A DNA stretch of 64,000 bases from an uncultured Verrucomicrobiae bacterium (GTDB taxonomy: Bacteria; Verrucomicrobiota; Verrucomicrobiia; Chthoniobacterales; UBA10450): NCBI GenBank assembly GCA_963726745.1, contig CAVSDR010000006.1:416001-480000 (forward strand), written 5' to 3'. The translations under genes were made by a program, and so were the position numbers. Shown in pieces: positions 1 through 64,000 of this stretch. How positions within the stretch are numbered: the stretch's first letter is position 1; every line of letters starts with the position of its first letter. The notes beneath the pieces are model-generated. The model ran no database searches and was not told the origin of the DNA. It worked only from the letters and a program-made list of their open reading frames with translations.

Positions 1-821
1 GCGATGATGCGATAGATCGCGAACGGCGCGAAACCGCGCGCCCGCACCCAGTGCATGAACCAGGCGACGACCGCGAGCGCGACCACGAAGGAAACCGCGA
101 AACCGATCCCGAGCACGAGCCAGTTGTGCGTCGTCATGTGCAGCGGCGCGAGTTCATCTGGGCCGCCATGCTTCGGTGAGATCGTCTTCAGGAGATCATA
201 GCCGGTCGCGACCACCATCGTCGGCATCGAGAGGAAGAAGGAGAACTCGAGCGCCGCGGTGCGCGACATCCCGGCCACCTGGCCAGCCGCAATCGTGCAC
301 ATGGAACGCGAGGTCCCGGGAAAAATAGCCGACAAGATCTGGACCGCGCCGATCCAGAGGGCGCGCGGGAGATTCATCTCCTCCAGCCGCTGGATGTGCG
401 GCCGACGGCAAAGCGCATCCACCACCCACATGATCACGCCACCGATGAGGAGCGCCCAGCCCATGACCGCGAGGTTCTCGAGATTCTTCCCAATCTGCTT
501 TTTGAGCAGGAAGGCCGGGCCGGCCGTGACTACGAAAGCGAGCAGCGTGAGGCTAAGCGGGTGCGTGAGGAAATTGCGGTCGCCGCGCTCGCCCTTTGGG
601 AACGTGGCGATGAAATCGAGGATGCGTCTCCGGAAGTAGACCGGAAGGGCCAGGATCGCGCCCAGCTGGATGACGATAGAATACATCTTCCAGAAGCTGT
701 CGGCTAACGAGACGTGGAGCAGCGCCTCTACGATCCGCAGGTGGGCCGTGGAACTGACCGGCAAGAACTCAGTCACACCTTCCACGATTCCGAGGAGCAC
801 CGAGAGAAGAAAGTCGTTCAT
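1..821 (-). CDS. uppP: Undecaprenyl-diphosphate phosphatase (partial, runs off the left edge)
   Basis: Reverse strand from ATG at 821 reads MNDFLLSVLLGIVEGVTEFLPVSSTAHL, the BacA/UppP signature. PGTSRS and EFSFFLSMP motifs follow in frame. Not in the ORF track because the stop lies outside the window. Confidence 0.93.
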   Translation of the reverse strand, partial: MNDFLLSVLLGIVEGVTEFLPVSSTAHLRIVEALLHVSLADSFWKMYSIVIQLGAILALPVYFRRRILDFIATFPKGERGDRNFLTHPLSLTLLAFVVTAGPAFLLKKQIGKNLENLAVMGWALLIGGVIMWVVDALCRRPHIQRLEEMNLPRALWIGAVQILSAIFPGTSRSMCTIAAGQVAGMSRTAALEFSFFLSMPTMVVATGYDLLKTISPKHGGPDELAPLHMTTHNWLVLGIGFAVSFVVALAVVAWFMHWVRARGFAPFAIYRII

Positions 822-961
822 GCTATTGGGCGAGACCGGGCCAAGCTAGAAGGCGGCCCGGAAAGCGCAAGCCGCTCGCCGTTGGCCTGAAACGCGCTAT
901 CCTTGGCGCTCGCAAAGACGCGCTCGACGCCTCGTGGCGTGGGCCCTCTTGCCTCTAGATT

Positions 962-2107
962 TTGAAAGTGACTTACGATTATCTCATCGTCGGCGCCGGT
1001 TACGCGGGCAGCGTGCTGGCCGAGCGCCTCGCGAGCGACGCCGGCAAGAAAGTCCTCGTGGTCGATCGCCGGCCGCACATCGCGGGCAATGCCTACGACC
1101 ACACCGATGCCGCCGGCTTGCTGGTGCATAAATACGGCCCGCACATCTTCCACACGAACTCGAAAGAGGTCTTCGATTACCTCTCGCGCTTCACCGCGTG
1201 GCGGAAATTTGAGCATCGCGTGCTCGCTTTGGTCGAGGGCAAGTTGCTGCCTATTCCGATCAATCTCGACACCGTGAATCAGCTTTACGGGAAGAACCTC
1301 GACTCCGCCGGGCTGGAGAAATTCTTCGAGAGCGTGCGCGAACCGGTGGCCAATATCCGGACGTCGGAAGACGTGGTCGTGAGCACGGTCGGGCGCGATC
1401 TCTACGAGAAATTTTTCCGCGGTTACACCCGCAAACAATGGGGCCTCGATCCCTCCGAGCTCGGCGCGCAGGTGACCGCGCGCATCCCCACGCGCACGAA
1501 CCGGGACGATCGTTATTTTGGCGACACCTACCAGTCGATGCCGCTGCATGGCTTCACCCGCATGTTCGAAAACATGCTCGACCACGAGAACATCACCGTG
1601 CAGCTGAACACCGATTACCGCGACGTGAAGGATGCTGTCTCTTACCGTTCGATGATCTACAGCGGACCGATCGATGAGTTCTTCGATTTCCGTTTTGGCA
1701 AGCTGCCGTATCGCTCGCTCGAGTTTCGCCATGAGACGCACGACCGCGAATTTTTCCAGTCACGTCCGGTGGTGAATTACCCGAACGACTTCGACTACAC
1801 GCGCATCACCGAGTTCAAATACCTCACCGGCCAGGAGCACCCGAAGACGAGCATTGTCTACGAGTATCCGCGCTCCGAAGGCGACCCGTATTACCCGATC
1901 CCGCGGCCGCAAAACGCCGAGCTCAATGCGAAATACCAGGCGCTGGTGAATGAGACGCCCGGGCTGCACTTCGTCGGCCGGCTCGCTTCGTATCGCTATT
2001 ACAACATGGACCAGGTGGTCGCGCAGGCGCTCACGCTTTACTCGAAAATCCGCGGCGAAAAGCGCGGCGCCCGCACGTCGGCCGCGGACGCCGTCGCCAC
2101 GCGCTAA
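962..2107 (+). CDS. glf: UDP-galactopyranose mutase
   Basis: GAGYAG FAD motif, HKYGPHIFHT, YTRKQWG, GRLASYRYYNMDQ. Confidence 0.96.
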   Translation: MKVTYDYLIVGAGYAGSVLAERLASDAGKKVLVVDRRPHIAGNAYDHTDAAGLLVHKYGPHIFHTNSKEVFDYLSRFTAWRKFEHRVLALVEGKLLPIPINLDTVNQLYGKNLDSAGLEKFFESVREPVANIRTSEDVVVSTVGRDLYEKFFRGYTRKQWGLDPSELGAQVTARIPTRTNRDDRYFGDTYQSMPLHGFTRMFENMLDHENITVQLNTDYRDVKDAVSYRSMIYSGPIDEFFDFRFGKLPYRSLEFRHETHDREFFQSRPVVNYPNDFDYTRITEFKYLTGQEHPKTSIVYEYPRSEGDPYYPIPRPQNAELNAKYQALVNETPGLHFVGRLASYRYYNMDQVVAQALTLYSKIRGEKRGARTSAADAVATR

Positions 2108-2122
2108 CGACTCCCCACGCGC

Positions 2123-2619
2123 ATGGCCATCCGCATTCTCGTCACCGGCGGCACCTTCGATAAGGAATACGACGAGCTCAGCGGCCGGCTCTATTTCAAG
2201 GACAGCCACATGGCCGAGATGCTGCGGCTCGGGCGCTCGCGGGTGGAAGTGACCATCCGCACCGTGATGATGATCGACAGCCTGGAGATGACCGACGGCC
2301 GACCGTGCGCTCATCGTGCAGAACTGCGTTAGCGCCGAGGAAAACCAGATCGTGATCACGCACGGAACCGACACCATGACCGAAACCGCCGCCGCGATTG
2401 CGCGCGAAGTCGATCGGCAAAACCATCGTCCTGACCGGCGCGATGATTCCCTACGCCTTCGGCAGCTCCGATGGGCTCTTCAATTTAGGCAGCGCTTTGT
2501 CCTTCGTGCAGGTGCTCCCGCCCGGCGTCTACGTGGCCATGAACGGCCAGGCCTTCCCGTGGGACCGCGTGCGCAAGAATCGCGAACGCGGCGAGTTCGA
2601 GGAAATCCCCGCCGCTTAA
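2123..2619 (+). CDS. Small asparaginase-domain protein (two apparent +1 indels, near 2297 and 2412)
   Basis: TGGTFDK, ITHGTDTM and IVLTGAMIP motifs spread over three frames. Confidence 0.8.
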
Positions 2620-2679
2620 GAGCGGGACGCGCACGACCGTTGTGCGCGAATTCTTTTCCAGCTACACTCCGCGGCTCGC

Positions 2680-3510
2680 ATGACCTCACACGCCCCAGAG
2701 TTGATCATCGAAGCCGGGCATACCGAGCGGAATTACTGGCGCGATCTCTTTCGCTACCGCGAGCTCTTTTACTTCCTCGCCTGGCGCGACGTGCTCGTGC
2801 GCTACAAGCAAACCGTCATCGGCATTCTCTGGGCGGTCCTGCGGCCGCTGCTCACGATGATGGTTTTCACCTTCGTCTTCAGCCGCATCGCCAAGCTCCC
2901 GGCCGACGGCGTCCCCTACCCGGTGATGGTCTTCGCCGCGATGCTTCCGTGGCAGCTCTTCGCCACCTCGCTCAGCGAAGGCAGCGGCAGCCTGATCAAC
3001 AACGCCAACCTGATCTCAAAAGTCTACTTCCCGCGCCTGATCGTCCCCGCGAGCGCCGTCATCGTTTCTTTCGTCGACTTCGCCATCTCCATGGTCCTGC
3101 TCGCCATCTTGATGGCTATTTACCAAGTCTGGCCCGGCTGGCCGGTGCTCATGCTGCCGGTTTTCACTCTGCTCGCCCTGCTCGCCTCCGCCGGCGCCGG
3201 CATCTGGCTCGCGGCCCTGAACGTGAAATACCGCGACTTCCGCTACGTGGTCCCGTTCATCGTCCAGTTCGGCCTCTACATTTCGCCGGTTGGTTTTAGC
3301 AGCAACATCGTCCCGGAAAAGCTCCGTCTGCTTTACGCCCTCAACCCCATGGTCGGCGTGATCGACGGCTTCCGCTGGTCCGTCTCCCAAGGCCGCACCC
3401 CCTTTCCCACCGACAGCCTCGCGCTCTCTCTCATCACCGTCGCGTTCCTCCTCGTCACCGGCATCTGGTACTTCCGCAAAACCGAGCGCACCTTCGCGGA
3501 TGTGATCTGA
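2680..3510 (+). CDS. wzm: ABC-2 polysaccharide exporter permease (Wzm/RfbA-like)
   Basis: RYKQTVIGILW, NANLISKVYFPR, YRDFRYVVPF, LNPMVGVIDGFRW. Confidence 0.93.
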   Translation: MTSHAPELIIEAGHTERNYWRDLFRYRELFYFLAWRDVLVRYKQTVIGILWAVLRPLLTMMVFTFVFSRIAKLPADGVPYPVMVFAAMLPWQLFATSLSEGSGSLINNANLISKVYFPRLIVPASAVIVSFVDFAISMVLLAILMAIYQVWPGWPVLMLPVFTLLALLASAGAGIWLAALNVKYRDFRYVVPFIVQFGLYISPVGFSSNIVPEKLRLLYALNPMVGVIDGFRWSVSQGRTPFPTDSLALSLITVAFLLVTGIWYFRKTERTFADVI

Positions 3511-3583
3511 AGGGGCATTTCTGGCCTGGTCCCATGCCCAGAATTGGCGACGGTTTACGCAAGCCTCTGGATGACGCGAACCC

Positions 3584-4510
3584 TTGCCTTTGTCCCGGTG
3601 GTCTTTACCTTCAGCACCTTTTGCCGTGAGCGCTTCTCCTGAAAATCTGGCACGCACCTTCGAGGCGTTCGACACCGTGGACCGCTGTCCCGGATGTGGC
3701 AGCAAGGCCATTCAAACGAAGTTTTCTCCGGATATAGCGGAGTGTGAGAGCTGTGAGCTTTTATTTCGGAATCCGCGACCAACTCAGAACGAGATCGCGC
3801 GTTCATACAATACGGGCGCGACTTTCTCTGCCTGGCAGAATGAAGAGAAGATCCGCACCGAGATGTGGGCGCGACGTGCTGAGATCGTGGGCCGGTTTGC
3901 TCGATCGGGTCGACTGCTCGACATCGGGACCGGCGACGGCAAGTTCCTCCAGATCTGTCGCGAGCGCGGTTACGAGGTCACGGGGACTGAGGTTTCGGAA
4001 ACGGGCGCCGCTTACGCCCTCGGGCAAGGGTTTGACGTGCGGATGGGACAGTTCATTGATTTGGATCTGCCCGGTGGCTACTTCGACATCGTTACCATCT
4101 GGCACGTGCTCGAGCATGTGCCCGACCCGGGCGCGGTGCTCAGGAAGGCCCGGGAAGTTTTAAAACCGGATGGGCTCCTGATCGTGGCGGTGCCGAACGA
4201 GGAAAACTTCTTTGTGCGCCGAAGGCTCGGCCTTCCGATCCACCTAAACCCGTTCGGGCCTCTCCCGTTTGGAGGCGAAATTCACCTCAATTACTTCCGT
4301 CCGACGACGCTGCAGCGGACCCTCGCGGGCGCCGGCTTCGGCTTGCTCGAGTTTGGCGTGGACGACATCTACAGCCAGCGAGATGTCACCATGCGAGCGA
4401 AGCGTGGTTTGCAAAGACTCCTGGCCAGAAGCTTTCGCTGGCACTTCGCGGTCGCGATGTATGCCGCCTGCCGTAACCAGGGAATGCAGGCAGCCACGAC
4501 AGCGCTATGA
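3584..4510 (+). CDS. Class I SAM-dependent methyltransferase with N-terminal CxxC..CxxC (start uncertain)
   Basis: CPGC/CESC, LLDIGTGDG, WHVLEHVPDP. Confidence 0.85.
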   Translation: MPLSRWSLPSAPFAVSASPENLARTFEAFDTVDRCPGCGSKAIQTKFSPDIAECESCELLFRNPRPTQNEIARSYNTGATFSAWQNEEKIRTEMWARRAEIVGRFARSGRLLDIGTGDGKFLQICRERGYEVTGTEVSETGAAYALGQGFDVRMGQFIDLDLPGGYFDIVTIWHVLEHVPDPGAVLRKAREVLKPDGLLIVAVPNEENFFVRRRLGLPIHLNPFGPLPFGGEIHLNYFRPTTLQRTLAGAGFGLLEFGVDDIYSQRDVTMRAKRGLQRLLARSFRWHFAVAMYAACRNQGMQAATTAL

Positions 4511-5895
4511 CCTATCTCACCTTGGCGCTGCTGCGCGTGCGCGCTCTCCCCGCTCGCCTCGTGCAGTCGGCGGTGATCTGGATTTGGGCGGTCACCGCGA
4601 TCCGGCTGGCTAATTTCGTCCTCATCCTGCCGATCGCCCTGCGAGCACTCTCCAGCGAAGCCATTGGCCTCTGGTATCTGATGCTCAACATCGTCGGCCT
4701 GGTCACGCTGGTGGAGTTTGGCCTCTCGGCTGCCATCTCGCGTCAGGGGACTTTCTTCTGGGCTGGGACAGGCGACGACGAGAATACGTCCGGCGCCCGG
4801 GGTCCTAATTGGCGCGGCCTGCGCGGGCTGATCGAACTTGCCGGGAAGGTCTATGCTCTCCTGGGGTGGGTCAGTTTGCTCGCTTGCATCGCTGGCGCCG
4901 TCACTTTAGCGCTGACTCATTCGGCAGCGATGCTCCAGCCCTCTTCGCTGGCGGCCTATGGAATGTTGAGTTTTGCTGCCGTCCTGCGCATGCGTGGGCT
5001 GTTTTGGAACCCGCTGCTCTTCGGAATGCAGCGGGTACGCGAGTCGCAGCAGATTCAGTTCACCGCCATCCTCTTGTCTTACGCGGTTTCGCTTGGGGGC
5101 CTTTTGCTTGGCGGAAAGCTTTTAGCGCTCGCTTCCGGCCAAGTGTTGCTCCTTTTGTATCCGTTGTATCGCTCCCGCTACATCGTACGGAAGGAGATGC
5201 CGGAAATCTTCCGTCACGTCGCGGCGTCGGTGGACTGGCGGCCCATCTGGTCGGCTACTTGGCGCGCCGGGGCAACCGTCCTCGGTTCCTGGCTGGGAAC
5301 GCAGGGACTCGTATTTGCCTGCGGCCAGACTGCGGGCTTGAGCATCTCCGCCAGCTTCGCCATCAGCACGCTCGTGGCCTACACCGTGCACTACGCGGCG
5401 CAAAGCTGGCTCCTGGCGAAATACCCAACGATCAGTTCTATGTGGGCCACTTCCGACCGAGTCGGCATTGTGCGTTTGGCCAGTCGTCGAATTGCATTTT
5501 CGGTCGCGACTTACGTGGTGGCCGCAGCAGCGGCATGGTTTGCTTTGCCTAAGCTCTTGATCTTGGTCGGCTCCCGCACTTCTGCGCTGCCACCTGGTTA
5601 TCTCGCAGCCCTCTTCGCTGCGGCCGGCCTTGATCTGTTTGTCGCGCTGCACTCTTCTGTGCTCACGAGTTGCAACCTTTTCCCTCACCTCAAGGTAATG
5701 GTTGCGGGCGGCATTTTGACCATCATAACTGCGTTCATCCTCGGACACTGGTTTGGCGTTGCCGGCGTCCTCGCAGCCCCTCTCATTTGTCAGGGTTGCA
5801 CCACGCTCTGGGCAGTACCGTTAATCTGTTGGCGGACGATCGTGGGCGCCCTACGTCCCTTCCGTGCGCAGACCTTCACCACTGTCACAACCTAA
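4507..5895 (+). CDS. Wzx-like polysaccharide flippase
   Basis: 462 aa with roughly 12 hydrophobic segments, IGLWY...EFGLSAAISR MOP-type N-terminus, polysaccharide context. Confidence 0.7.
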   Translation: MTYLTLALLRVRALPARLVQSAVIWIWAVTAIRLANFVLILPIALRALSSEAIGLWYLMLNIVGLVTLVEFGLSAAISRQGTFFWAGTGDDENTSGARGPNWRGLRGLIELAGKVYALLGWVSLLACIAGAVTLALTHSAAMLQPSSLAAYGMLSFAAVLRMRGLFWNPLLFGMQRVRESQQIQFTAILLSYAVSLGGLLLGGKLLALASGQVLLLLYPLYRSRYIVRKEMPEIFRHVAASVDWRPIWSATWRAGATVLGSWLGTQGLVFACGQTAGLSISASFAISTLVAYTVHYAAQSWLLAKYPTISSMWATSDRVGIVRLASRRIAFSVATYVVAAAAAWFALPKLLILVGSRTSALPPGYLAALFAAAGLDLFVALHSSVLTSCNLFPHLKVMVAGGILTIITAFILGHWFGVAGVLAAPLICQGCTTLWAVPLICWRTIVGALRPFRAQTFTTVTT

Positions 5896-5908
5896 GAGTG
5901 CCGGGCCT

Positions 5909-6574
5909 TTGAACTTCAACGAATACAATTTCAATCCTTTTCAGTTCACTCCCTCGGAGGAACTACTTCTCGACGTTCACCGCCGGCACGTGCCCTTTTT
6001 TGCAGGATGCCGGATGGTCCTCGATCTGGGCTCAGGCCGGGGCTTGTTTTTGCGCGAACTCGCCAAGGCTTCGATCAAGGGCATCGGGATCGAAAATCAC
6101 CGCGAATCCATCGCCGAGGGACAGGCCCACGGCGTGCAATACTTCGAATCGGATATCTTTGAGTTTTTCTCCAGCGAAGCGGGACAAAAAGTGGCCCGGC
6201 AATGCGACGGCGTTTATTGCTGCTTTGTGCTCGAGCACCTGGATCCGGAGGAGGTGTTCCGATTGTTGCGCGCCATCAAGAGCGCCTGCGCGTCAGACGT
6301 TCGCTGCCGTTTTATTACCCACAATCCCGAAGACATTGATGCCTTGGGGACATGTCTTTACAGCGATCTTACTCACAAAAGACTTTATCCTCCGGCGATT
6401 CTTGCGGCGATGGCTCGGAGCCAGGGTTTCTGCCGCACTGAGTTTGCCACTTTCCTCGGAATCCGGTTAGGCATGCGCGATCAGATTCGGCGTGCCTGGG
6501 ACCGCCTCTTCTGGGGGAAGCACAAATGGCGACCGAATTACCATCTCGATTGCTTTGCCTCGAACGGCCGCTAA
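5909..6574 (+). CDS. Class I SAM-dependent methyltransferase
   Basis: VLDLGSGRGLF, VLEHL, DLTH; TTG start at 5909 assumed. Confidence 0.8.
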   Translation: MNFNEYNFNPFQFTPSEELLLDVHRRHVPFFAGCRMVLDLGSGRGLFLRELAKASIKGIGIENHRESIAEGQAHGVQYFESDIFEFFSSEAGQKVARQCDGVYCCFVLEHLDPEEVFRLLRAIKSACASDVRCRFITHNPEDIDALGTCLYSDLTHKRLYPPAILAAMARSQGFCRTEFATFLGIRLGMRDQIRRAWDRLFWGKHKWRPNYHLDCFASNGR

Positions 6575-6576
6575 GC

Positions 6577-7314
6577 ATGGACGCCAGCCATTTTTATTAC
6601 CTCAAGCGGTTTTTGCGGCTCTGCGACTCCCGCTTTTGCCGCCGCCAGGAAAGCGTCCACTTCGGCGGAGAAGATTTTCGATTTTTCGAGACCTACTGGT
6701 GGCCAAATGCCTCTCAGCCAATCTTCGAACAGGAGATTGGTCCTTACTTCGAGGTTCTGGACTCCATCTTGCTCAATCCTTCTCTGGTTCTGGACGTCGG
6801 CGCCGCTTCCGGTCACTTTGCCATTCCAATCGCCCGCCGCTTTCCGGAGGCACGGGTGATCTGCTTTGAGCCCGCCTTACGTCAACGCTTACTACTGAAG
6901 CGCAACGCAGCGTTAAATAAGATTACCAACTTTCAGGTGGAATCGGTGGGACTGTGGAACAAGCAAGACCTCCTGGCCTTTCGCACTAATGGCGCCGAAA
7001 GCTCATTCGCTTCCGTCAGTCGCTTTGCCGGAAGTCTTCCCTTCCCCGAACAAGTCCCGGTCATCACCTTGGACCAGTGGGCCAGCGAGCATCGGATTTC
7101 GTCGTTGGACTTGCTCAAGGCTGACGTTGAAGGCGCCGAACTGGCCATGCTCGAAGGCGGCCGGGAGACACTCCAAAAGTTTCATCCGCAGCTTCTGATC
7201 CAGGCTTATCATACAGTCGATGGTAGCCGGACCTTCGAGCGCTGCGCCGCTTTCGTCGAAAAGCTCGGCTATCGCGTTGCGGAACCCCATCCGGGTTTGC
7301 TTTATGCGAGCTGA
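6577..7314 (+). CDS. FkbM family methyltransferase
   Basis: LDVGAASG, CFEP, LLKADVEGAELAMLEG. Confidence 0.88.
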   Translation: MDASHFYYLKRFLRLCDSRFCRRQESVHFGGEDFRFFETYWWPNASQPIFEQEIGPYFEVLDSILLNPSLVLDVGAASGHFAIPIARRFPEARVICFEPALRQRLLLKRNAALNKITNFQVESVGLWNKQDLLAFRTNGAESSFASVSRFAGSLPFPEQVPVITLDQWASEHRISSLDLLKADVEGAELAMLEGGRETLQKFHPQLLIQAYHTVDGSRTFERCAAFVEKLGYRVAEPHPGLLYAS

Positions 7315-8417
7315 AGGCAATGGCGGAGAACCATCAGTCGTCTACTTTGTCAGCGGCGATATTTACCAAATATCGACCGGCGGAACACTGTGCGATCGCA
7401 TGGTGGTCGACGAACTTCGCCGGAATTACAGGGTCCGTATAGTCATTCCCCAGAGCCGGTTTTTCGCGAGCTTTCAGCGTCCGCTGTTAGTCGGATTACT
7501 TAATAACGCTCGGAACCTTACCCTGCGATTCCCCAAGGGATCGCTTGTCTTCGTCGACCACGGGATCTACCGCGATCTTTTCCTGGTCGCGCAATTGTGG
7601 AGGTTCCTTTACCGCTGTCGCGTCGTCGCCTTGGTCTACCACCTCGATTACACGGTCGCAGAGGTGAAAGGAGGGCGACGGCTGCGGCGACTGGTGGAGA
7701 AGATGATGGTGCGTGTTTACGATTTTGTCCTAACGATCAGCAAGAGCACCACCGAACAACTCCTGGCGTTGAACTACCCGCCGGAGCAGATCTCTAGGAT
7801 CCCGGTTAGCCGACGCTTTCAGCCTGGGACCCTTGACCGCCCACGGAGGAACCAGGCGGGGCCAACACGCATGCTCTTTGTGGGCACGGTCCAGCCCCGG
7901 AAGGGGGTCCACGACGCGATCGCTGCTGCGGGCTCACTGTTCGGAGGAATATCCAATCGTCCTCCAGATAGTCGGCGATTTTGATCCGCAGTCCGCTTAC
8001 TACCAAAACCTGCTGCAAGCCGCAGCGGAGTTCCCAAAGTTGCAGGTAGAGCTTCCCGGAAGAGTAAGCCAAGACGAACTTTCCGCCTATTTCCGAGCCG
8101 CGGATGTCTTTATCTTCCCAAGCCAGTGGGAAGGCTATGGCATCGCCATTGAAGAGGCCATGTGTTTTGGACTTCCTGTCGTGGCTTACAACGCCGGCTC
8201 GGTGGCGGAATTGGTGGAAGATGGCACCACCGGCTGGCTAGTAGCGCCAGACGACCTCGCCGCTTTAACCGAAGCGGTTCGCGAGTGTGTCCAGGATATC
8301 GCCGAACGCGAGCGTCGCGGGAAGGCCGGCCTTGAGAAAGCGCGCCTGCTTACGGAGGGGCAAGACCTTGGCAAGATTCTAGAGGAAGCAATCGCTGCTG
8401 CTTCATGTGCAAATTGA
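7304..8417 (+). CDS. GT4 glycosyltransferase (frameshift near 7930-7945)
   Basis: LFVGTVQPRKG in the first frame; PSQWEGYGIAIEEAMCFG in the second. Confidence 0.85.
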
Positions 8418-9571
8418 TGTCGCCGTCTGCAAAGCTGGTTATCGACGGTCTCCCGCTGTTTAATCCTGCAGTTGGCCTTGGCGCCTACACTCTACGACTT
8501 ATTGAGGGACTGCTGAGACATGCCCCGAGTCTGCCGTTCCAAGTGGTCGTTCCTTCCTGGATCGCCGTGCCTTCGACCTTACCTAATGAGGCAGTCATTC
8601 GACTTTCGGGAGCGCCCCAGTTTAACAACCCTCTGCTCACAGCAATCTTCTGGGGCTTCCGAGTCACTCAATTCGCGGCCAACCTGCCGCCTGAATGTGT
8701 CTTCCACGCGCCGGCTCCGATCACAGGTCTACGGCATGCCCGGATTACCGTAGTCACCATCCACGACGTTCTCTATCGAACACTTCCCGGTTACTTTGGC
8801 CGTTTTGGCATCCGCAAAAGCTACCTGCTTGCGACTGAGCGCTACGCCGCGAACTCATCAATGGTCTTTACGCAAAGCGCCTACAGCCGTCACGACATCG
8901 TTGCCAAAACAAGAATTCCCGAAACTAAGGTGCAGATACTTTCTCCATGGCCGTCACGCGCATTTTTTGAATTAGAATCCGTGGATGAGCGAACCGAATC
9001 GGTCCGCCGCCGGCTCGGATTGCCCCTGCGATACTGGCTTTACCTTGGCGGATACGATCGCCGGAAAAATGTGGAATTCTTAGTCAAGGCTTACGCGCAA
9101 GCGCGTCGGCAAATTCGTTCACTTCCGCCGCTCGTCCTGGCAGGAGACATTCCCTCCCAACGCCATGGCATGATTTGCGATGTCGCCGGGACCATCAGGA
9201 GCACTAAGCTCTCCGCGGAAACTATCTTTTTAGCCGGGGCAATCGAGAACGCTGATCTTCCCTATGTTTATCGCGGAGCGTCACTGCTAGTTTATCCATC
9301 GTTAGCGGAAGGCTTCGGGCTGCCGCCGGTCGAGGCGATGGCCGTGGGGACACCGGTGCTCGTGGCCGATAACTCCAGCCTCCCCGAAGTCACCCGGAAT
9401 TCCCATTGCTTATTTAGCGCAAGCGATGAGGAATCTTTAGTCGACAAACTGGTGGCCGCCGCGACCGACGAAAGCCAGTTCCGGGTGTCGCTACCCCAGG
9501 AATACACCGAGGAACACGGAATCCACCGTTACCAGGTCCTGCTGGCAGAAGCGGCCCGGAAGGCGAAATGA
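8405..9571 (+). CDS. GT4 glycosyltransferase
   Basis: TIHD, RKNV, YPSLAEGFGLPPVEAMAVG. Confidence 0.92.
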   Translation: MCKLMSPSAKLVIDGLPLFNPAVGLGAYTLRLIEGLLRHAPSLPFQVVVPSWIAVPSTLPNEAVIRLSGAPQFNNPLLTAIFWGFRVTQFAANLPPECVFHAPAPITGLRHARITVVTIHDVLYRTLPGYFGRFGIRKSYLLATERYAANSSMVFTQSAYSRHDIVAKTRIPETKVQILSPWPSRAFFELESVDERTESVRRRLGLPLRYWLYLGGYDRRKNVEFLVKAYAQARRQIRSLPPLVLAGDIPSQRHGMICDVAGTIRSTKLSAETIFLAGAIENADLPYVYRGASLLVYPSLAEGFGLPPVEAMAVGTPVLVADNSSLPEVTRNSHCLFSASDEESLVDKLVAAATDESQFRVSLPQEYTEEHGIHRYQVLLAEAARKAK

Positions 9572-10698
9572 CTGCGCGGCTCAAAGTCGGCATTGACCTG
9601 GCCGCGATCGCTTTCCGGCACCGGGCTCCCGGCACGGCCGTGCACATTGCCAACCAGGCGATGGCATTGTTAAAGACGAAGGTGGATTGGGACTGGGTGC
9701 TTGTCGCAACACCCCGCGTGCTGGAAGACTCACCGGAGTTTGCGGCTTGGAACCCGATCATTGTGCCCGACATTCCCTTAAGCCTCCATGCGACCTTCCG
9801 GGTGGGATATCTTTGGGCGCGCGCCGGATGCGCCCTTGGGCTCGCGACAGTTTTTTTTGCGCCCGTATATGGTCCTCCGGTGGTGGTGAACTATTTCGAC
9901 GCGAGTGCGCATTTCACCCATGAATCGCCGCAATACACGATCAAGTTTCGCATCCTGCAGTTGCTCGCCACGTTTTCGCGTTGGCGTTCGCGCGCCTTGT
10001 TTATCCTCTCTGATTATGGACGACGCCGCATGCTCGAAGTGGCGCCCGCGACCGCTGGTAAATGGGTCGTGACCTACTGCGGCTGTCCCGCCATACCTCC
10101 AGCGCCCGCGCTGAGCCCTCCATGGGCTGCTTCTCTCCGTGACCGGCGATTCATTCTCTACAGTGGGGAGATGAACGAGAACAAAAATCAGCGGCGTTTG
10201 ATCGCTGCCTGGGATCTGGCTCGGCGGCGCCATCCGGATTTTCCCGCCTTGGTCTTGATTGGCCCGAGTGTCGCTGCTTACCGCCAAGATATCATCGAAG
10301 CGGCGCGGATGAAGACCGCGTTCCCGGATGAAGTCATCATCCCCGGCTACGTCCCACGATCCGAACTCGCATGGGCTTTCCGCAAGGCCCATGCCTATGT
10401 CCAGCCGTCATTCGCGGAGGGTTTTGGTTTGCCGATCATCGAAGCGATGAGCTGCGGCGTTCCGGTCGCCTGCTCAAATACGACAAGTCTCCCGGAAGTG
10501 GCCGGTGGAGCAGCGCTCCTCTTTGATCCCGCTAACGTGGAGGACATCGCCACCGTCCTGTCTGACTTGGTGAACGACGAGGAGCGGCGGCAGCAACTGC
10601 GGGCCGCCGGGACAATCCGTGCGCAAGACTTCACGTGGGAAGCACACGCCGCGATCGTGGCGGAGCGCATCCGCATCGAGTTGCAACGTCTTCGTTGA
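9568..10698 (+). CDS. GT4 glycosyltransferase
   Basis: KNQRRLI, PSFAEGFGLPIIEAMSCG, SLPEVAG. Confidence 0.92.
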   Translation: MTARLKVGIDLAAIAFRHRAPGTAVHIANQAMALLKTKVDWDWVLVATPRVLEDSPEFAAWNPIIVPDIPLSLHATFRVGYLWARAGCALGLATVFFAPVYGPPVVVNYFDASAHFTHESPQYTIKFRILQLLATFSRWRSRALFILSDYGRRRMLEVAPATAGKWVVTYCGCPAIPPAPALSPPWAASLRDRRFILYSGEMNENKNQRRLIAAWDLARRRHPDFPALVLIGPSVAAYRQDIIEAARMKTAFPDEVIIPGYVPRSELAWAFRKAHAYVQPSFAEGFGLPIIEAMSCGVPVACSNTTSLPEVAGGAALLFDPANVEDIATVLSDLVNDEERRQQLRAAGTIRAQDFTWEAHAAIVAERIRIELQRLR

Positions 10699-10774
10699 AG
10701 CGGAAAACGTCCTCGCCGGCGCTGGACGGACGTGGCAGGGTTCGCCTAATCCGGCCAGGTTGCCGGGTCCTGCG

Positions 10775-12319
10775 ATGACTGAAAAACTGCCGCAACTCAT
10801 TCTATTCCTGGCGACCGCCATCGGCTTGCTCTTTGCCGTCATCCTGGGCAACGCGATCGGTTCAGCTGAGAGCTTCTTCCTTCTGATGATCGCCGCCGGG
10901 GCAGCTGGACTCGCCTGGCTCGTTCTGGCCGGGAAATACTGGTGGCTCCCGATGGCTTTCGGTTTGGGCATTGGCGGTTTCTTCACTCTCCCCTTTAAGC
11001 TCTATCCACATGAGATCGCGCTGGCTGCCTGCGTGGCCGCACTGGTGCCGCAGATGGTTTTGCGGCGGACAGGACTTTCTGACTCCCGGCCGCAGTTGCC
11101 GTACGTCTTCTATATTCTGGCGCTTTATCTCGCGGTTCACTTCTGCATGTCGATGGTCGTCAATGATGGAGACGGATGGGGTAACGTTTCCCGGGCCTAC
11201 ATGAACATGCTCTGGCCCTTCGTCTTCGGTTACTACTTCTGGCGCCACGGATCGACCAAGGTTTTGCAGGCGGCCCTCAAGGTAATTTACGGCGCGGCTC
11301 TGGCCCGGATGGCGTTCGGCTTGGTCAATTACTACGCCGGCTACACCTACACGATTCCACTTATCAACTACTCGATTGACCCACAGGATCTTCGAGCCTC
11401 TGGAAGTATCGTCTTGGTGCTGGCGTTCATCTTCACCGCCATGCGCGGCAATATGGTCCTGCGTGCCTTGAATGGAGCGATCACGCTTTTCGCCGTGTGG
11501 GTCATCCTCTTGGGAGGATCCCGCACCGGGGCGGCGACTCTGCTGATGCTCCCTCTGTTTGCTTTTGCCATCCGTCGGAAATGGCTGGGGCTGGTTGCCA
11601 CGGTGGCGTGTTCCGGAATTCTCATCCTGGCATTAAACGAATACCCCAAGGTCATCGAAGCGCTGCCGAAACGTGCCACCCGTGCCATGAGCGTTTTTCT
11701 GTTGAAGGAGCGTCTCGATATCCAAGAGGAAACTAGAGACAGCAATATGTGGCATCGCGTAGCGCTTCCTGAGGAAGCGCAGAAGCGGTGGTCGGAGTCG
11801 ATTAGGACCAGGGCGTTTGGCACGGGAATCAAGCCCTATCGAGGTTTGACTCCTGGCATATGGTTTGGTCCTGAAACCCTTTTTCTTTGGGCAAAAGTTT
11901 CCGGAGACATGGGTGCGTATGAAAGCGCTTTCTGGACGGTCCTTGCTGTCCTCGGGGTCACCGGATTGGCGCTTTACGCCTGGCTGCTGGGCTGGCTCTT
12001 GCGGCGTCTAGGAATTGCACTCTTAGCTCGCAGGGAAAAGGACATCACTTGGGGCGTCTTGTTCTGGGCCTGCTTATCCATTGTCCAATGGGCTGTTTTT
12101 GCCATCCCCGGTGGCAGCTACCCTTCGTGGGAAGTTTTCCTGGGTCTTATCGCCCTTGCCAGGATCACTGACGACGGGTGGACGCTCCCGGCGGCGCGTC
12201 CTCGGCAGTTGGCGGTCAGGCGGCACCATGAATCGGAGATGCCTGAGCCCGCGCTTACGTTAGCCGGCCGCCAATTTCCGGTAGCTGGCAACCGTCGCCT
12301 CGGCACAGGCGCTCCATGA
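10775..12319 (+). CDS. O-antigen polymerase/ligase-like membrane protein (Wzy/WaaL fold)
   Basis: Many TM segments, GGSRTG motif, large loop followed by FGTG. Confidence 0.7.
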   Translation: MTEKLPQLILFLATAIGLLFAVILGNAIGSAESFFLLMIAAGAAGLAWLVLAGKYWWLPMAFGLGIGGFFTLPFKLYPHEIALAACVAALVPQMVLRRTGLSDSRPQLPYVFYILALYLAVHFCMSMVVNDGDGWGNVSRAYMNMLWPFVFGYYFWRHGSTKVLQAALKVIYGAALARMAFGLVNYYAGYTYTIPLINYSIDPQDLRASGSIVLVLAFIFTAMRGNMVLRALNGAITLFAVWVILLGGSRTGAATLLMLPLFAFAIRRKWLGLVATVACSGILILALNEYPKVIEALPKRATRAMSVFLLKERLDIQEETRDSNMWHRVALPEEAQKRWSESIRTRAFGTGIKPYRGLTPGIWFGPETLFLWAKVSGDMGAYESAFWTVLAVLGVTGLALYAWLLGWLLRRLGIALLARREKDITWGVLFWACLSIVQWAVFAIPGGSYPSWEVFLGLIALARITDDGWTLPAARPRQLAVRRHHESEMPEPALTLAGRQFPVAGNRRLGTGAP

Positions 12320-13351
12320 GTAACGCTGTGCCAGCCGTTCAGCCTGCTGCGTAATTGTTCCGGCATCGAGGCCCAACACCTCGGAGAGCGCCGCGTGGAA
12401 GCTCTCCAAGCTTTCCAACTGAAAGCTCCCCGGAGTCTGTGGCCCCAAGATCTCGGCTACTGCAGTCTCCGCGACAAAAACGACGGGAGTGCCCAAGGCA
12501 TAGGCCTCCACCGCCGGCAGGCCGAAGCCTTCGATTTCGGAAGGAAGAACCACAGCGCGCGCCCGGGCGATCGCTGTCTCTAACTCAGGCCGCGGGAGTC
12601 GCCCGCACAACTCGAATCTCGGATTCGCTTGGGCTGTGCGCGCATCCGCTGGCCGGAGATTCCCCACCAGCTTCAGCTTGGGCAGGTTTACCTCATGGCT
12701 GCTAAGCTTGCGCCAAAAATCGAGGAGAGTCCCGGTGCGTTTGTGCGGCTCCCGTGAAGCCAGGTGGAGGACGTAATCTTCTTTCTCGGCCGCGGTTCCT
12801 GGCGGCCGCGTAACGTGGAAGCCCTCATAGGTGACTTCCATCGGCGGACAGCGGAGACGATGACGCTCGCAGAATTTGCGAATCGCTTGAGCTGAGAACT
12901 GTGAGATCGTCAGGATGGAGTCGAATCGCGCGATCGATCGCTTTAGGACGCCGAGCCAATAGGTGTAAGCCAGCGCCGGCCGCTCTCCCGGATAATGATC
13001 CGCGTAATGCTGCAGGATGACATCGTGCACCGTGCCGATACAAGGCGCTGCAAAACGTCGCACGACTGGCAAGTGACCTTTGGGATAATGCCAGACGTCT
13101 GCCTGAAGGTGGCTGACCGCTGGGTGAAAATTATCCGACAAGATACGCCCGATTGCGCCAGCGGTGGAGAAAGGGAGGGTCTGTCTCTGCGCAAGACTGG
13201 TAGGCGCGAAAGAGCCTTTCGAAACCAGTCCCGCTAGTTCGATTTCCCGATGCCTTTGCAAAGCTCGAAGCAGGCCATCAGTGTAGCCGGTCACGCCTAG
13301 CGTCCGGTCGCGCTGCGGATTTTGGTCCGCTAGGTAAAAGCCAACCCTCAT
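12260..13351 (-). CDS. GT4 glycosyltransferase
   Basis: TVHD, PSEIEGFGLPAVEAYALG. Confidence 0.9.
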   Translation of the reverse strand: MRVGFYLADQNPQRDRTLGVTGYTDGLLRALQRHREIELAGLVSKGSFAPTSLAQRQTLPFSTAGAIGRILSDNFHPAVSHLQADVWHYPKGHLPVVRRFAAPCIGTVHDVILQHYADHYPGERPALAYTYWLGVLKRSIARFDSILTISQFSAQAIRKFCERHRLRCPPMEVTYEGFHVTRPPGTAAEKEDYVLHLASREPHKRTGTLLDFWRKLSSHEVNLPKLKLVGNLRPADARTAQANPRFELCGRLPRPELETAIARARAVVLPSEIEGFGLPAVEAYALGTPVVFVAETAVAEILGPQTPGSFQLESLESFHAALSEVLGLDAGTITQQAERLAQRYSWSACAEATVASYRKLAAG

Positions 13352-14430
13352 TCTGAGACTTTGCGATAGGCCGCCAGGGTCTCACGCGCACATCGGTCCC
13401 AGCTGAATTCCAATTCCCGTTGCAGCCCCGCGGCCCGGAGCACCTTCAGCCGGTCACTGTCTTGCACAATGCGATCGAGTTGGTCGCGCATATGGAAGAT
13501 GTCCGTCGGATCGAAAAACGCCGCGGCTTCGCCGGCAACTTCGCGGAAGATCCCGGTATCCGAGCAGATGACCGGGCAACCTGCCCCCATCGCCTCCACA
13601 ACTGTCAGCCCGAAACCTTCATAGAGTGAAGGGGCCACAAAGGCCGTGGCCTGCTGGTAATATCCAAGAAGTGATTCATCGCCCCCTGAGCGGCGATGCA
13701 CTTGCTCCCGCACCCCCAGGCGCTGGATGGCTTCGTCTTCCTCCGTATCCCAAGGCCCGCCTCCAAAACAAATTAACTGGACACCATCTGCCGCCAGTTG
13801 CGACTCAGCGTAAGCGCTCAGGAAAGGCAGGAAGTTCTTGTGCCAACGTCTATTTCCCACGTAGAGCAAAAACTTACGCTTAGAATCCGCGCCGATCTCC
13901 GACGGCGAGACGCCTTTCAGAGCGTTTCCCAACGAAGTAACAGAAATCTTATCGGGATTGATGGAAAGGAGTCGAACCAAGTCTTCCTTTGTTTGATGCG
14001 AAATCGCGCAAATATGCTGCGCGCGTTGGCAGCATTCGGCCTTGTTTACGTGCGTCGCGCGGACCGTGCCGCTTGTCGCCAAAAGCTCGGGAAAGAGCTC
14101 GTGGATCATATCGTAGACCGAAATTACCAATGGCTTGCGCCTGGAATAGCGATGACCGGAGTAGTAAGTCTGATGAACAATCGCCGCTTCCGAGCAAGCG
14201 ATGTAGGATTGTGCTGCAATCGTATTAACCGCCGCCCTCGCGAGGCGTGGAAACCGCGGCGTATACCTCCCGACCACCGAACGATCGCGAATATACTCAT
14301 TGATGTATAATCCTGCAAAAATGACCGTCTCACATCCGAGTGTCGGTAAGCGGGATGCGAGTTCGGAGAAAACTCGGCTGATCCCACCAGCCGGTTGGTT
14401 GAAGGCTTCTGGCGTAAAGACTACCTTCAT
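13348..14430 (-). CDS. GT4 glycosyltransferase
   Basis: HQTYY, YDMIHE, KNF, PSLYEGFGLTVVEAMGAG. Confidence 0.92.
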   Translation of the reverse strand: MKVVFTPEAFNQPAGGISRVFSELASRLPTLGCETVIFAGLYINEYIRDRSVVGRYTPRFPRLARAAVNTIAAQSYIACSEAAIVHQTYYSGHRYSRRKPLVISVYDMIHELFPELLATSGTVRATHVNKAECCQRAQHICAISHQTKEDLVRLLSINPDKISVTSLGNALKGVSPSEIGADSKRKFLLYVGNRRWHKNFLPFLSAYAESQLAADGVQLICFGGGPWDTEEDEAIQRLGVREQVHRRSGGDESLLGYYQQATAFVAPSLYEGFGLTVVEAMGAGCPVICSDTGIFREVAGEAAAFFDPTDIFHMRDQLDRIVQDSDRLKVLRAAGLQRELEFSWDRCARETLAAYRKVSE

Positions 14431-15230
14431 GCCGAGCTCTCCTTGCAGTCGGCTGCGAGCGCCTTGACGGCTTTATCATAGTCGGGCCAAAGCAAGGATT
14501 CCCTGCGATAGAGAACGTCGATTAACCGCTTGGACACTCGGTGCAGGGCTACATTCCATCTAAGTGCCGAAGCCTTCTTTTTCGTTAATAGATGCAGGTA
14601 ACTCCCATAGGATAAGACGTGAAGTCCAAAGCGCTGGGCGATTCGCTCGAGCGAGTTACGACTGTAAAAAGCCACATGTTGCCCATGGTCCAGCCCATAA
14701 TAGAACCACTCGTCGATCGACGGCGGCGGTTCAGGAACAAGCTCCGTCGAAAAAAGGATGGAATCTGACAGAGTCAGCATCTCACTGATTGTTCCGATTG
14801 GGTCAACGAGATGTTCGAAAACCTCGAAAGCAGTGAGCAGTTCGAATCGGTCATTGGAGGTAGGATCGACCCGGTGTTCCGCGGCAAATAGGTTCTCGCA
14901 GTAGAGGTCATGCCACCAAAAGTCATAACCGGCGTCTCGCATGAGACGAACAAACATGCCGTAGCCCGCGCCGAAATCGATAAAGCGACCGTCGCTCTCG
15001 AAGAGCATCGTGATTACTCCTTTGACCATTTTGGAATAAACGACATTCCTATTCACATAGCCGACGTCTGTCCGATTGATCGCAGAGGAGTAGGATTCAC
15101 TCAGCCAGTAAGGGTCCTCTGTCTGCATAAAGCCGCAGGAAGGACACCGAAGAAACGTGACATCGTATCTCTTCAAGATTCGCCCTCGCACATGCGACAA
15201 ACTTTCCACTCCGCAGATTTTGCAGTTCAT
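14427..15230 (-). CDS. Class I SAM-dependent methyltransferase with N-terminal zinc-ribbon-like Cys pairs
   Basis: CKIC/CPSC, DFGAGYG, FEVFEHL, GQHVAFY. Confidence 0.88.
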   Translation of the reverse strand: MNCKICGVESLSHVRGRILKRYDVTFLRCPSCGFMQTEDPYWLSESYSSAINRTDVGYVNRNVVYSKMVKGVITMLFESDGRFIDFGAGYGMFVRLMRDAGYDFWWHDLYCENLFAAEHRVDPTSNDRFELLTAFEVFEHLVDPIGTISEMLTLSDSILFSTELVPEPPPSIDEWFYYGLDHGQHVAFYSRNSLERIAQRFGLHVLSYGSYLHLLTKKKASALRWNVALHRVSKRLIDVLYRRESLLWPDYDKAVKALAADCKESSA

Positions 15231-16210
15231 CAATTGCTTTCGAGACGCTCGGCGATCAGTTGGTCCACCTTTTGCACAAAGTGCTTAATCTGATGATTTC
15301 GTTCCACGGACTCAGAGTTTCTCGAGATCAAAGCTTCATGCGGCGAAGGATTAGCTGTAGCCTTTCTTAACTGCCCGACTGGATCAGCCCAGTCGACCTC
15401 GACCACCGGGTTGTAGCCAAACATCGCCTGCCCGTCCGCAGGACAACTTCCGAGGACGAGGCAGCCGGCGGCCATGGATTCCAGATACCGCAAGGTAATG
15501 GTGGAGATGCTCCCGGCATCGTCGGGATGTGTCAGTGCCCTTGGAAAGCAGATTGAAACACGGGCGTTCCCCAAGGCTTCTTTAAACTCTGCTGTGGTAG
15601 CAAAGCGCGCGTGGACATAACGTATACCCAGGTGTTCGCAGCCGGACGCCACAGCCTCGTGATACCGGGCATAGGTTCGACCAAATGCGAGCACATCGAT
15701 CGTGCGCTCGGCCCAGGGTCGCTGTGGGAAATCAGTGGTCTCGATTGCTTCCGGCACCCAGTGAACCGCGCATCGAGCAGGCATTTGAGCCTGCAACTGT
15801 TCTGCTCCCTGCTGGCTAGAGACCAACAGCAAATCGATTCGCGCCTCCCTCACGATGCGCAACAAGCTGTCAACATGTCCCGGCCAGACGTCGTAGGTCC
15901 AGAGGACGCGCAAGGTGGAATCGAAGCCGAAGAACGGGAAAGTTTTCCCGAAAAAGTAGTGCCGATAAGGAAGTCCGAGACTTAGGAAGACACAATCAAC
16001 CCGGCGGCGGCGCAGGAGTGGCCGGAGGGCCGTCTGTAGGATGGTATAAATTCTTGTCGATATCTTCGTGGGAGGAAAAAGCAGCGGTCCCTCGCGGCCT
16101 TTCCAGTTGCTCGAACGGAGGCAAGCTTGTTCCAGTGATTGAAGGAGGAGAATGTCCGGCCGATCATCGCGGAAACGCGAGGTCACAAGGATTCGGACTG
16201 GGCTAGGCAT
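15230..16210 (-). CDS. Glycosyltransferase (Glyco_trans_1_2/CgeB-like C-terminal domain)
   Basis: IDVLAFGR, ITLRYLESMAAGCLVLG. Confidence 0.7.
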   Translation of the reverse strand: MPSPVRILVTSRFRDDRPDILLLQSLEQACLRSSNWKGREGPLLFPPTKISTRIYTILQTALRPLLRRRRVDCVFLSLGLPYRHYFFGKTFPFFGFDSTLRVLWTYDVWPGHVDSLLRIVREARIDLLLVSSQQGAEQLQAQMPARCAVHWVPEAIETTDFPQRPWAERTIDVLAFGRTYARYHEAVASGCEHLGIRYVHARFATTAEFKEALGNARVSICFPRALTHPDDAGSISTITLRYLESMAAGCLVLGSCPADGQAMFGYNPVVEVDWADPVGQLRKATANPSPHEALISRNSESVERNHQIKHFVQKVDQLIAERLESN

Positions 16211-16330
16211 GCGGCGTCATTCTAATTGCCTCTCGAGAGAAAAAGATCAAATTCTGCCGGAGCCGTTCTCCAGGCATGGCCCCCCGCCATGGCCCAGGTT
16301 TGCCGTGGGCGATGGACGGTGGAGCCAAAC

Positions 16331-17074
16331 ATGTCGCGCGTCCTGAACCTTCTGCTTACGCACCAAGCACCCTCCGCGGTCGAGCGGATGGTCCGGCATT
16401 GGGAGAAGTATGTGGCGCCGGAGAGCATCCTGCTCGCCTACGGCGGAACAGCCGACAACTTCACCAAGCTCGCGCATCGGCGGAAGTTCTACGTCGAGGA
16501 TCCGCGTTTGCGAACACGGGATCATCAACGGGAGTTTCAGAGCTACAGCGGGATCTTCCACCAGGCGGCGACGGCTTTGCTGGATGAGCGGCACGCATTC
16601 GATTTCGTCCATTTCGCTGAGTACGATCACCTGCCCTTGGTGGCCGATTTGAACGCGCGACAGATTCGTTTCCTGGAGGAGGAGCGCGCCGATCTGCTGG
16701 GCTATCACGTGCAGCGGATCGATGGGACGAGCCATCCCCACTATCTCTACCATCTGGCCAACCCTGATTTCCTGCCGCATTGGGCAGCGAATACTCGCCG
16801 GGAGGAGCCGGAGGTGATTCTATCGATGTTCGGCAGCGGGAGCTTTTGGACGCGCGATGCTTTCTGCGAAATTGCCCACTGCCAAGAGCCGTTCCCGATC
16901 TACATGGAAGTTTATCTCCCCACCGTGGCGCATCATCTCGGCTTCCGAGTGCGCGACTTCGGCGCGCAAAACAAATTTGTCACCGCCCTCGGCGAACGGA
17001 GCGCACAGCAGGAAGAGGCACGCGCTGCCGGCGCCTGGACCCTGCATCCGGTAAAAAAGCTTTGGACAGCGTGA
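16331..17074 (+). CDS. Hypothetical protein, possibly GT-A glycosyltransferase-like
   Basis: VHFAEYD (DxD-like), C-terminal HPVK; codon usage like core genes; start uncertain. Confidence 0.6.
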   Translation: MSRVLNLLLTHQAPSAVERMVRHWEKYVAPESILLAYGGTADNFTKLAHRRKFYVEDPRLRTRDHQREFQSYSGIFHQAATALLDERHAFDFVHFAEYDHLPLVADLNARQIRFLEEERADLLGYHVQRIDGTSHPHYLYHLANPDFLPHWAANTRREEPEVILSMFGSGSFWTRDAFCEIAHCQEPFPIYMEVYLPTVAHHLGFRVRDFGAQNKFVTALGERSAQQEEARAAGAWTLHPVKKLWTA

Positions 17075-17343
17075 TGCGAAAACATTTCCGAGCTGTCATT
17101 CTGGCGATTGCGCGTGCGGTGGGCACGCCGATCTCGGATTGCCGCACCGGGAAATTTCTCGGTCGCGCGTTGCTCCTGCCGTGGCGCGGGATGGTGCACG
17201 TGATCGGGCTTGAGACGGCGGTCCGGCCGGTTTTTCAACCACAGGAGAGGCTGACCTACTGGAAGCAGAAGCTCGCCTTTACCGTGCACGAGGCGCCGGA
17301 TTTCCCAAACGTTCGCCGCAGCGAGCCTGCGAGCGATCAGTGA
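17074..17343 (+). CDS. Small hypothetical protein
   Basis: MRKHFRAV..., start and stop overlap both neighbours. Confidence 0.55.
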   Translation: MRKHFRAVILAIARAVGTPISDCRTGKFLGRALLLPWRGMVHVIGLETAVRPVFQPQERLTYWKQKLAFTVHEAPDFPNVRRSEPASDQ

Positions 17344-18474
17344 TGCATCTGCGTCGCGGACGGCGTTGGGGTGTTCTTGCGTTTGCCTGGATGATCGCGG
17401 GCCCCGCGAGCGCGACGGAGATTTGGATCACCGCTCAGCGATGGGGCAACCAGGGAAAAGTTCGACCAGGCCATGGCCCGCGCGCCCGCGGGCGCAGTGA
17501 TTCACCTGGGCGCCGGCACTTTCGAGACGCGCGGCGTGAAGCTCAAGGAAGGCTGGCGGCTACTCGGCGCGGGGAAAGACCGCACCAAGATCCGGCTGGA
17601 AAAAGATGCCCTCACTGTCGCGGGAACCTCGGCCGCGGTCGTGGCTAATTTCGATGCCGCCGGCTTCTTCGACCACGTCGAAGTCGCGGACCTGACGATC
17701 GACTGCAACCGCGAGGAGCAGCCGGTTTTCGTCCGCGGAGAAAAGGGCGATCTGACCGCTTTGACCACGGCCTGCCGAAATGCCCGCATCCGCCGGGTTC
17801 GCGTCCTTGGGACTTGGTCGAATCCGGGTGAAGGCTTTCCCTTAAGCGTCATCTCGGCCGGCTCGAGCGACGGCTCGAACCGGGTGGAGATCGACGAGTG
17901 CGAGAGCATCTCCCCGCGCGGTTCACAGACGGCAATCTCTGCGTTCGACCAGAGTGGAAGCGGCCGGCTGAGCGGCTTCATCCGCAATTGTCGGGTGGTC
18001 GACGGCCCGGAAGCGGTTGGCTTCGGCGCCGGCGGCTGGAAGAATTTTCGCGTGAGCGGCAACACCACTATCGGCTTGGCCGCCGGCATCGTGATTGACA
18101 CGCACGACTACGAGAACGTGCTGATCGAAAACAACCGCTTCTACGAAACCCGGCGCTGGGGCTTGATGTGCAACGGTTCCGGCATCTACCGCGGCCTGGT
18201 CATCCGCGGAAACCGCTTTGAGATGCTGCCGACCGCGGAGTGGTGCCTGGCCACGAGCAAAGCAAAGGCGGAAGTCCAGATCGAAGGAAACACGTTCATC
18301 CAGGGCAGCACCTATCGGCCGGTCTTTTGGATCGGCCGGCACACCCGGGGAGTGATCCGCGGCAACGTCATCGACGGCCTGCGGCTAAATGAGTCGACGC
18401 TGCCGGTCGCGCTCCGCTTCGTGGACAATGTCGACCTGCGCCAGCGACCCGTGCGGGCGCGGCGGAAGAAATAG
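17343..18474 (+). CDS. Secreted right-handed beta-helix (pectate-lyase-like) protein (frameshift near 17455)
   Basis: Signal peptide ending ASA, AVIHLGAGTF, repeated IxxNxF/IRGNVI beta-helix rungs. Confidence 0.7.
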
Positions 18475-18492
18475 CCGGCGAGATCGCAGCCG

Positions 18493-19185
18493 CTAAAGCA
18501 GCGCCGCGCCGTTCGGCCGCTGGAGATCGGGGACGAGCTGGCGGATGAAGTCCTCCAGGATCGCGGCCGTCTCTTCCTCGCTCCGCTGCGGGGTGGTCCA
18601 GCCATTGGTCACGATCGCGGCGATGGTCACGTAGGCCCAGCGCTGGTTGTAGCCGTAGAGAATGCGGTCGCGCAGGTCGATGCGGGTGCGGGTCAGGTGC
18701 GAGGGGGTCATGTCGTCATAGCCGACGAACCAGTAGTAGCTCAAGTTTTCGAGCGTGCCCCGGGTGCCATCCTGCCGTTCCATCGAACGGCCGCTGCGAA
18801 GCTTGGTCGCAGTGATCGTCTTGTTTCCGGCCAGGGATATTTTGCGAACCTCGCTCGCCTGCAGGCCCCAGCCCTGCGCCGGGAGGCAGCGCTCGGGGCG
18901 GTGGATGCTGTTGGTCATGTCGTCGCCCGACAGGACGATGGAGACGTAGACGCTGTCGCCGGCGAGGTTGGTGTAAATTTTGCGCGCGAATTGCGTGTCC
19001 TTTGCCAGCACTTCCTTCTCGCGCTCGGTCACCTCGGTGTCGCGGCCGATCCAGTCGCCCACATAATTAGGCAGCGACATGGCAATGCCGGCCGGGCTGC
19101 TTCTGCCCGATTTCGGCAGGAGGAAAACCGACCCGAAGCCAACCAGCAGGATGACCACAACGGTCGTGAGGCGCCTAGTAATCAT
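18493..19185 (-). CDS. epsI: Exosortase-associated EpsI family protein
   Basis: SIHRPERCLPAQGW, YYWF; directly downstream of exosortase. Confidence 0.85.
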   Translation of the reverse strand: MITRRLTTVVVILLVGFGSVFLLPKSGRSSPAGIAMSLPNYVGDWIGRDTEVTEREKEVLAKDTQFARKIYTNLAGDSVYVSIVLSGDDMTNSIHRPERCLPAQGWGLQASEVRKISLAGNKTITATKLRSGRSMERQDGTRGTLENLSYYWFVGYDDMTPSHLTRTRIDLRDRILYGYNQRWAYVTIAAIVTNGWTTPQRSEEETAAILEDFIRQLVPDLQRPNGAALL

Positions 19186-20131
19186 ATTGCACCTTCTCCT
19201 TTTCGGTGGCGCGCGCGACCGAAGCGCGGACCGCGCGCGGCTGGAGATTGATTAATTTCCCGAAGAGGAGCATCGCGCCGATCGCGAAGGGGAAGGAAAG
19301 ATAGCCGGAGACGTTGTGATATGGGCCGCCGGCGATGTCCTGCCCGAAGAGTTTCGCGACTACGAAAATGGAAACCAGGCGCCCGGCATTGCCGATGATC
19401 GCGAAGAAGAGCGCGGCGCAGAAAAGAGCCAGCTTCTTCCAGATCCGATCCTGCGTGAGGTGGCCATAAATAGCCGACAACATCGCGATGGCCATGAGCG
19501 AGCGGATGCCGCTGCAGCCTTCATCGACCTCGAACTGGAAGTTCGAGGCGTGGACCGCGGTGCCGACGGTGTAGAGATTCATCCCGAAAAAATTGCAGAC
19601 CGCGGCCGCGGTGTTGGTCTCGAGGAATTGCAGCCGCGCCGTCGCCTGCGTGAGGAAATTCAGCGGGACCATGAAAAGCAGGAAGGCGATCGGGAAAAGG
19701 AGGACCCGCGCAACGTGCCGGCCCCAGACGTAAAGGACGATGCCGTAGAGCAGGAACGGGATGGAGGTGAGCGCGAGCCGCGCCTGCAGAGTGCGCGCTC
19801 CGCCGACGAAGAGAAGCAGGCCGAACCCGATGAAGAGCCAGCCCCAGCGCGACGAACCGACCGGGGCCGCCTTGAGTTTGTCGCGCGCGTTCCAGACCAG
19901 GAAAGCGACGATCAACGGGATGAGCTTGGCGTGCTCGTAATTCGTTTCCGGGTTCCAGGCCTGCCAGGCCCAAACCCAGGTCGAGAGGTGGCCGTTGGTG
20001 AAGAGCGGCACGAAGCCGAAGAAGTAGACCAGGAGCGCCACGATCGCGGCCACCAGGGTAGCGGCGGCGGGGTTGCGCTGCATCCATTCGAGCAGCGAAG
20101 GCCCTCCGCTCGTCTTTGCTTGAGTCGTCAT
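19175..20131 (-). CDS. Exosortase (EpsH/Xrt family)
   Basis: YEHAKLIP, VDEGCSGIRSL catalytic Cys, GNAGRL, YH; about 8 TM segments. Confidence 0.92.
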   Translation of the reverse strand: MTTQAKTSGGPSLLEWMQRNPAAATLVAAIVALLVYFFGFVPLFTNGHLSTWVWAWQAWNPETNYEHAKLIPLIVAFLVWNARDKLKAAPVGSSRWGWLFIGFGLLLFVGGARTLQARLALTSIPFLLYGIVLYVWGRHVARVLLFPIAFLLFMVPLNFLTQATARLQFLETNTAAAVCNFFGMNLYTVGTAVHASNFQFEVDEGCSGIRSLMAIAMLSAIYGHLTQDRIWKKLALFCAALFFAIIGNAGRLVSIFVVAKLFGQDIAGGPYHNVSGYLSFPFAIGAMLLFGKLINLQPRAVRASVARATEKEKVQYDY

Positions 20132-20217
20132 GCGGACGGCAAGAGTAAAGCGATGGGCCAGCCAGTGCAATTGCGCAAAGCTCCGCGCCCTGCCACCTTC
20201 CGGCTTCGCCCCCCCCG

Positions 20218-20950
20218 ATGAGAAAGCTTGAGCTCCTAGGCACCCCGCTGGCGGCCACCAGCTATGCCGAATTTACCGCACACGCGCAGGAGCTCGCGAG
20301 GCAGGAGGGCCGCAGTTTTGCCGTCGACCTGACGAACACGCATATCGTCACCCTGCGCCGAGAGGATCCGCAATTCCGCGAACTCACCAGCCAGGTGGAT
20401 TACTTCGTGCCTGACAGCATGCCGCTGATCTGGTGTCTCAATGCGAAGGGCGCCGGGCTGCGCGACCGCGTCTACGGGCCGGCCTTCATGGATTATTGCA
20501 TCACCCACTCGCCCGCGCCCTGGACGCATTACCTGCTCGGCGGCTCGGCGGAATGCGTCGCGCGCTTGCAGGAGCGCTACGGAGCGAACGCGCAGATCGT
20601 GGGCGCGCACGACGGTTACTTCTCCGGCCGCGGAGGAGCCGGCGATCGTGGCGGAGATCAATCGCCTTGCGCCCGACTTCATCTGGATCGGGTTGGGCAC
20701 GCCGAAGCAGCAGGCTTGGATTCATCGGCACAAAGGCTCGATCGCGCGCGGGGTGCTTTTCGCGGTCGGCTTTGCCTTTGACGTAAATGCCGGGATGAAA
20801 CGCGATGCGCCGGCGGTGCTCCAGCGGCTCGGGCTGACCTGGGTCTTCCGCATTTGCTCAGAGCCGCGCCGGCTGCTCGGGCGCTATCTGCGTTACAACA
20901 GTCTCTTTCTCTTCTATCTCGCCAAGGATGCGCTTTTCTCCCGGAAGTAA
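20218..20950 (+). CDS. WecB/TagA/CpsF family glycosyltransferase (frameshift near 20626)
   Basis: PDSMPL, RVYGP, HDGYF, IWIGLGTPKQ, EPRRL. Confidence 0.88.
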
Positions 20951-21948
20951 TTTAGCCAGCGCTTTCCTGCTCGGCCTGGCGCTCGCCGGCCCGCTCGCGG
21001 CCGAGCCGTTCTTCAAAGGCGTGACCGTCTCCGCGCAGACCTGGGGCACGGAATGGCAGACGCCGCAGATGGCCGCGACGCTCGACGAGTTGAAGTCGTT
21101 AGGGGTGAACAGCATCGCGATTCATCCGTATGCACGGATCGAAAACGACGGGCACGTGACCTACCGGGTGCGCGACGAGAATCGCCACATCACCGTCCCG
21201 CTCGACTGGGCGCGCGAGCGCGGGATGTCGGTCATGCTCATCCCGCACATTGCTTATTGGGGCTCGAATTTTCTCTGGCGCGGCGAGATCGACTTCAAGA
21301 CGACCGAGGAATGGGACCGCTTTTTCGGCGACTACGAGTTTTGGATCGTGGAGATGGCGAAGACTCGCGGAAGCGCACGGCGCGGCCGTCTTTTGCATCG
21401 GGCTGGAGTTCACCCACGCGCAGGAATTCGACCAACGTTGGCGCAAGATCATCCGCGAGATCCGCAAGGTGTATCACGGGAAGCTGACCTACGGCGGCAA
21501 CTGGGACAGCTACCAGACGGTCAAGTTCTGGGATGCGCTCGATTACCTCGGCGTGCTCGCTTATTTCCCGATCTCGCAGGCGGCCAACCCAAGCATGGAC
21601 GATCTCGCCGACGGCTGGAAAAGAATGGGGCGTGAACTTGCTGCCTATTCCCGAAAGAATGGCGGCAAGCAGGTCCTCTTCGTCGAGGTGGGCTACAACG
21701 AAAGCGCGAAAGCGGCGAAGCAGCCGTGGAGTTTCGAGACTGGCGGCGAAGGCGCGTTTGAGATTCAGCAGCGCTGTGTCGCCGCGGCCCTCTCGTTAGG
21801 CGCGAACCCGCCGCCGTGGCTCGCGGGGATGTATTTCTGGAAGTGGTTCCCGGAAATTCCCGGCCGCGAGGAAAAGGAAAATTTCCGCCTGCAGACGCCG
21901 GAGGTGAAAGCGCTGATTAAAAAATACTGGGCCGCCGCAGAGCGCTGA
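20928..21948 (+). CDS. Secreted glycoside hydrolase family 113-like protein (frameshift near 21364)
   Basis: Signal peptide, WRGEI, CIGLE, YGGNWD, FWDALDYLGVLAYFP, FVEVGY, GMYFWKW. Confidence 0.78.
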
Positions 21949-21957
21949 ATCTTTTTC

Positions 21958-22106
21958 TCTGGGGAGCGCAGGCTGCCAGCCTGCAGTTTCCGGCAGCTTG
22001 CCGGAAACACCGCGCGACGCTCCCTCACCTCCCGAGCGACCGATGTCTCTCAGTGGTCGCGGCAAGGCTGCCGCGCCCGACAGGCTGGCAGCCTGTGCTC
22101 CCCAGA
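21958..22106. repeat. Composite REP/REPIN-like inverted-repeat element between convergent genes
   Basis: Arms 21958-21983 and 22081-22106 are reverse complements at 25/26 nt and each is self-palindromic; inner hairpins at 21986-22008 and 22058-22075. Confidence 0.8.
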
Positions 22107-22118
22107 AAAGAGAGCCGC

Positions 22119-23876
22119 CTAGACCTTGCGCCCAAACTTCCGCTCCAGTTCGCCGTGTGAGATCTGGATCATCGTCGGCCGCCCGTGCGGGCAGCAATAG
22201 GGCAACTCGCAGGCGAGCAGGTCGCGAATGAGCTTCTCCACTTCCGGGTAACGCAGCGGATCGTTCGCCTTGACCGCGTGCCGGCAAACGGTCTTCGCGA
22301 TCATGTCCTCGCCCAGGCGCAGCGCGGAGCTTTGGCTGCTCACGCTCCGCAGGCCATCGATCACTTCGCGCATGAAACGCACCGGATCGCTCGCGGTCAG
22401 GAAGGTCGGCAGGCTGTCGATCTTGAAGGTCTGCGGGCCAAACGGCTCGATCCCGATCCCCATTTTTTGCAAGGTCCGGAGGTTGCGCTCGACCCACTCG
22501 GCATCGCGCGGCGCGAGGTCGAAGGTCTGCGCCAGCAGGAGCCGCTGCGAAGGCACGCCCTCGGCCTCCATCCGGCGGCGGAGTTCCTCGAAGAGGATCC
22601 GCTCATGCGCCGCGTGCTGGTCCACCAGCACCAGGCCGTTGGCGTTTTCCATCAGGACGTAAAGTCGGTTGAGCACGCCGATGATCTGAAATTGCTGGTC
22701 GCGCGGCGGCGGATCGTTCGGCGGCACCGGCAGGAGCGGCGCGGTCTGGTCGGTCTGGGCAAAAGCGAAGCGCGCGAAAGCGTCGACTGGTTCCGGTTGG
22801 GCCGCGTTTTCCTGCGGCTCGGCGTGCATCACCGGCAGGCTCTCGGCGGTCGGCAGCGGCGCCTGGAATTGTCCCTGCCATTCGGCCCGCCCGCTCTCGA
22901 GCGTCCGGCGAATCGCGGCCACGACCGCTTCCTTGACCGCGCCCGGATCACGGAAGCGGACTTCGCGTTTCGCCGGGTGCACGTTCACGTCGACCGCGCC
23001 GGGGTCCATCCCTAACGAGAGGAAGGTCACCGGGTATTGGCCCTTCATCAGCGCGGTGTGATAACCCTCGCGCAAGGCGGCGTTCAAGACCGCGCCCTCG
23101 ATCGCGCGGCCGTTCACGAAGATGAGCTGCTGCGCCCGGGTCGAGCGGCTCACGCCCGCCTGCCCGATCAAGCCGGAGACGCGAATCTTGCTGTCTGTTT
23201 CCGGGACCTCGAGCAGGCGCTCGACCAACTCGCTGCCATACAAATCGCGCAGCCGCTCGCGCAACGATGAAGCCGCCGGGAGCTGGAAGACCACCCGCTC
23301 GTCCCGCACGAAAGTGAAGGCGACCGACGGATGCCCCGCGGCCTGCAGGTGAAGCTGATGCTCGATGTTCCGGCTCTCGGTATTCTCCGAGCGCAGAAAT
23401 TTCCGGCGCGCCGGAAGATTGAAGAAAAGCGAGCGCGCCTCGATCTGCGTGCCGGGCGCTTCGCCGCCGTCGCGCACGGTCTCGATCTTCCCGCCGGAAA
23501 CGAGAATCTCCGTGCCCGCGACCGCATCCGGTTCACGAGTCGTTAGGCGAAAACGCGAGACGCTGGCAATGCTTGGGAGCGCTTCGCCGCGGAAGCCGAG
23601 GGTGCCAATGGCCGCGAGATCGTCGGCTGTGCGAATCTTGCTCGTGGCATGCCGCTCCAGCGCGAGGAGCGCGTCGTCCCGGTCCATCCCGCAGCCGTCG
23701 TCGAGCACGCGAATGAGCGACATCCCGCCGCGCTTGATCACCACCTCGATCTTGCGCGCGCCGGCATCGAGGCTGTTCTCGACCAGCTCCTTGACCACCG
23801 AGGCGGGCCGCTCGACCACCTCCCCCGCAGCCACCTGGCTGGCGAGGATGTCGGGTAAAAGACGGATGCGGCTCAT
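22119..23876 (-). CDS. mutL: DNA mismatch repair endonuclease MutL
   Basis: AAGEVVERPASVVKELVENS, GFRGEAL, DQHAAHERILFE, CPHGRP. Confidence 0.97.
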   Translation of the reverse strand: MSRIRLLPDILASQVAAGEVVERPASVVKELVENSLDAGARKIEVVIKRGGMSLIRVLDDGCGMDRDDALLALERHATSKIRTADDLAAIGTLGFRGEALPSIASVSRFRLTTREPDAVAGTEILVSGGKIETVRDGGEAPGTQIEARSLFFNLPARRKFLRSENTESRNIEHQLHLQAAGHPSVAFTFVRDERVVFQLPAASSLRERLRDLYGSELVERLLEVPETDSKIRVSGLIGQAGVSRSTRAQQLIFVNGRAIEGAVLNAALREGYHTALMKGQYPVTFLSLGMDPGAVDVNVHPAKREVRFRDPGAVKEAVVAAIRRTLESGRAEWQGQFQAPLPTAESLPVMHAEPQENAAQPEPVDAFARFAFAQTDQTAPLLPVPPNDPPPRDQQFQIIGVLNRLYVLMENANGLVLVDQHAAHERILFEELRRRMEAEGVPSQRLLLAQTFDLAPRDAEWVERNLRTLQKMGIGIEPFGPQTFKIDSLPTFLTASDPVRFMREVIDGLRSVSSQSSALRLGEDMIAKTVCRHAVKANDPLRYPEVEKLIRDLLACELPYCCPHGRPTMIQISHGELERKFGRKV

Positions 23877-23987
23877 GGGACCGGGGAATCTAGATTTCCC
23901 GGTTTCGATTGCGAGGGAAACCGCAGCCGCTGCGCGTCCCGGCGGTTTGACCATGCCGACGCGAGGCGATACCCTCTCCCCAGCCCC

Positions 23988-24323
23988 ATGATCACCGTGA
24001 CCGACAACGCTGTGCAGCAATTGCGCGCGCTCCTGGCCGAACAGCCGGACGCGGCCGGCAAGGGCTTGCGCGTGCAGATTGCCAAGGGCGGCTGCTCCGG
24101 GATGCAATACGAGATGTCACTCGACTCGCACCGCGCGGGCGATGCGATTGTGGCGCGCGACGGGGTGGAGTTTTTTGTGGATCATGAGAGCGCCCAGCTG
24201 CTGCGTGGAGCGGTGCTCGATTATCACGACGGCCTGACCGGCGCTGGCTTTCATTTCGAGAACCCGAACGCCGCCCGCACCTGTGGTTGCGGCACCTCGT
24301 TCGAACCCGCACGCCCGGCCTAA
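23988..24323 (+). CDS. iscA: Iron-sulfur cluster assembly accessory protein (HesB/IscA)
   Basis: GGCSGMQY, NPNA..CGCGTSF. Confidence 0.92.
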   Translation: MITVTDNAVQQLRALLAEQPDAAGKGLRVQIAKGGCSGMQYEMSLDSHRAGDAIVARDGVEFFVDHESAQLLRGAVLDYHDGLTGAGFHFENPNAARTCGCGTSFEPARPA

Positions 24324-24361
24324 CGAACGCCTGAGCCCGCGCTCGCTCCCCACGCGTTTCG

Positions 24362-25768
24362 ATGGATCACACGCTTTTTCGTTACGACGAGCCCTACGGC
24401 CGAGGCCGGCGCAAAGGCAATCCGTTCGCCTGGACGATTGCGATCCTTCTGCTCATCGGCCTGGCCTTCGCCACCTGGCTGAGCAGTCTCTACATCTTCA
24501 GCCAGCCGGAACGGCCGGACAGCTACCGCATCCTGCAGAAACTGCACAAGCTCGAGCAGCCAAAACGCTTCCAGCTGACCGCCGCGCCTGCCGGCGAATT
24601 CCTGAGCCCAAAGCAATTGCACGAGCGCTACGGCAAGCTCGGCCCGGCGGAGCTCGCGCGCACCAACGCGGAGCTCATCCGCAATTACATCCGCAACTAC
24701 TCGGCGGTGCGGGGCGCGGTCCCGTATGTGGTCGGCCGCTTCACGATCATGGAAGCGCGCGAGCTCGGGCCTAACGACCTCTTCACCACCGGCATGGTCG
24801 CGCTCGGCGGCGCGGTCGATTACGGCGAGGTCTTGCTCGAGCACGTCTACCCCGCGGATGCGCAGTCAGTCCCGCTGATGCAGGAAACGCTGGCAACCGG
24901 CCTGGAGATGAAGCTTGAGCGCGCGCACGACCTTTCCGCGATTATCCATGCGGAACATCTTTCGGATGGCCGGCTTCTGCTGACGGCGGTGCCGCTGCTC
25001 TACGGCAGTTACACGGTCACACAGGGCCGCGGAATGTTCAGCCTCGAGCCGCCCTACGACCTGAACATGGCCGCCGGCTGGCCGATCTTCAAAAGCGAAG
25101 GACGCCGCGCGGCGGAGGCAAAATTCGCCAGCTACCGCGAACGCTACGCGCCCGCCGTGCCGGGAATCAGCATTCCGGGCGTGGGCCCTAGTGCTACTCC
25201 CGTGGCCACGAACGAACTCGTGCGCGTGGAAACCGCCGTCCCGGTGCAGACGCCGACCGCGGCACCGCTCCTTGCGAAGAGCGACAAGGCCGTGAAAGCC
25301 ACGCCCACGCCAGCACCGGCCGCGAAGACGGCGAAGCCCGAAGAGGCATTGCCCGCGCTCCCGGTGAAGCCGGACACCGCGCTCGCTTCCACGGCCGGCG
25401 GCGGCACGTGGAAAACCTATCCTGCCGGCAAAATGCCCGCCGGCCGCCTCATCACCACGAGCGATCTCGGCGACGTGGCCGAGCGCGGTCTCGCGGGCGA
25501 ACGCGTTTACCTGCGCGGCCAATTCGTCGTCAATTTCGCCGAGGGCAACCGCGCCGTCCTCCGTCCGAAGAGCAACATGGCGGAATCGGTGCTGCACCTC
25601 GGCGCCCCCTCCTCCACCCGCATCGTGGTCGAGTTTCCCGCCGGCCATACGCCGCCGGCTCCCGGTTCCACGGTCACGCGGGATCAGGCGCAGCCCTACG
25701 AGATTACCGAAGTGCGCAAGCAGAGCGACGGGCAGTTGAACGTTTTCGTGCGCGAGATCATGCAGTAG
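24362..25768 (+). CDS. Hypothetical membrane-anchored protein with Pro/Ala/Thr-rich linker
   Basis: 468-aa ORF, one N-terminal TM, core codon usage. Confidence 0.75.
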   Translation: MDHTLFRYDEPYGRGRRKGNPFAWTIAILLLIGLAFATWLSSLYIFSQPERPDSYRILQKLHKLEQPKRFQLTAAPAGEFLSPKQLHERYGKLGPAELARTNAELIRNYIRNYSAVRGAVPYVVGRFTIMEARELGPNDLFTTGMVALGGAVDYGEVLLEHVYPADAQSVPLMQETLATGLEMKLERAHDLSAIIHAEHLSDGRLLLTAVPLLYGSYTVTQGRGMFSLEPPYDLNMAAGWPIFKSEGRRAAEAKFASYRERYAPAVPGISIPGVGPSATPVATNELVRVETAVPVQTPTAAPLLAKSDKAVKATPTPAPAAKTAKPEEALPALPVKPDTALASTAGGGTWKTYPAGKMPAGRLITTSDLGDVAERGLAGERVYLRGQFVVNFAEGNRAVLRPKSNMAESVLHLGAPSSTRIVVEFPAGHTPPAPGSTVTRDQAQPYEITEVRKQSDGQLNVFVREIMQ

Positions 25769-25798
25769 CGCGGTCCGGCCAAGACCGGCGACAACTCG

Positions 25799-26509
25799 TT
25801 AGCCGCGCGTCTCGCCGATGACCCGCTCGCCTTCGATCCGGAAGACGGCCACATCGTTGTCGTCCAGCCATTGGCCGATCATCGAGCGGATCGTCGACCA
25901 GCCAAAAAGCCGCCGATCGAGAAATTCCGCCGGGACCGATTGGTCGCCGATCTTGAGGTCGAAAATCTCTGCGCGGGTGGGATCGCCATCCGCAGCCGAG
26001 CGCACCGAAGCCTCGCCGTTGAGATAACGGCCGCCCATGAAAATGATGTTTTTGAGCGGAATGCTCACCTGCACGTGGCCGACGCCGTTGGCCACCGTGA
26101 CAAAGGCTTTCCCGCGCGTGTTTCGGCTGCCCGCGAGCAGGGCGTTGATCTCGTTAGCCGACAACTCGATCCGCGCTTTCTCATGGCGACGCGCCGCTTT
26201 CTCAAATGCTTTCCAGCGTCGCTCGACCGGCTCGACCGGCACCGGGAGCGCCGGCAAGGGCGCGGCGTTTCCGTTGGGCAGCGCCGGCGTGGGCGATGGC
26301 GCAGGCAGCGCCACGCTGTTCTCGGAGAACTCCGGCAACACCAGCGGCTCGGTGGAGGAATAGTTCTGCCGCACATGATGCAGCGCCCAGAAGGCGCCGC
26401 CGACAAACGCGACCGCGAGGAAAAGGAAAAAGCCGATGAAGGCAAGGCAACCAATGCCGAGACAACCGGTGCCGGCGCGAGGTGGAGGGGGAACGGTCTG
26501 GGTATTCAT
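25799..26509 (-). CDS. Hypothetical membrane-anchored protein
   Basis: GCLGIGC + TM segment, Pro-rich linker; ATGA overlap with the HIT gene. Confidence 0.7.
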   Translation of the reverse strand: MNTQTVPPPPRAGTGCLGIGCLAFIGFFLFLAVAFVGGAFWALHHVRQNYSSTEPLVLPEFSENSVALPAPSPTPALPNGNAAPLPALPVPVEPVERRWKAFEKAARRHEKARIELSANEINALLAGSRNTRGKAFVTVANGVGHVQVSIPLKNIIFMGGRYLNGEASVRSAADGDPTRAEIFDLKIGDQSVPAEFLDRRLFGWSTIRSMIGQWLDDNDVAVFRIEGERVIGETRG

Positions 26510-27033
26510 GAGGGATTCGGGAGGCTGGCCTGCGCCGCGAGGAGTTTGGCATACAAGCTCTCCAAGCCTTCCGAGAGCAGGCGCGTGCCGCTGAGCACCG
26601 GCATAAAATTGGTGTCGCCATTCCAGCGCGGGACGATGTGCAGATGGAGGTGATCGGGCACGCCCGCGCCGGCGCAGCTCCCGAGGTTCAGCCCGATGTT
26701 AAAGCCTTGCGCCTGCATCGTCGCGCGCAAGAGCCGCTGCCCGTGCATCGCCAGGCTCCAGAGCTCGAGCACTTCGTTTTCGCCTAACGAGTCCGCGTCC
26801 GCGGTCTTCCGATACGGCACCGCCATCAGGTGGCCGACCGCATACGGGTAGCGGTTCATCATCAGGAAAGCGTTCTTCCGCCGCGTGAGCACAAGGTGCG
26901 CGGCATCGTCGCTCGCGCGCGCCGCCGTGCTTAGGAAGTCCGGGTCGGCCTTTTCCTTTTCGAAATACTCCACCCGCCACGGGCACCAGAGCGTTTCAAT
27001 CTCGGCCTTGGGAAAATTTTGCGCGTCGCTCAA
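26506..27033 (-). CDS. HIT family hydrolase (Ap4A phosphorylase/FHIT-like)
   Basis: ETLWCPWR, NRYPYAVGHLM, GFNIGLN, HLHLHIVPRW; TTG start at 27033 assumed. Confidence 0.9.
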   Translation of the reverse strand: MSDAQNFPKAEIETLWCPWRVEYFEKEKADPDFLSTAARASDDAAHLVLTRRKNAFLMMNRYPYAVGHLMAVPYRKTADADSLGENEVLELWSLAMHGQRLLRATMQAQGFNIGLNLGSCAGAGVPDHLHLHIVPRWNGDTNFMPVLSGTRLLSEGLESLYAKLLAAQASLPNPS

Positions 27034-27068
27034 AGCAGGGAAACGATTCCCGCGCCCGCAGGCAAAGT

Positions 27069-28478
27069 CTAATGGTTCCGCTGCAGGAGCCGGTAACGCC
27101 GCGGCCGACCGTTGACCGTGATCTCGCCGGCTAATTCCGAGGCGCGCGCTTCCGGCAAGGCCGCGAGCAGGCCTGCGATTTCCTCCTCCGGCGCGACCAG
27201 CGCGTCGATCTCGCCGCGGCGCCAGCGCGTGAGCGCGTCGTCTGTTTTCATGAATTGCGTTCGCCGCAGATAAAGCAGCAGGCCTTCCTCTTTCCCGCCG
27301 ATGACTTCGTAGCGCTCCGTCCGCGCGCGCACATTTTCGGAGAAACGCACCAGGGCGCCGTCGTCGTGCCGGTAGCTCACGATGATTTTTTGCGCGGCGT
27401 ATCCGCCGGTGAAAATGCCGGCTAAAACCAGCGCCCAGATGCTCCAGCGGCGTGCGCGCGCATCGGTCCAGGCCGCGAGCAGCAGGCAAAGCGGCGGCAG
27501 CACCGGGAAAATCCGATCGACCCGCTTCGACGGAATCAGCGACATCACCAGCAAACCGCCAAGGCTCCAGCAGACCAGCCAGCAAACTTCCGGCGAAAAC
27601 TTTTCCCGCCGACGCCACCACGCCAGCGCGAGCAGGAGCACGCTCCAGGGCGCGAACTTGTGCAGGAGATGCGGCAGGTAAAAATAGAACGGCTGCGGGC
27701 GGTGGACGGTCTCGCCGAAACGGCCGGCAAATTCCCGCAGCACCACCTGCTCGTAGAAGCCCGGCATCCACGCGATCCCGCCGGCAGCCCAGAGCAGGAA
27801 GACGGCGAGCGAAGCGAGCCACGGCCACCAACCGCACCATGCGCTCGTCTGCGGCGCGCGTTTCCGCGCCCAGAGTTGATAGGCGACAATCCCCGGCAGG
27901 AGAAAGGCGTAGACGATCGGGCCCTTGATCAACATCGAGGCCGTAAGCAGGGCAAAAATCAGCCAGCGATCTCCGCGCGACCAGGGCTCCGCGGCCGCGA
28001 TTTTGCGCCAGATCACCAGCCCGAGCGCAAAGATCACCAGCGCCAGCGGCATGTCCGTGCGCACCAGCGTGGCCAGCCGCGGCGCGAGCAAGTTTAAGCC
28101 AAAAGCCGCGAGCGCGAGCAGCGCCGCGAGCGCGCCGTAACGCTCCCGCGCCGCGCGCCAAAGCAAAATAGCCAGCAAGATGGCGGCGGTGAACGAAGGC
28201 AACCGCCAGGCCAGCGTCCACGAGCGCGTGACCGCATGGAGCCCGGCCGAGATCCAGCCGACCAGCGGCGGCTTGGTCGCGATCTTGCCGTTGGGCGTGT
28301 GCTGGTAAAACCAGTGGCCCGCTTCGGTCATCTCAAAGGAGGTAAAGGCCTGCTTCGCCTGGTCGTAATCGTCCAGCGTCCAGGGCAGATTCGTTAGGCT
28401 AAAAAGAAGCGCGAGCAACAGCGCCACCGCCACCAGCGGCCCGCGGCGCTCGAGCAAGTCGCCGTCTATTCCTGCCAT
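27069..28478 (-). CDS. ArnT/PMT-family (GT-C) glycosyltransferase
   Basis: KPPLVGW, WRLPS, RTDMPL, IKGP, HRPQPFYFY, SKRVDRIFP. Confidence 0.85.
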   Translation of the reverse strand: MAGIDGDLLERRGPLVAVALLLALLFSLTNLPWTLDDYDQAKQAFTSFEMTEAGHWFYQHTPNGKIATKPPLVGWISAGLHAVTRSWTLAWRLPSFTAAILLAILLWRAARERYGALAALLALAAFGLNLLAPRLATLVRTDMPLALVIFALGLVIWRKIAAAEPWSRGDRWLIFALLTASMLIKGPIVYAFLLPGIVAYQLWARKRAPQTSAWCGWWPWLASLAVFLLWAAGGIAWMPGFYEQVVLREFAGRFGETVHRPQPFYFYLPHLLHKFAPWSVLLLALAWWRRREKFSPEVCWLVCWSLGGLLVMSLIPSKRVDRIFPVLPPLCLLLAAWTDARARRWSIWALVLAGIFTGGYAAQKIIVSYRHDDGALVRFSENVRARTERYEVIGGKEEGLLLYLRRTQFMKTDDALTRWRRGEIDALVAPEEEIAGLLAALPEARASELAGEITVNGRPRRYRLLQRNH

Positions 28479-29110
28479 AGAATCGCGCGCACCGGCGAGC
28501 CGTCGCCGCCCGCGATCTTCAGCGGCAGCGCCGAGAGGCGATAGCGCCCGGCCGCGACCGCGCGCAGGTCTAGCGACTCCAGAATTGCGATCCCCGCAGC
28601 ACCGAGCGCGTGATGATTAGGCAGCGACTTGGAGGTGATCTCATCGACCGAAGGGACGTCAAACCCGAGCAATTGCACGCCCCGCGCCTGCAGCCATGCC
28701 GGCACTTCCGGCGCGATCGTCGGGATCGCCTCCGGAAAAACTTCCGAGTCGGTCCAGACGTTCGTCTTCAGGAGCAAACGCGGGATCGTCCGCAGCTCCT
28801 CGCTCCAGGCCGCGAGATCGTCGACCGTGATTTGCGGAAGCTCGCCGCCGGAATATTTAGCCGACAAATCGGCCACGATCACCGGCCCGAGATAAACCTC
28901 CAATCGCGCCTGCTCGATCGTCCAGCCATCGTCCTCGAAATGGAAACGCGCGTCCGCGTGGGTCCCGTTGTGCAGGCTCTGGGTGATCATCCCGACGTTC
29001 ACGCTCGAGCCGGTGGCGATGGTGCCGTTGAGCTTGAACTCGAAGCCGACGTCGCCTGGCCAGGGCGCGAGCTTCTGCGTGAGCGTGCGGGAAACGTCGA
29101 AGATTTTCAT
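28466..29110 (-). CDS. kynB: Cyclase family protein / kynurenine formamidase
   Basis: PWPGD, HNGTHADA (HxGTHxD), GFDVPSVD, LPLKIAGGDGSPVRA. Confidence 0.8.
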   Translation of the reverse strand: MKIFDVSRTLTQKLAPWPGDVGFEFKLNGTIATGSSVNVGMITQSLHNGTHADARFHFEDDGWTIEQARLEVYLGPVIVADLSAKYSGGELPQITVDDLAAWSEELRTIPRLLLKTNVWTDSEVFPEAIPTIAPEVPAWLQARGVQLLGFDVPSVDEITSKSLPNHHALGAAGIAILESLDLRAVAAGRYRLSALPLKIAGGDGSPVRAILWQE

Positions 29111-29168
29111 GCGGCGTGAGCTTCCAGCTTGCGCAGCAAAAGAAGCAGGCGCAATCCTCCACCTGAGC

Positions 29169-30182
29169 ATGGACGACCGGATCGCACGACTGCACGCCGG
29201 CGGCGTGATCGATCTGCACTTCGATCTGCCGCTCGGGCTTTTCCTCGAGCAACCGCGCCGCGGCCTCATCGCATCCGATTTTCTCCCGCAGTTCGAAGCG
29301 GGCGGTCTGCATTTGCTCGGCCTCGCGCTCTACATCGAGGACAAGCATCTCGGCGAAGCGCTGCGCGTGGCGCTCGACCAGGTGGCGCTCCTGCTCGAGG
29401 AAATCGCGCAGACTCCGCAGCTCCAGCTTTGCCGGTCCTTTGCCGACATCTCGCCGGCTAAAATCAACCTCCTCCTGACCATGGAAGGCGCCGAGCCGCT
29501 CGGTGCACGACCTGCATCTCTTGCGCGTTTTTCACGAGCTGGGATTGCGCGCGCTTTCGCTCACGCACGTGCGCGCGAATGCGGCCGCGGCCGGCGGAGT
29601 CTTCGCCGCCAGCGGCTCGCCGGCAACCGGCCTAACGAGTTTCGGGCGCGAGCTGGTGCAGGAATGCGAGCGGCTCGGGATCATCCTCGACCTGGCGCAC
29701 ATCAACCCCGCCGGCTTCGAGGAAATCTGCGCGCTGACCCGCAAGCCGCTGATCGTCTCGCACAGCAACGCGCGCCGCTTTTACGACATCGAGCGCAACC
29801 TGAGCGACGAGCAAATCCGGATGATCGGCGCGCGCGGCGGCGTCATCGGGGTCAACGCCATCCTCACCAGCGGCACGAAAGCGGAGGCCACGCTCGACCG
29901 TTACGTCGATCACCTCGAGCACATCATTGACCTGATCGGGATTGATCGGCGTCGGGATCGGTTTCGATTTCTGCGAGTTCCTCTGGAAGCTGCTGCCCGC
30001 GGAGGAACTCGCGGCGATGGAGGCAAAACTCACGCGCCCGCATTTCCTGCCCGACCTGACGCACCACGCGCAGGCCGCAAACTTGACGCGGCGAAGCTGA
30101 TCGAGCGCGGCTTCACCGAAGCGAGCAGATCGAAAAAATTTTGCGCGGGAATTGGCTGCGCGTTCTGCGGGAATTGTTATGA
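29169..30182 (+). CDS. Membrane dipeptidase (peptidase M19) family protein (several indels)
   Basis: IDLHFD, MEGAEPL, LSLTH, LDLAH, VSHSN, RNLSDEQI, IGFDF split over frames. Confidence 0.82.
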
Positions 30183-31627
30183 CCACGATCGACGAATTTC
30201 ATCGGCGGAGAGTTCGTCGCGGCCGATCGGCGGGAAATATCTCGACAACATCGAGCCTGCGACCGGCACAGCCCTATTCGCAGGTGCCGGACAGCGAGGC
30301 GCGCGACGTCGAGGCGGCGGTGGCCGCGGCGGAGAAAGCGTTCGCCAGCTGGTCGAAAACGCCCGCCGCGGAGCGCTCGCAAATCATCCTGCGCATCGTC
30401 GATTTGATCGAGCGCGACCTGGAGAAACTCGCCCGCGCCGAGTCGATCGACACCGGCAAGCCGCTCACCCTCGCGCGCACTCTCGACATCCCGCGCGCGG
30501 CCTCGAATTTTCGCTTCTTCGCGACCGCGATCCTGCACACGGAAAACGAAGCGCACGTAACCGACGGCCTCGCCTTCAACTACACCCTGCGCCAGCCACG
30601 CGGGATTTGCGGGCTGATCTCGCCCTGGAATTTGCCGCTCTATTTGTTGAGCTGGAAGATCGCGCCCGCGATCGCCTGCGGGAATACCGCGGTCGCGAAA
30701 CCGAGCGAACTCACGCCGATGACCGCCTTTCTCCTCTGCGAGATCTGCCGCGAGGCTGGCCTGCCCGCCGGCGTGCTCAACATCGTCCACGGCACCGGCC
30801 CGAAGGTCGGGCAGGCGATCACGGCGCATCCGAAGATCGGCACCATCTCTTTCACCGGCGGGACGCTTACCGGACGCAGAGTCGCGGAGACCTGCGCGCC
30901 GATGTTCAAGAAAGTGTCGCTGGAACTTGGCGGCAAAAATCCCAACATCATCTTCGCCGACGCCGACCTCGAGGCGGCGCTCAACGGCAGCCTGCGCTCC
31001 TCTTTTGCGAACCAAGGGCAGGTTTGCCTCTGCGGTTCGCGCGTGTTTGTGGAGCGACCGATCTACCAGGATTTCGTCCAGCGCTTCGTGGAAAAAGCCG
31101 GCCGCTTGAAATTAGGCGACCCTTTGGAAACGACGACCGACCAGGGCGCGATCGTTTCGCAGACCCAGCTCGAGAAGGTGAAGTTTTACGTCGAGCTGGC
31201 GCAGCAGGAAGGCGGGACGATCGCGCTCGGTGGCCACGCCCCGGCTCCGCCTAACGAACGCTGCGCCGACGGTTATTTCTTCCCGCCCACGATCATCACC
31301 GATCTCCCGGTCGGCTGCCGGACGAACCGCGAGGAGATCTTCGGCCCGGTGATTTCGGTTACGCCATTCGACCGCGAGGACGAAGTCGTCGGCTATGCAA
31401 ACGACAACGAATACGGCCTGGCCGCGAGCGTCTGGACGCAAAACCTCAACCGCGCTCACCGCGTGGCCGAGCAAATCCAGACCGGCACCGTCTGGGTGAA
31501 CTGCTGGCTCCTGCGCGACCTGCGCGTCCCCTTCGGCGGGATGAAACAAAGCGGCGTCGGCCGCGAAGGCGGCAACGAAGCGCTTCACTTTTTCACCGAG
31601 CCGAAGAATATTTGCATCGCCCGTTAG
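30179..31627 (+). CDS. Aldehyde dehydrogenase, likely 2-aminomuconate/2-hydroxymuconate semialdehyde dehydrogenase (compensating indels at the N-terminus)
   Basis: SPWNLPL, LELGGKNP, NQGQVCLCGSR, WLLRDLRVPFGGMKQSG; kynurenine context. Confidence 0.88.
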   Translation: MTTIDEFHRRRVRRGRSAGNISTTSSLRPAQPYSQVPDSEARDVEAAVAAAEKAFASWSKTPAAERSQIILRIVDLIERDLEKLARAESIDTGKPLTLARTLDIPRAASNFRFFATAILHTENEAHVTDGLAFNYTLRQPRGICGLISPWNLPLYLLSWKIAPAIACGNTAVAKPSELTPMTAFLLCEICREAGLPAGVLNIVHGTGPKVGQAITAHPKIGTISFTGGTLTGRRVAETCAPMFKKVSLELGGKNPNIIFADADLEAALNGSLRSSFANQGQVCLCGSRVFVERPIYQDFVQRFVEKAGRLKLGDPLETTTDQGAIVSQTQLEKVKFYVELAQQEGGTIALGGHAPAPPNERCADGYFFPPTIITDLPVGCRTNREEIFGPVISVTPFDREDEVVGYANDNEYGLAASVWTQNLNRAHRVAEQIQTGTVWVNCWLLRDLRVPFGGMKQSGVGREGGNEALHFFTEPKNICIAR

Positions 31628-31638
31628 GGAAAATTCCC

Positions 31639-31920
31639 ATGTGTCGAAACATCAAAACGCTGCATAACTTTGAGCCCCCGGCGACGGAAGACGAGATTCG
31701 CGCCTCGGCGCTGCAATTCGTGCGGAAGCTGAGCGGTTTCACCCACCCTTCGAAGGCCAATGAGGCGGCCTTCGCGCACGCGGTCGAGCGGGTAAGCGAA
31801 GTCGCGCACGAGCTTTTGCACTCGTTAGTCTCGAATGCCCCGCCGCGCGACCGCGTGCTCGAGGCGGCCAAGGCGCGTGCCCGGAATGCGAAACGTCTCG
31901 CCCCCGTGGAGGCGGCCTGA
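31639..31920 (+). CDS. DUF2277 family protein
   Basis: [31 protein letters not shown]. Confidence 0.85.
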
Positions 31921-31924
31921 GGCG

Positions 31925-33085
31925 ATGAGTGGCGTTCGCGTTTTGGTAGGCACGCGCAAGGGGGCGTTCATCCTCACGGCGGATGGCGCGCGGAAGAACT
32001 GGAAGGTCGACGGGCCGCATTTCGCCGGCTGGGAGATTTATCACATGAAAGGCTCGGCGGTAGATCCGGGCCGCATCTTTGCCTCGCAATCGAGCGGCTG
32101 GTTCGGCCAGGTCATTCAGCGCTCGAACGATGGCGGGAAAACGTGGGAGACGCCGGGCGGCGGCCCGGGCAAGGATGCCATCGGCATGCCGACCGGCGAG
32201 AGCAACAAGTTCGTCTACGAAGGCAAGGCGGGCACGCACATGTGGTATGACGGCACCCAGCACCCGTGGGAGTTCAAGCGCGTCTGGCATCTCGAGCCCT
32301 CGTTAGGCGATCCGGATCATGTTTACGCCGGGGTGGAGGACGCAGCTCTGTTTGAATCGAAAGACGGCGGCACGAGCTGGCAGGAGTTGGCCGGGCTGCG
32401 CACGCACCACAGTGGCCCGCAATGGCAGCCGGGCGCGGGGGGAATGTGCCTGCACACCATCCTGATTGATCCGACGAATCCGCGCCGCCTTTACGTCGCC
32501 ATCTCGGCCGCGGGCGCCTTTCGGAGCGACGACGCGGGCGCGACCTGGAAGCCGATCAACAAAGGGCTGCAGTCGCAGTTCATGCCCGACCCGGACGCTG
32601 AAGTGGGCCATTGCGTTCATCGCATCGCTTTTCATCCCTCGCGGCCGGAGACGCTCTTCATGCAGAAGCATTGGGACGTGATGCGGAGCGACAACGCCGG
32701 CGATCTTTGGTCGGAAGTAAGCGACAATCTCCCGAGCGATTTTGGTTTCCCGATCGATGTGCACGCGCACGAGCCGGAGACAATCTACGTCGTCCCGATC
32801 AAGAGCGACTCGGAGCATTTCCCGCCGGACGGAAAGCTGCGCGTCTACCGCAGCCGGAGCGGCGGCGGCGACTGGGAAGCGCTGACCAAAGGGCTCCCGC
32901 AGGAGAACTGCTACGTGAACGTCCTCCGCGACGCCATGGCGGTGGATTCGCTGGACGAATGCGGCGTCTATTTCGGCACGAGCGGCGGTCAGGTTTACGG
33001 GTCGCGCGATGGCGGCGATACCTGGGAAGCAATCGTGCGCGACCTGCCGCCGGTGCTCTCGGTCGAAGTGCAGACACTCCCGTGA
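31925..33085 (+). CDS. BNR/Asp-box beta-propeller (sialidase-like) protein
   Basis: Repeated SxDGGxTW boxes ([32 protein letters not shown]). Confidence 0.88.
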
Positions 33086-33379
33086 TCCGCGTCGTCCTGC
33101 CGCATCATCTCCGCACGCTCGCGCGTGTCGGCGACGAGGTGCGTTTGGAATTAGACAGCGAGATCACAACCGCGCGCATCCTGGACGCGCTCGAGGAAAA
33201 GTATCCCGCGCTCCGCGGCAACGATCCGCGAACACGGGACGCTCAAGCGCCGGCCGATGGTCCGCTTTTTCGCCTGCGAAGAAGACATCTCGCTCGAGCC
33301 GACAAACGCTCCCCTGCCTGCTGCCATCGCCGAAGGGCGCGAGCCATTTATCATTTTGGGCGCGATTGCCGGCGGTTAA
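33082..33379 (+). CDS. MoaD/ThiS ubiquitin-like protein (+1 indel near 33219)
   Basis: [16 protein letters not shown] then [18 protein letters not shown]-stop; C-terminal GG. Confidence 0.82.
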
Positions 33380-33388
33380 GCTGGCGGC

Positions 33389-33814
33389 ATGAACCAGGAT
33401 TTTTCCAGCACTCGCGCCGCGGAACCGGTCGGCGCGTTTCCGCACGCCAAGCGCGTTGGCGATCTGCTCTTCCTTTCCGGGATCGGCCCGCGCGTCCGGG
33501 GGAGCAAGGAAATCCCGGGCGTCATGCTCGATGCGGAACGCAACATTTTAGCCTACGACATCGAGAAGCAGTGCCACGCGGTCTTTGAGAATGTCCGCCT
33601 CGTCTTAGAAGACGCGGGCGCTAGCTGGAATGACATCGTCGACGTGACCGTTTTCCTGACCGACATGAAGCAGGACTTCCCCGTCTTCAATCGCATCTAC
33701 CCGGAATACTTCGCCGGCGAAGACAAACCGAACCCCACGCGCACCACCGTGGAAGTGGGCGCGCTGCCCACGCCGATCGCGATCGAGCTGAAAGTCATCG
33801 CAGTGGCGCGCTAG
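33389..33814 (+). CDS. RidA family protein, likely 2-aminomuconate deaminase
   Basis: LFLSGIGPR, VDVTVFL, PTRTTVEV..LPTPIAIELK. Confidence 0.85.
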   Translation: MNQDFSSTRAAEPVGAFPHAKRVGDLLFLSGIGPRVRGSKEIPGVMLDAERNILAYDIEKQCHAVFENVRLVLEDAGASWNDIVDVTVFLTDMKQDFPVFNRIYPEYFAGEDKPNPTRTTVEVGALPTPIAIELKVIAVAR

Positions 33815-34004
33815 GCACTCGCGCTCCAATTGCGGGTCCTCGCGATCAGCCCGCGTGCTGGCGCGGCGGCGGGCGCGTGCATCTTTCCGGAAGGTGATTC
33901 GCGGGCACGCCGGAAAAATCACACGCCATCTGCGCGGGCCAGACCAGCCAAACCGGCGCGGCGGTCTTGCATTGCCGCCCCGGCAGGCGGATTCGTTTTG
34001 CCTC

Positions 34005-35283
34005 ATGGCAGCCCCTTTCTCCACTGGCGAGACTTTCGCCCGGCAGAGTGACCGCGACGATGCGCTCGCGAAATTTAGACAGCAATTTCACCTGCCAACG
34101 GACGCGCAGGGCGAGCCGCTGATTTATTTTGTCGGCAACTCGTTAGGCCTCCAGCCCAAGGCCGCGCGCGGTTTGCTCGAGCAGGAGCTGGAGGATTGGG
34201 CGCGGCTCGCGGTCGATGGCCATCTGCAGGCGCGCACGCCCTGGTATTCCTACCACGAGACGGTGCGCGAGCCGCTCGCGCGGATCGTCCGCGCGCAGCC
34301 CGAGGAAGTGGTCTGCATGAACAGCCTGACGGTGAACCTGCACTTCCTGATGGCGACCTTTTACCGGCCGACGAAAGAGCGCTGCAAGATCGTGATGGAA
34401 GAGCCGGCTTTTCCTTCCGACACCTACGCGATTCGCTCGCAAATCGAGCATCACGGCTTCGACCCCGAGACCGCGCTTGTGCTCGCGCGGCCGCGCGACG
34501 GCGAGACCACTCTCCGCACCGAAGACATCGAGGCGCTTCTCGAACGCGAAGGCGACTCGGTCGCGCTCGTTCTTTTCGCGGGCGTGAACTTTTTCACCGG
34601 GACAGTTTTTCGATGTCGCCCGCATCACTGCGGCGGCGCAGAAGCGCGGTTGCACCGTGGGGATCGATCTCGCGCACGCGGTCGGCAACGTCCCGCTCGC
34701 CCTGCATGATTGGAACGTCGATTTCGCCGTCTGGTGTTCCTACAAATATCTCAACGCCGGGCCAGGCGCAGTCGCGGGCGCGTTCGTGCACGAGCGCCAC
34801 GCCAGGAACACTGCGCTGCCGCGCCTCGCCGGCTGGTGGGGCAACGATCCCGCGACCCGTTTCCGGATGCAGCTCGAGCCGGAGTTCATCCCGGTGCCGC
34901 GGGCCGATGCCTGGGCAGTGAGCAATCCGCCGATCCTTTCGATGACGCCGCTGCGCGCCTCGCTCGCGCTTTTTGACGAGGCCGGCGGAATGGAACCGCT
35001 GCGCGCGAAATCGGAGAAGCTCACCGGCTACCTCGAGTTCCTCCTCGGGCAAATCGGCTCGAGCCGCTTCTCGATCATCACGCCGCGTGAGCCGGGCGCG
35101 CGCGGCTGCCAGCTATCGATCGTGGTCCACGAGCATCCGAAGGAGCTCTTCGCCAAGCTCGAGGCCGCAGGGGTGCGCTGCGATTTCCGCGAGCCGAACG
35201 TCATCCGGGCCGCGCCGACGCCGCTTTACAACAGCTTCCACGACGTCTGGCGTTTCGCGCAGATCCTCGCGGCGCATCACTGA
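34005..35283 (+). CDS. kynU: Kynureninase 1 (frameshift near 34602)
   Basis: GNSLGLQP, NSLTVNLH, FPSD, DLAHAVGN, WCSYKYLNAGPG. Confidence 0.92.
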
Positions 35284-35304
35284 GAGCGCGCTGCCTAACG
35301 ACTG

Positions 35305-35715
35305 CTACCCGAGCAGTTCCTTGACGCACTTGATCAAGCCTTCGACCGCGAAGGGCTTGACCAGGTATTTCACTTCTTCGTCGATCAGGAAGCGGTGGAT
35401 CTCCGCCTCCGCGGCAAAGCCGGTGATGAAGATGAAGTGGTCGGCTAATTCCGGCTGGGTGCGCTTGATCTCGAGAAAGAATTCGTCGCCGCGCAGGCGG
35501 GGCATTTTCAAATCGCAGACGATCGCGTCGTATTGATGCACGCGCGTTTTCAGGCGCGCCTCCTCGCCGTCGTAGGCCACGTCGACCAGAAAATTTTCGT
35601 CCGCCAGGATCCACTGCAAGGCGGAAGCCAGCTGCTTGTCATCATCCACGAGGAGGATGGCCTTGAGCCCCAATTCGTGCGTTGGGGGCGGCTGATCTTC
35701 CGAATTCATCTTCAT
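35305..35715 (-). CDS. Single-domain response regulator
   Basis: ILLVDDD, CDLKMP, FITG, LVKPF. Confidence 0.9.
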   Translation of the reverse strand: MKMNSEDQPPPTHELGLKAILLVDDDKQLASALQWILADENFLVDVAYDGEEARLKTRVHQYDAIVCDLKMPRLRGDEFFLEIKRTQPELADHFIFITGFAAEAEIHRFLIDEEVKYLVKPFAVEGLIKCVKELLG

Positions 35716-35824
35716 TGGTTAGGCTCTCCCCTTAGCACGGTCAATGCCACCCAGCCGCTGGCCCTTGAGGCGGCCCATAGCTTTTCCCTCTTTCTTCGCG
35801 GAGCGATTCGCCGATTCTTCTCCC

Positions 35825-37133
35825 GTGTCCAGGTATCTCCTCATCGGCAGCGGTCTGGCCGGCGGCATGATGGCCGCGTTTCTCGGGCGGCGCGGCCACG
35901 AGGTGGAACTCTTCGAGCGCCGGGCCGATCCGCATGCCGGCAACCTTGTCGGCGGCCGCTCGATCAATCTCGCGCTCTCCACCCGCGGGATCCACGCGCT
36001 CGAGCGCCTCGGGATTGCTGACGAAGTCTTGCAGCACGCCATCCCGATGCGCGGCCGGATGATCCACGACAAGTCGGGCGCGCTTGCACTTCAGCGCTTA
36101 CGATCGCGATCCGTCGAAATGCATCAACTCGATCGGCCGCGGCGCGCTCAATAACGCCACCCTCGAGGCGGCGCAGCGTTACGCGAATGTGCGGGTGCAT
36201 TTCCTCCATCGCTGCACCGGGGTGGACCTGGAGACGCCCTCGGCGGACCTGGTCAAGGCGGAGACCGGTGAAGAAATTCGCGTCACGGGCGATGCGCTTA
36301 TCGGCGTGGACGGCGCGTTCTCCGCGGTGCGGGCGGCGATGCAGCGGACGGATCGCTTTGAATACAGCCAAAGTTATCTCGCGCACGGCTACAAGGAGCT
36401 GACAATTCCGCCCGCGGCCGACGGGAGTTGGCGGATGGAAAAAAACGCGCTCCACATCTGGCCGCGCCGGAGCTTCATGATGATCGCGCTGCCTAATCCC
36501 GACGGCTCCTTCACGTGCACGCTCTTTTGGGAATTCGAGGGGCCGCGGAGCTTTGCGAGCATGCGCGACGGCGAGGATTTCCGCCGCTTCTTCGAGGAGG
36601 AATTCCCCGATGCCGTGCCGCTCATGCCGACGCTGCTGGAGGACTATCGCGAGAACCCCACCGGCTCGTTAGTCACCGTGCGCTGCGCTCCGTGGAACTT
36701 CCGCGACAAGGTCGCGCTCCTCGGCGATGCCGCGCATGCGGTGGTCCCGTTCTACGGCCAGGGAATGAACGCCGCCTTCGAGGATTGCGAGGTGCTCGAC
36801 CAGTGTCTCGAGGAATTTGCGGATGATCGCGGCCGCGCTTTTGCGGCGTATTCCGCGCGGCGGAAGAAAAATGCCGACGCGCTCGCGGAACTCGCGGTGC
36901 AGAATTTTATCGAGATGCGCGACAAGACTGCCTCCCCAGTGTTCCGCGCGAAGAAGAAGCTCGATCATCTGCTCGAGGGCTGGTTTCCCGGCCGCTACCT
37001 GCCGCTTTACAGCATGATCAGCTTCACCCGCATCCCGTATGCGGAAGCGCAACGCCGCGCCCGCTTGCAGGACGCGCTCGTCTACGGCGCGGTCGGGTTG
37101 CTCGTCGCGCTCGTGCTCTTGCTCGTCTTCTGA
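35825..37133 (+). CDS. kmo: Kynurenine 3-monooxygenase (frameshift near 36084)
   Basis: GSGLAG, GRSINLALSTRG, HGYKEL, ALHIWPR, GDAAHAVVPFYGQGMN; GTG start assumed. Confidence 0.92.
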
Positions 37134-37146
37134 TAACAGCGCATCC

Positions 37147-37587
37147 ATGAAACGCGTTCGTCCCGCCGTGGCGGTCTGGTTGAGCCTGCTGCTGGTGCTT
37201 CTCGTCACCGCTTGCCAGAAAAAAACCGGCGAGCTCTCGCCGGCACTGCAGGCGCGTTTTGACCAAGAGGGCGTGCAACATCGCGCCGAGGATCTTACTT
37301 TTCGCCGGACCAAATTAGCCGGCGACAAGAGCTGGGACGAAAAGCGCGCATCGCTCGTCGTCACCCGAGAGAGTGTCTTTCTGCACGTCAACGGCCAGCC
37401 GCTGGTCGAGATCACCCCGCGCTCCACCGGTCAATACGAAGTCAGCCGCGACCACGACCGGATCAGCTTGCGCGCGGGCAGCGGCAAGTCGGCCGCCAGT
37501 TGGTCTTTCCGCCCGCCGGACCCCGCCGAGGCCGATGCCTGGACGACCGACATTCGCGCCGTGATCAAGCACTCGAAGGCGCGTTAG
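37147..37587 (+). CDS. Hypothetical lipoprotein
   Basis: Signal with lipobox-like VTAC. Confidence 0.65.
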   Translation: MKRVRPAVAVWLSLLLVLLVTACQKKTGELSPALQARFDQEGVQHRAEDLTFRRTKLAGDKSWDEKRASLVVTRESVFLHVNGQPLVEITPRSTGQYEVSRDHDRISLRAGSGKSAASWSFRPPDPAEADAWTTDIRAVIKHSKAR

Positions 37588-38212
37588 CGCGGGCCGCGGG
37601 CGGATGCCCGGCACGCATCTGCCGATCGTGCCAGCGGCCAAAGAAAATCGCCGCGCACAAAGCGCCGGCTAAAGCGCAAGTCATGTCTTTTTGCGTGTCC
37701 CAGATATCCCCCTGCCCACCAAGAAACGCGTCCGCATTTTGCCCGTAAATCTCGGCGCTGATCCATTCGATCAACTCGTAGACAGCGCTAATTGTCATCG
37801 CCACGCAGACGATGAAAAACCCGATCCAGCCGCGCGCCGGGATAATTTCGCGCCGGACGATGATCTCGCGCGCGATCAACGCCGGCACCAGTCCTTGCGC
37901 GAAATGCCCCAGCCGATCGTAATGATTGCGCCCCAGCCCAAGCCATTGCTGCACCCAATGACCCGCCGGCACCTCCGCGTAGGTGTAATGCCCGCCGACC
38001 AGAAGGATAATCATGTGCAGCGCGATCAAAACCTGGAGGAGCAGGGTAAAACGAAACCGCTTCCGCACCGCCGCGAGCACGATCAAGCCCAGGAGCGCGG
38101 GCGTGACTTCCAGCCACCAGGTCAGCCGATCATGCGGCCCGATCCCGGACCAAACCAGGACCGCGAGCACCGCCGCGAGCAGCAGGAGCGTCCATCGATT
38201 GTAGGCGGGCAT
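37565..38212 (-). CDS. DUF2238 (YjdF-like) membrane protein
   Basis: TWWLE, GGHYTYAEVP, RNHYDRLGHF, QGDIWDTQKDM. Confidence 0.88.
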   Translation of the reverse strand: MPAYNRWTLLLLAAVLAVLVWSGIGPHDRLTWWLEVTPALLGLIVLAAVRKRFRFTLLLQVLIALHMIILLVGGHYTYAEVPAGHWVQQWLGLGRNHYDRLGHFAQGLVPALIAREIIVRREIIPARGWIGFFIVCVAMTISAVYELIEWISAEIYGQNADAFLGGQGDIWDTQKDMTCALAGALCAAIFFGRWHDRQMRAGHPPAARANAPSSA

Positions 38213-38260
38213 CGCTCGCTGCACTGAAGTTGCCGCCTAAAGCTGGCGGCCTAACGAACG

Positions 38261-38680
38261 CTAGTATTCCTCGCCTTCGTCGACCACGCCGGGGACCACG
38301 CGATCCTTGATCGCGTAGACGTGGAACATGACGCCGAACCAGAAGAGCGGAAGGAGCGCCAACCCGAAGCCGGCCGTGGCCGTCGCCGCCAGGAGGGAGA
38401 TCGCCACTGCCATCGGCGTGGCCACAAAAATGAGCAGGAGCCCCATCACCCGGTGCCCCTTGTAGATGTGCCCGAGGCCCGGGAAAACACTCAGCAATAC
38501 CGCGACGGCGTCGCTCGCCGCGCCCTCGGCCGTTTCCGGTTTGCCTTCGCGCTCCCAGTTGCAGTGGGTGCAATGGTCCGCCTCTTTCGGCAGCGTGGTC
38601 CCGCATTGCGGGCACTCCATTGTTCCGGGCACTTCCGTGCTCAGGGTTTCCTCGGTGACTGGCGCGTCGGTGTATTCCAC
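38261..38680 (-). CDS. Zinc-ribbon membrane protein
   Basis: CPQC..CTHC, PGLGHIYKG, TM helices. Confidence 0.72.
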   Translation of the reverse strand: MEYTDAPVTEETLSTEVPGTMECPQCGTTLPKEADHCTHCNWEREGKPETAEGAASDAVAVLLSVFPGLGHIYKGHRVMGLLLIFVATPMAVAISLLAATATAGFGLALLPLFWFGVMFHVYAIKDRVVPGVVDEGEEY

Positions 38681-38794
38681 GGGTGAACTCCTCTTTTGAA
38701 AATATCGGCTGCGCCAAAGTCCTAACCGCCGCCGCCGCCGTCAAGCACCGTCTGCGAGCTTGCGCTCCCGAGCGCGCGCCCGCTTTATTCCCCC

Positions 38795-39550
38795 GTGGCC
38801 GCACTCGCCGAGATCGTTCGTTATGCCGACAGCTTTCTGCGGATCGGCGCCTCGGGCGACTGGGCGAACGCGCTTAACGGCCTTCAGGTCGAGAACGCCG
38901 GCGAGGTCCGGAAAATCGGCGCGGCGGTCGATGCTTCCACGCGCACCTTCGAGGCCGCGAGCAATGCCGGGGTCGACCTGCTCGTGGTCCATCACGGCTT
39001 GTTCTGGGCCGGGCTGCGGCCGATCACCGGGCCGCTCCGCCGCCAGCTCGCGCTCGCCTTTGCGAGAGATCTCGCGCTCTACAGCGCGCATCTGCCGCTC
39101 GACGTCCATCCGGTCGTGGGCAACAACGCTCTCCTCGCGACCGCGCTCGGATTGGAAAACCCAACGCCCTTTCTCGAAACCAAGGGGCAGCTCGTCGGCC
39201 TGCGCTTCGAGGCTGAGTTCGCGCTTCCCAAGCTGGCCACAAAGCTTGAGCAGTCGTTAGGCAGCGAGATCAAGGTTTTCGCCAGCGGGCCCACGATCAC
39301 GAAACAGATCGGTGTCATCACCGGCGGCGCCGGCTCGGAAATTTACCAGGTGGCCGCGGAAGGCATCGACACCTTCATCACCGGCGAAGCGCCCCACTGG
39401 GCGGCGGTCGCGGCCGAGGAAATAGGCGTCAACCTCTTGTTAGGCGGACATTACGCGACCGAGACCTTCGGCGTGAAAGCGCTCGCGGCGCACCTCGCGG
39501 AACGCTTCGCCCTTCCGTGGGAATTTTTCGACGCGCCCACCGGTTTGTGA
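38795..39550 (+). CDS. Nif3-like dinuclear metal centre protein (YbgI)
   Basis: NGLQVE, VHHG, HLPLDVHP..GNN, GHYATE. Confidence 0.92.
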   Translation: MAALAEIVRYADSFLRIGASGDWANALNGLQVENAGEVRKIGAAVDASTRTFEAASNAGVDLLVVHHGLFWAGLRPITGPLRRQLALAFARDLALYSAHLPLDVHPVVGNNALLATALGLENPTPFLETKGQLVGLRFEAEFALPKLATKLEQSLGSEIKVFASGPTITKQIGVITGGAGSEIYQVAAEGIDTFITGEAPHWAAVAAEEIGVNLLLGGHYATETFGVKALAAHLAERFALPWEFFDAPTGL

Positions 39551-41265
39551 TGCATCTCGTCTTTGTCTTCCTCGGCTTCTTTGCGCTCGGCGCGGTCTTG
39601 CTCGTCTGCGTCCTCTTCCTCGCGCAACAAGGGCAGCGCTTGCGCCGCTTGGAGCGCGCGGTGCAAGAACTCCAGGGCCCGCGGGTCCCGGTGCCGGAAG
39701 TTCGGTCCTCGCTGCCGCCCGTGCCGCCCGCGGTGCCCCGGCGCGCGATCGATTGGGAAGCGTTCCTGGGCGTAAAACTTTTCGCCTGGATTGGCGGCTT
39801 CGTCCTCTTCCTCGGGGTCGTCTTCCTGGTGAAGTATTCCTTCGAGAACAACCTGATCACGCCCGCGCTCCGCGTGTTTCTTGGGCTGCTCATCGGCCTC
39901 GCGCTCGTCACTGCCGGCTGGCTGACCGCCCGCCGCCGCTATCGCATCCCCGGGCAAAGTCTCTGCGCCACCGGCTTGCTCGTGCTCTACGCCGCCATCT
40001 TCGGCGCGCACACTTTCTACGGCTTGATCTCGTTAGGCAGCGCTTTCCTGGGGATGTCGCTCGTAACCGTGGGCGCGTTTCTTCTCGCGGTAAAACTGGA
40101 CGCTGCGGTCGTGGTCACGCTCGGCTTGCTCGGCGGGTTCCTCACCCCGCCGTTGCTCAGCAACACGCGCCAGTCCTGGGCCATCTTCGGTTACATCGCG
40201 CTGCTTGATTCCGGGATTGCCGCGGTCGTTTTGCGGAAGCGCTGGGATTATCTCCTCGCGCTGGCCGCGCTCGGCACGGTCGCGCTCGAACTCGCCTGGC
40301 TGCCGACTGACGATGCCTCCCGCCTTGCCCTCGGCTTCCCGATTTTCCTCGGGCTGCAGGCGCTTTTTCTCGCGGTCGTCCTGCTGCGCCAACGCCTCGA
40401 GCCGGTCGAGCATTGGTCGGTGCCCTCGGCGGCGGCGGTCGGCTGCGGCTCGCTCGTGCTCGTCCTCGCCGCGCTCGAGTTGCCGACATTGGCGGCCAAC
40501 TTCGCGCTCATTTTTGGCAGCACTTTGATCGCCGATACCGGACTGCTCGCGCTCGCTTTTTGGAGACCAAAAACTGCGCAGCCCGCCTTCACCGCGCGCC
40601 ACCTCGCAGCCGCGCTCGCCCTGGGCCTGACCTGCGCGATCGAGTGGCAATGGCACCAGCTCGCGCTCCCCAATGTCCCGCCCGCACTCGAGCTCGGCTG
40701 GTATCTGGCCTTCTTCCTTCTCTTTTACGGCTTCCCGTTTTTCCTCAACGGCCGAAGCACCTGGCCGTGGGTCACGAGCGCCTGGGCCGGCGTGCTCCAC
40801 TTCTCGTTAGTCTACGAGGTCGTGCGGGTGCATTTTCCCGCGTGGCGGAATGGCTTCCTCCCCGCCGCTTTCATCCTGCCGTATGCCTTCGCCGTCTGGT
40901 GGCTCGCGCGACGGCGCGCACCGGGCGGAAGTGACGCGCGCCTGGTCTGGCAGGGCGCGGCCGCGATCTACTTCCTCTCGCTCGTTTTCCCGATTCAATT
41001 CGAGCGCGAATGGATCACGCTCGGCTGGGGCGTGGAGGGTTTTGCGCTCCTCTTGCTCGGGATGAAAAAGCGGATCCGCCCGCTCCGTTATGCCGGGGTC
41101 ATCTTGCTCGCGCTCACCCTGCTGAAGCTCTTCCTCTACGACCTTGCGAATCTCAGCCAGCTCTACCGCATCGGCGCTTTCATCGGGGTGGCCGTGATCC
41201 TCCTGGTGGCGTCGTTCGTTTATCAGCGCTTTCTCGCGCCCGATAAAAACACGGAGAGCGTTTGA
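39550..41265 (+). CDS. DUF2339 family membrane protein
   Basis: DWEAFLG..FAWIGG, GGFLTP, KLFLYDL..LYRIGAF. Confidence 0.8.
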   Translation: MHLVFVFLGFFALGAVLLVCVLFLAQQGQRLRRLERAVQELQGPRVPVPEVRSSLPPVPPAVPRRAIDWEAFLGVKLFAWIGGFVLFLGVVFLVKYSFENNLITPALRVFLGLLIGLALVTAGWLTARRRYRIPGQSLCATGLLVLYAAIFGAHTFYGLISLGSAFLGMSLVTVGAFLLAVKLDAAVVVTLGLLGGFLTPPLLSNTRQSWAIFGYIALLDSGIAAVVLRKRWDYLLALAALGTVALELAWLPTDDASRLALGFPIFLGLQALFLAVVLLRQRLEPVEHWSVPSAAAVGCGSLVLVLAALELPTLAANFALIFGSTLIADTGLLALAFWRPKTAQPAFTARHLAAALALGLTCAIEWQWHQLALPNVPPALELGWYLAFFLLFYGFPFFLNGRSTWPWVTSAWAGVLHFSLVYEVVRVHFPAWRNGFLPAAFILPYAFAVWWLARRRAPGGSDARLVWQGAAAIYFLSLVFPIQFEREWITLGWGVEGFALLLLGMKKRIRPLRYAGVILLALTLLKLFLYDLANLSQLYRIGAFIGVAVILLVASFVYQRFLAPDKNTESV

Positions 41266-41300
41266 CTCTGCGCCCGCCCGCAGAACCATTCCCCACGTTC

Positions 41301-41424
41301 ATGGCCAAAAAACTCGACCGAAAAGTTGCGCTTCTCACCGGCATTGCGCCAGGCCGGCATGCCGTCGCTCAAGCCGCGCATCCTCGAGGTGCCGACGCTG
41401 ACGGTGGCGGAATCGCTCGCGTAG
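41301..41424 (+). pseudogene. Possible collapsed short-chain dehydrogenase relic
   Basis: MAKKLDRKVALLTG (SDR-like start) followed within about 40 codons by DGGGIARV (SDR-like end). Confidence 0.3.
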
Positions 41425-41440
41425 TTCTTTCGGTCCGCCG

Positions 41441-43034
41441 ATGGCTGCCCCGAACAGCGAGAGAGTGAGCGCCCGGGCCACCGGCGTGGTCGGCGTGGCC
41501 ATTCTCTGCAGCCGCGTGCTCGGATTAGTGCGCGAGATGGTGATCGCATCGCTCTTCGGCGCGAGCCGGAATCTCGATGCTTTCCTGACCGCCTTCCGCG
41601 CGCCGAACATGCTGCGCGATCTCTTTGCCGAAGGCGCGCTTTCGACCGCTTTCGTGACCACCTTCTCGAAGCGGATCGCGACTGAAGGCGACCAATCCGC
41701 CTGGGGCCTGGCGAACAAAGTGGCCACGCTCACCGCCGTTTTCATGAGCGCCACCGTGCTCGTGGGCGTGCTCACGGCGCACTGGCTCGTGGCCATTCTC
41801 GCGCCGGGGTTCGATCCCGAAAAGGCCGCGCTCACGGTCACGCTCACGCAGGTGATGTATCCCTTCATCCTGCTCGTTTCGCTGGCCGCGCTGGCCATGG
41901 GAATGCTGAACGCGAAGCACGTCTTCGGCATGCCGGCGATGGCCTCGAGCTTCTTCAATCTCGGCTCGATCATCGGCGGCGTGGCCATCGGCTATTGGAT
42001 CGATCCGCGCTTCGGCACGCGCGCGCTCGATCGGCCTCGCGATCGGCACGCTTATCGGCGGCTTGCTTCAGTTCCTCGTGCAGATTCCTTCGTTAGTCCG
42101 GGTCGGCTTTCAGTTTCGACCGGACTTCCAATGGCGCGACGAGGGGGTGAAGAAAGTCCTGCAGCTCATGGGCCCGGCGGTGATCGCGGCGAGCGCGGTC
42201 CAGGTGAATGTGCTGATCAACAGCGTCTTCGCCTCCTACTTGCAGGACGGCGCCGTTAGCTGGCTGAACATCGCTTTTCGCCTGATGCAATTGCCGCTCG
42301 GCATCTTCGGTGTGGCTGTGGCCACCGTCGCGCTCCCGCTGGTTTCGCGGAGCGCCGCACGCGGCGACATGGTCGCGTTTCGCAGCGGGCTCGCGCATGC
42401 GTTGCGGCTGGTGATGTTGCTGACTATTCCTTCCGCCATCGGGCTGGTTATTTTGGCGAAGCCGATCATCGCCCTGATCTACGAGCACGGGCGCTTCAGC
42501 GCGTTTGCCACCGAGCAGACCTCCGGCGCGCTCCAGTTCTACGCCATTGGTCTCGTCGGCTACGCCTCGGTCAAAGTGCTCGCGCCCGCTTTCTACGCGC
42601 TCGACCGCCGGAACCTGCCGATGCTCGTAAGCATCCTTTCGATCGGCCTGAACCTGTTCTTCAACTGGCTGCTAACCTTCCGTCTCGGCTTCGGGCATCG
42701 CGGCCTCGCGCTTTCCACCAGCATCATCGCGCTGATTAATTTCTCCCTGCTTTACCTGATGATGCGGCGCTATGCGGGCGCGCTCGAGTCTGGCGCGATG
42801 CTGCGCACCTTCGCGAAGCTGCTCGTCGCCGGCGCCTGCCTGGCCGCGGTCTGCTTCCTCGGGACACACCTTTTCTTCTCCGGCACGGCCAAGCTCACGC
42901 TCGGCCGGGAGTTGCTCAGCGTGGGCGTAACCGTGATCACCGCCGGCGTGGTTTTCTTCGTCACCGCCTACGCGCTCCGCGTCGCGGAATTGCAGGACCT
43001 GGTGCAATTGATCGCACGGAAACTGAAGCGCTAA
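41441..43034 (+). CDS. murJ: Lipid II flippase MurJ (frameshift near 42029)
   Basis: SRVLGLVRE, AFRAPNMLRDLFAEGALSTAF, RLMQLPLG. Confidence 0.92.
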
Positions 43035-43043
43035 GGAGCGGTC

Positions 43044-44159
43044 TCAGCCCAACGCCTGCGCCAGGTCTTCGATCAAATCATCGGGATGCTCCAGACCGAT
43101 CGAGACCCGGAGCAAGCCCTGCGGCGTGAGCGGACTCTCGCCGGCGATCGAGGCGCGATGCTCGACCAGGCTCTCGACCCCGCCGAGGCTGGTCGCGCGC
43201 ACGAAGAGCCGCAGCTTCCCCGCCGCCGCCATCGCTGCCTCCGCTCCACCGCGGACGACGAAGGAAAGCATCCCGCCGCCCGCGCTCATCTGCCGCGTCG
43301 CGATTTCGTGCCCGCGATGACTCGTTAGGCTGGGATAATTGACCCGCTCCACCTGCGGATGCGTCGCGAGAAATTCCGCCACCTGCCGGGCATTCTCGCA
43401 ATGCCCGCGCATCCGCCACGGGAGCGTGCGCAGGCCGCGCAAGAGCAGCCAGCAATCGAACGGCGCCGGCACCCCACCGACAAGCGCCTGATTCTGCCGC
43501 ACCCGTTCGAAGAATTCCCCGCTTTCTCGCGCGACCACCATCCCGCCCATGACGTCGCTATGGCCGCCGAGATATTTCGTGGTCGAATGCACCACCAGAT
43601 CGCAACCGAGCGCCAGTGGCCGTTGCACGATCGGCGCCCAGGTATTGTCGCAGGCGCAGAGCGCGCCGGCCTCGTGCGCAAGCGCGGCGACCGCGGCCAG
43701 GTCGGTGATTTTCAGCTGCGGATTGGACGGCGATTCGGTCCAGACAAGGCGCGTCTTGCTGGTTAATTTCGCGCGCACCGCCGCGAGGTCGCTCAGGTCC
43801 ACAAAGTCGACTGCGAGGCCCCACGGAATAAGCACCTCGCGCAGGAGCTTGGTCGCGCCGTGATACATCTCGTCCGGCGCGATCACATGGTCGCCCGGGC
43901 GCAGTGCCTGGAAGACTGCCGCCGTCGCCGCCAGGCCCGAAGCGAAAGCCGCCGCGACCGCGCCGCCCTCGATCTGCGCCATCGCTTCCTCGAGCGCGCG
44001 GCGGTTGGGATTATCGCTCCGTGCGTAGACGTAGCCACTGGGATAACTCCCATCGACCGCGCGCTCGAAGGTGGTGGAAAGCTGGATCGGCGCGGCCACG
44101 GCGCCGGTCGCGGCATCCACTTCGTGTCCGGCGTGCACCGCCAAAGTCTCAATGCGCAT
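43044..44159 (-). CDS. Cystathionine gamma-synthase/lyase family PLP enzyme
   Basis: YARSDNP, ESPSNP, HSTTKYLGGHSD, SLGGVESL. Confidence 0.92.
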   Translation of the reverse strand: MRIETLAVHAGHEVDAATGAVAAPIQLSTTFERAVDGSYPSGYVYARSDNPNRRALEEAMAQIEGGAVAAAFASGLAATAAVFQALRPGDHVIAPDEMYHGATKLLREVLIPWGLAVDFVDLSDLAAVRAKLTSKTRLVWTESPSNPQLKITDLAAVAALAHEAGALCACDNTWAPIVQRPLALGCDLVVHSTTKYLGGHSDVMGGMVVARESGEFFERVRQNQALVGGVPAPFDCWLLLRGLRTLPWRMRGHCENARQVAEFLATHPQVERVNYPSLTSHRGHEIATRQMSAGGGMLSFVVRGGAEAAMAAAGKLRLFVRATSLGGVESLVEHRASIAGESPLTPQGLLRVSIGLEHPDDLIEDLAQALG

Positions 44160-44246
44160 GGTGGCGTGGATGTTTGGCCGCAAAGGCCGCAAGCTCAATC
44201 GAAAAACCGCCCGCCCTTCGCTTCCTCCGCAAAAACCGAAATCAAT

Positions 44247-44275
44247 TTGACGGTTCGGGAAGCTCAGGCGCTAAT
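44247..44275 (+). promoter_or_regulatory. Putative sigma70 promoter for gdhA
   Basis: TTGACG-N17-GCTAAT about 50 nt upstream of the ATG. Confidence 0.35.
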
Positions 44276-44326
44276 ACCACACTGGTTAGCCGGCAGGATT
44301 CTCCCCGCGCCGCCACGCTTTCTCCT

Positions 44327-45589
44327 ATGACAATCTACCACGACGAAGTGTTTCAGATGGCCTGCGATCAATTTCAGGTGATCGCCGATTACCTCAACAT
44401 CGACCGGAACGATCGCGACCGGCTGATGTATCCGAAGCGCTCGGTCGCGGTCACCCTCCCGGTGCACATGGACGACGGGAGCACGCAGACCTTCCAGGGC
44501 TACCGCGTGCAGCATCACCTCACGCTCGGCCCGACCAAGGGCGGCACGCGTTTCGCGCCCAATCTCTCGATGGGCGAAACCGCTGCGCTCGCCATGTGGA
44601 TGAGCTGGAAGTGCGCCCTCGCGAATCTCCCTTACGGCGGCGCTAAAGGCGGCATCGCTTGCGACCCGACGAAACTTTCCCGCACCGAACTCGAAGCCGT
44701 CTCCCGCCGTTACATGCAGGAGATGATCCCGTTTGTCGGGCCGCACACCGACATCATGGGCCCGGACATGGGCACGAACGAGCAGGTCATGTCCTGGTTC
44801 ATGGACACCTACTCGGTCTACCAGGGCTACGCCGTGAGCGAGATCGTCACCGGCAAGCCGGTCTCGATCGGCGGCACCGAAGGCCGGCGCGAAGCCACCG
44901 GGCGTGGCGTCGTCTATTTAATCAATCGCGCGATGGACCTGCTGAAGATGGAGCCGGAAAATTCCACCGCGATCATCCAGGGCTTCGGCAATGTCGGCAG
45001 CGTGGCCGCGCTCGAGCTGGCGATGAAAACAGGCGTCAAGATCATCGGCATCAGCGACGCCACCGTCGCGCTCTACAACCCCAAGGGCATCGATGTGCGC
45101 GCCGCCGAGCAGCACGTGATGAAGAAGGGCAACCTCCGCGCCTTCAACGAAGGCGACCGGATCGACCCAGCCGAGATGCTCATCCAGAAATGCGACATCC
45201 TCGTCCCTTCCGCGGTCGACCGCGTGATCCACGAGAAGAACGCCGGCCAGCTCCAGTGCCGCATTCTCGCCGAGGGCGCGAATGGTCCCACCACCCCGGA
45301 AGCCGATCTCATCCTGAACGAGAAATGGGACGAAGTTTTCGTCATCCCGGACATTCTCTGCAACGCCGGCGGCGTGATCGTGTCCTACTTCGAATGGGTC
45401 CAGGGCCTGCAGTCGTTCCTTTGGACCGAGAGCGAAGTAACCGACAAGCTCTTCCGCATTCTCGAGCATTCCTTCACCCAGGTGATCCGGCGCGCGAAAC
45501 AGGACAAGGTCTCGCATCGCACCGCGGCCATGGCCATCGGCGTCGAGCGGGTGATGAAGGCGAAGCACGCGCGCGGCCTCTTCCCTTAA
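44327..45589 (+). CDS. gdhA: Glu/Leu/Phe/Val dehydrogenase (glutamate dehydrogenase)
   Basis: GPTKGG, GGAKGG, QGFGNVG, EGANGPTT, NAGGVIVSYFEW. Confidence 0.92.
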   Translation: MTIYHDEVFQMACDQFQVIADYLNIDRNDRDRLMYPKRSVAVTLPVHMDDGSTQTFQGYRVQHHLTLGPTKGGTRFAPNLSMGETAALAMWMSWKCALANLPYGGAKGGIACDPTKLSRTELEAVSRRYMQEMIPFVGPHTDIMGPDMGTNEQVMSWFMDTYSVYQGYAVSEIVTGKPVSIGGTEGRREATGRGVVYLINRAMDLLKMEPENSTAIIQGFGNVGSVAALELAMKTGVKIIGISDATVALYNPKGIDVRAAEQHVMKKGNLRAFNEGDRIDPAEMLIQKCDILVPSAVDRVIHEKNAGQLQCRILAEGANGPTTPEADLILNEKWDEVFVIPDILCNAGGVIVSYFEWVQGLQSFLWTESEVTDKLFRILEHSFTQVIRRAKQDKVSHRTAAMAIGVERVMKAKHARGLFP

Positions 45590-45595
45590 GCCGCG

Positions 45596-46528
45596 ATGAG
45601 CTTTTCGCATCGCGAGGAAAAGCGCGGCGATCGGCTCCTCGATGTTTTAACCGACGAGATCGCCGGCCTGCGGATCACGGTTTCGCGCCTCGGCGCGGAA
45701 CTGGTCAGCCTCGCGCGGCGCGACGCGGCGGGCGCATGGATTGGCTTCCTCCATCGCGACGATGACCTCGGCGCGCCGGCCCAGGGCTGGGCGAATCACG
45801 CCACCGTCATGGGCTACTTCCTCCATCGGTTGAAGGATGGCCGCAGCGTCTACCGCGGCGAGCCGATCGAAGGCGGCACGCACAGCTTCCTCCGCACCAA
45901 GGTCTGGCACCTCGCCGAACAAAATGCTGGCAAATTAACCTACCGGATCACGCCGGCGGATTACACCGCCACGGAGTATCCGCGAAAAGTCTCGCTGGAC
46001 CTGACCTACGCGCTCGAGGACGGCGCCGTCCGCACCAGCTTCCATTTCACCAATCACGAACCCGATCGCCCGGCGCACGTCGGGTTCGGACTGCATCCGG
46101 GCTTCGCGATCACGGAAGGCGGCAACTTCACCTTCCGGATGCCGCCCGGTCTTTACCGTCGGCATTTCTCGCCCACGAATTACCTTTCCGGCGAAACCGA
46201 AGACGTGCAGCACGCCGGCGGCGACATGCCCTTCGAGAAAACCAAGCTGGTCGGCTCTTACATCCTCGAGTTGGTGGATGTCCCGCAGCGCGACTTCGCC
46301 TTCGCCGATGGCGCCAGTGGCCGGCGGGTGGATTTCGACCTTCGCGAAGTGCCCTACCTGACCCTCTGGGCGGATAGCGCGGCCTTTCTTTGTGTCGAAC
46401 CCTGCTGGGGCCTGACCGATCACGACGCCCAGCGCACCTTCGAGCAGAAGGAAGGCATTCAGCTCATCCCCGCAGGCGGCAGCCTAACGAGAAGTTTCCG
46501 CATGACCCCGCAGCTCGCCTTCGCATGA
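45596..46528 (+). CDS. Aldose 1-epimerase family protein
   Basis: HSFLR, GLHPGF, FLCVEPCWG. Confidence 0.8.
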   Translation: MSFSHREEKRGDRLLDVLTDEIAGLRITVSRLGAELVSLARRDAAGAWIGFLHRDDDLGAPAQGWANHATVMGYFLHRLKDGRSVYRGEPIEGGTHSFLRTKVWHLAEQNAGKLTYRITPADYTATEYPRKVSLDLTYALEDGAVRTSFHFTNHEPDRPAHVGFGLHPGFAITEGGNFTFRMPPGLYRRHFSPTNYLSGETEDVQHAGGDMPFEKTKLVGSYILELVDVPQRDFAFADGASGRRVDFDLREVPYLTLWADSAAFLCVEPCWGLTDHDAQRTFEQKEGIQLIPAGGSLTRSFRMTPQLAFA

Positions 46529-47445
46529 AAAGGCCGGCTCTTTCCCTGCGCGCGCTCCTCGAGGGGGCGGTTGATTACGCCGGGCTCTTCCCGCCGGCCA
46601 GCCTCACGCTCGAGCCCGCGCTGCGGAATCACGCGGAGTATGTCCGCTCACCCGAGGCCTGGATGCTCGGCGCGTTCATCCTCCCAGTGGGCAAATTCGA
46701 GGAAGCTTCCGCGTTGCTCGGGCCCTTCGATGTCGAGCATCGCCTGCGCGTTTCCGCGCTTGGGCCGGCGACCGAGAATGCCAACGCCTTCATCGAAACT
46801 CTCGGCGCGCTGAATCAAACGATCGAAGGGTTCAACACCCGGCACGGCGCCACCGCCGCGGTCGTGCAGCTCGAGATGCCGCTTCCGGCGACCGACGGCG
46901 CCTCGCTCGCGGAGACGAACCGCGCGCTTTCCGGCCTGGAATTGCCGACCTACTGGGAACGCGCCGCCGACGAGGCCGAGCGCACCGTCGGCTTCATCGC
47001 GGAACGTCACACCACGGGCGCCGCGCGTTACGGCTTCAAGCTCCGCACCGGCGGCGTGGTTGCTTCCGCTTTCCCCTCCTCCATGCAGATCGCGCGTGCC
47101 CTCACCGCCGCGGCTCACCTGCGCGTGCCGATCAAGTTCACCGCCGGGCTGCATCATCCGGTGCGAAAATTTCACGAGAGCGTGCAGACAAAAATGCACG
47201 GCTTTCTCAACGTCTTCGGCGCCGGCGTGCTCGCGACGGAGCACCAATGGGACATCGTCCAGACCGCCGCGATGCTCGACGAGGAAGACCCGGCCTGCTT
47301 CCGCTTCACCGACGACACCTTCACCTGGCGCGACTGGACAATCAGCACTGAGCGCATCCAGCGCGCGCGCCGCTTTATCACCTCCTTCGGCAGTTGCTCC
47401 TTTGACGAACCGCGCGAAGACCTCCGGGCCCTCGATCTCCTCTAA
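46525..47445 (+). CDS. Conserved hypothetical protein, fumarylacetoacetase-associated
   Basis: VDYAGLFPP, FKLRTGG, KFTAGLHHP, HGFLN, SFGSCSFDEP. Confidence 0.8.
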   Translation: MKRPALSLRALLEGAVDYAGLFPPASLTLEPALRNHAEYVRSPEAWMLGAFILPVGKFEEASALLGPFDVEHRLRVSALGPATENANAFIETLGALNQTIEGFNTRHGATAAVVQLEMPLPATDGASLAETNRALSGLELPTYWERAADEAERTVGFIAERHTTGAARYGFKLRTGGVVASAFPSSMQIARALTAAAHLRVPIKFTAGLHHPVRKFHESVQTKMHGFLNVFGAGVLATEHQWDIVQTAAMLDEEDPACFRFTDDTFTWRDWTISTERIQRARRFITSFGSCSFDEPREDLRALDLL

Positions 47446-47451
47446 AACACC

Positions 47452-48696
47452 ATGCCGCTCCGTTCCTTCATTGATGTCGCACCTGATTCGCATTTCCCGC
47501 TGGAGAACCTGCCCTACGGCGTTTTTCGCCCGCAAGCCGGCGGCGAGCCGCGTGTGGGCGTGGCCTTGGGCGACCAGGTGGTCGACCTCGCGGCCCTGGA
47601 AGAGGCTGGCTATTTAGACAGCAAGATCTTCGCGCAGCCTTCGCTCAACGCCTTCCTCTCGTTAGGCCGCGCGGCCTGGCGGAAGACCCGCGCGACCCTG
47701 CAGCACTTGCTGGCGGCGGACACCGCCGAGCTGCGGGACCACGCGGAGCTGCGCCGCCGCGCCTTCCATCGCCAAAGCGAGGTGACCATGCTCCTGCCGG
47801 CGCGGATCGGCGATTACACCGACTTCTATTCCTCCTATCACCACGCGCACAACGTCGGCACGATGCTCCGCGGCGCGGACAACGCACTCATGCCAAACTG
47901 GAAATCGCTCCCCGTGGCCTACCACGGTCGCGCCAGCTCGGTCGTGCTCAGCGGCACCGACCTGCGCCGCCCGCGCGGCCAGATCAAGCCGCCGGACGCC
48001 GAGGCGCCGATCTTTTCCGCGAGCCGCGCGATGGATTTCGAGCTCGAGACCGCTTTCCTCATCGGGCCCGGCAATTCGTTAGGCGAGCCGATCCCAGTGG
48101 CCCAGGCCGAGGAGCACATCTTCGGGCTGGTGCTGATGAACGACTGGAGCGCGCGCGACATCCAGACGTGGGAATACCAGCCGCTCGGGCCGTTCCTTGC
48201 GAAAAACTTCGGCACCAGCATCTCTCCCTGGGTGGTCACGCTCGAGGCGCTGGCGCCATTCCGCCGCCCCTTGCCGAAACAGGAACCGGCACCGCTCGAT
48301 TACCTGCGCGCGCCGCAGGACGGGACTTTTGACATCGAGTTGCTGGCGCAATTGCAGACGCCGGGAATGTCCGCGCCGCACACGATCACGCGGACCAATT
48401 TCAACAACCTTTATTGGAGCCTGGCGCAGCAACTGGCGCATCACACGGTCAACGGCTGCAACCTCCAGCCGGGCGACTTGTTGGCCAGCGGAACGATCAG
48501 CGGCCCAACGGAAGATTCCCGCGGGTGCATGCTCGAGCTGACCTGGCGCGGGGCAAATCCGCTCCAGCTTCCCGGCGGCGAAACCCGGAAATGGCTCGAG
48601 GATGGCGACCGGCTGACGATCACCGGCTGGGCGCAGGGGGCAGGCTACCGGGTCGGCTTCGGCGAGGTCACGGGCAAGGTCCTGCCGGCGGTCTAA
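47452..48696 (+). CDS. fahA: Fumarylacetoacetase
   Basis: [42 protein letters not shown]. Confidence 0.96.
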
Positions 48697-48708
48697 CGAG
48701 ACCTCGCG

Positions 48709-49017
48709 ATGCATCTGGTCCAGCTGCTCCTGCCGATCCACGACAACCAGCGCCAGCCCTTCCCCGGCGAGGTCTACCTGCAGGTGCGGCAGGAATTAAC
48801 CGACCAATTCGGCGGCCTGACGATCTACACCCGCGCGCCCGCCGAGGGCCTCTGGCGTGGCAACGGCAACGGCACGAGCAAGGACGACATCGTCATCTTC
48901 GAGGTCATGACCGAGACGCTCGATCGCCCTTGGTGGAGCGCTTACCGGCGCGATCTCGAGAGTCGGTTCCGGCAGGACGTGATCGTGATCCGCGCGCAGG
49001 CCACGCAGTTGCTCTGA
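48709..49017 (+). CDS. Small hypothetical protein
   Basis: 102-aa ORF with core codon usage (QLLLP..FGGLT..GLW). Confidence 0.7.
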   Translation: MHLVQLLLPIHDNQRQPFPGEVYLQVRQELTDQFGGLTIYTRAPAEGLWRGNGNGTSKDDIVIFEVMTETLDRPWWSAYRRDLESRFRQDVIVIRAQATQLL

Positions 49018-49025
49018 CTCGCGTC

Positions 49026-49457
49026 TTACGGCGCCTTCGCTTCGCGCAGCGGCCGAGAGAGGTCGCCCTTCACGCGATCGAGGATGCCATTCACAAAGCG
49101 TCCGCTGTCCGGGCCACCATACATCTTGGCCAGCTCGATCGCCTCGTTGATCGAGACCACCGGCGGGATGTCGTCGCGATGGAGCATCTCGTAGATCGCG
49201 AGCCGGAGGACGTTCCGATCGACCGGGGAGATCCGGCGGAAATCGTAGTTTTCGCAGTAGCGCGTGATCCGCTCGTCGATCTCCGGCAGGTGCGCCACCA
49301 TCCCGTCGATCAACGGTTGCGCGAACTCGCGCACGCCGCTCTTCGCCGGGCAAAATTCCCAGAACTCCTCCATCTTCTCCGGCGCCTCGCCCCCCTGGAG
49401 ATCGCGCCAGAAATGGAACTGGACCGCGGCCTGCCGCGCATTGCGTCGCTTGCCCAT
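49026..49457 (-). CDS. nusB: Transcription antitermination factor NusB
   Basis: RRNAR, DRNVLRLAIYEM, INEAIELAK, FVNGILD. Confidence 0.95.
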   Translation of the reverse strand: MGKRRNARQAAVQFHFWRDLQGGEAPEKMEEFWEFCPAKSGVREFAQPLIDGMVAHLPEIDERITRYCENYDFRRISPVDRNVLRLAIYEMLHRDDIPPVVSINEAIELAKMYGGPDSGRFVNGILDRVKGDLSRPLREAKAP

Positions 49458-49458
49458 G

Positions 49459-49944
49459 CTACTTTTTCGCGCGCAACTCCGAGAGCACGCCGACGATTTG
49501 CACCGCCGCGCGGGCCGCTTCCGTGCCGCGATTGATTTTCTCCTCCAGGCAGCGTTCCCGCGCCTGCGACTCGTCGTCTAAACTCAGGACCGCGTGGATC
49601 ACCGGCACGCCAAAGTCGATCGCGATCTGCTGCAAAGCCTGCGTCACCGACGTGGCCAAATGGTCCGCGTGCGAAGTGCTCCCCTTCAAGATCACGCCCA
49701 TCGCGAGGACCGCATCGGCGCGTTCGCTCTTGGCCAGCTCGCGCACGACCACCGGGATCTCAAACGCTCCGGGGACCTGGTGCAGCGCGATCGACGCATG
49801 CGGCGCGATCTCGCGCAATTCCTCGGCGGCGTGATTGACCAAACCCTGGACATAGCGCGCATTAAATTGGCTCGCGACAATCGCAAAGCTAAAGCTCCGC
49901 TTCGACGGGACGAGACGGGGGCGCGGTTGAAGAGCGAGCGACAT
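49459..49944 (-). CDS. ribH: 6,7-dimethyl-8-ribityllumazine synthase
   Basis: VPGAFEIP, GVILKG.T.H; rib-nusB context. Confidence 0.93.
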   Translation of the reverse strand: MSLALQPRPRLVPSKRSFSFAIVASQFNARYVQGLVNHAAEELREIAPHASIALHQVPGAFEIPVVVRELAKSERADAVLAMGVILKGSTSHADHLATSVTQALQQIAIDFGVPVIHAVLSLDDESQARERCLEEKINRGTEAARAAVQIVGVLSELRAKK

Positions 49945-49958
49945 GGGCGAACCGCAGC

Positions 49959-51179
49959 CTACAGCAAATGCCCCATCTTCGCTTTCTTCGTCGCGAGATA
50001 TTTGGCGTTGTGCGGATTGGCCTCGCTGCGAATCGGGAGCTGCTCGACCATCTCCAGGCCGTAGCCCTCGAGGCCGACGACTTTCTTGGGATTGTTCGTC
50101 AGGAAACGAAACTTGCGCACGCCGAGGTCGCAGAGAATTTGCGCGCCCAGGCCGTAATCGCGCAGGTCGGTGCCGAAGCCGAGACGCTCGTTTGCTTCCA
50201 CCGTGTCGAGCCCTTCCTCCTGCAGCTTGTAGGCGTGAATCTTCGCCGCCAGGCCGATGCCGCGGCCTTCCTGCTTGCGCATGTAAACCAGCACGCCATT
50301 GCCGGCCTCAGAGATTTGCTTGAGCGCGGCGTGCAGTTGATTCCCGCAATCGCAGCGGCGCGAACCGAAGACGTCGCCTGTGAGACATTCGCTATGCACT
50401 CGGACGAGCACCGGCTCGTCGCTCGAGATTTTCCCCTTCACCAGCGCAAGGTGATGCGCGCCGTCGAGCTTCGAATGGTAAAGGTGCAGCTCAAAGTCGC
50501 CGTAATCGGTCGGCATGTTCACCACCTGCTCGCACTCGATCAATTTCTCGCTCCGCCGGCGGTAGGCGATCAGGCTCTGGATTGTGCAGATGCGCAGGCC
50601 GTGCTTCTTGCGGAACTCCATCAGCTCCGGGAGCCGCGCCATCGTCCCGTCATCGTGCAGGATCTCGCAGATCACGCCGGCTGGTTGCAAACCAGCGAGC
50701 CGCGCGAGGTCGACCGCCGCTTCCGTGTGACCCGCGCGCTGAAGCACCCCGCCCTCGCGCGCGCGCAGCGGGAAAATGTGGCCGGGTTGCACCAGGTCCT
50801 GCGGCTTCGAAAGCGGGTCGGCGATCGTCGCGATCGTGGCCGCGCGATCGTGCGCGCTGATGCCCGTGGTCACGCCGCGCGCTGCATCCACCGAGACCGT
50901 GAAATCCGTCCGATACATCTCGCGGTTCTGCGCCACCATTCGCTGCAGGCCGAGCTGCTCCGCGCGCTCATTCGAAACCGGCGCGCAGATCAAGCCCCGC
51001 CCGTGCTTGGCCATGAAATTGATTGCCTCCGGCGTGGTCTTCTCCGCCGCCATCACCAGGTCGCCTTCGTTCTCGCGGTCGGCATCGTCGGTCACGATCA
51101 CGATTTTGCCCTCGGCAAGGTCGCGCAGGACGTCCTCGATCGCGTCGAATTGCAAGGCAGGTGGTGCTTCGGCGAGCAT
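49959..51179 (-). CDS. ribBA: Bifunctional DHBP synthase / GTP cyclohydrolase II
   Basis: [42 protein letters not shown]. Confidence 0.96.
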
Positions 51180-51223
51180 GGGAATCAATACGTCCCCCGG
51201 ACGTCCCCGGCAACCATCGGCCG

Positions 51224-51937
51224 TCAGCGCGCGCTCGAGCCGACAATTGCCTCCGGCCGGTAAAGGTCGCGATTGCTCCCCTGGAACTCCGCCTTCAAGC
51301 GCACCCGGAAGTGTGACAGGTCGACCAGGTCCCAGCGGGTGAAATCCCAATGCCCGGCGGTGCGCGCAGTGTGCTCGATGCCCACCAGCAGGTGCACCGC
51401 GTCGTCGCGCACCTTGTTTGTCGCCACCTTGGGCTCAAAATAAAACGTCCGGAAACTGCTCGCCCGGCTGCCCGCGGCGTAGAGTTTCGGGTCGAGATAA
51501 TACACGCGCCCACTCGCTTGCTCGACGATCCGCAAGTCGGGATAACCGGAGCGCTGCACCTTTTCCTCTGCGGTCTTCGGGAAGCCGCAGCGCAGGCCGG
51601 GCGCAGCATTCAAAAGCTCGCAGATCGTGTTTTCAAAGACGCTGCTGACTTCGTTGATCCGCGAAAAGCTTTGCACGGGCGCATTCGGGGCGCTCAGGCG
51701 GCGGAGCGTCTCGTCCAAGGCGCTGCCTATTTCCTCCAGGACTTTGCGGTCGACTTCGTTTTGTGGATCGATCGCGATGATCCGCTTCCCGGTGGCGGCC
51801 GCGATCACCTCGCTGAAAGGTAATTCCTTCAGCTCCTCCTTCTCCTGCAGGAGCCACGGAATAAGCGAAGCCGCAGGCGACTCCGCGCGCATCTCGGCTC
51901 CGCCCAGGAGCAGCAGGATCAAGAGCGCGGGCCGCAT
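51224..51937 (-). CDS. Hypothetical exported protein with PD-(D/E)XK nuclease-like motifs
   Basis: N-terminal signal-like [34 protein letters not shown]. Confidence 0.6.
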
Positions 51938-51941
51938 CGTT

Positions 51942-53177
51942 TTAGTCGGCAATCTTCACCGCCTGGCGCAAGAGCGGCTCCACCGCCGCCAGGCTGTTTT
52001 CATCGCGCGCATGCATCAGCAAAAGCGGCTCGTCCTGCTCCACGCGCTCGCCCGTTTTCCGAATCTGCGAGAATCCAACCGCGAAGTCGATCGCGTCGTC
52101 GGCCTGGGCGCGCCCCCCGCCGAGGAGGACCGAGGCGCGGCCGATCAACTCCGCGTCCATGCTCACGACCCGGCCCGCGTGCGCCGCCAGCAGCGGCTCG
52201 ATGATCGGCGCCCGGTGCACCGTGGTCATCTTCTCCAGCGCGGTCGCATCACCATCTTGCGCATAGACGATCGCGACGAATTTCTTCCAGGCGGTCCCGT
52301 CCTGCAGCCGGCTGGCTAAAACTTCGCGCGGCGTGGTCGAGACTTTCTCCGCCAGGTCGAGCGTCAGGTCGATCACGTCCTGCGGCCCGCCTCCCTGCAG
52401 GACTTCCACGCATTCGGCCACCTCGAGCGCGTTGCCCACCGCGCGGCCGAGCGGTTCGTCCATCGCGTTCAGCAGATGCGAAACCTCCACGCCCATCAAG
52501 CGTCCCACCTCGGTCATCGACGCCGCGAGCTGCTCCGCTTCCGCGCGCGTTTTCATGAACGCGCCCCGGCCGAACTTCACGTCCAGCACCAGGCGATTGA
52601 GATTCTCCGCCAGCTTTTTGCTCATGATGCTGGCCACGATCAACGCCTGCGACGGCACCGTCCCGGTGACGTCGCGCAGCGCGTAGAGCTTTTTGTCCGC
52701 CGGGCAAATGTCCGCCGTCTGCCCGATCATGAAGACGCCGAGCTGCGCCAGCTGCTTGAGCGCGCGGCGTTCGTCCAGGTGGACGTTGAAGCCAGGGATG
52801 CTCTCGAGCTTGTCGAGCGTCCCGCCGGTAATCCCGAGGCCACGGCCGGAAATCATCGGCACCCAGACGTCGTCGCAGGCCAGCAACGGAGCCAGGACTA
52901 ACGAGACCTTGTCCCCCACCCCGCCGGTGGAATGCTTGTCCACCTTCGGCGGCGAACCCGCCGGGTAATGCAGCGTCCGCCCGCTCCCCATCATCGCGCG
53001 CGTCAGGTGCTGCGTCTCGACCGGCGTCATTCCGCGGAAGAAAACCGCCATCGCCCAGGCGCTCATCTGGTAATCCGGCACCTCGCCACGGGTAAAGCCT
53101 TCAATCAGCGCGCCGATTTCTTCCGCGCTCAGCTCTGCGCCTTCGCGCTTCCGTTCGATCAAACTTGGGACGTGCAT
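51942..53177 (-). CDS. deoA: Thymidine/pyrimidine-nucleoside phosphorylase
   Basis: DKHSTGGVGDK, SGRGLG.TGGTLDKLESIPG, SIMSKKLA. Confidence 0.94.
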   Translation of the reverse strand: MHVPSLIERKREGAELSAEEIGALIEGFTRGEVPDYQMSAWAMAVFFRGMTPVETQHLTRAMMGSGRTLHYPAGSPPKVDKHSTGGVGDKVSLVLAPLLACDDVWVPMISGRGLGITGGTLDKLESIPGFNVHLDERRALKQLAQLGVFMIGQTADICPADKKLYALRDVTGTVPSQALIVASIMSKKLAENLNRLVLDVKFGRGAFMKTRAEAEQLAASMTEVGRLMGVEVSHLLNAMDEPLGRAVGNALEVAECVEVLQGGGPQDVIDLTLDLAEKVSTTPREVLASRLQDGTAWKKFVAIVYAQDGDATALEKMTTVHRAPIIEPLLAAHAGRVVSMDAELIGRASVLLGGGRAQADDAIDFAVGFSQIRKTGERVEQDEPLLLMHARDENSLAAVEPLLRQAVKIAD

Positions 53178-54275
53178 TGCGCGAGGAAAGAGCTGCCTGC
53201 GGGCCAACCGCCCGGGCATCTGAAGAAATCCGCGAGTGTCGCGGCCACGTCGGCAAAAGTCGTGCGCGTGCCGAGATCGCCTACCGCGCCGCGATGGAGC
53301 ACTACGAGCGGCACCTCCTCGCGCGTGTGATCGGTTCCGCGAAAGGTCGGGTCGTTTCCGTGATCGGCGGTAATGATCACCAGGTCGTCGGGTTGAACTT
53401 GCCGGCTAAATTCCCCCAGCCAGCGATCGAATTCCTCCAGCGCCCCGGCGTAGCCAGCCACATCGCGCCGGTGCCCGAAGAGCATGTCGAAGTCGACCAG
53501 GTTCGCAAAAACGAGCGCGTTCTCCGCCTTCGCCCAAAGCTCCGCAATCCGCTCCATGCCTTCCGCGTTCGAGGCGGTCGGATGCGATTCCGCGATCCCT
53601 GCGCCGGCGAAAATGTCGGCTATTTTTCCCACGCCGATTACCTCCGCGCCGTTCTCCCCGATCGCTTCGAGCACGCTCCGCGGCGGCTCGCATCGAGTAA
53701 TCGTGCCGGCGCGCGGTGCGGCGAAAATTCCCGGGCTCGCCCGCAAATGGCCGCGCAATCACCCGCCCGATCCGGTGCGCATCCGCATGCCGGCGCGCGA
53801 TCTCGCAAACCTCGTAGAGCCGCGCGAGCGGCATCACCTGCTCGTGCGCCGCGATCTGGAGAACGCTGTCGGCCGAGGTGTAGAGGATCGGTTTGCCGGT
53901 GCGGAAATGTTCCGCGCCCAGTTCCTCGAGAATCGTCGTGCCGCTGCGCGCGTAGTTCCCGATGAATTCCACGCCGGCCTCGCGCTCGATCGCGCGCACG
54001 AATTCGTCCGGGAAGCGGTCGAACACCGCGAACGGCTCTTCCAGGATAATGCCGGCTATTTCCCAGTGTCCGGTCGTGGTGTCCTTGCCCGCGGAGCGCG
54101 GCTGCATCCGCCCGCACGCGGCCGTTTCCTGCAGCGCATCCCAAACCGGCAGCCGCAGCTCCGGCAGCCGCTCCCGGATATGCCCGAGCGTGTCCGCGCC
54201 TTCATCGCCGTAGCGTGCCGCATCCGGCGCGGCGCCCACGCCCACACTGTCGAGGACGATCAAAAGCGCGCGCAC
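53159..54275 (-). CDS. deoB: Phosphopentomutase (frameshift near 53690)
   Basis: [50 protein letters not shown]. Confidence 0.92.
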
Positions 54276-54279
54276 GGCG

Positions 54280-55158
54280 CTACAGGCCGATCGGATGCCA
54301 GGCGGTCTTCTGCTCCACGCTGTCGAGAATCCAATATGGATTCTCCGCCGCCTCGCTCTTCCACTGCGCCGGGGAGAGGTCGCGGCGCGTGTAGCGTTTC
54401 ACATTGAAGCCGCCGCCGCGCTGGAGTTCGCGCCCGATCTTCTCGTCGCCGGAAGCGTCGATGATCGCGTTCACGTCCATGTGGCTGGCAAAATGCGAGG
54501 CCAGCTCCGCGCGATCGCCGGCGAGCATGTTGACCACGCCGCCCGGCAGGTCGCTTGTCGCGATGATTTCCGAGAAGGTCAAGGCCGGCAGCGGCCGCGT
54601 GGTCGAAGGCAGGACGATCGCCGTGTTGCCCGCGAGAATCACCGGCGCGACCAGCGAAACCATCGCCACCAGCGACGGCTCATCCGGGCAAACCACCACG
54701 ACCACGCCGGTCGGCTCCGGCGAGGTGAAATTGAAGTGCGAACTCGCGACCGGATTTACCGAGCTGAAGAGCTGGCTGTATTTGTCCGTCCAGCCGGCGT
54801 AGTGCACCAGCCGGTCGATCGCGAGCGTGGTCTCGGCCTCGCTGGTGTCGCGCCAGGCGCCGTTGGAGCGCTTCAACTCCGCCGCCAATTCGCCGCGCCG
54901 CATCTCCAGCATTTCGGCCGCGCGGTAAAGGATTTGTCCGCGCAGATACGCGCTCTGCTTGGCCCAACCGCCAAAGGCCTTCCGCGCTGCCGTGACCGCA
55001 TCGCGGAAATCCTTGCGCGAGGCGCGCGAGAAATTAGCCAGCAACTCGTCGCCCCCGCGGGCCGGCGCGATCCGCCCGCTCTCGCTCCGGACGAACTTGC
55101 CGCCGATGTAAAGTTTGTAGGTCTTTTGGACTGCCAGTCTGGATTCTCGGGTCGCCAC
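54280..55158 (-). CDS. Short aldehyde-dehydrogenase-family protein (NAD-binding half only)
   Basis: [40 protein letters not shown]; no ELGG or catalytic Cys region; GTG start assumed. Confidence 0.8.
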
Positions 55159-55218
55159 GAAGTGAGGATTGCGTATGCCTGCGAAAAAGAAAATGGTAAA
55201 ACCCTTCCTGCCCCACGC

Positions 55219-56169
55219 ATGAATCCATCCGACAAAATTTTCGTCGCCGGCCATCGCGGCCTTGCCGGCAGCGCCATCGCCCGGCGGCTCGAAGCCGAGG
55301 GTTTCACCCACCAGCTCAAGCGCACCCGCGCCGAGCTCGACCTGCGCGATCGCGGCGCGGTCTTCGCATTCTTCCAGGCCGAGCAGCCCGACGTGGTCGT
55401 GCTCGCCGCGGCCAAGGTCGGCGGGATCAAGGCGAACATGGATTTCCCGGTGGAGTTCCTGCTCGATAACCTCGCGGTGCAGAACAATGTCATCAGCGCC
55501 GCGCACGAGCACGGCGTGCGCAAGCTCCTCTTCCTCGGCAGCTCCTGCATCTACCCGAAGCACGCGCCGCAACCGATCACCGAGGACTCCTTTCTTTCCG
55601 GCAAACTCGAGCCCACGAACGACGCCTACGCGATCGCCAAGATCGCCGGGATCAAGCTTTGCCAGGCCTACGACTCGCAATACGGCGCCAATTTCATCAG
55701 CGCGATGCCGACCAATCTCTACGGCCCGGGCGACAACTTCGACCTGACCTCCTCGCACGTCCTCCCCGCCCTTCTGCGCAAGACGCACGAGGCGAAAATG
55801 AGCGGCGCCAAAGAGCTGGTCGTCTGGGGCTCCGGCCGGCCGCGGCGCGAGTTCCTCCACGTGGACGACATGGCCGCAGCCTGCGTTTTCCTCCTGCGAA
55901 ACTACGATGCGCCCGAGATCGTGAACGTCGGCTGCGGCGAGGACATTACCATCCGCTCGTTAGCCGAAATGATCTGCGAGGTCGTCGGTTTTGACGGCGA
56001 GCTCACTTTTGATGCGAGCAAGCCCGACGGCACCCCGCGGAAGTTGCTCGACCTCTCAAAGCTGACTGCGATGGGCTGGCGCCCGGAGATTCCGCTGCGC
56101 GAAGGGATCGCCCGCACTTACGAGTGGTTCCTCCAGCACCACACCGCGCCCGCGATTGCGGCCGGCTAG
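55219..56169 (+). CDS. fcl: GDP-L-fucose synthase
   Basis: AGHRGLAG, AAAKVGGI, GSSCIYPK, YAIAK, PTNLYGP, KPDGTPRK. Confidence 0.96.
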   Translation: MNPSDKIFVAGHRGLAGSAIARRLEAEGFTHQLKRTRAELDLRDRGAVFAFFQAEQPDVVVLAAAKVGGIKANMDFPVEFLLDNLAVQNNVISAAHEHGVRKLLFLGSSCIYPKHAPQPITEDSFLSGKLEPTNDAYAIAKIAGIKLCQAYDSQYGANFISAMPTNLYGPGDNFDLTSSHVLPALLRKTHEAKMSGAKELVVWGSGRPRREFLHVDDMAAACVFLLRNYDAPEIVNVGCGEDITIRSLAEMICEVVGFDGELTFDASKPDGTPRKLLDLSKLTAMGWRPEIPLREGIARTYEWFLQHHTAPAIAAG

Positions 56170-56759
56170 GACTTCAGCGTCAAAAGCCGCATCAACTCGC
56201 GCCCCTCGCGTCCCGGGTGGGTTCGCATGGGAATCCATTCGCGCTCGAGCGCAAATTTCTCGCCGAAGAATTGCTCGAGTTCGTCGCGGCTCACCGGAAA
56301 GGGCGGGCCGTCCTCGTCGTGGTCCGGATTGAGAAAGAAAATAGCCAGCAACTTCCCGCCTGGTCGGAGCACGCGTGTGATTGTGCGCACGTAGTCCGCG
56401 CGCTGCGCCGGATCGATCGCGCAGAAACAGGTGTGCTCGAAAACCCAATCGAAAGCGCTGTCTAATTCCGCGGGCAAGGCGAAGAGATCCGCCTGCACGT
56501 ACTCTTCCCGACCGCTGCGCGGCTGCGCGGTCGCGCGCGTGATCGCCTGCGTGGAGAAGTCGAGTCCGACGACGTGATTCGCCGCGTTGCTCAAGGCGCG
56601 CACGTCATGGCCCGAGCCGCAACCGGGCACAAAAATCTCGCCCGCCAGCGGACCGTGCTCCGCGAGAAAATCGACCAGCGCCGGATGCGCCCCGCCCTTT
56701 TCCCATGGCGTCTCCCCCTCGGCATAGGCCGCGTCCCAATCGGTTTGCGTTTGTTTCAT
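56166..56759 (-). CDS. TPMT / thiol-halide methyltransferase family protein
   Basis: W..G.TPW, VPGCGSGHD, EHTCFCAI, GPPF. Confidence 0.85.
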   Translation of the reverse strand: MKQTQTDWDAAYAEGETPWEKGGAHPALVDFLAEHGPLAGEIFVPGCGSGHDVRALSNAANHVVGLDFSTQAITRATAQPRSGREEYVQADLFALPAELDSAFDWVFEHTCFCAIDPAQRADYVRTITRVLRPGGKLLAIFFLNPDHDEDGPPFPVSRDELEQFFGEKFALEREWIPMRTHPGREGRELMRLLTLKS

Positions 56760-56818
56760 GGCTACGGTTCACTGGCAGCCTCCGGCATGTTTTCGCAACT
56801 TCCTAATCGGGCGCGTCG

Positions 56819-57733
56819 ATGAAAAAACTGCGCGTGGGCGTCGTTGGCGTCGGTCACATCGGGAAAAATCACGCCCGCCTCTACGCGCAACTTCCGGGCG
56901 CGGAGTTCACCTCGATCTTCGATACCGACCACGAGAAAGCTGTCGCGCTGGCGCAGGAATACGGCGCGCACGCTGCGTCTTCGCTCGAGGAATTTGCCAG
57001 CGAGATCGACGCCGCTTCCATCGCCACGCCCACCAGCAGTCACTTTGCGGTCGGCCACGCGCTCCTCGAGCAGGGCAAGCATTTGCTGATCGAGAAACCG
57101 ATCGCCGAAACGCCGGAGGAAGCGACCGCGCTCGCCGAGCTGGCCGCGCAAAAGCAACTCGTCCTCCAGGTCGGCCACGTGGAGCGCTTCAATCCCGTGC
57201 TCGGCGCGCTCGAGGAACGCCTGACGCATCCGCGCTTCATCGAGGCCCACCGACTCTCGCCCTATCCCAACCGCAGCACCGACATCGGCGTCGTCCTCGA
57301 CCTGATGATTCACGATCTCGAGATCATTCTCCACCTGGTGCGCTCGCCGGTGCAGACGATCGACGCCGTGGGCGTGCCGGTCCTCAGCAAGGGCGAGGAT
57401 ATCGCCAATGCGCGCCTGCGTTTCGAGGATGGCTGCGTGGCCAACATCACCTCCAGCCGGATCAGCCCGGAGCGCATGCGCAAGATTCGCGTCTTCCAGG
57501 AGGACGCCTATCTCTCGCTCGATTACGGCAGCCAGACGGGCGAGATCTACCGCCGGACGGCGACCGGGATTTCGCGCGAAGAGGTCGAGATCGAAAAGGA
57601 AGAGCCGCTCCTGCGTCAACTCGCCTCCTTCGTGGAGTGCGCCGCCACCGGGCGCGCCCCGAAAGTGTCCGGCTTCCAGGCGACTGCCGCGCTGGAATTA
57701 GCCGTCGAGATCACTAAACGGATCCATCCGTGA
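56819..57733 (+). CDS. Gfo/Idh/MocA oxidoreductase, GnnA-like
   Basis: GVGHIG, EKP, GHVERFNP, DIGVVLDLMIHD; GTGA overlap with lpxB. Confidence 0.8.
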   Translation: MKKLRVGVVGVGHIGKNHARLYAQLPGAEFTSIFDTDHEKAVALAQEYGAHAASSLEEFASEIDAASIATPTSSHFAVGHALLEQGKHLLIEKPIAETPEEATALAELAAQKQLVLQVGHVERFNPVLGALEERLTHPRFIEAHRLSPYPNRSTDIGVVLDLMIHDLEIILHLVRSPVQTIDAVGVPVLSKGEDIANARLRFEDGCVANITSSRISPERMRKIRVFQEDAYLSLDYGSQTGEIYRRTATGISREEVEIEKEEPLLRQLASFVECAATGRAPKVSGFQATAALELAVEITKRIHP

Positions 57734-58836
57734 CCCTCTACTTCGTCGCCGGCGAAGCGAGCGGCGATGCCCACGGCGCCGCGCTCCTGCAGGCCCTGCA
57801 CTCGTTAGACGGCGAGCTGCATTTCGCCGGCCGCGGCGGCCCGAAGATGCGCGCACTCGCCGGCGCGAGCTTCCAGGATTGGAGTGAGCACTCTGCGGTT
57901 CTCGGTCTCTGGGAAGTGCTGAAGCAATACCCGTATTTCCGCCGGGAGTTCCATGCCACCCTCGCGGAGATCCGCACGCAGCGACCGGAGGCAGTGGTCC
58001 TGATCGATTACCCCGGTTTCAACCTCCGCCTGGCCCGCGCCCTCCGCGCGGAGAAATCGCCGGCTAAAATTATTTACTACATCAGCCCGCAGGTCTGGGC
58101 CTGGAACCGCGGCCGCATCCGCACGATGGCGCGCGACCTCGACCTGATGCTTTGCATCTTCCCGTTCGAAGCCGAGCTCTACAACCAATCCGGCCTGCGC
58201 ACGATCTTTGTGGGCCACCCGATGCTCGAGCGCGAAACAGCCGGCAAGATCACCCGCGAGCCCGACCTCGTGGGCCTGTTTCCCGGCAGCCGCCTGCGCG
58301 AGGTGCGGAAGATTTTGCCGGTGATGTTGTCGGCTGCCGAACGAATCGTCGCCGCGAAACCGGGGACGCGCTTCGAGATCGCAGCCGCGAACGAAAAGCT
58401 CGCGCAGGAGATTCGCTCGGTCGCCGATCCCGCGCGCTTCCACATCTCCGTCCACGATTCGCCGAATGCGATGCAACGCGCCGGCGCTGCGATGGTCGCT
58501 TCGGGCACGGCCACGCTCGAGGCCGCGCGCTTTCGCCTGCCGTTCGTCCTGGTTTATCGCGTCGCCTGGCTGACCTACTTCGCCGCGCGGCTGGTGGTGA
58601 AGGTGAAACATCTGGGGATGCCAAACGTGCTCGCCGGCCGCGAGATCGTGCCGGAATTTATCCAGCAAGATGCCGAGCCGCGCGCGATCGCCGACGCCGT
58701 TCTGCGCTTGCTGAACGAACCCGAGGCACGCCAGCAGATGCTGTCAGAATTCGACCGCATCATGCATCAACTGGGCGACCAACCGGCCAGCCGCACCGCG
58801 GCCGAGGCGATCCTCGCGGAACTCCGCGCTCGTTAG
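57730..58836 (+). CDS. lpxB: Lipid-A-disaccharide synthase
   Basis: AGEASGD, IDYPGFN, SPQVWAW, FVGHP, PGSR, SGTATLE. Confidence 0.96.
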   Translation: MTLYFVAGEASGDAHGAALLQALHSLDGELHFAGRGGPKMRALAGASFQDWSEHSAVLGLWEVLKQYPYFRREFHATLAEIRTQRPEAVVLIDYPGFNLRLARALRAEKSPAKIIYYISPQVWAWNRGRIRTMARDLDLMLCIFPFEAELYNQSGLRTIFVGHPMLERETAGKITREPDLVGLFPGSRLREVRKILPVMLSAAERIVAAKPGTRFEIAAANEKLAQEIRSVADPARFHISVHDSPNAMQRAGAAMVASGTATLEAARFRLPFVLVYRVAWLTYFAARLVVKVKHLGMPNVLAGREIVPEFIQQDAEPRAIADAVLRLLNEPEARQQMLSEFDRIMHQLGDQPASRTAAEAILAELRAR

Positions 58837-60125
58837 GTTACGAGAGTGGCGTGCGCGGCAAATTGCTCGTAGCTCCGCGTCTCGGCGATCTCTTTCAACG
58901 CCGCGATCGCTTCCCAGCATTCCGCGAAGGTGTTGTAGAGCGGCGAGGGCGCGAAGCGGACGATGTCCGGCTTTCGGAAATCGGGAATGATCCCGCGCGC
59001 GCGCAGCGCCAGCGAGATCGGCTGCGCCTTCTCGTGCTGCAGCGAGACGTGTCCGCCACGGCGCCGCGCTTCCCGCGGCGTGCCCACGCGGAAACCAAGC
59101 TCCGCCAGCTCCGCATCCGCCGCCGCAATCAGGAATTCCGTCATCGCGACCGACTTCTCGCGAATGCGCTCGAGCCCGGCGTCCTCGATCGGCTGCAGCG
59201 CTCCCTCGATCGGCGCCATGCTCAAGACCGCCGGCGTTCCGATCTGCAAGGCCGCCGCCCCCATGCCCGGGAAGAACTCGTCCGACATCTCGAACATGCT
59301 TTCCTTGTGCACGCTCCACCAGCCGGCCAGGCCCGCATCGACGCGGCCATCGTGCGCGAAATGCCGCTGGTTAATGTAGAGCCCGGCGACCGAACCCGGC
59401 CCGGCATTGAGCCACTTGTAATGACCCCAGCCGGCGAAGTCCGCGCCCCACTGGTCGAGCGCGTGCGGCATGACCCCGACGGTGTGCGAAAGGTCGAGGC
59501 CAATGACGACATCGTTCGCCCGCGCCGCCCGGCAGATCCGCTCCAGGTCGAGCAATTGCCCGGTGGTGTAGACCACCGAGGGAAAGAGCGCCATCTGCAG
59601 CTCAGGATTAGCCAGCGCTTTCTCGATCGCGGCCTCGTCGAGAAAGCGCCCTTCACCCGCCGGCACGACGACGATGTGTTCCTCCGGATCAAGCCCGCGC
59701 AGGCGCAAATGGCTGCGGAGCGCGTAGCGGTCGGTCGGGAAACTGTGCGCATCGATCAGCACTTTCGTGCGCGTGTCATGCGGCCGGTAAAGCGTCGCGA
59801 GGAGCTGGTGCAAATTCACCGTCATCGAATTGGCGATCGCCACTTCGTCCGGCTCTGCCCCGACCATTTTCGCGACCCGCGCCGCGAGCGTTTCCGCCAT
59901 CGTGAACCAGGGCGTGTCGCCATCGAGCCAGCCGCCGATCCCGCCGGTCTTCCACTCCTCGAGGACCCGCGCCAGGCTCTCCTCGGCTTCGCGCGAAAGC
60001 AGGCCTAACGAGTTACCATCCAGGTAAATTTTGTCCTCCGGCACATAGAAGCGCGCGCGGAAAGCCGCCAGCGGATCGCGGGCGTCGAGTTGCTGGGCCG
60101 TCGAGCGGGAAGGCGCGGTCGTCAT
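58833..60125 (-). CDS. kynU: Kynureninase 2
   Basis: YLDGNSLGL, TVNLHQ, FPTD, DLSHTVG, YKWLNAGPG, RGGHVS, PLYNT. Confidence 0.92.
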   Translation of the reverse strand: MTTAPSRSTAQQLDARDPLAAFRARFYVPEDKIYLDGNSLGLLSREAEESLARVLEEWKTGGIGGWLDGDTPWFTMAETLAARVAKMVGAEPDEVAIANSMTVNLHQLLATLYRPHDTRTKVLIDAHSFPTDRYALRSHLRLRGLDPEEHIVVVPAGEGRFLDEAAIEKALANPELQMALFPSVVYTTGQLLDLERICRAARANDVVIGLDLSHTVGVMPHALDQWGADFAGWGHYKWLNAGPGSVAGLYINQRHFAHDGRVDAGLAGWWSVHKESMFEMSDEFFPGMGAAALQIGTPAVLSMAPIEGALQPIEDAGLERIREKSVAMTEFLIAAADAELAELGFRVGTPREARRRGGHVSLQHEKAQPISLALRARGIIPDFRKPDIVRFAPSPLYNTFAECWEAIAALKEIAETRSYEQFAAHATLVT

Positions 60126-60174
60126 GGCGTCAAGGACGCTACGAGCGCCGGATGCATTCCTCAACGGCGCGCGC

Positions 60175-61887
60175 TCAGGGGACGATCAGGCTCGTCAGCT
60201 CCATCTTGACCGCGTCGACCAGGCCCTGGTCGGTCAGCTTGAGCGCGGGAATCGGCGAAAGACTGAGGAACGAGAGCGACATAAACGGCGCCGGCAGGTT
60301 GCTGCCTAATTTTGTGGCGGCCGCTTTAAGCGCCTCGATTTTCTCGACCACTTCCGCGAGCGGCCGATCGGAAACCAACCCGGCGATCGGCAAGGGCAGC
60401 GCGGCGATTTCTTTTCCATCCTCGATCGCAACCTGTCCGCCGCCCATCTTTTGCAGCGCCGCGACGGTCGCGAGGATGTCGCTGTCCGACACGCCCACGA
60501 CCACGATGTTGTGCGCGTCGTGCGCCACGGTGGAACCAAGCGCGCCGCGCTGGAGCCCAAAGCCGCGGACAAAGCCGACGCCGACATTGCCGGTGGCGTG
60601 GTGCCGCTCGAGCACGACCAGCTTGAGGATGTCGCGCGCCGGATCGGAGACGATCTGCTCGTGCACAATCTTCGCTTCCTCGATCGCTTCGTTGGTCACG
60701 ATTTGTTCCGGCACAATCTCGATCACGCGGATTTTAGCCGGCACTTTCGCCGCGACGGCAATGTCCTCCGCGCCGCGGAAGCGAACGTTCATCGTGTTCC
60801 GCGCGAGCTGCGCGGCCGCGCCTTTCGCGCCGAGATACTCGCCATTCTCCGCGACCAGTTTTCCCTTCTTGTAGACGCGGCGGACGACGAATTTCTCCAG
60901 GTCGTCGAGCACCAGGAAGTCGGCCCAATAGCGCGGGGCAATCGCGCCATGATTCCGCAGCCGGTAATGCCGCGCGGTGTTGATCGTGCCCATCTGGATG
61001 GCGGTGATCGGCGCCAGCCCGCAGGCGATCGCCTTGCGGATGGAGTGGTCGATGTGGCCTTCGCCTAACAAGTCGCCGGGTAATTTATCGTCCGTGGCGA
61101 AGGAGCAATTCGCGGAATTTTGCGGCGTCACCAACGGGATCACGTGCTCGAGATTCCGCTCAGTGCTCCCCTCGCGCACGAGCAGGTGCATCCCGAGCCG
61201 CAGCTTCTCGCGCGCCTCTTCCAGCTCCGTGCTCTCGTGGTCGGACCGCACGCCGGCGAGCGCGTAGGCGTTCAGGTTCCGCCCGCGCAAGCCCGGCGCG
61301 TGGCCATCGATCAACTTCCCTTTGCCCGCGCGGATCTTTGCCAGCTCGCTTTCCATCCCGAGAAACACGCCGGGGTAATTCATCAGCTCCGCCACGCCCG
61401 CGATGCGTTCGTGATTGATCATCTCGGCCAAATCCGCCGCGCTCATCCGCGCCCCGCTGGTCTCGAGATGCGTCGCGGGAATGCACGACGGCAGCATGAT
61501 GAAAAAATCGATCGGCAACCCGCGGCTCGACTCGAGCACGTATTCGATCCCGTCCCGGCCGAGAACGTTGGTGAACTCGTGCGGGTCGATCACCATCGCG
61601 CTGGTTCCGTGCGGCACGACCGCGCGGGCGAACTCCGGCACCGTCACCATCGTGCTCTCGACGTGGAAATGTCCGTCGATCAATCCCGGCGCAAGAAAGG
61701 CGCCTTCGAGGTCGATGGTTTCGCGCGCGTCGTATTCCCCCAGCCCGACGATCCGCCCATCGTCCACCGCCACGTGCGCCGGATAGATCTCGCCGCTGAA
61801 GACGTTCACGAGCTGCGCGTTCCGGAAAAGGATTTCTGCCGGCGTTTCGCCGCGGGCGACCGCGAGTTTGTGCTCCAGCGCTCTCAT
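60175..61887 (-). CDS. ade: Adenine deaminase
   Basis: PGLIDGHFHVES, DPHE, DGHAP, SDHE, VAHDAHN, SLSPIPALKLTD. Confidence 0.95.
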   Translation of the reverse strand: MRALEHKLAVARGETPAEILFRNAQLVNVFSGEIYPAHVAVDDGRIVGLGEYDARETIDLEGAFLAPGLIDGHFHVESTMVTVPEFARAVVPHGTSAMVIDPHEFTNVLGRDGIEYVLESSRGLPIDFFIMLPSCIPATHLETSGARMSAADLAEMINHERIAGVAELMNYPGVFLGMESELAKIRAGKGKLIDGHAPGLRGRNLNAYALAGVRSDHESTELEEAREKLRLGMHLLVREGSTERNLEHVIPLVTPQNSANCSFATDDKLPGDLLGEGHIDHSIRKAIACGLAPITAIQMGTINTARHYRLRNHGAIAPRYWADFLVLDDLEKFVVRRVYKKGKLVAENGEYLGAKGAAAQLARNTMNVRFRGAEDIAVAAKVPAKIRVIEIVPEQIVTNEAIEEAKIVHEQIVSDPARDILKLVVLERHHATGNVGVGFVRGFGLQRGALGSTVAHDAHNIVVVGVSDSDILATVAALQKMGGGQVAIEDGKEIAALPLPIAGLVSDRPLAEVVEKIEALKAAATKLGSNLPAPFMSLSFLSLSPIPALKLTDQGLVDAVKMELTSLIVP

Positions 61888-64000
61888 CGCAGCACCCCTT
61901 CCGCCACCGGATGCTCGGGCGTGGCCTCAGCGGGCTCGGCTGCACTCGTTAGGCTGCGGATGCTTAGGAAGATCGCCTCCGGAGTCGCGGGCGATGGGAG
62001 CGAGCACCTGCGTGCCGGCTCGGCCAAAGGCGGCGACCGCGTCGCGAATCGCTTCGCGCACCGAGAGCGCGAGCATCAGCGGCGGCTCGCCCACGGCTTT
62101 GCTGCCATGGATCACGTTCGGCTGCGTCGCGTCGCTCAAGAGGGTGACGTTGAAGATGTCCGGCGTGTCGCCGACCGCGGGGATTTTGTAGGTGTCGGGC
62201 GAATGCGTCCGCAGACGGCCTTCGGAATCCCAGACCAATTCCTCGACTGTGAGCCAGCCGGCGCCTTGCACGAAGCCGCCCTCGATCTGGCCGCGGGTCA
62301 CCCCGAGATTCACCGGGTCGCCGGCGTCATGCAAGATATCGACCCGCCGCAGGTGATGCATCCCGGTGTAGCCATCGATCTCCACCTCGCTCACGGCCGC
62401 GCCGACCGCGAAGTAGTGGAACGGTTTTCCCCGCCCCGCCTCGCGGTCGTAGTGAATCTCCGGCGTGCGATAAAATCCGGTCGCGCTCAAGCTCGTGCGC
62501 GCGAAGTAGGCCCGCTGCAAGAGCTCGGCAAACGAGATGCGGGTCGCGACTTCCTCCGTCTCGAAAACCGCGTTCTCCGCGAAAACCAGATTGTCGGCTA
62601 AAACTTCGCGTCCCAATTTTTCCGCGAGCATTTCGAGCGCGAACGGCACCAGCCGCGCCCGCAATTTCTCGCACGCATCCTGGACCGCGGCGCCATTCAG
62701 GTCGGTCCCGCAAGAGGCAGCGGTCGCGGAAGTATTCGGCACTTTGTCGGTCCGCGTAGCCATCACCCGGACGCGCTCGGGCGTGATCCCAAGCTCGCGC
62801 GCGGCGATCAGCGCCATGTTCGTGTAAACGCCCTGGCCCATCTCGATCCCGCCGTGGTTCACCTGCGCCGTGCCGTCCTGGTAGAGGAGCACGAGCGCGC
62901 CGGCCTGGTTGAGATGCGTCGTCGTGAAAGAAATACCAAACTTCACCGGCGTGATCGCGAGCCCGCGTTTGCGCCGCGGATGAGCGGCGTTCCACTCCGC
63001 CAGTTCCGCGCGTCGGCTCACGAACGCACTCGACTCCAGCAGCTCCGTCCAGATGCGCTGGAGGCGATTGTCCTCGATCTCCTGGCCGTAGTGCGTCGTA
63101 TTCGTCGCGCCGGTGCCGCGGTAGAGATTGCGCTGCCGGACCATCTCCGGCGCCAGCCCGGTGGCGCGCGCGATTCGGTCCATGATCTCCTCGATCACGA
63201 GCATTCCTTGCGGTCCGCCGAAGCCGCGGAAAGCGGTGTTCGAGGCGAGGTTGGTCTTCGCAACCGCGCCGCTGATCTCCGCGTGCGGCAGGTAGTAGGC
63301 GTTATCCGCGTGGAAGACCGCCCGATCCGTGACCGCGCGCGAAAGGTCTAACGACCAGCCGCCATTCGAGAAAAGCTCGATCCGCGCGGCTTGCACCAGT
63401 CCCTCGTCATCGAAGCCAACCTCGAATTTCCCGAGAAATGGATGCCGCTTTCCGGTAATCATCATGTCCTGATCGCGATTGAAACGGATCCGCACTTTGC
63501 GTCCCGTCTTCGTGGCCGCGAGCGCAGCGAGCGCAGCCAGGCCGGCAGCTTGCGTTTCCTTCCCGCCGAAACCGCCGCCCATGCGCGGACATTCCACGAC
63601 CACGCGATGCATCGGCTGTGCGAGCACGTGCGCCACGATGTGCTGCACTTCACTCGGGTGTTGCGTCGAGGAGCTGATGAAAACGCTTCCGTCCTCGCCC
63701 GGTTCCGCCCAGCAGGCATTGGTCTCCAGGTAAAAGTGATCCTGCCCGCCGAAAGAGAATTCACCCGACAACTTGCGAGGCGCAGAGGCCAAGGCCGTAT
63801 GGACATCGCCCCGCCGGATGAAGTTCGGCTCGGTGTGGAAGCTCTCCGCGGCGATTGCTTCCTCGATCGAGAAAATAGCCGGCAGGCTCTCGTATTCGAC
63901 CACGACCTTCTCCGCCGCTGCGCGGCAAAGCTCCTGAGACTCGCCGACGACCAGCGCGATGATTTGCCCGTGATAAAACGCCTCGTTGTCCGCCAGCAGA
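61884..64000 (-). CDS. xdhB: Xanthine dehydrogenase molybdopterin-binding subunit (5'-partial; indel near 62000)
   Basis: GQDHFYLE, RMGGGFGGKE, AFRGFGGPQG, SKAVGEPP; the shifted frame ends PSPATPEAI... with TGA overlapping the ade ATG. Confidence 0.93.

Follow-up and report, generated by a model that had tools for sequence, protein, structure and literature searches.

Sequence-specific uptake words are described, in the literature consulted, only for Neisseriaceae and Pasteurellaceae. Other short bacterial sequences relevant here include the integron crossover sites, attC R' and attI R, which follow GTTRRRY, and HIP1 of cyanobacteria, a hyper-abundant palindrome that is tied to methylase sites and whose function is unsettled. 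The USS of Pasteurellaceae has a 9-nt core occurring about once per kb, with PpdA/ComN as its predicted receptor (PMC12616744), and the receptor of the DUS of Neisseriaceae is ComP (PMC3630211). Arrays of attC sites that lack an integrase are also known (PMC4889954).

Motif A, whose consensus is CTCGTTAGGC (GCCTAACGAG in reverse, plus a weak T..W tail), is dispersed throughout the window, the whole 64,000-nucleotide stretch of DNA analysed here from an uncultured Verrucomicrobiae bacterium. Its TCGTTAG core occurs 38 times, compared with a mean of 3.10 and a maximum of 10 in dinucleotide shuffles, of which 0 of 100 contained at least 38. Thirty-two of the 38 cores extend to TCGTTAGNC and 20 to TCGTTAGGC, and 27 lie within 21-49 kb. 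A preliminary description had claimed this over-representation, together with the same core, strand and extension counts and a density of about one per kb over 21-49 kb; recounting reproduced its figures exactly, and Pfam confirmed the mutL, fahA, kynU and deoA-type phosphorylase genes in which it had placed copies. The enrichment is not confined to the window, a possibility the description had raised: the whole genome (3.41 Mb) contains 2,025 cores on seven contigs and 1,312 exact 9-mers of the motif, the latter against 16-84 expected under Markov orders 1-4. Core density is 0.45-0.70 per kb, holds on seven of seven contigs, and shows no regional bias along the contigs of this genome. The enrichment likewise survives codon-preserving shuffles. 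In 2,850 genes, 956 9-mers compare with 20.9 after synonymous shuffling within genes and with 60.9 when codons are drawn given their own and the next amino acid (eight shuffles each), ruling out a codon or peptide artefact. About 957 of the 1,312 exact 9-mers lie inside genes, a coding/intergenic split that is approximate because the gene calls come from our own hexamer gene finder.

The profile of motif A has a sharp, essential core and tolerant flanks that are uninformative past ~13 bp. The motif is strand-symmetric, with 915 sites on the G-rich and 950 on the C-rich strand (p=0.43), and successive copies are balanced in orientation (++ 535, -- 493, +- 496 and -+ 494 in 2,018 gaps). A REP, MITE or IS repeat was rejected: there is no longer or palindromic element and no repeat family around the sites, which are mostly in genes. 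An Rfam search gave no match, and no published description of the motif was found.

Table 1. Motif copies and related features of the window, with positions counted from its first nucleotide.
Feature	Position	Strand	Remarks
Motif A, 38 dispersed TCGTTAG cores	704..63354	22 +, 16 -	motif count
Motif B SAWNNNGYYGNCTAAW, 21 copies	2484..60748		shares GNCTAA with motif A
Motif B starts, first part	2484, 4599, 19066, 20951, 27120, 27411, 28616, 29447, 31111, 33150, 34074
Motif B starts, remainder	35434, 36482, 37658, 38226, 47613, 53395, 56451, 58053, 59607, 60733
A core, TAA stop of UDP-galactopyranose mutase gene	2104..2110	-	gene 962-2107 (+)
Low-GC (0.56-0.585) glycosyltransferase island	4500..17000
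A variant inside mutL	23010..23018	-	encodes SLG; FLE or FLD in 59/79 relatives
A inside mutL, codon about 110	23540..23548	+	Leu-Thr via rare CTA; same site in 15/79 relatives
A core, TAA stop of a gene	24320..24326	-	gene 23988-24323 (+)
A core, TAA stop of a gene	25796..25802	+	gene 25799-26509 (-)
A core, TAA stop of fahA	48693..48699	-	gene 47452-48696 (+)
One A core, both stops of convergent genes	58830..58836	+	TAG of 57730-58836 (+), TAA of kynU 58833-60125 (-)

Copies of motif A leave a clear imprint on coding sequence. In this genome it supplies about 10% of stop codons; together with a second word, B, it terminates about 18% of called genes and contains about 46% of TTA codons. Five window copies provide a gene's stop codon; the preliminary description was silent on these and on motif B, as well as on the integron crossover identity and on a third word, C. 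The tripeptides encoded by A are doubled (SLG 761 vs GLS 422; PNE 253 vs ENP 134). Among 182 site-ortholog comparisons, 157 show substitution only, 18 share the site, and seven lie near a gap; A arises in place by substitution, not insertion. Amino-acid identity at A sites is 0.61 compared with 0.72 for whole genes, and at the relatives' own A sites it is not lowered (0.70 vs 0.71).

Motif A is also unevenly distributed with respect to base composition. It is scarce in low-GC windows and islands of this genome and depleted in low-GC3 genes (0.24 vs 0.69 per kb); in the window, TCGTTAGNC is absent between 704 and 21793, where only four degenerate cores occur. Density shows no rise with gene conservation (0.42-0.57 per kb, with relatives partly sampled). 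Neighbouring copies less than 300 bp apart number 214, compared with 369+-15 expected, and this shortage is seen again in G065; in the densest genome, G087, a 200 kb sample shows no spacing effect (136 vs 135 under 300 bp). Pairs less than 100 bp apart are few in every orientation (+- 8, -+ 10, ++ 9 and -- 15 of 2,018 gaps).

The account we lean towards, tentatively, is that A is an uptake-sequence-like tag kept by transformation drive. The motif would be the recognition word of a putative sequence-specific DNA-binding protein in natural transformation: fragments bearing it would enter or recombine more often, so that point mutations creating the word would spread in the population. It would become fixed where it is cheapest, at silent codon positions, stop codons, spacers and tolerant residues, and a single copy per fragment would suffice, which would produce a shortage of close neighbours. 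B and C may be further specificities of like kind that arose in single lineages. The enrichment, its symmetry, the origin by substitution, the cost to proteins, the spacing, the lineage range and most of the uptake genes are observed; what we infer is that uptake takes place, that a drive maintains the word and that there is a receptor for it.

The preliminary description had likewise proposed a lineage-specific uptake word. In favour of that proposal, the statistics resemble those of DUS and USS, and most uptake genes are present in this genome, which encodes comEC, dprA, comM and 18 pilin-type genes. Against it, comEC and pilins are also present where families lack the word, this genome retains the ComEA-like domain only as a detached fragment (the 20 remaining motif-rich genomes tested have it intact), and no receptor or reader was identified for A. 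DUF7305 PilX-like tip pilins, the one pilin class compared with the word's distribution, were rejected as the receptor, as they are anticorrelated with the word (5/21 motif-rich vs 29/48 motif-poor genomes); no solved relative of these pilins was found. Speaking for uptake, a secreted nuclease-ComEA-like fusion is intact in 20 of 21 motif-rich compared with 24 of 48 motif-poor family genomes (p=3e-4, a naive value, as kin are not independent). The ComEA-like domain was not found in the four C-rich g49 genomes searched. We count against uptake the spacing null in G087, the lack of inverted pairs at terminators in this genome, the DUF7305 anticorrelation, the ComEA fragment, the paired copies of C described below, the unlowered identity at relatives' A sites, and the flat density with gene conservation.

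Motif A marks one family of Chthoniobacterales, in which it ranges from 13 to 4,633 copies per genome (~300-fold), and no enrichment was found in 298 other Verrucomicrobiota genomes. The MutL relatives of this genome are Chthoniobacterales/Spartobacteria, so that an assignment to Opitutaceae, suggested by the 16S sequence, was rejected; a FastTree phylogeny of MutL served for orientation only. Ca. Udaeobacter, which is very common in soil, is inferred to belong to the A-bearing family. The 8-mer of A also marks a Gemmatirosa contig, which extends the word to a second phylum, and a phage record has 43 copies of it within 41 kb, with both strands represented, compared with two for a control. Four paired-motif scans of viral contigs, which would detect only about one-tenth of motif-rich phages, returned 41 loci, one of them motif-rich. 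Several other candidates were set aside. Motif clusters in G028 and G029, considered as transferred islands, are mostly attC arrays, an apparent ATCTAACCA dialect in G041 is really an attC array in the stretch examined, and over-represented words in G055 and G018 are repeats within proteins. Four copies in L002 are not attC-like.

A rather unlikely alternative is that the words are bound inside the cell by sequence-specific proteins coating the chromosome, whether for nucleoid organisation or as a self mark against a translocating nuclease, with one protein per word and each new protein starting a new word. The preliminary description had named a nucleoid or recombination protein site as its second option. 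The behaviour of B and C bears most directly on this possibility. B is nearly private to this genome and patchy across genera, as a mobile gene would be. C is held by relatives, contains GATC and is unrelated to A and B. A, B and C each space themselves independently, as separate proteins would, with no A-B or A-C avoidance; this also counts against the uptake reading, since two interchangeable uptake tags should avoid each other. Head-to-tail pairs of C at exactly 15-16 bp occur 20 times compared with about one expected, a result replicated in new sequence (39 vs about 1.7) that suggests cooperative binding; motif A shows no such spacing peak in this genome. Long-range helical phasing of C did not hold (z=8.2 in the first 400 kb, z=1.8 in the next 400 kb), leaving only the 15-16 bp peak. 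The broken ComEA of this genome and the motif-rich phage are also compatible with intracellular proteins. Temperate phages of uptake-specific hosts also acquire the host word, however, so the phage does not discriminate between the two readings. A 300-fold copy range within one family fits poorly with a housekeeping organiser, and the uniform distribution along contigs and the lack, in our search, of autoregulatory site clusters pointing to a candidate reader argue against it as well.

A role for the integron integrase IntI or one of its relatives, as reader or maker of a word that is its crossover arm, is improbable despite a close sequence match. The 10-base consensus of A is the commonest crossover end of the attC and attI sites of this order. 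Among attC ends, 56 of 62 carry TCGTTAG plus RY, TCGTTAGGC being the commonest (26/62), and 20 of 30 intI-upstream stretches, counted by eye, contain CTCGTTAG; in other families, about 122 of 150 sites listed end in CGTTAGGC (hand count). In this genome, 14 attC sites form an array whose end is attI-like (C6:736-745 kb), and the occurrence of the 8-mer in a second phylum points the same way. However, no intact intI was found in this genome, only a remnant, and IntI presence does not predict the word: within the family, 16 of 21 motif-rich genomes carry IntI, as do 33 of 48 motif-poor ones (p=0.58), and it is also present in eight of ten genomes of other families, all ten of which lack a genome-wide word. 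Att-like sites with a partner arm are limited to the array and one C4 site, and a partner arm lies 40-150 bp from 61 of 1,306 dispersed copies compared with 71 and 72 in controls; the dispersed copies are not scars of att sites. Tolerated variants also differ: the attC variant TCGTTAGAT is confined to the array, with seven copies, whereas variants not of the att type are common (GCC 240, GTC 123). In addition, IntI secondary sites require only GWT (bioRxiv 2022.09.11.507474), and selection should act against sites that attract insertions into genes.

Related assignments to recombination sites were also rejected. A as the R'' inverse core of attC has the wrong orientation, with the extra-base L'' box identifying it as the R' crossover end; cassette ORFs do not settle orientation, the cassette strand having the longer one in 7 of 12 cases. 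A dif candidate at C6:149740 resembles the published Verrucomicrobia dif (PMC3025954) and matches none of A, B or C, which excludes A as a XerC/XerD half-site of the genome's own candidate. C starts like a Caulobacter dif arm (PMC2731167), but this genome's dif has the CGCATAA form, and a search of five genomes did not single out a dif with a C-like arm. A perfect B match in one attI of G028 was not repeated in the attI of this genome and was taken as chance.

The crossover match may be explained by a reader that evolved toward the cassette crossover end in order to fish gene cassettes from soil DNA, with chromosomal copies as a by-product. This would have happened at least twice (in the A-bearing family and in Gemmatimonadaceae), with several tag systems operating at once, and we consider it doubtful. 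The presence of the attC word in sister families without a genome-wide word fits attC as the older template; the reverse order is possible.

A methylation- or repair-linked mutational bias that creates the word with no selecting reader, as proposed for HIP1 of cyanobacteria, is very improbable. The substitution origin of A and the GATC within C are consistent with such a bias, but neighbour avoidance, the 15-16 bp pairs and the replacement of conserved residues are left unexplained, and the asymmetric, graded form of A and B, over 10-18 bp, is not that of a strict methylase site. An oriented signal of the Chi or KOPS type, serving recombination or segregation and suggested by a short, asymmetric, dispersed word in core genes, is largely refuted and hardly credible, since the replichore polarity that the preliminary description associated with it is absent for A and for B (731 vs 737) relative to GC skew, in a test based on weak skew and seven contigs, two of them >1 Mb, and successive orientations are balanced.

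One bacterial family carries a single word, which is also a cassette end, in hundreds to thousands of copies scattered through its ordinary genes, a tagging that may operate much as in Neisseria and Haemophilus. If true, this would be a third uptake-word case, and it would mean that self tags direct the exchange of genes in soil. Two gene-transfer routes are linked in a testable manner by the match to the integron crossover end, observed in two phyla, and the 300-fold range in one family and the separate rise of B and C provide natural experiments on word origin. A can also serve to assign phages and contigs to a host.

Compared with known systems, A resembles HIP1 in being hyper-abundant and imposed on coding sequence, but is asymmetric and graded rather than palindromic. 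It shares its 10-base consensus with the commonest attC R'/attI R crossover end, whereas its dispersed copies lack the partner arm, hairpin and cassette and tolerate different variants. Features reported for DUS and USS match those of A (PMC2817400, PMC2397512, PMC1939737 and PMC7811141). Like DUS, the words are lineage-specific and contain a stop codon in one frame, and two words in one genome are also found in the DUS carrier Simonsiella muelleri (PMC3630211). Dialects of DUS vary by single bases about a common core (PMC3630211), whereas GNCTAA is all that A and B have in common, and C is unrelated to both; unlike DUS, A forms no inverted pairs at terminators in this genome and recurs in a second phylum. 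Relative to USS, A lies in another phylum, belongs to a genome in which several unrelated words are stacked, serves as the stop codon in about 10% of genes, and equals an integron site. Like USS, it is an asymmetric 9-10-mer on both strands at about 0.4-1.4 per kb, falls largely within genes, raises the tripeptides it encodes twofold, and seems scarce in foreign-looking genes.

Motif A, a short DNA word with consensus GCCTAACGAG and core TCGTTAG, is real, family-wide and behaves as uptake sequences do. The window holds 38 cores (22 on the plus strand, 16 on the minus), 32 of them matching TCGTTAGNC and 20 TCGTTAGGC, exactly as the preliminary description had counted; only 3.1 cores are expected, and none of 100 shuffles reached 38. 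Enrichment extends to both strands of all seven contigs of the source assembly, G000 (3.41 Mb; 2,025 cores, 1,312 exact 9-mers), where motif A is the top-enriched 7-mer and 9-mer under Markov orders 2 and 3. It also withstands codon-aware nulls: 2,850 genes called with our own hexamer gene finder contain 956-957 9-mers, compared with 21 when synonymous codons are shuffled inside each gene and 61 when each codon is drawn conditional on its own and the following amino acid.

The CTAAC core and the A at position 9 are essential, most single changes there occurring at 0.1-1.8 times expectation and one reaching 5.5 times. Positions 1, 2, 8 and 10 tolerate change, and a weak T..W tail lies 3' of the motif. 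As previously claimed, copies are mostly genic and fall in several frames: 957 of 1,312 occur within genes, where they use all four open frames. A further 171 contain the stop codon of a gene, 183 lie between genes and one crosses a gene end. Motif A terminates 297 of the 2,850 genes. The proposed tie to rare leucine codons likewise holds, as 667 of 2,825 TTA and 306 of 1,279 CTA codons in G000 lie inside the motif. In 182 comparisons of sites with orthologs in 13 relatives, the motif is shared in 18, a gap lies nearby in 7, and the other 157 differ by nothing but substitutions. Amino-acid identity is 0.61 at G000 sites versus 0.72 across whole genes; no drop was found at the relatives' own sites (0.70 versus 0.71). 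One mutL site uses a rare CTA codon and is common to 15 of 79 relatives, and at a second the motif gives SLG in place of conserved FLE/FLD.

Copies of motif A shun one another in G000. Shuffling the positions within 10 kb, with the attC array set aside, gives 131±10 neighbours within 100 bp and 369±15 within 300 bp, against 41 and 214 observed. This self-avoidance recurs in genome G065 and was not found in 200 kb of G087, the densest genome sampled, where close pairs are mostly head-to-tail at 10-14 bp. Core density per 5 kb declines from 3.5 in windows of 64-66% GC to 0.6 at 55-58% GC, and no rise with ortholog identity was detected in the partly sampled relatives.

The family of G000, which we take to be GTDB UBA10450, appears to include Udaeobacter because MutL relatives carry the titles Chthoniobacterales, Spartobacteria and Ca. 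Udaeobacter. The 9-mer was found in every one of the 220 family genomes searched, of which seven are unpublished (13-4,633 copies each); counts in the lowest genera (g22, g38 and g48) are close to the reversed control (21-118). Sixteen genomes from 15 other families of the order have 1-19 copies, and in the phylum sample no enrichment was seen in any of 298 genomes from outside the family (maximum 175 versus control 180).

Further genome-wide words occur in the family. Word B (SAWNNNGYYGNCTAAW), which shares GNCTAA with motif A, has 962 strict copies in G000, where it supplies 213 stop codons, accounts for 636 TTA codons and occurs 706 times in genes versus 8 under nulls. It is nearly private to G000, with notable counts among 220 relatives only in G015 (43), G011 (34) and the unpublished G046 (163). 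Copy numbers of word C (CAAGATCGACAW) go up to 4,653 in another part of the family, against 22 in G000. At its sites, amino-acid identity is 0.47 versus 0.73. Words B and C each avoid themselves, and no mutual avoidance was found between A and B or A and C. Copies of word C pair head-to-tail 15-16 bp apart, the spacers being varied (20 pairs versus ~1 expected, replicated at 39 versus ~1.7); no such peak was found for motif A in G000. Enriched 8-mers near mutL of some relatives, such as CAGTCAAG, CATTCAAG and CGTTCAAG (fetched stretches L165, L135, L152, L161, L181 and L187), are possibly more words or local repeats.

Motif A is identical to the R' crossover end of integron sites: 56 of 62 attC sites, drawn from G000 and fetched loci, terminate in TCGTTAG plus RY, the R and L boxes of attC and attI sites being assigned by the usual anatomy of such sites. 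In G000 the attC sites fold as hairpins that contain unpaired bases, and the array on contig C6 ends in an attI-like site; no intact integrase gene (intI) was found in the 94.7% complete assembly, which retains a remnant. By eye, CTCGTTAG occurs in 20 of 30 stretches upstream of intI. Of 17 family genomes, 16 contain this type of attC, which is also present in families lacking the genome-wide word; there, ~122 of 150 listed sites end in CGTTAGGC (hand count; search pattern derived from one array of such a family). Dispersed copies were rejected as att sites, the partner arm being absent. In G000, the att variant TCGTTAGAT is confined to the array and non-att variants of motif A are common. Transformation is reported to drive cassette recruitment (PMC12614218).

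The word also turns up in a second phylum, Gemmatimonadota: on a 6-kb contig named Gemmatirosa sp., all four CTAAC occurrences read GCCTAACG, two of the four being forced by the search. A 41-kb phage record (G662, L284) carries CGTTAGGC 43 times versus 2 for the control, roughly one per kb with copies on either strand. GC content is 73% over the 20 kb fetched, and capsid, tape-measure-like and lysozyme-like genes were recognised by eye.

The competence genes sought after the preliminary description are present in G000 (comEC, dprA, comM and 18 pilin-type genes). Both comEC and pilins occur throughout the order and so have no discriminating power. A secreted protein in which a staphylococcal-nuclease-like part is fused to a ComEA-like helix-hairpin-helix domain is found widely in the family (L266, L282). 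A tabulation of 69 of the 221 genomes, G046 excluded, shows an intact fusion in 20 of the 21 motif-rich family genomes and in 24 of the 48 motif-poor ones (p=3e-4 in a naive test that treats kin as independent); G000 is the sole motif-rich genome among them without it, its two parts being separated. DUF7305 tip pilins were rejected as a reader, their distribution being opposite to that of motif A.

Coordinates of features in the window, in G000 and in stretches fetched from other genomes
Source	Position	Feature
G000, window	4500-17000	low-GC cluster of family-4 glycosyltransferases; probably a surface-polysaccharide island of foreign origin
G000, window	21955-22109	43-nt inverted repeat, 81% complementary, directly downstream of mutL
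G000	C6:736250-745450	14-site attC array, attI-like end, integrase not adjoining; outside the window
G000	C4:149.6-151.1 kb	second attI-like site and one attC
G000	C2:58.5-58.9 kb	frameshifted intI remnant
G000	C6:149740	intergenic dif-like site, Verrucomicrobia type
G000	C4:17230-17874	first part of nuclease-ComEA-like pair
G000	C2:230178-230279	second part, a fragment
G065	L430-L449, L470-L489	word C
G045	L084-L085	word C
G087	L455:5896-6641	two clusters of four motif A each, flanking a secreted-protein gene beside a pilin gene
G028 (motif-free family)	L002:6584-9005	four dispersed motif A, both strands, housekeeping-like genes, contig end; possible transfer or mis-binning
G041	L080:8700-14500	three attC sites broken up by a repeated element that has conserved ends of its own, like insertion sequences that target attC
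	L012:1423-3937, L013:1579-4134	two paralogous minor-pilin operons of three genes, the last gene of each encoding a PilX-like DUF7305 protein of 480-490 aa (0-6 copies across the family)
	L014:3600-5760	pilin operon resembling Verru_Chthon cassette (weak TIGR02599, TIGR02596 matches); large last gene broken-looking in our gene calls

The genomic signature of motif A is that of uptake sequences under drive. Uptake-linked drive, which would maintain the motif, is the account tentatively favoured here. Recognition by an intracellular binding protein, or use as a self-tag, is rather unlikely. That IntI reads or makes the motif is improbable, because IntI presence does not predict the genome-wide word, and an origin in mutational bias is very doubtful. 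A Chi/KOPS role is extremely improbable, given that sites lie evenly relative to GC skew (915 against 950) and show no replichore polarity.

Motif A is apparently unpublished: none of the top-listed papers in a literature search dealt with this word or with comparable words in the family. Comparison drew on papers on uptake sequences (PMC2817400, PMC3630211, PMC1939737, PMC2397512, PMC7811141, PMC12616744), on integrons and dif (PMC4889954, bioRxiv 2022.09.11.507474, PMC2731167, PMC3025954) and on bioRxiv 2025.10.24.684340. The motif is unusual on two counts: in two phyla it matches an integron crossover end, and it shares genomes with independent words. The original proposal of an uptake sequence is partly supported by the DUS/USS-like statistics, with membership of that class putative.
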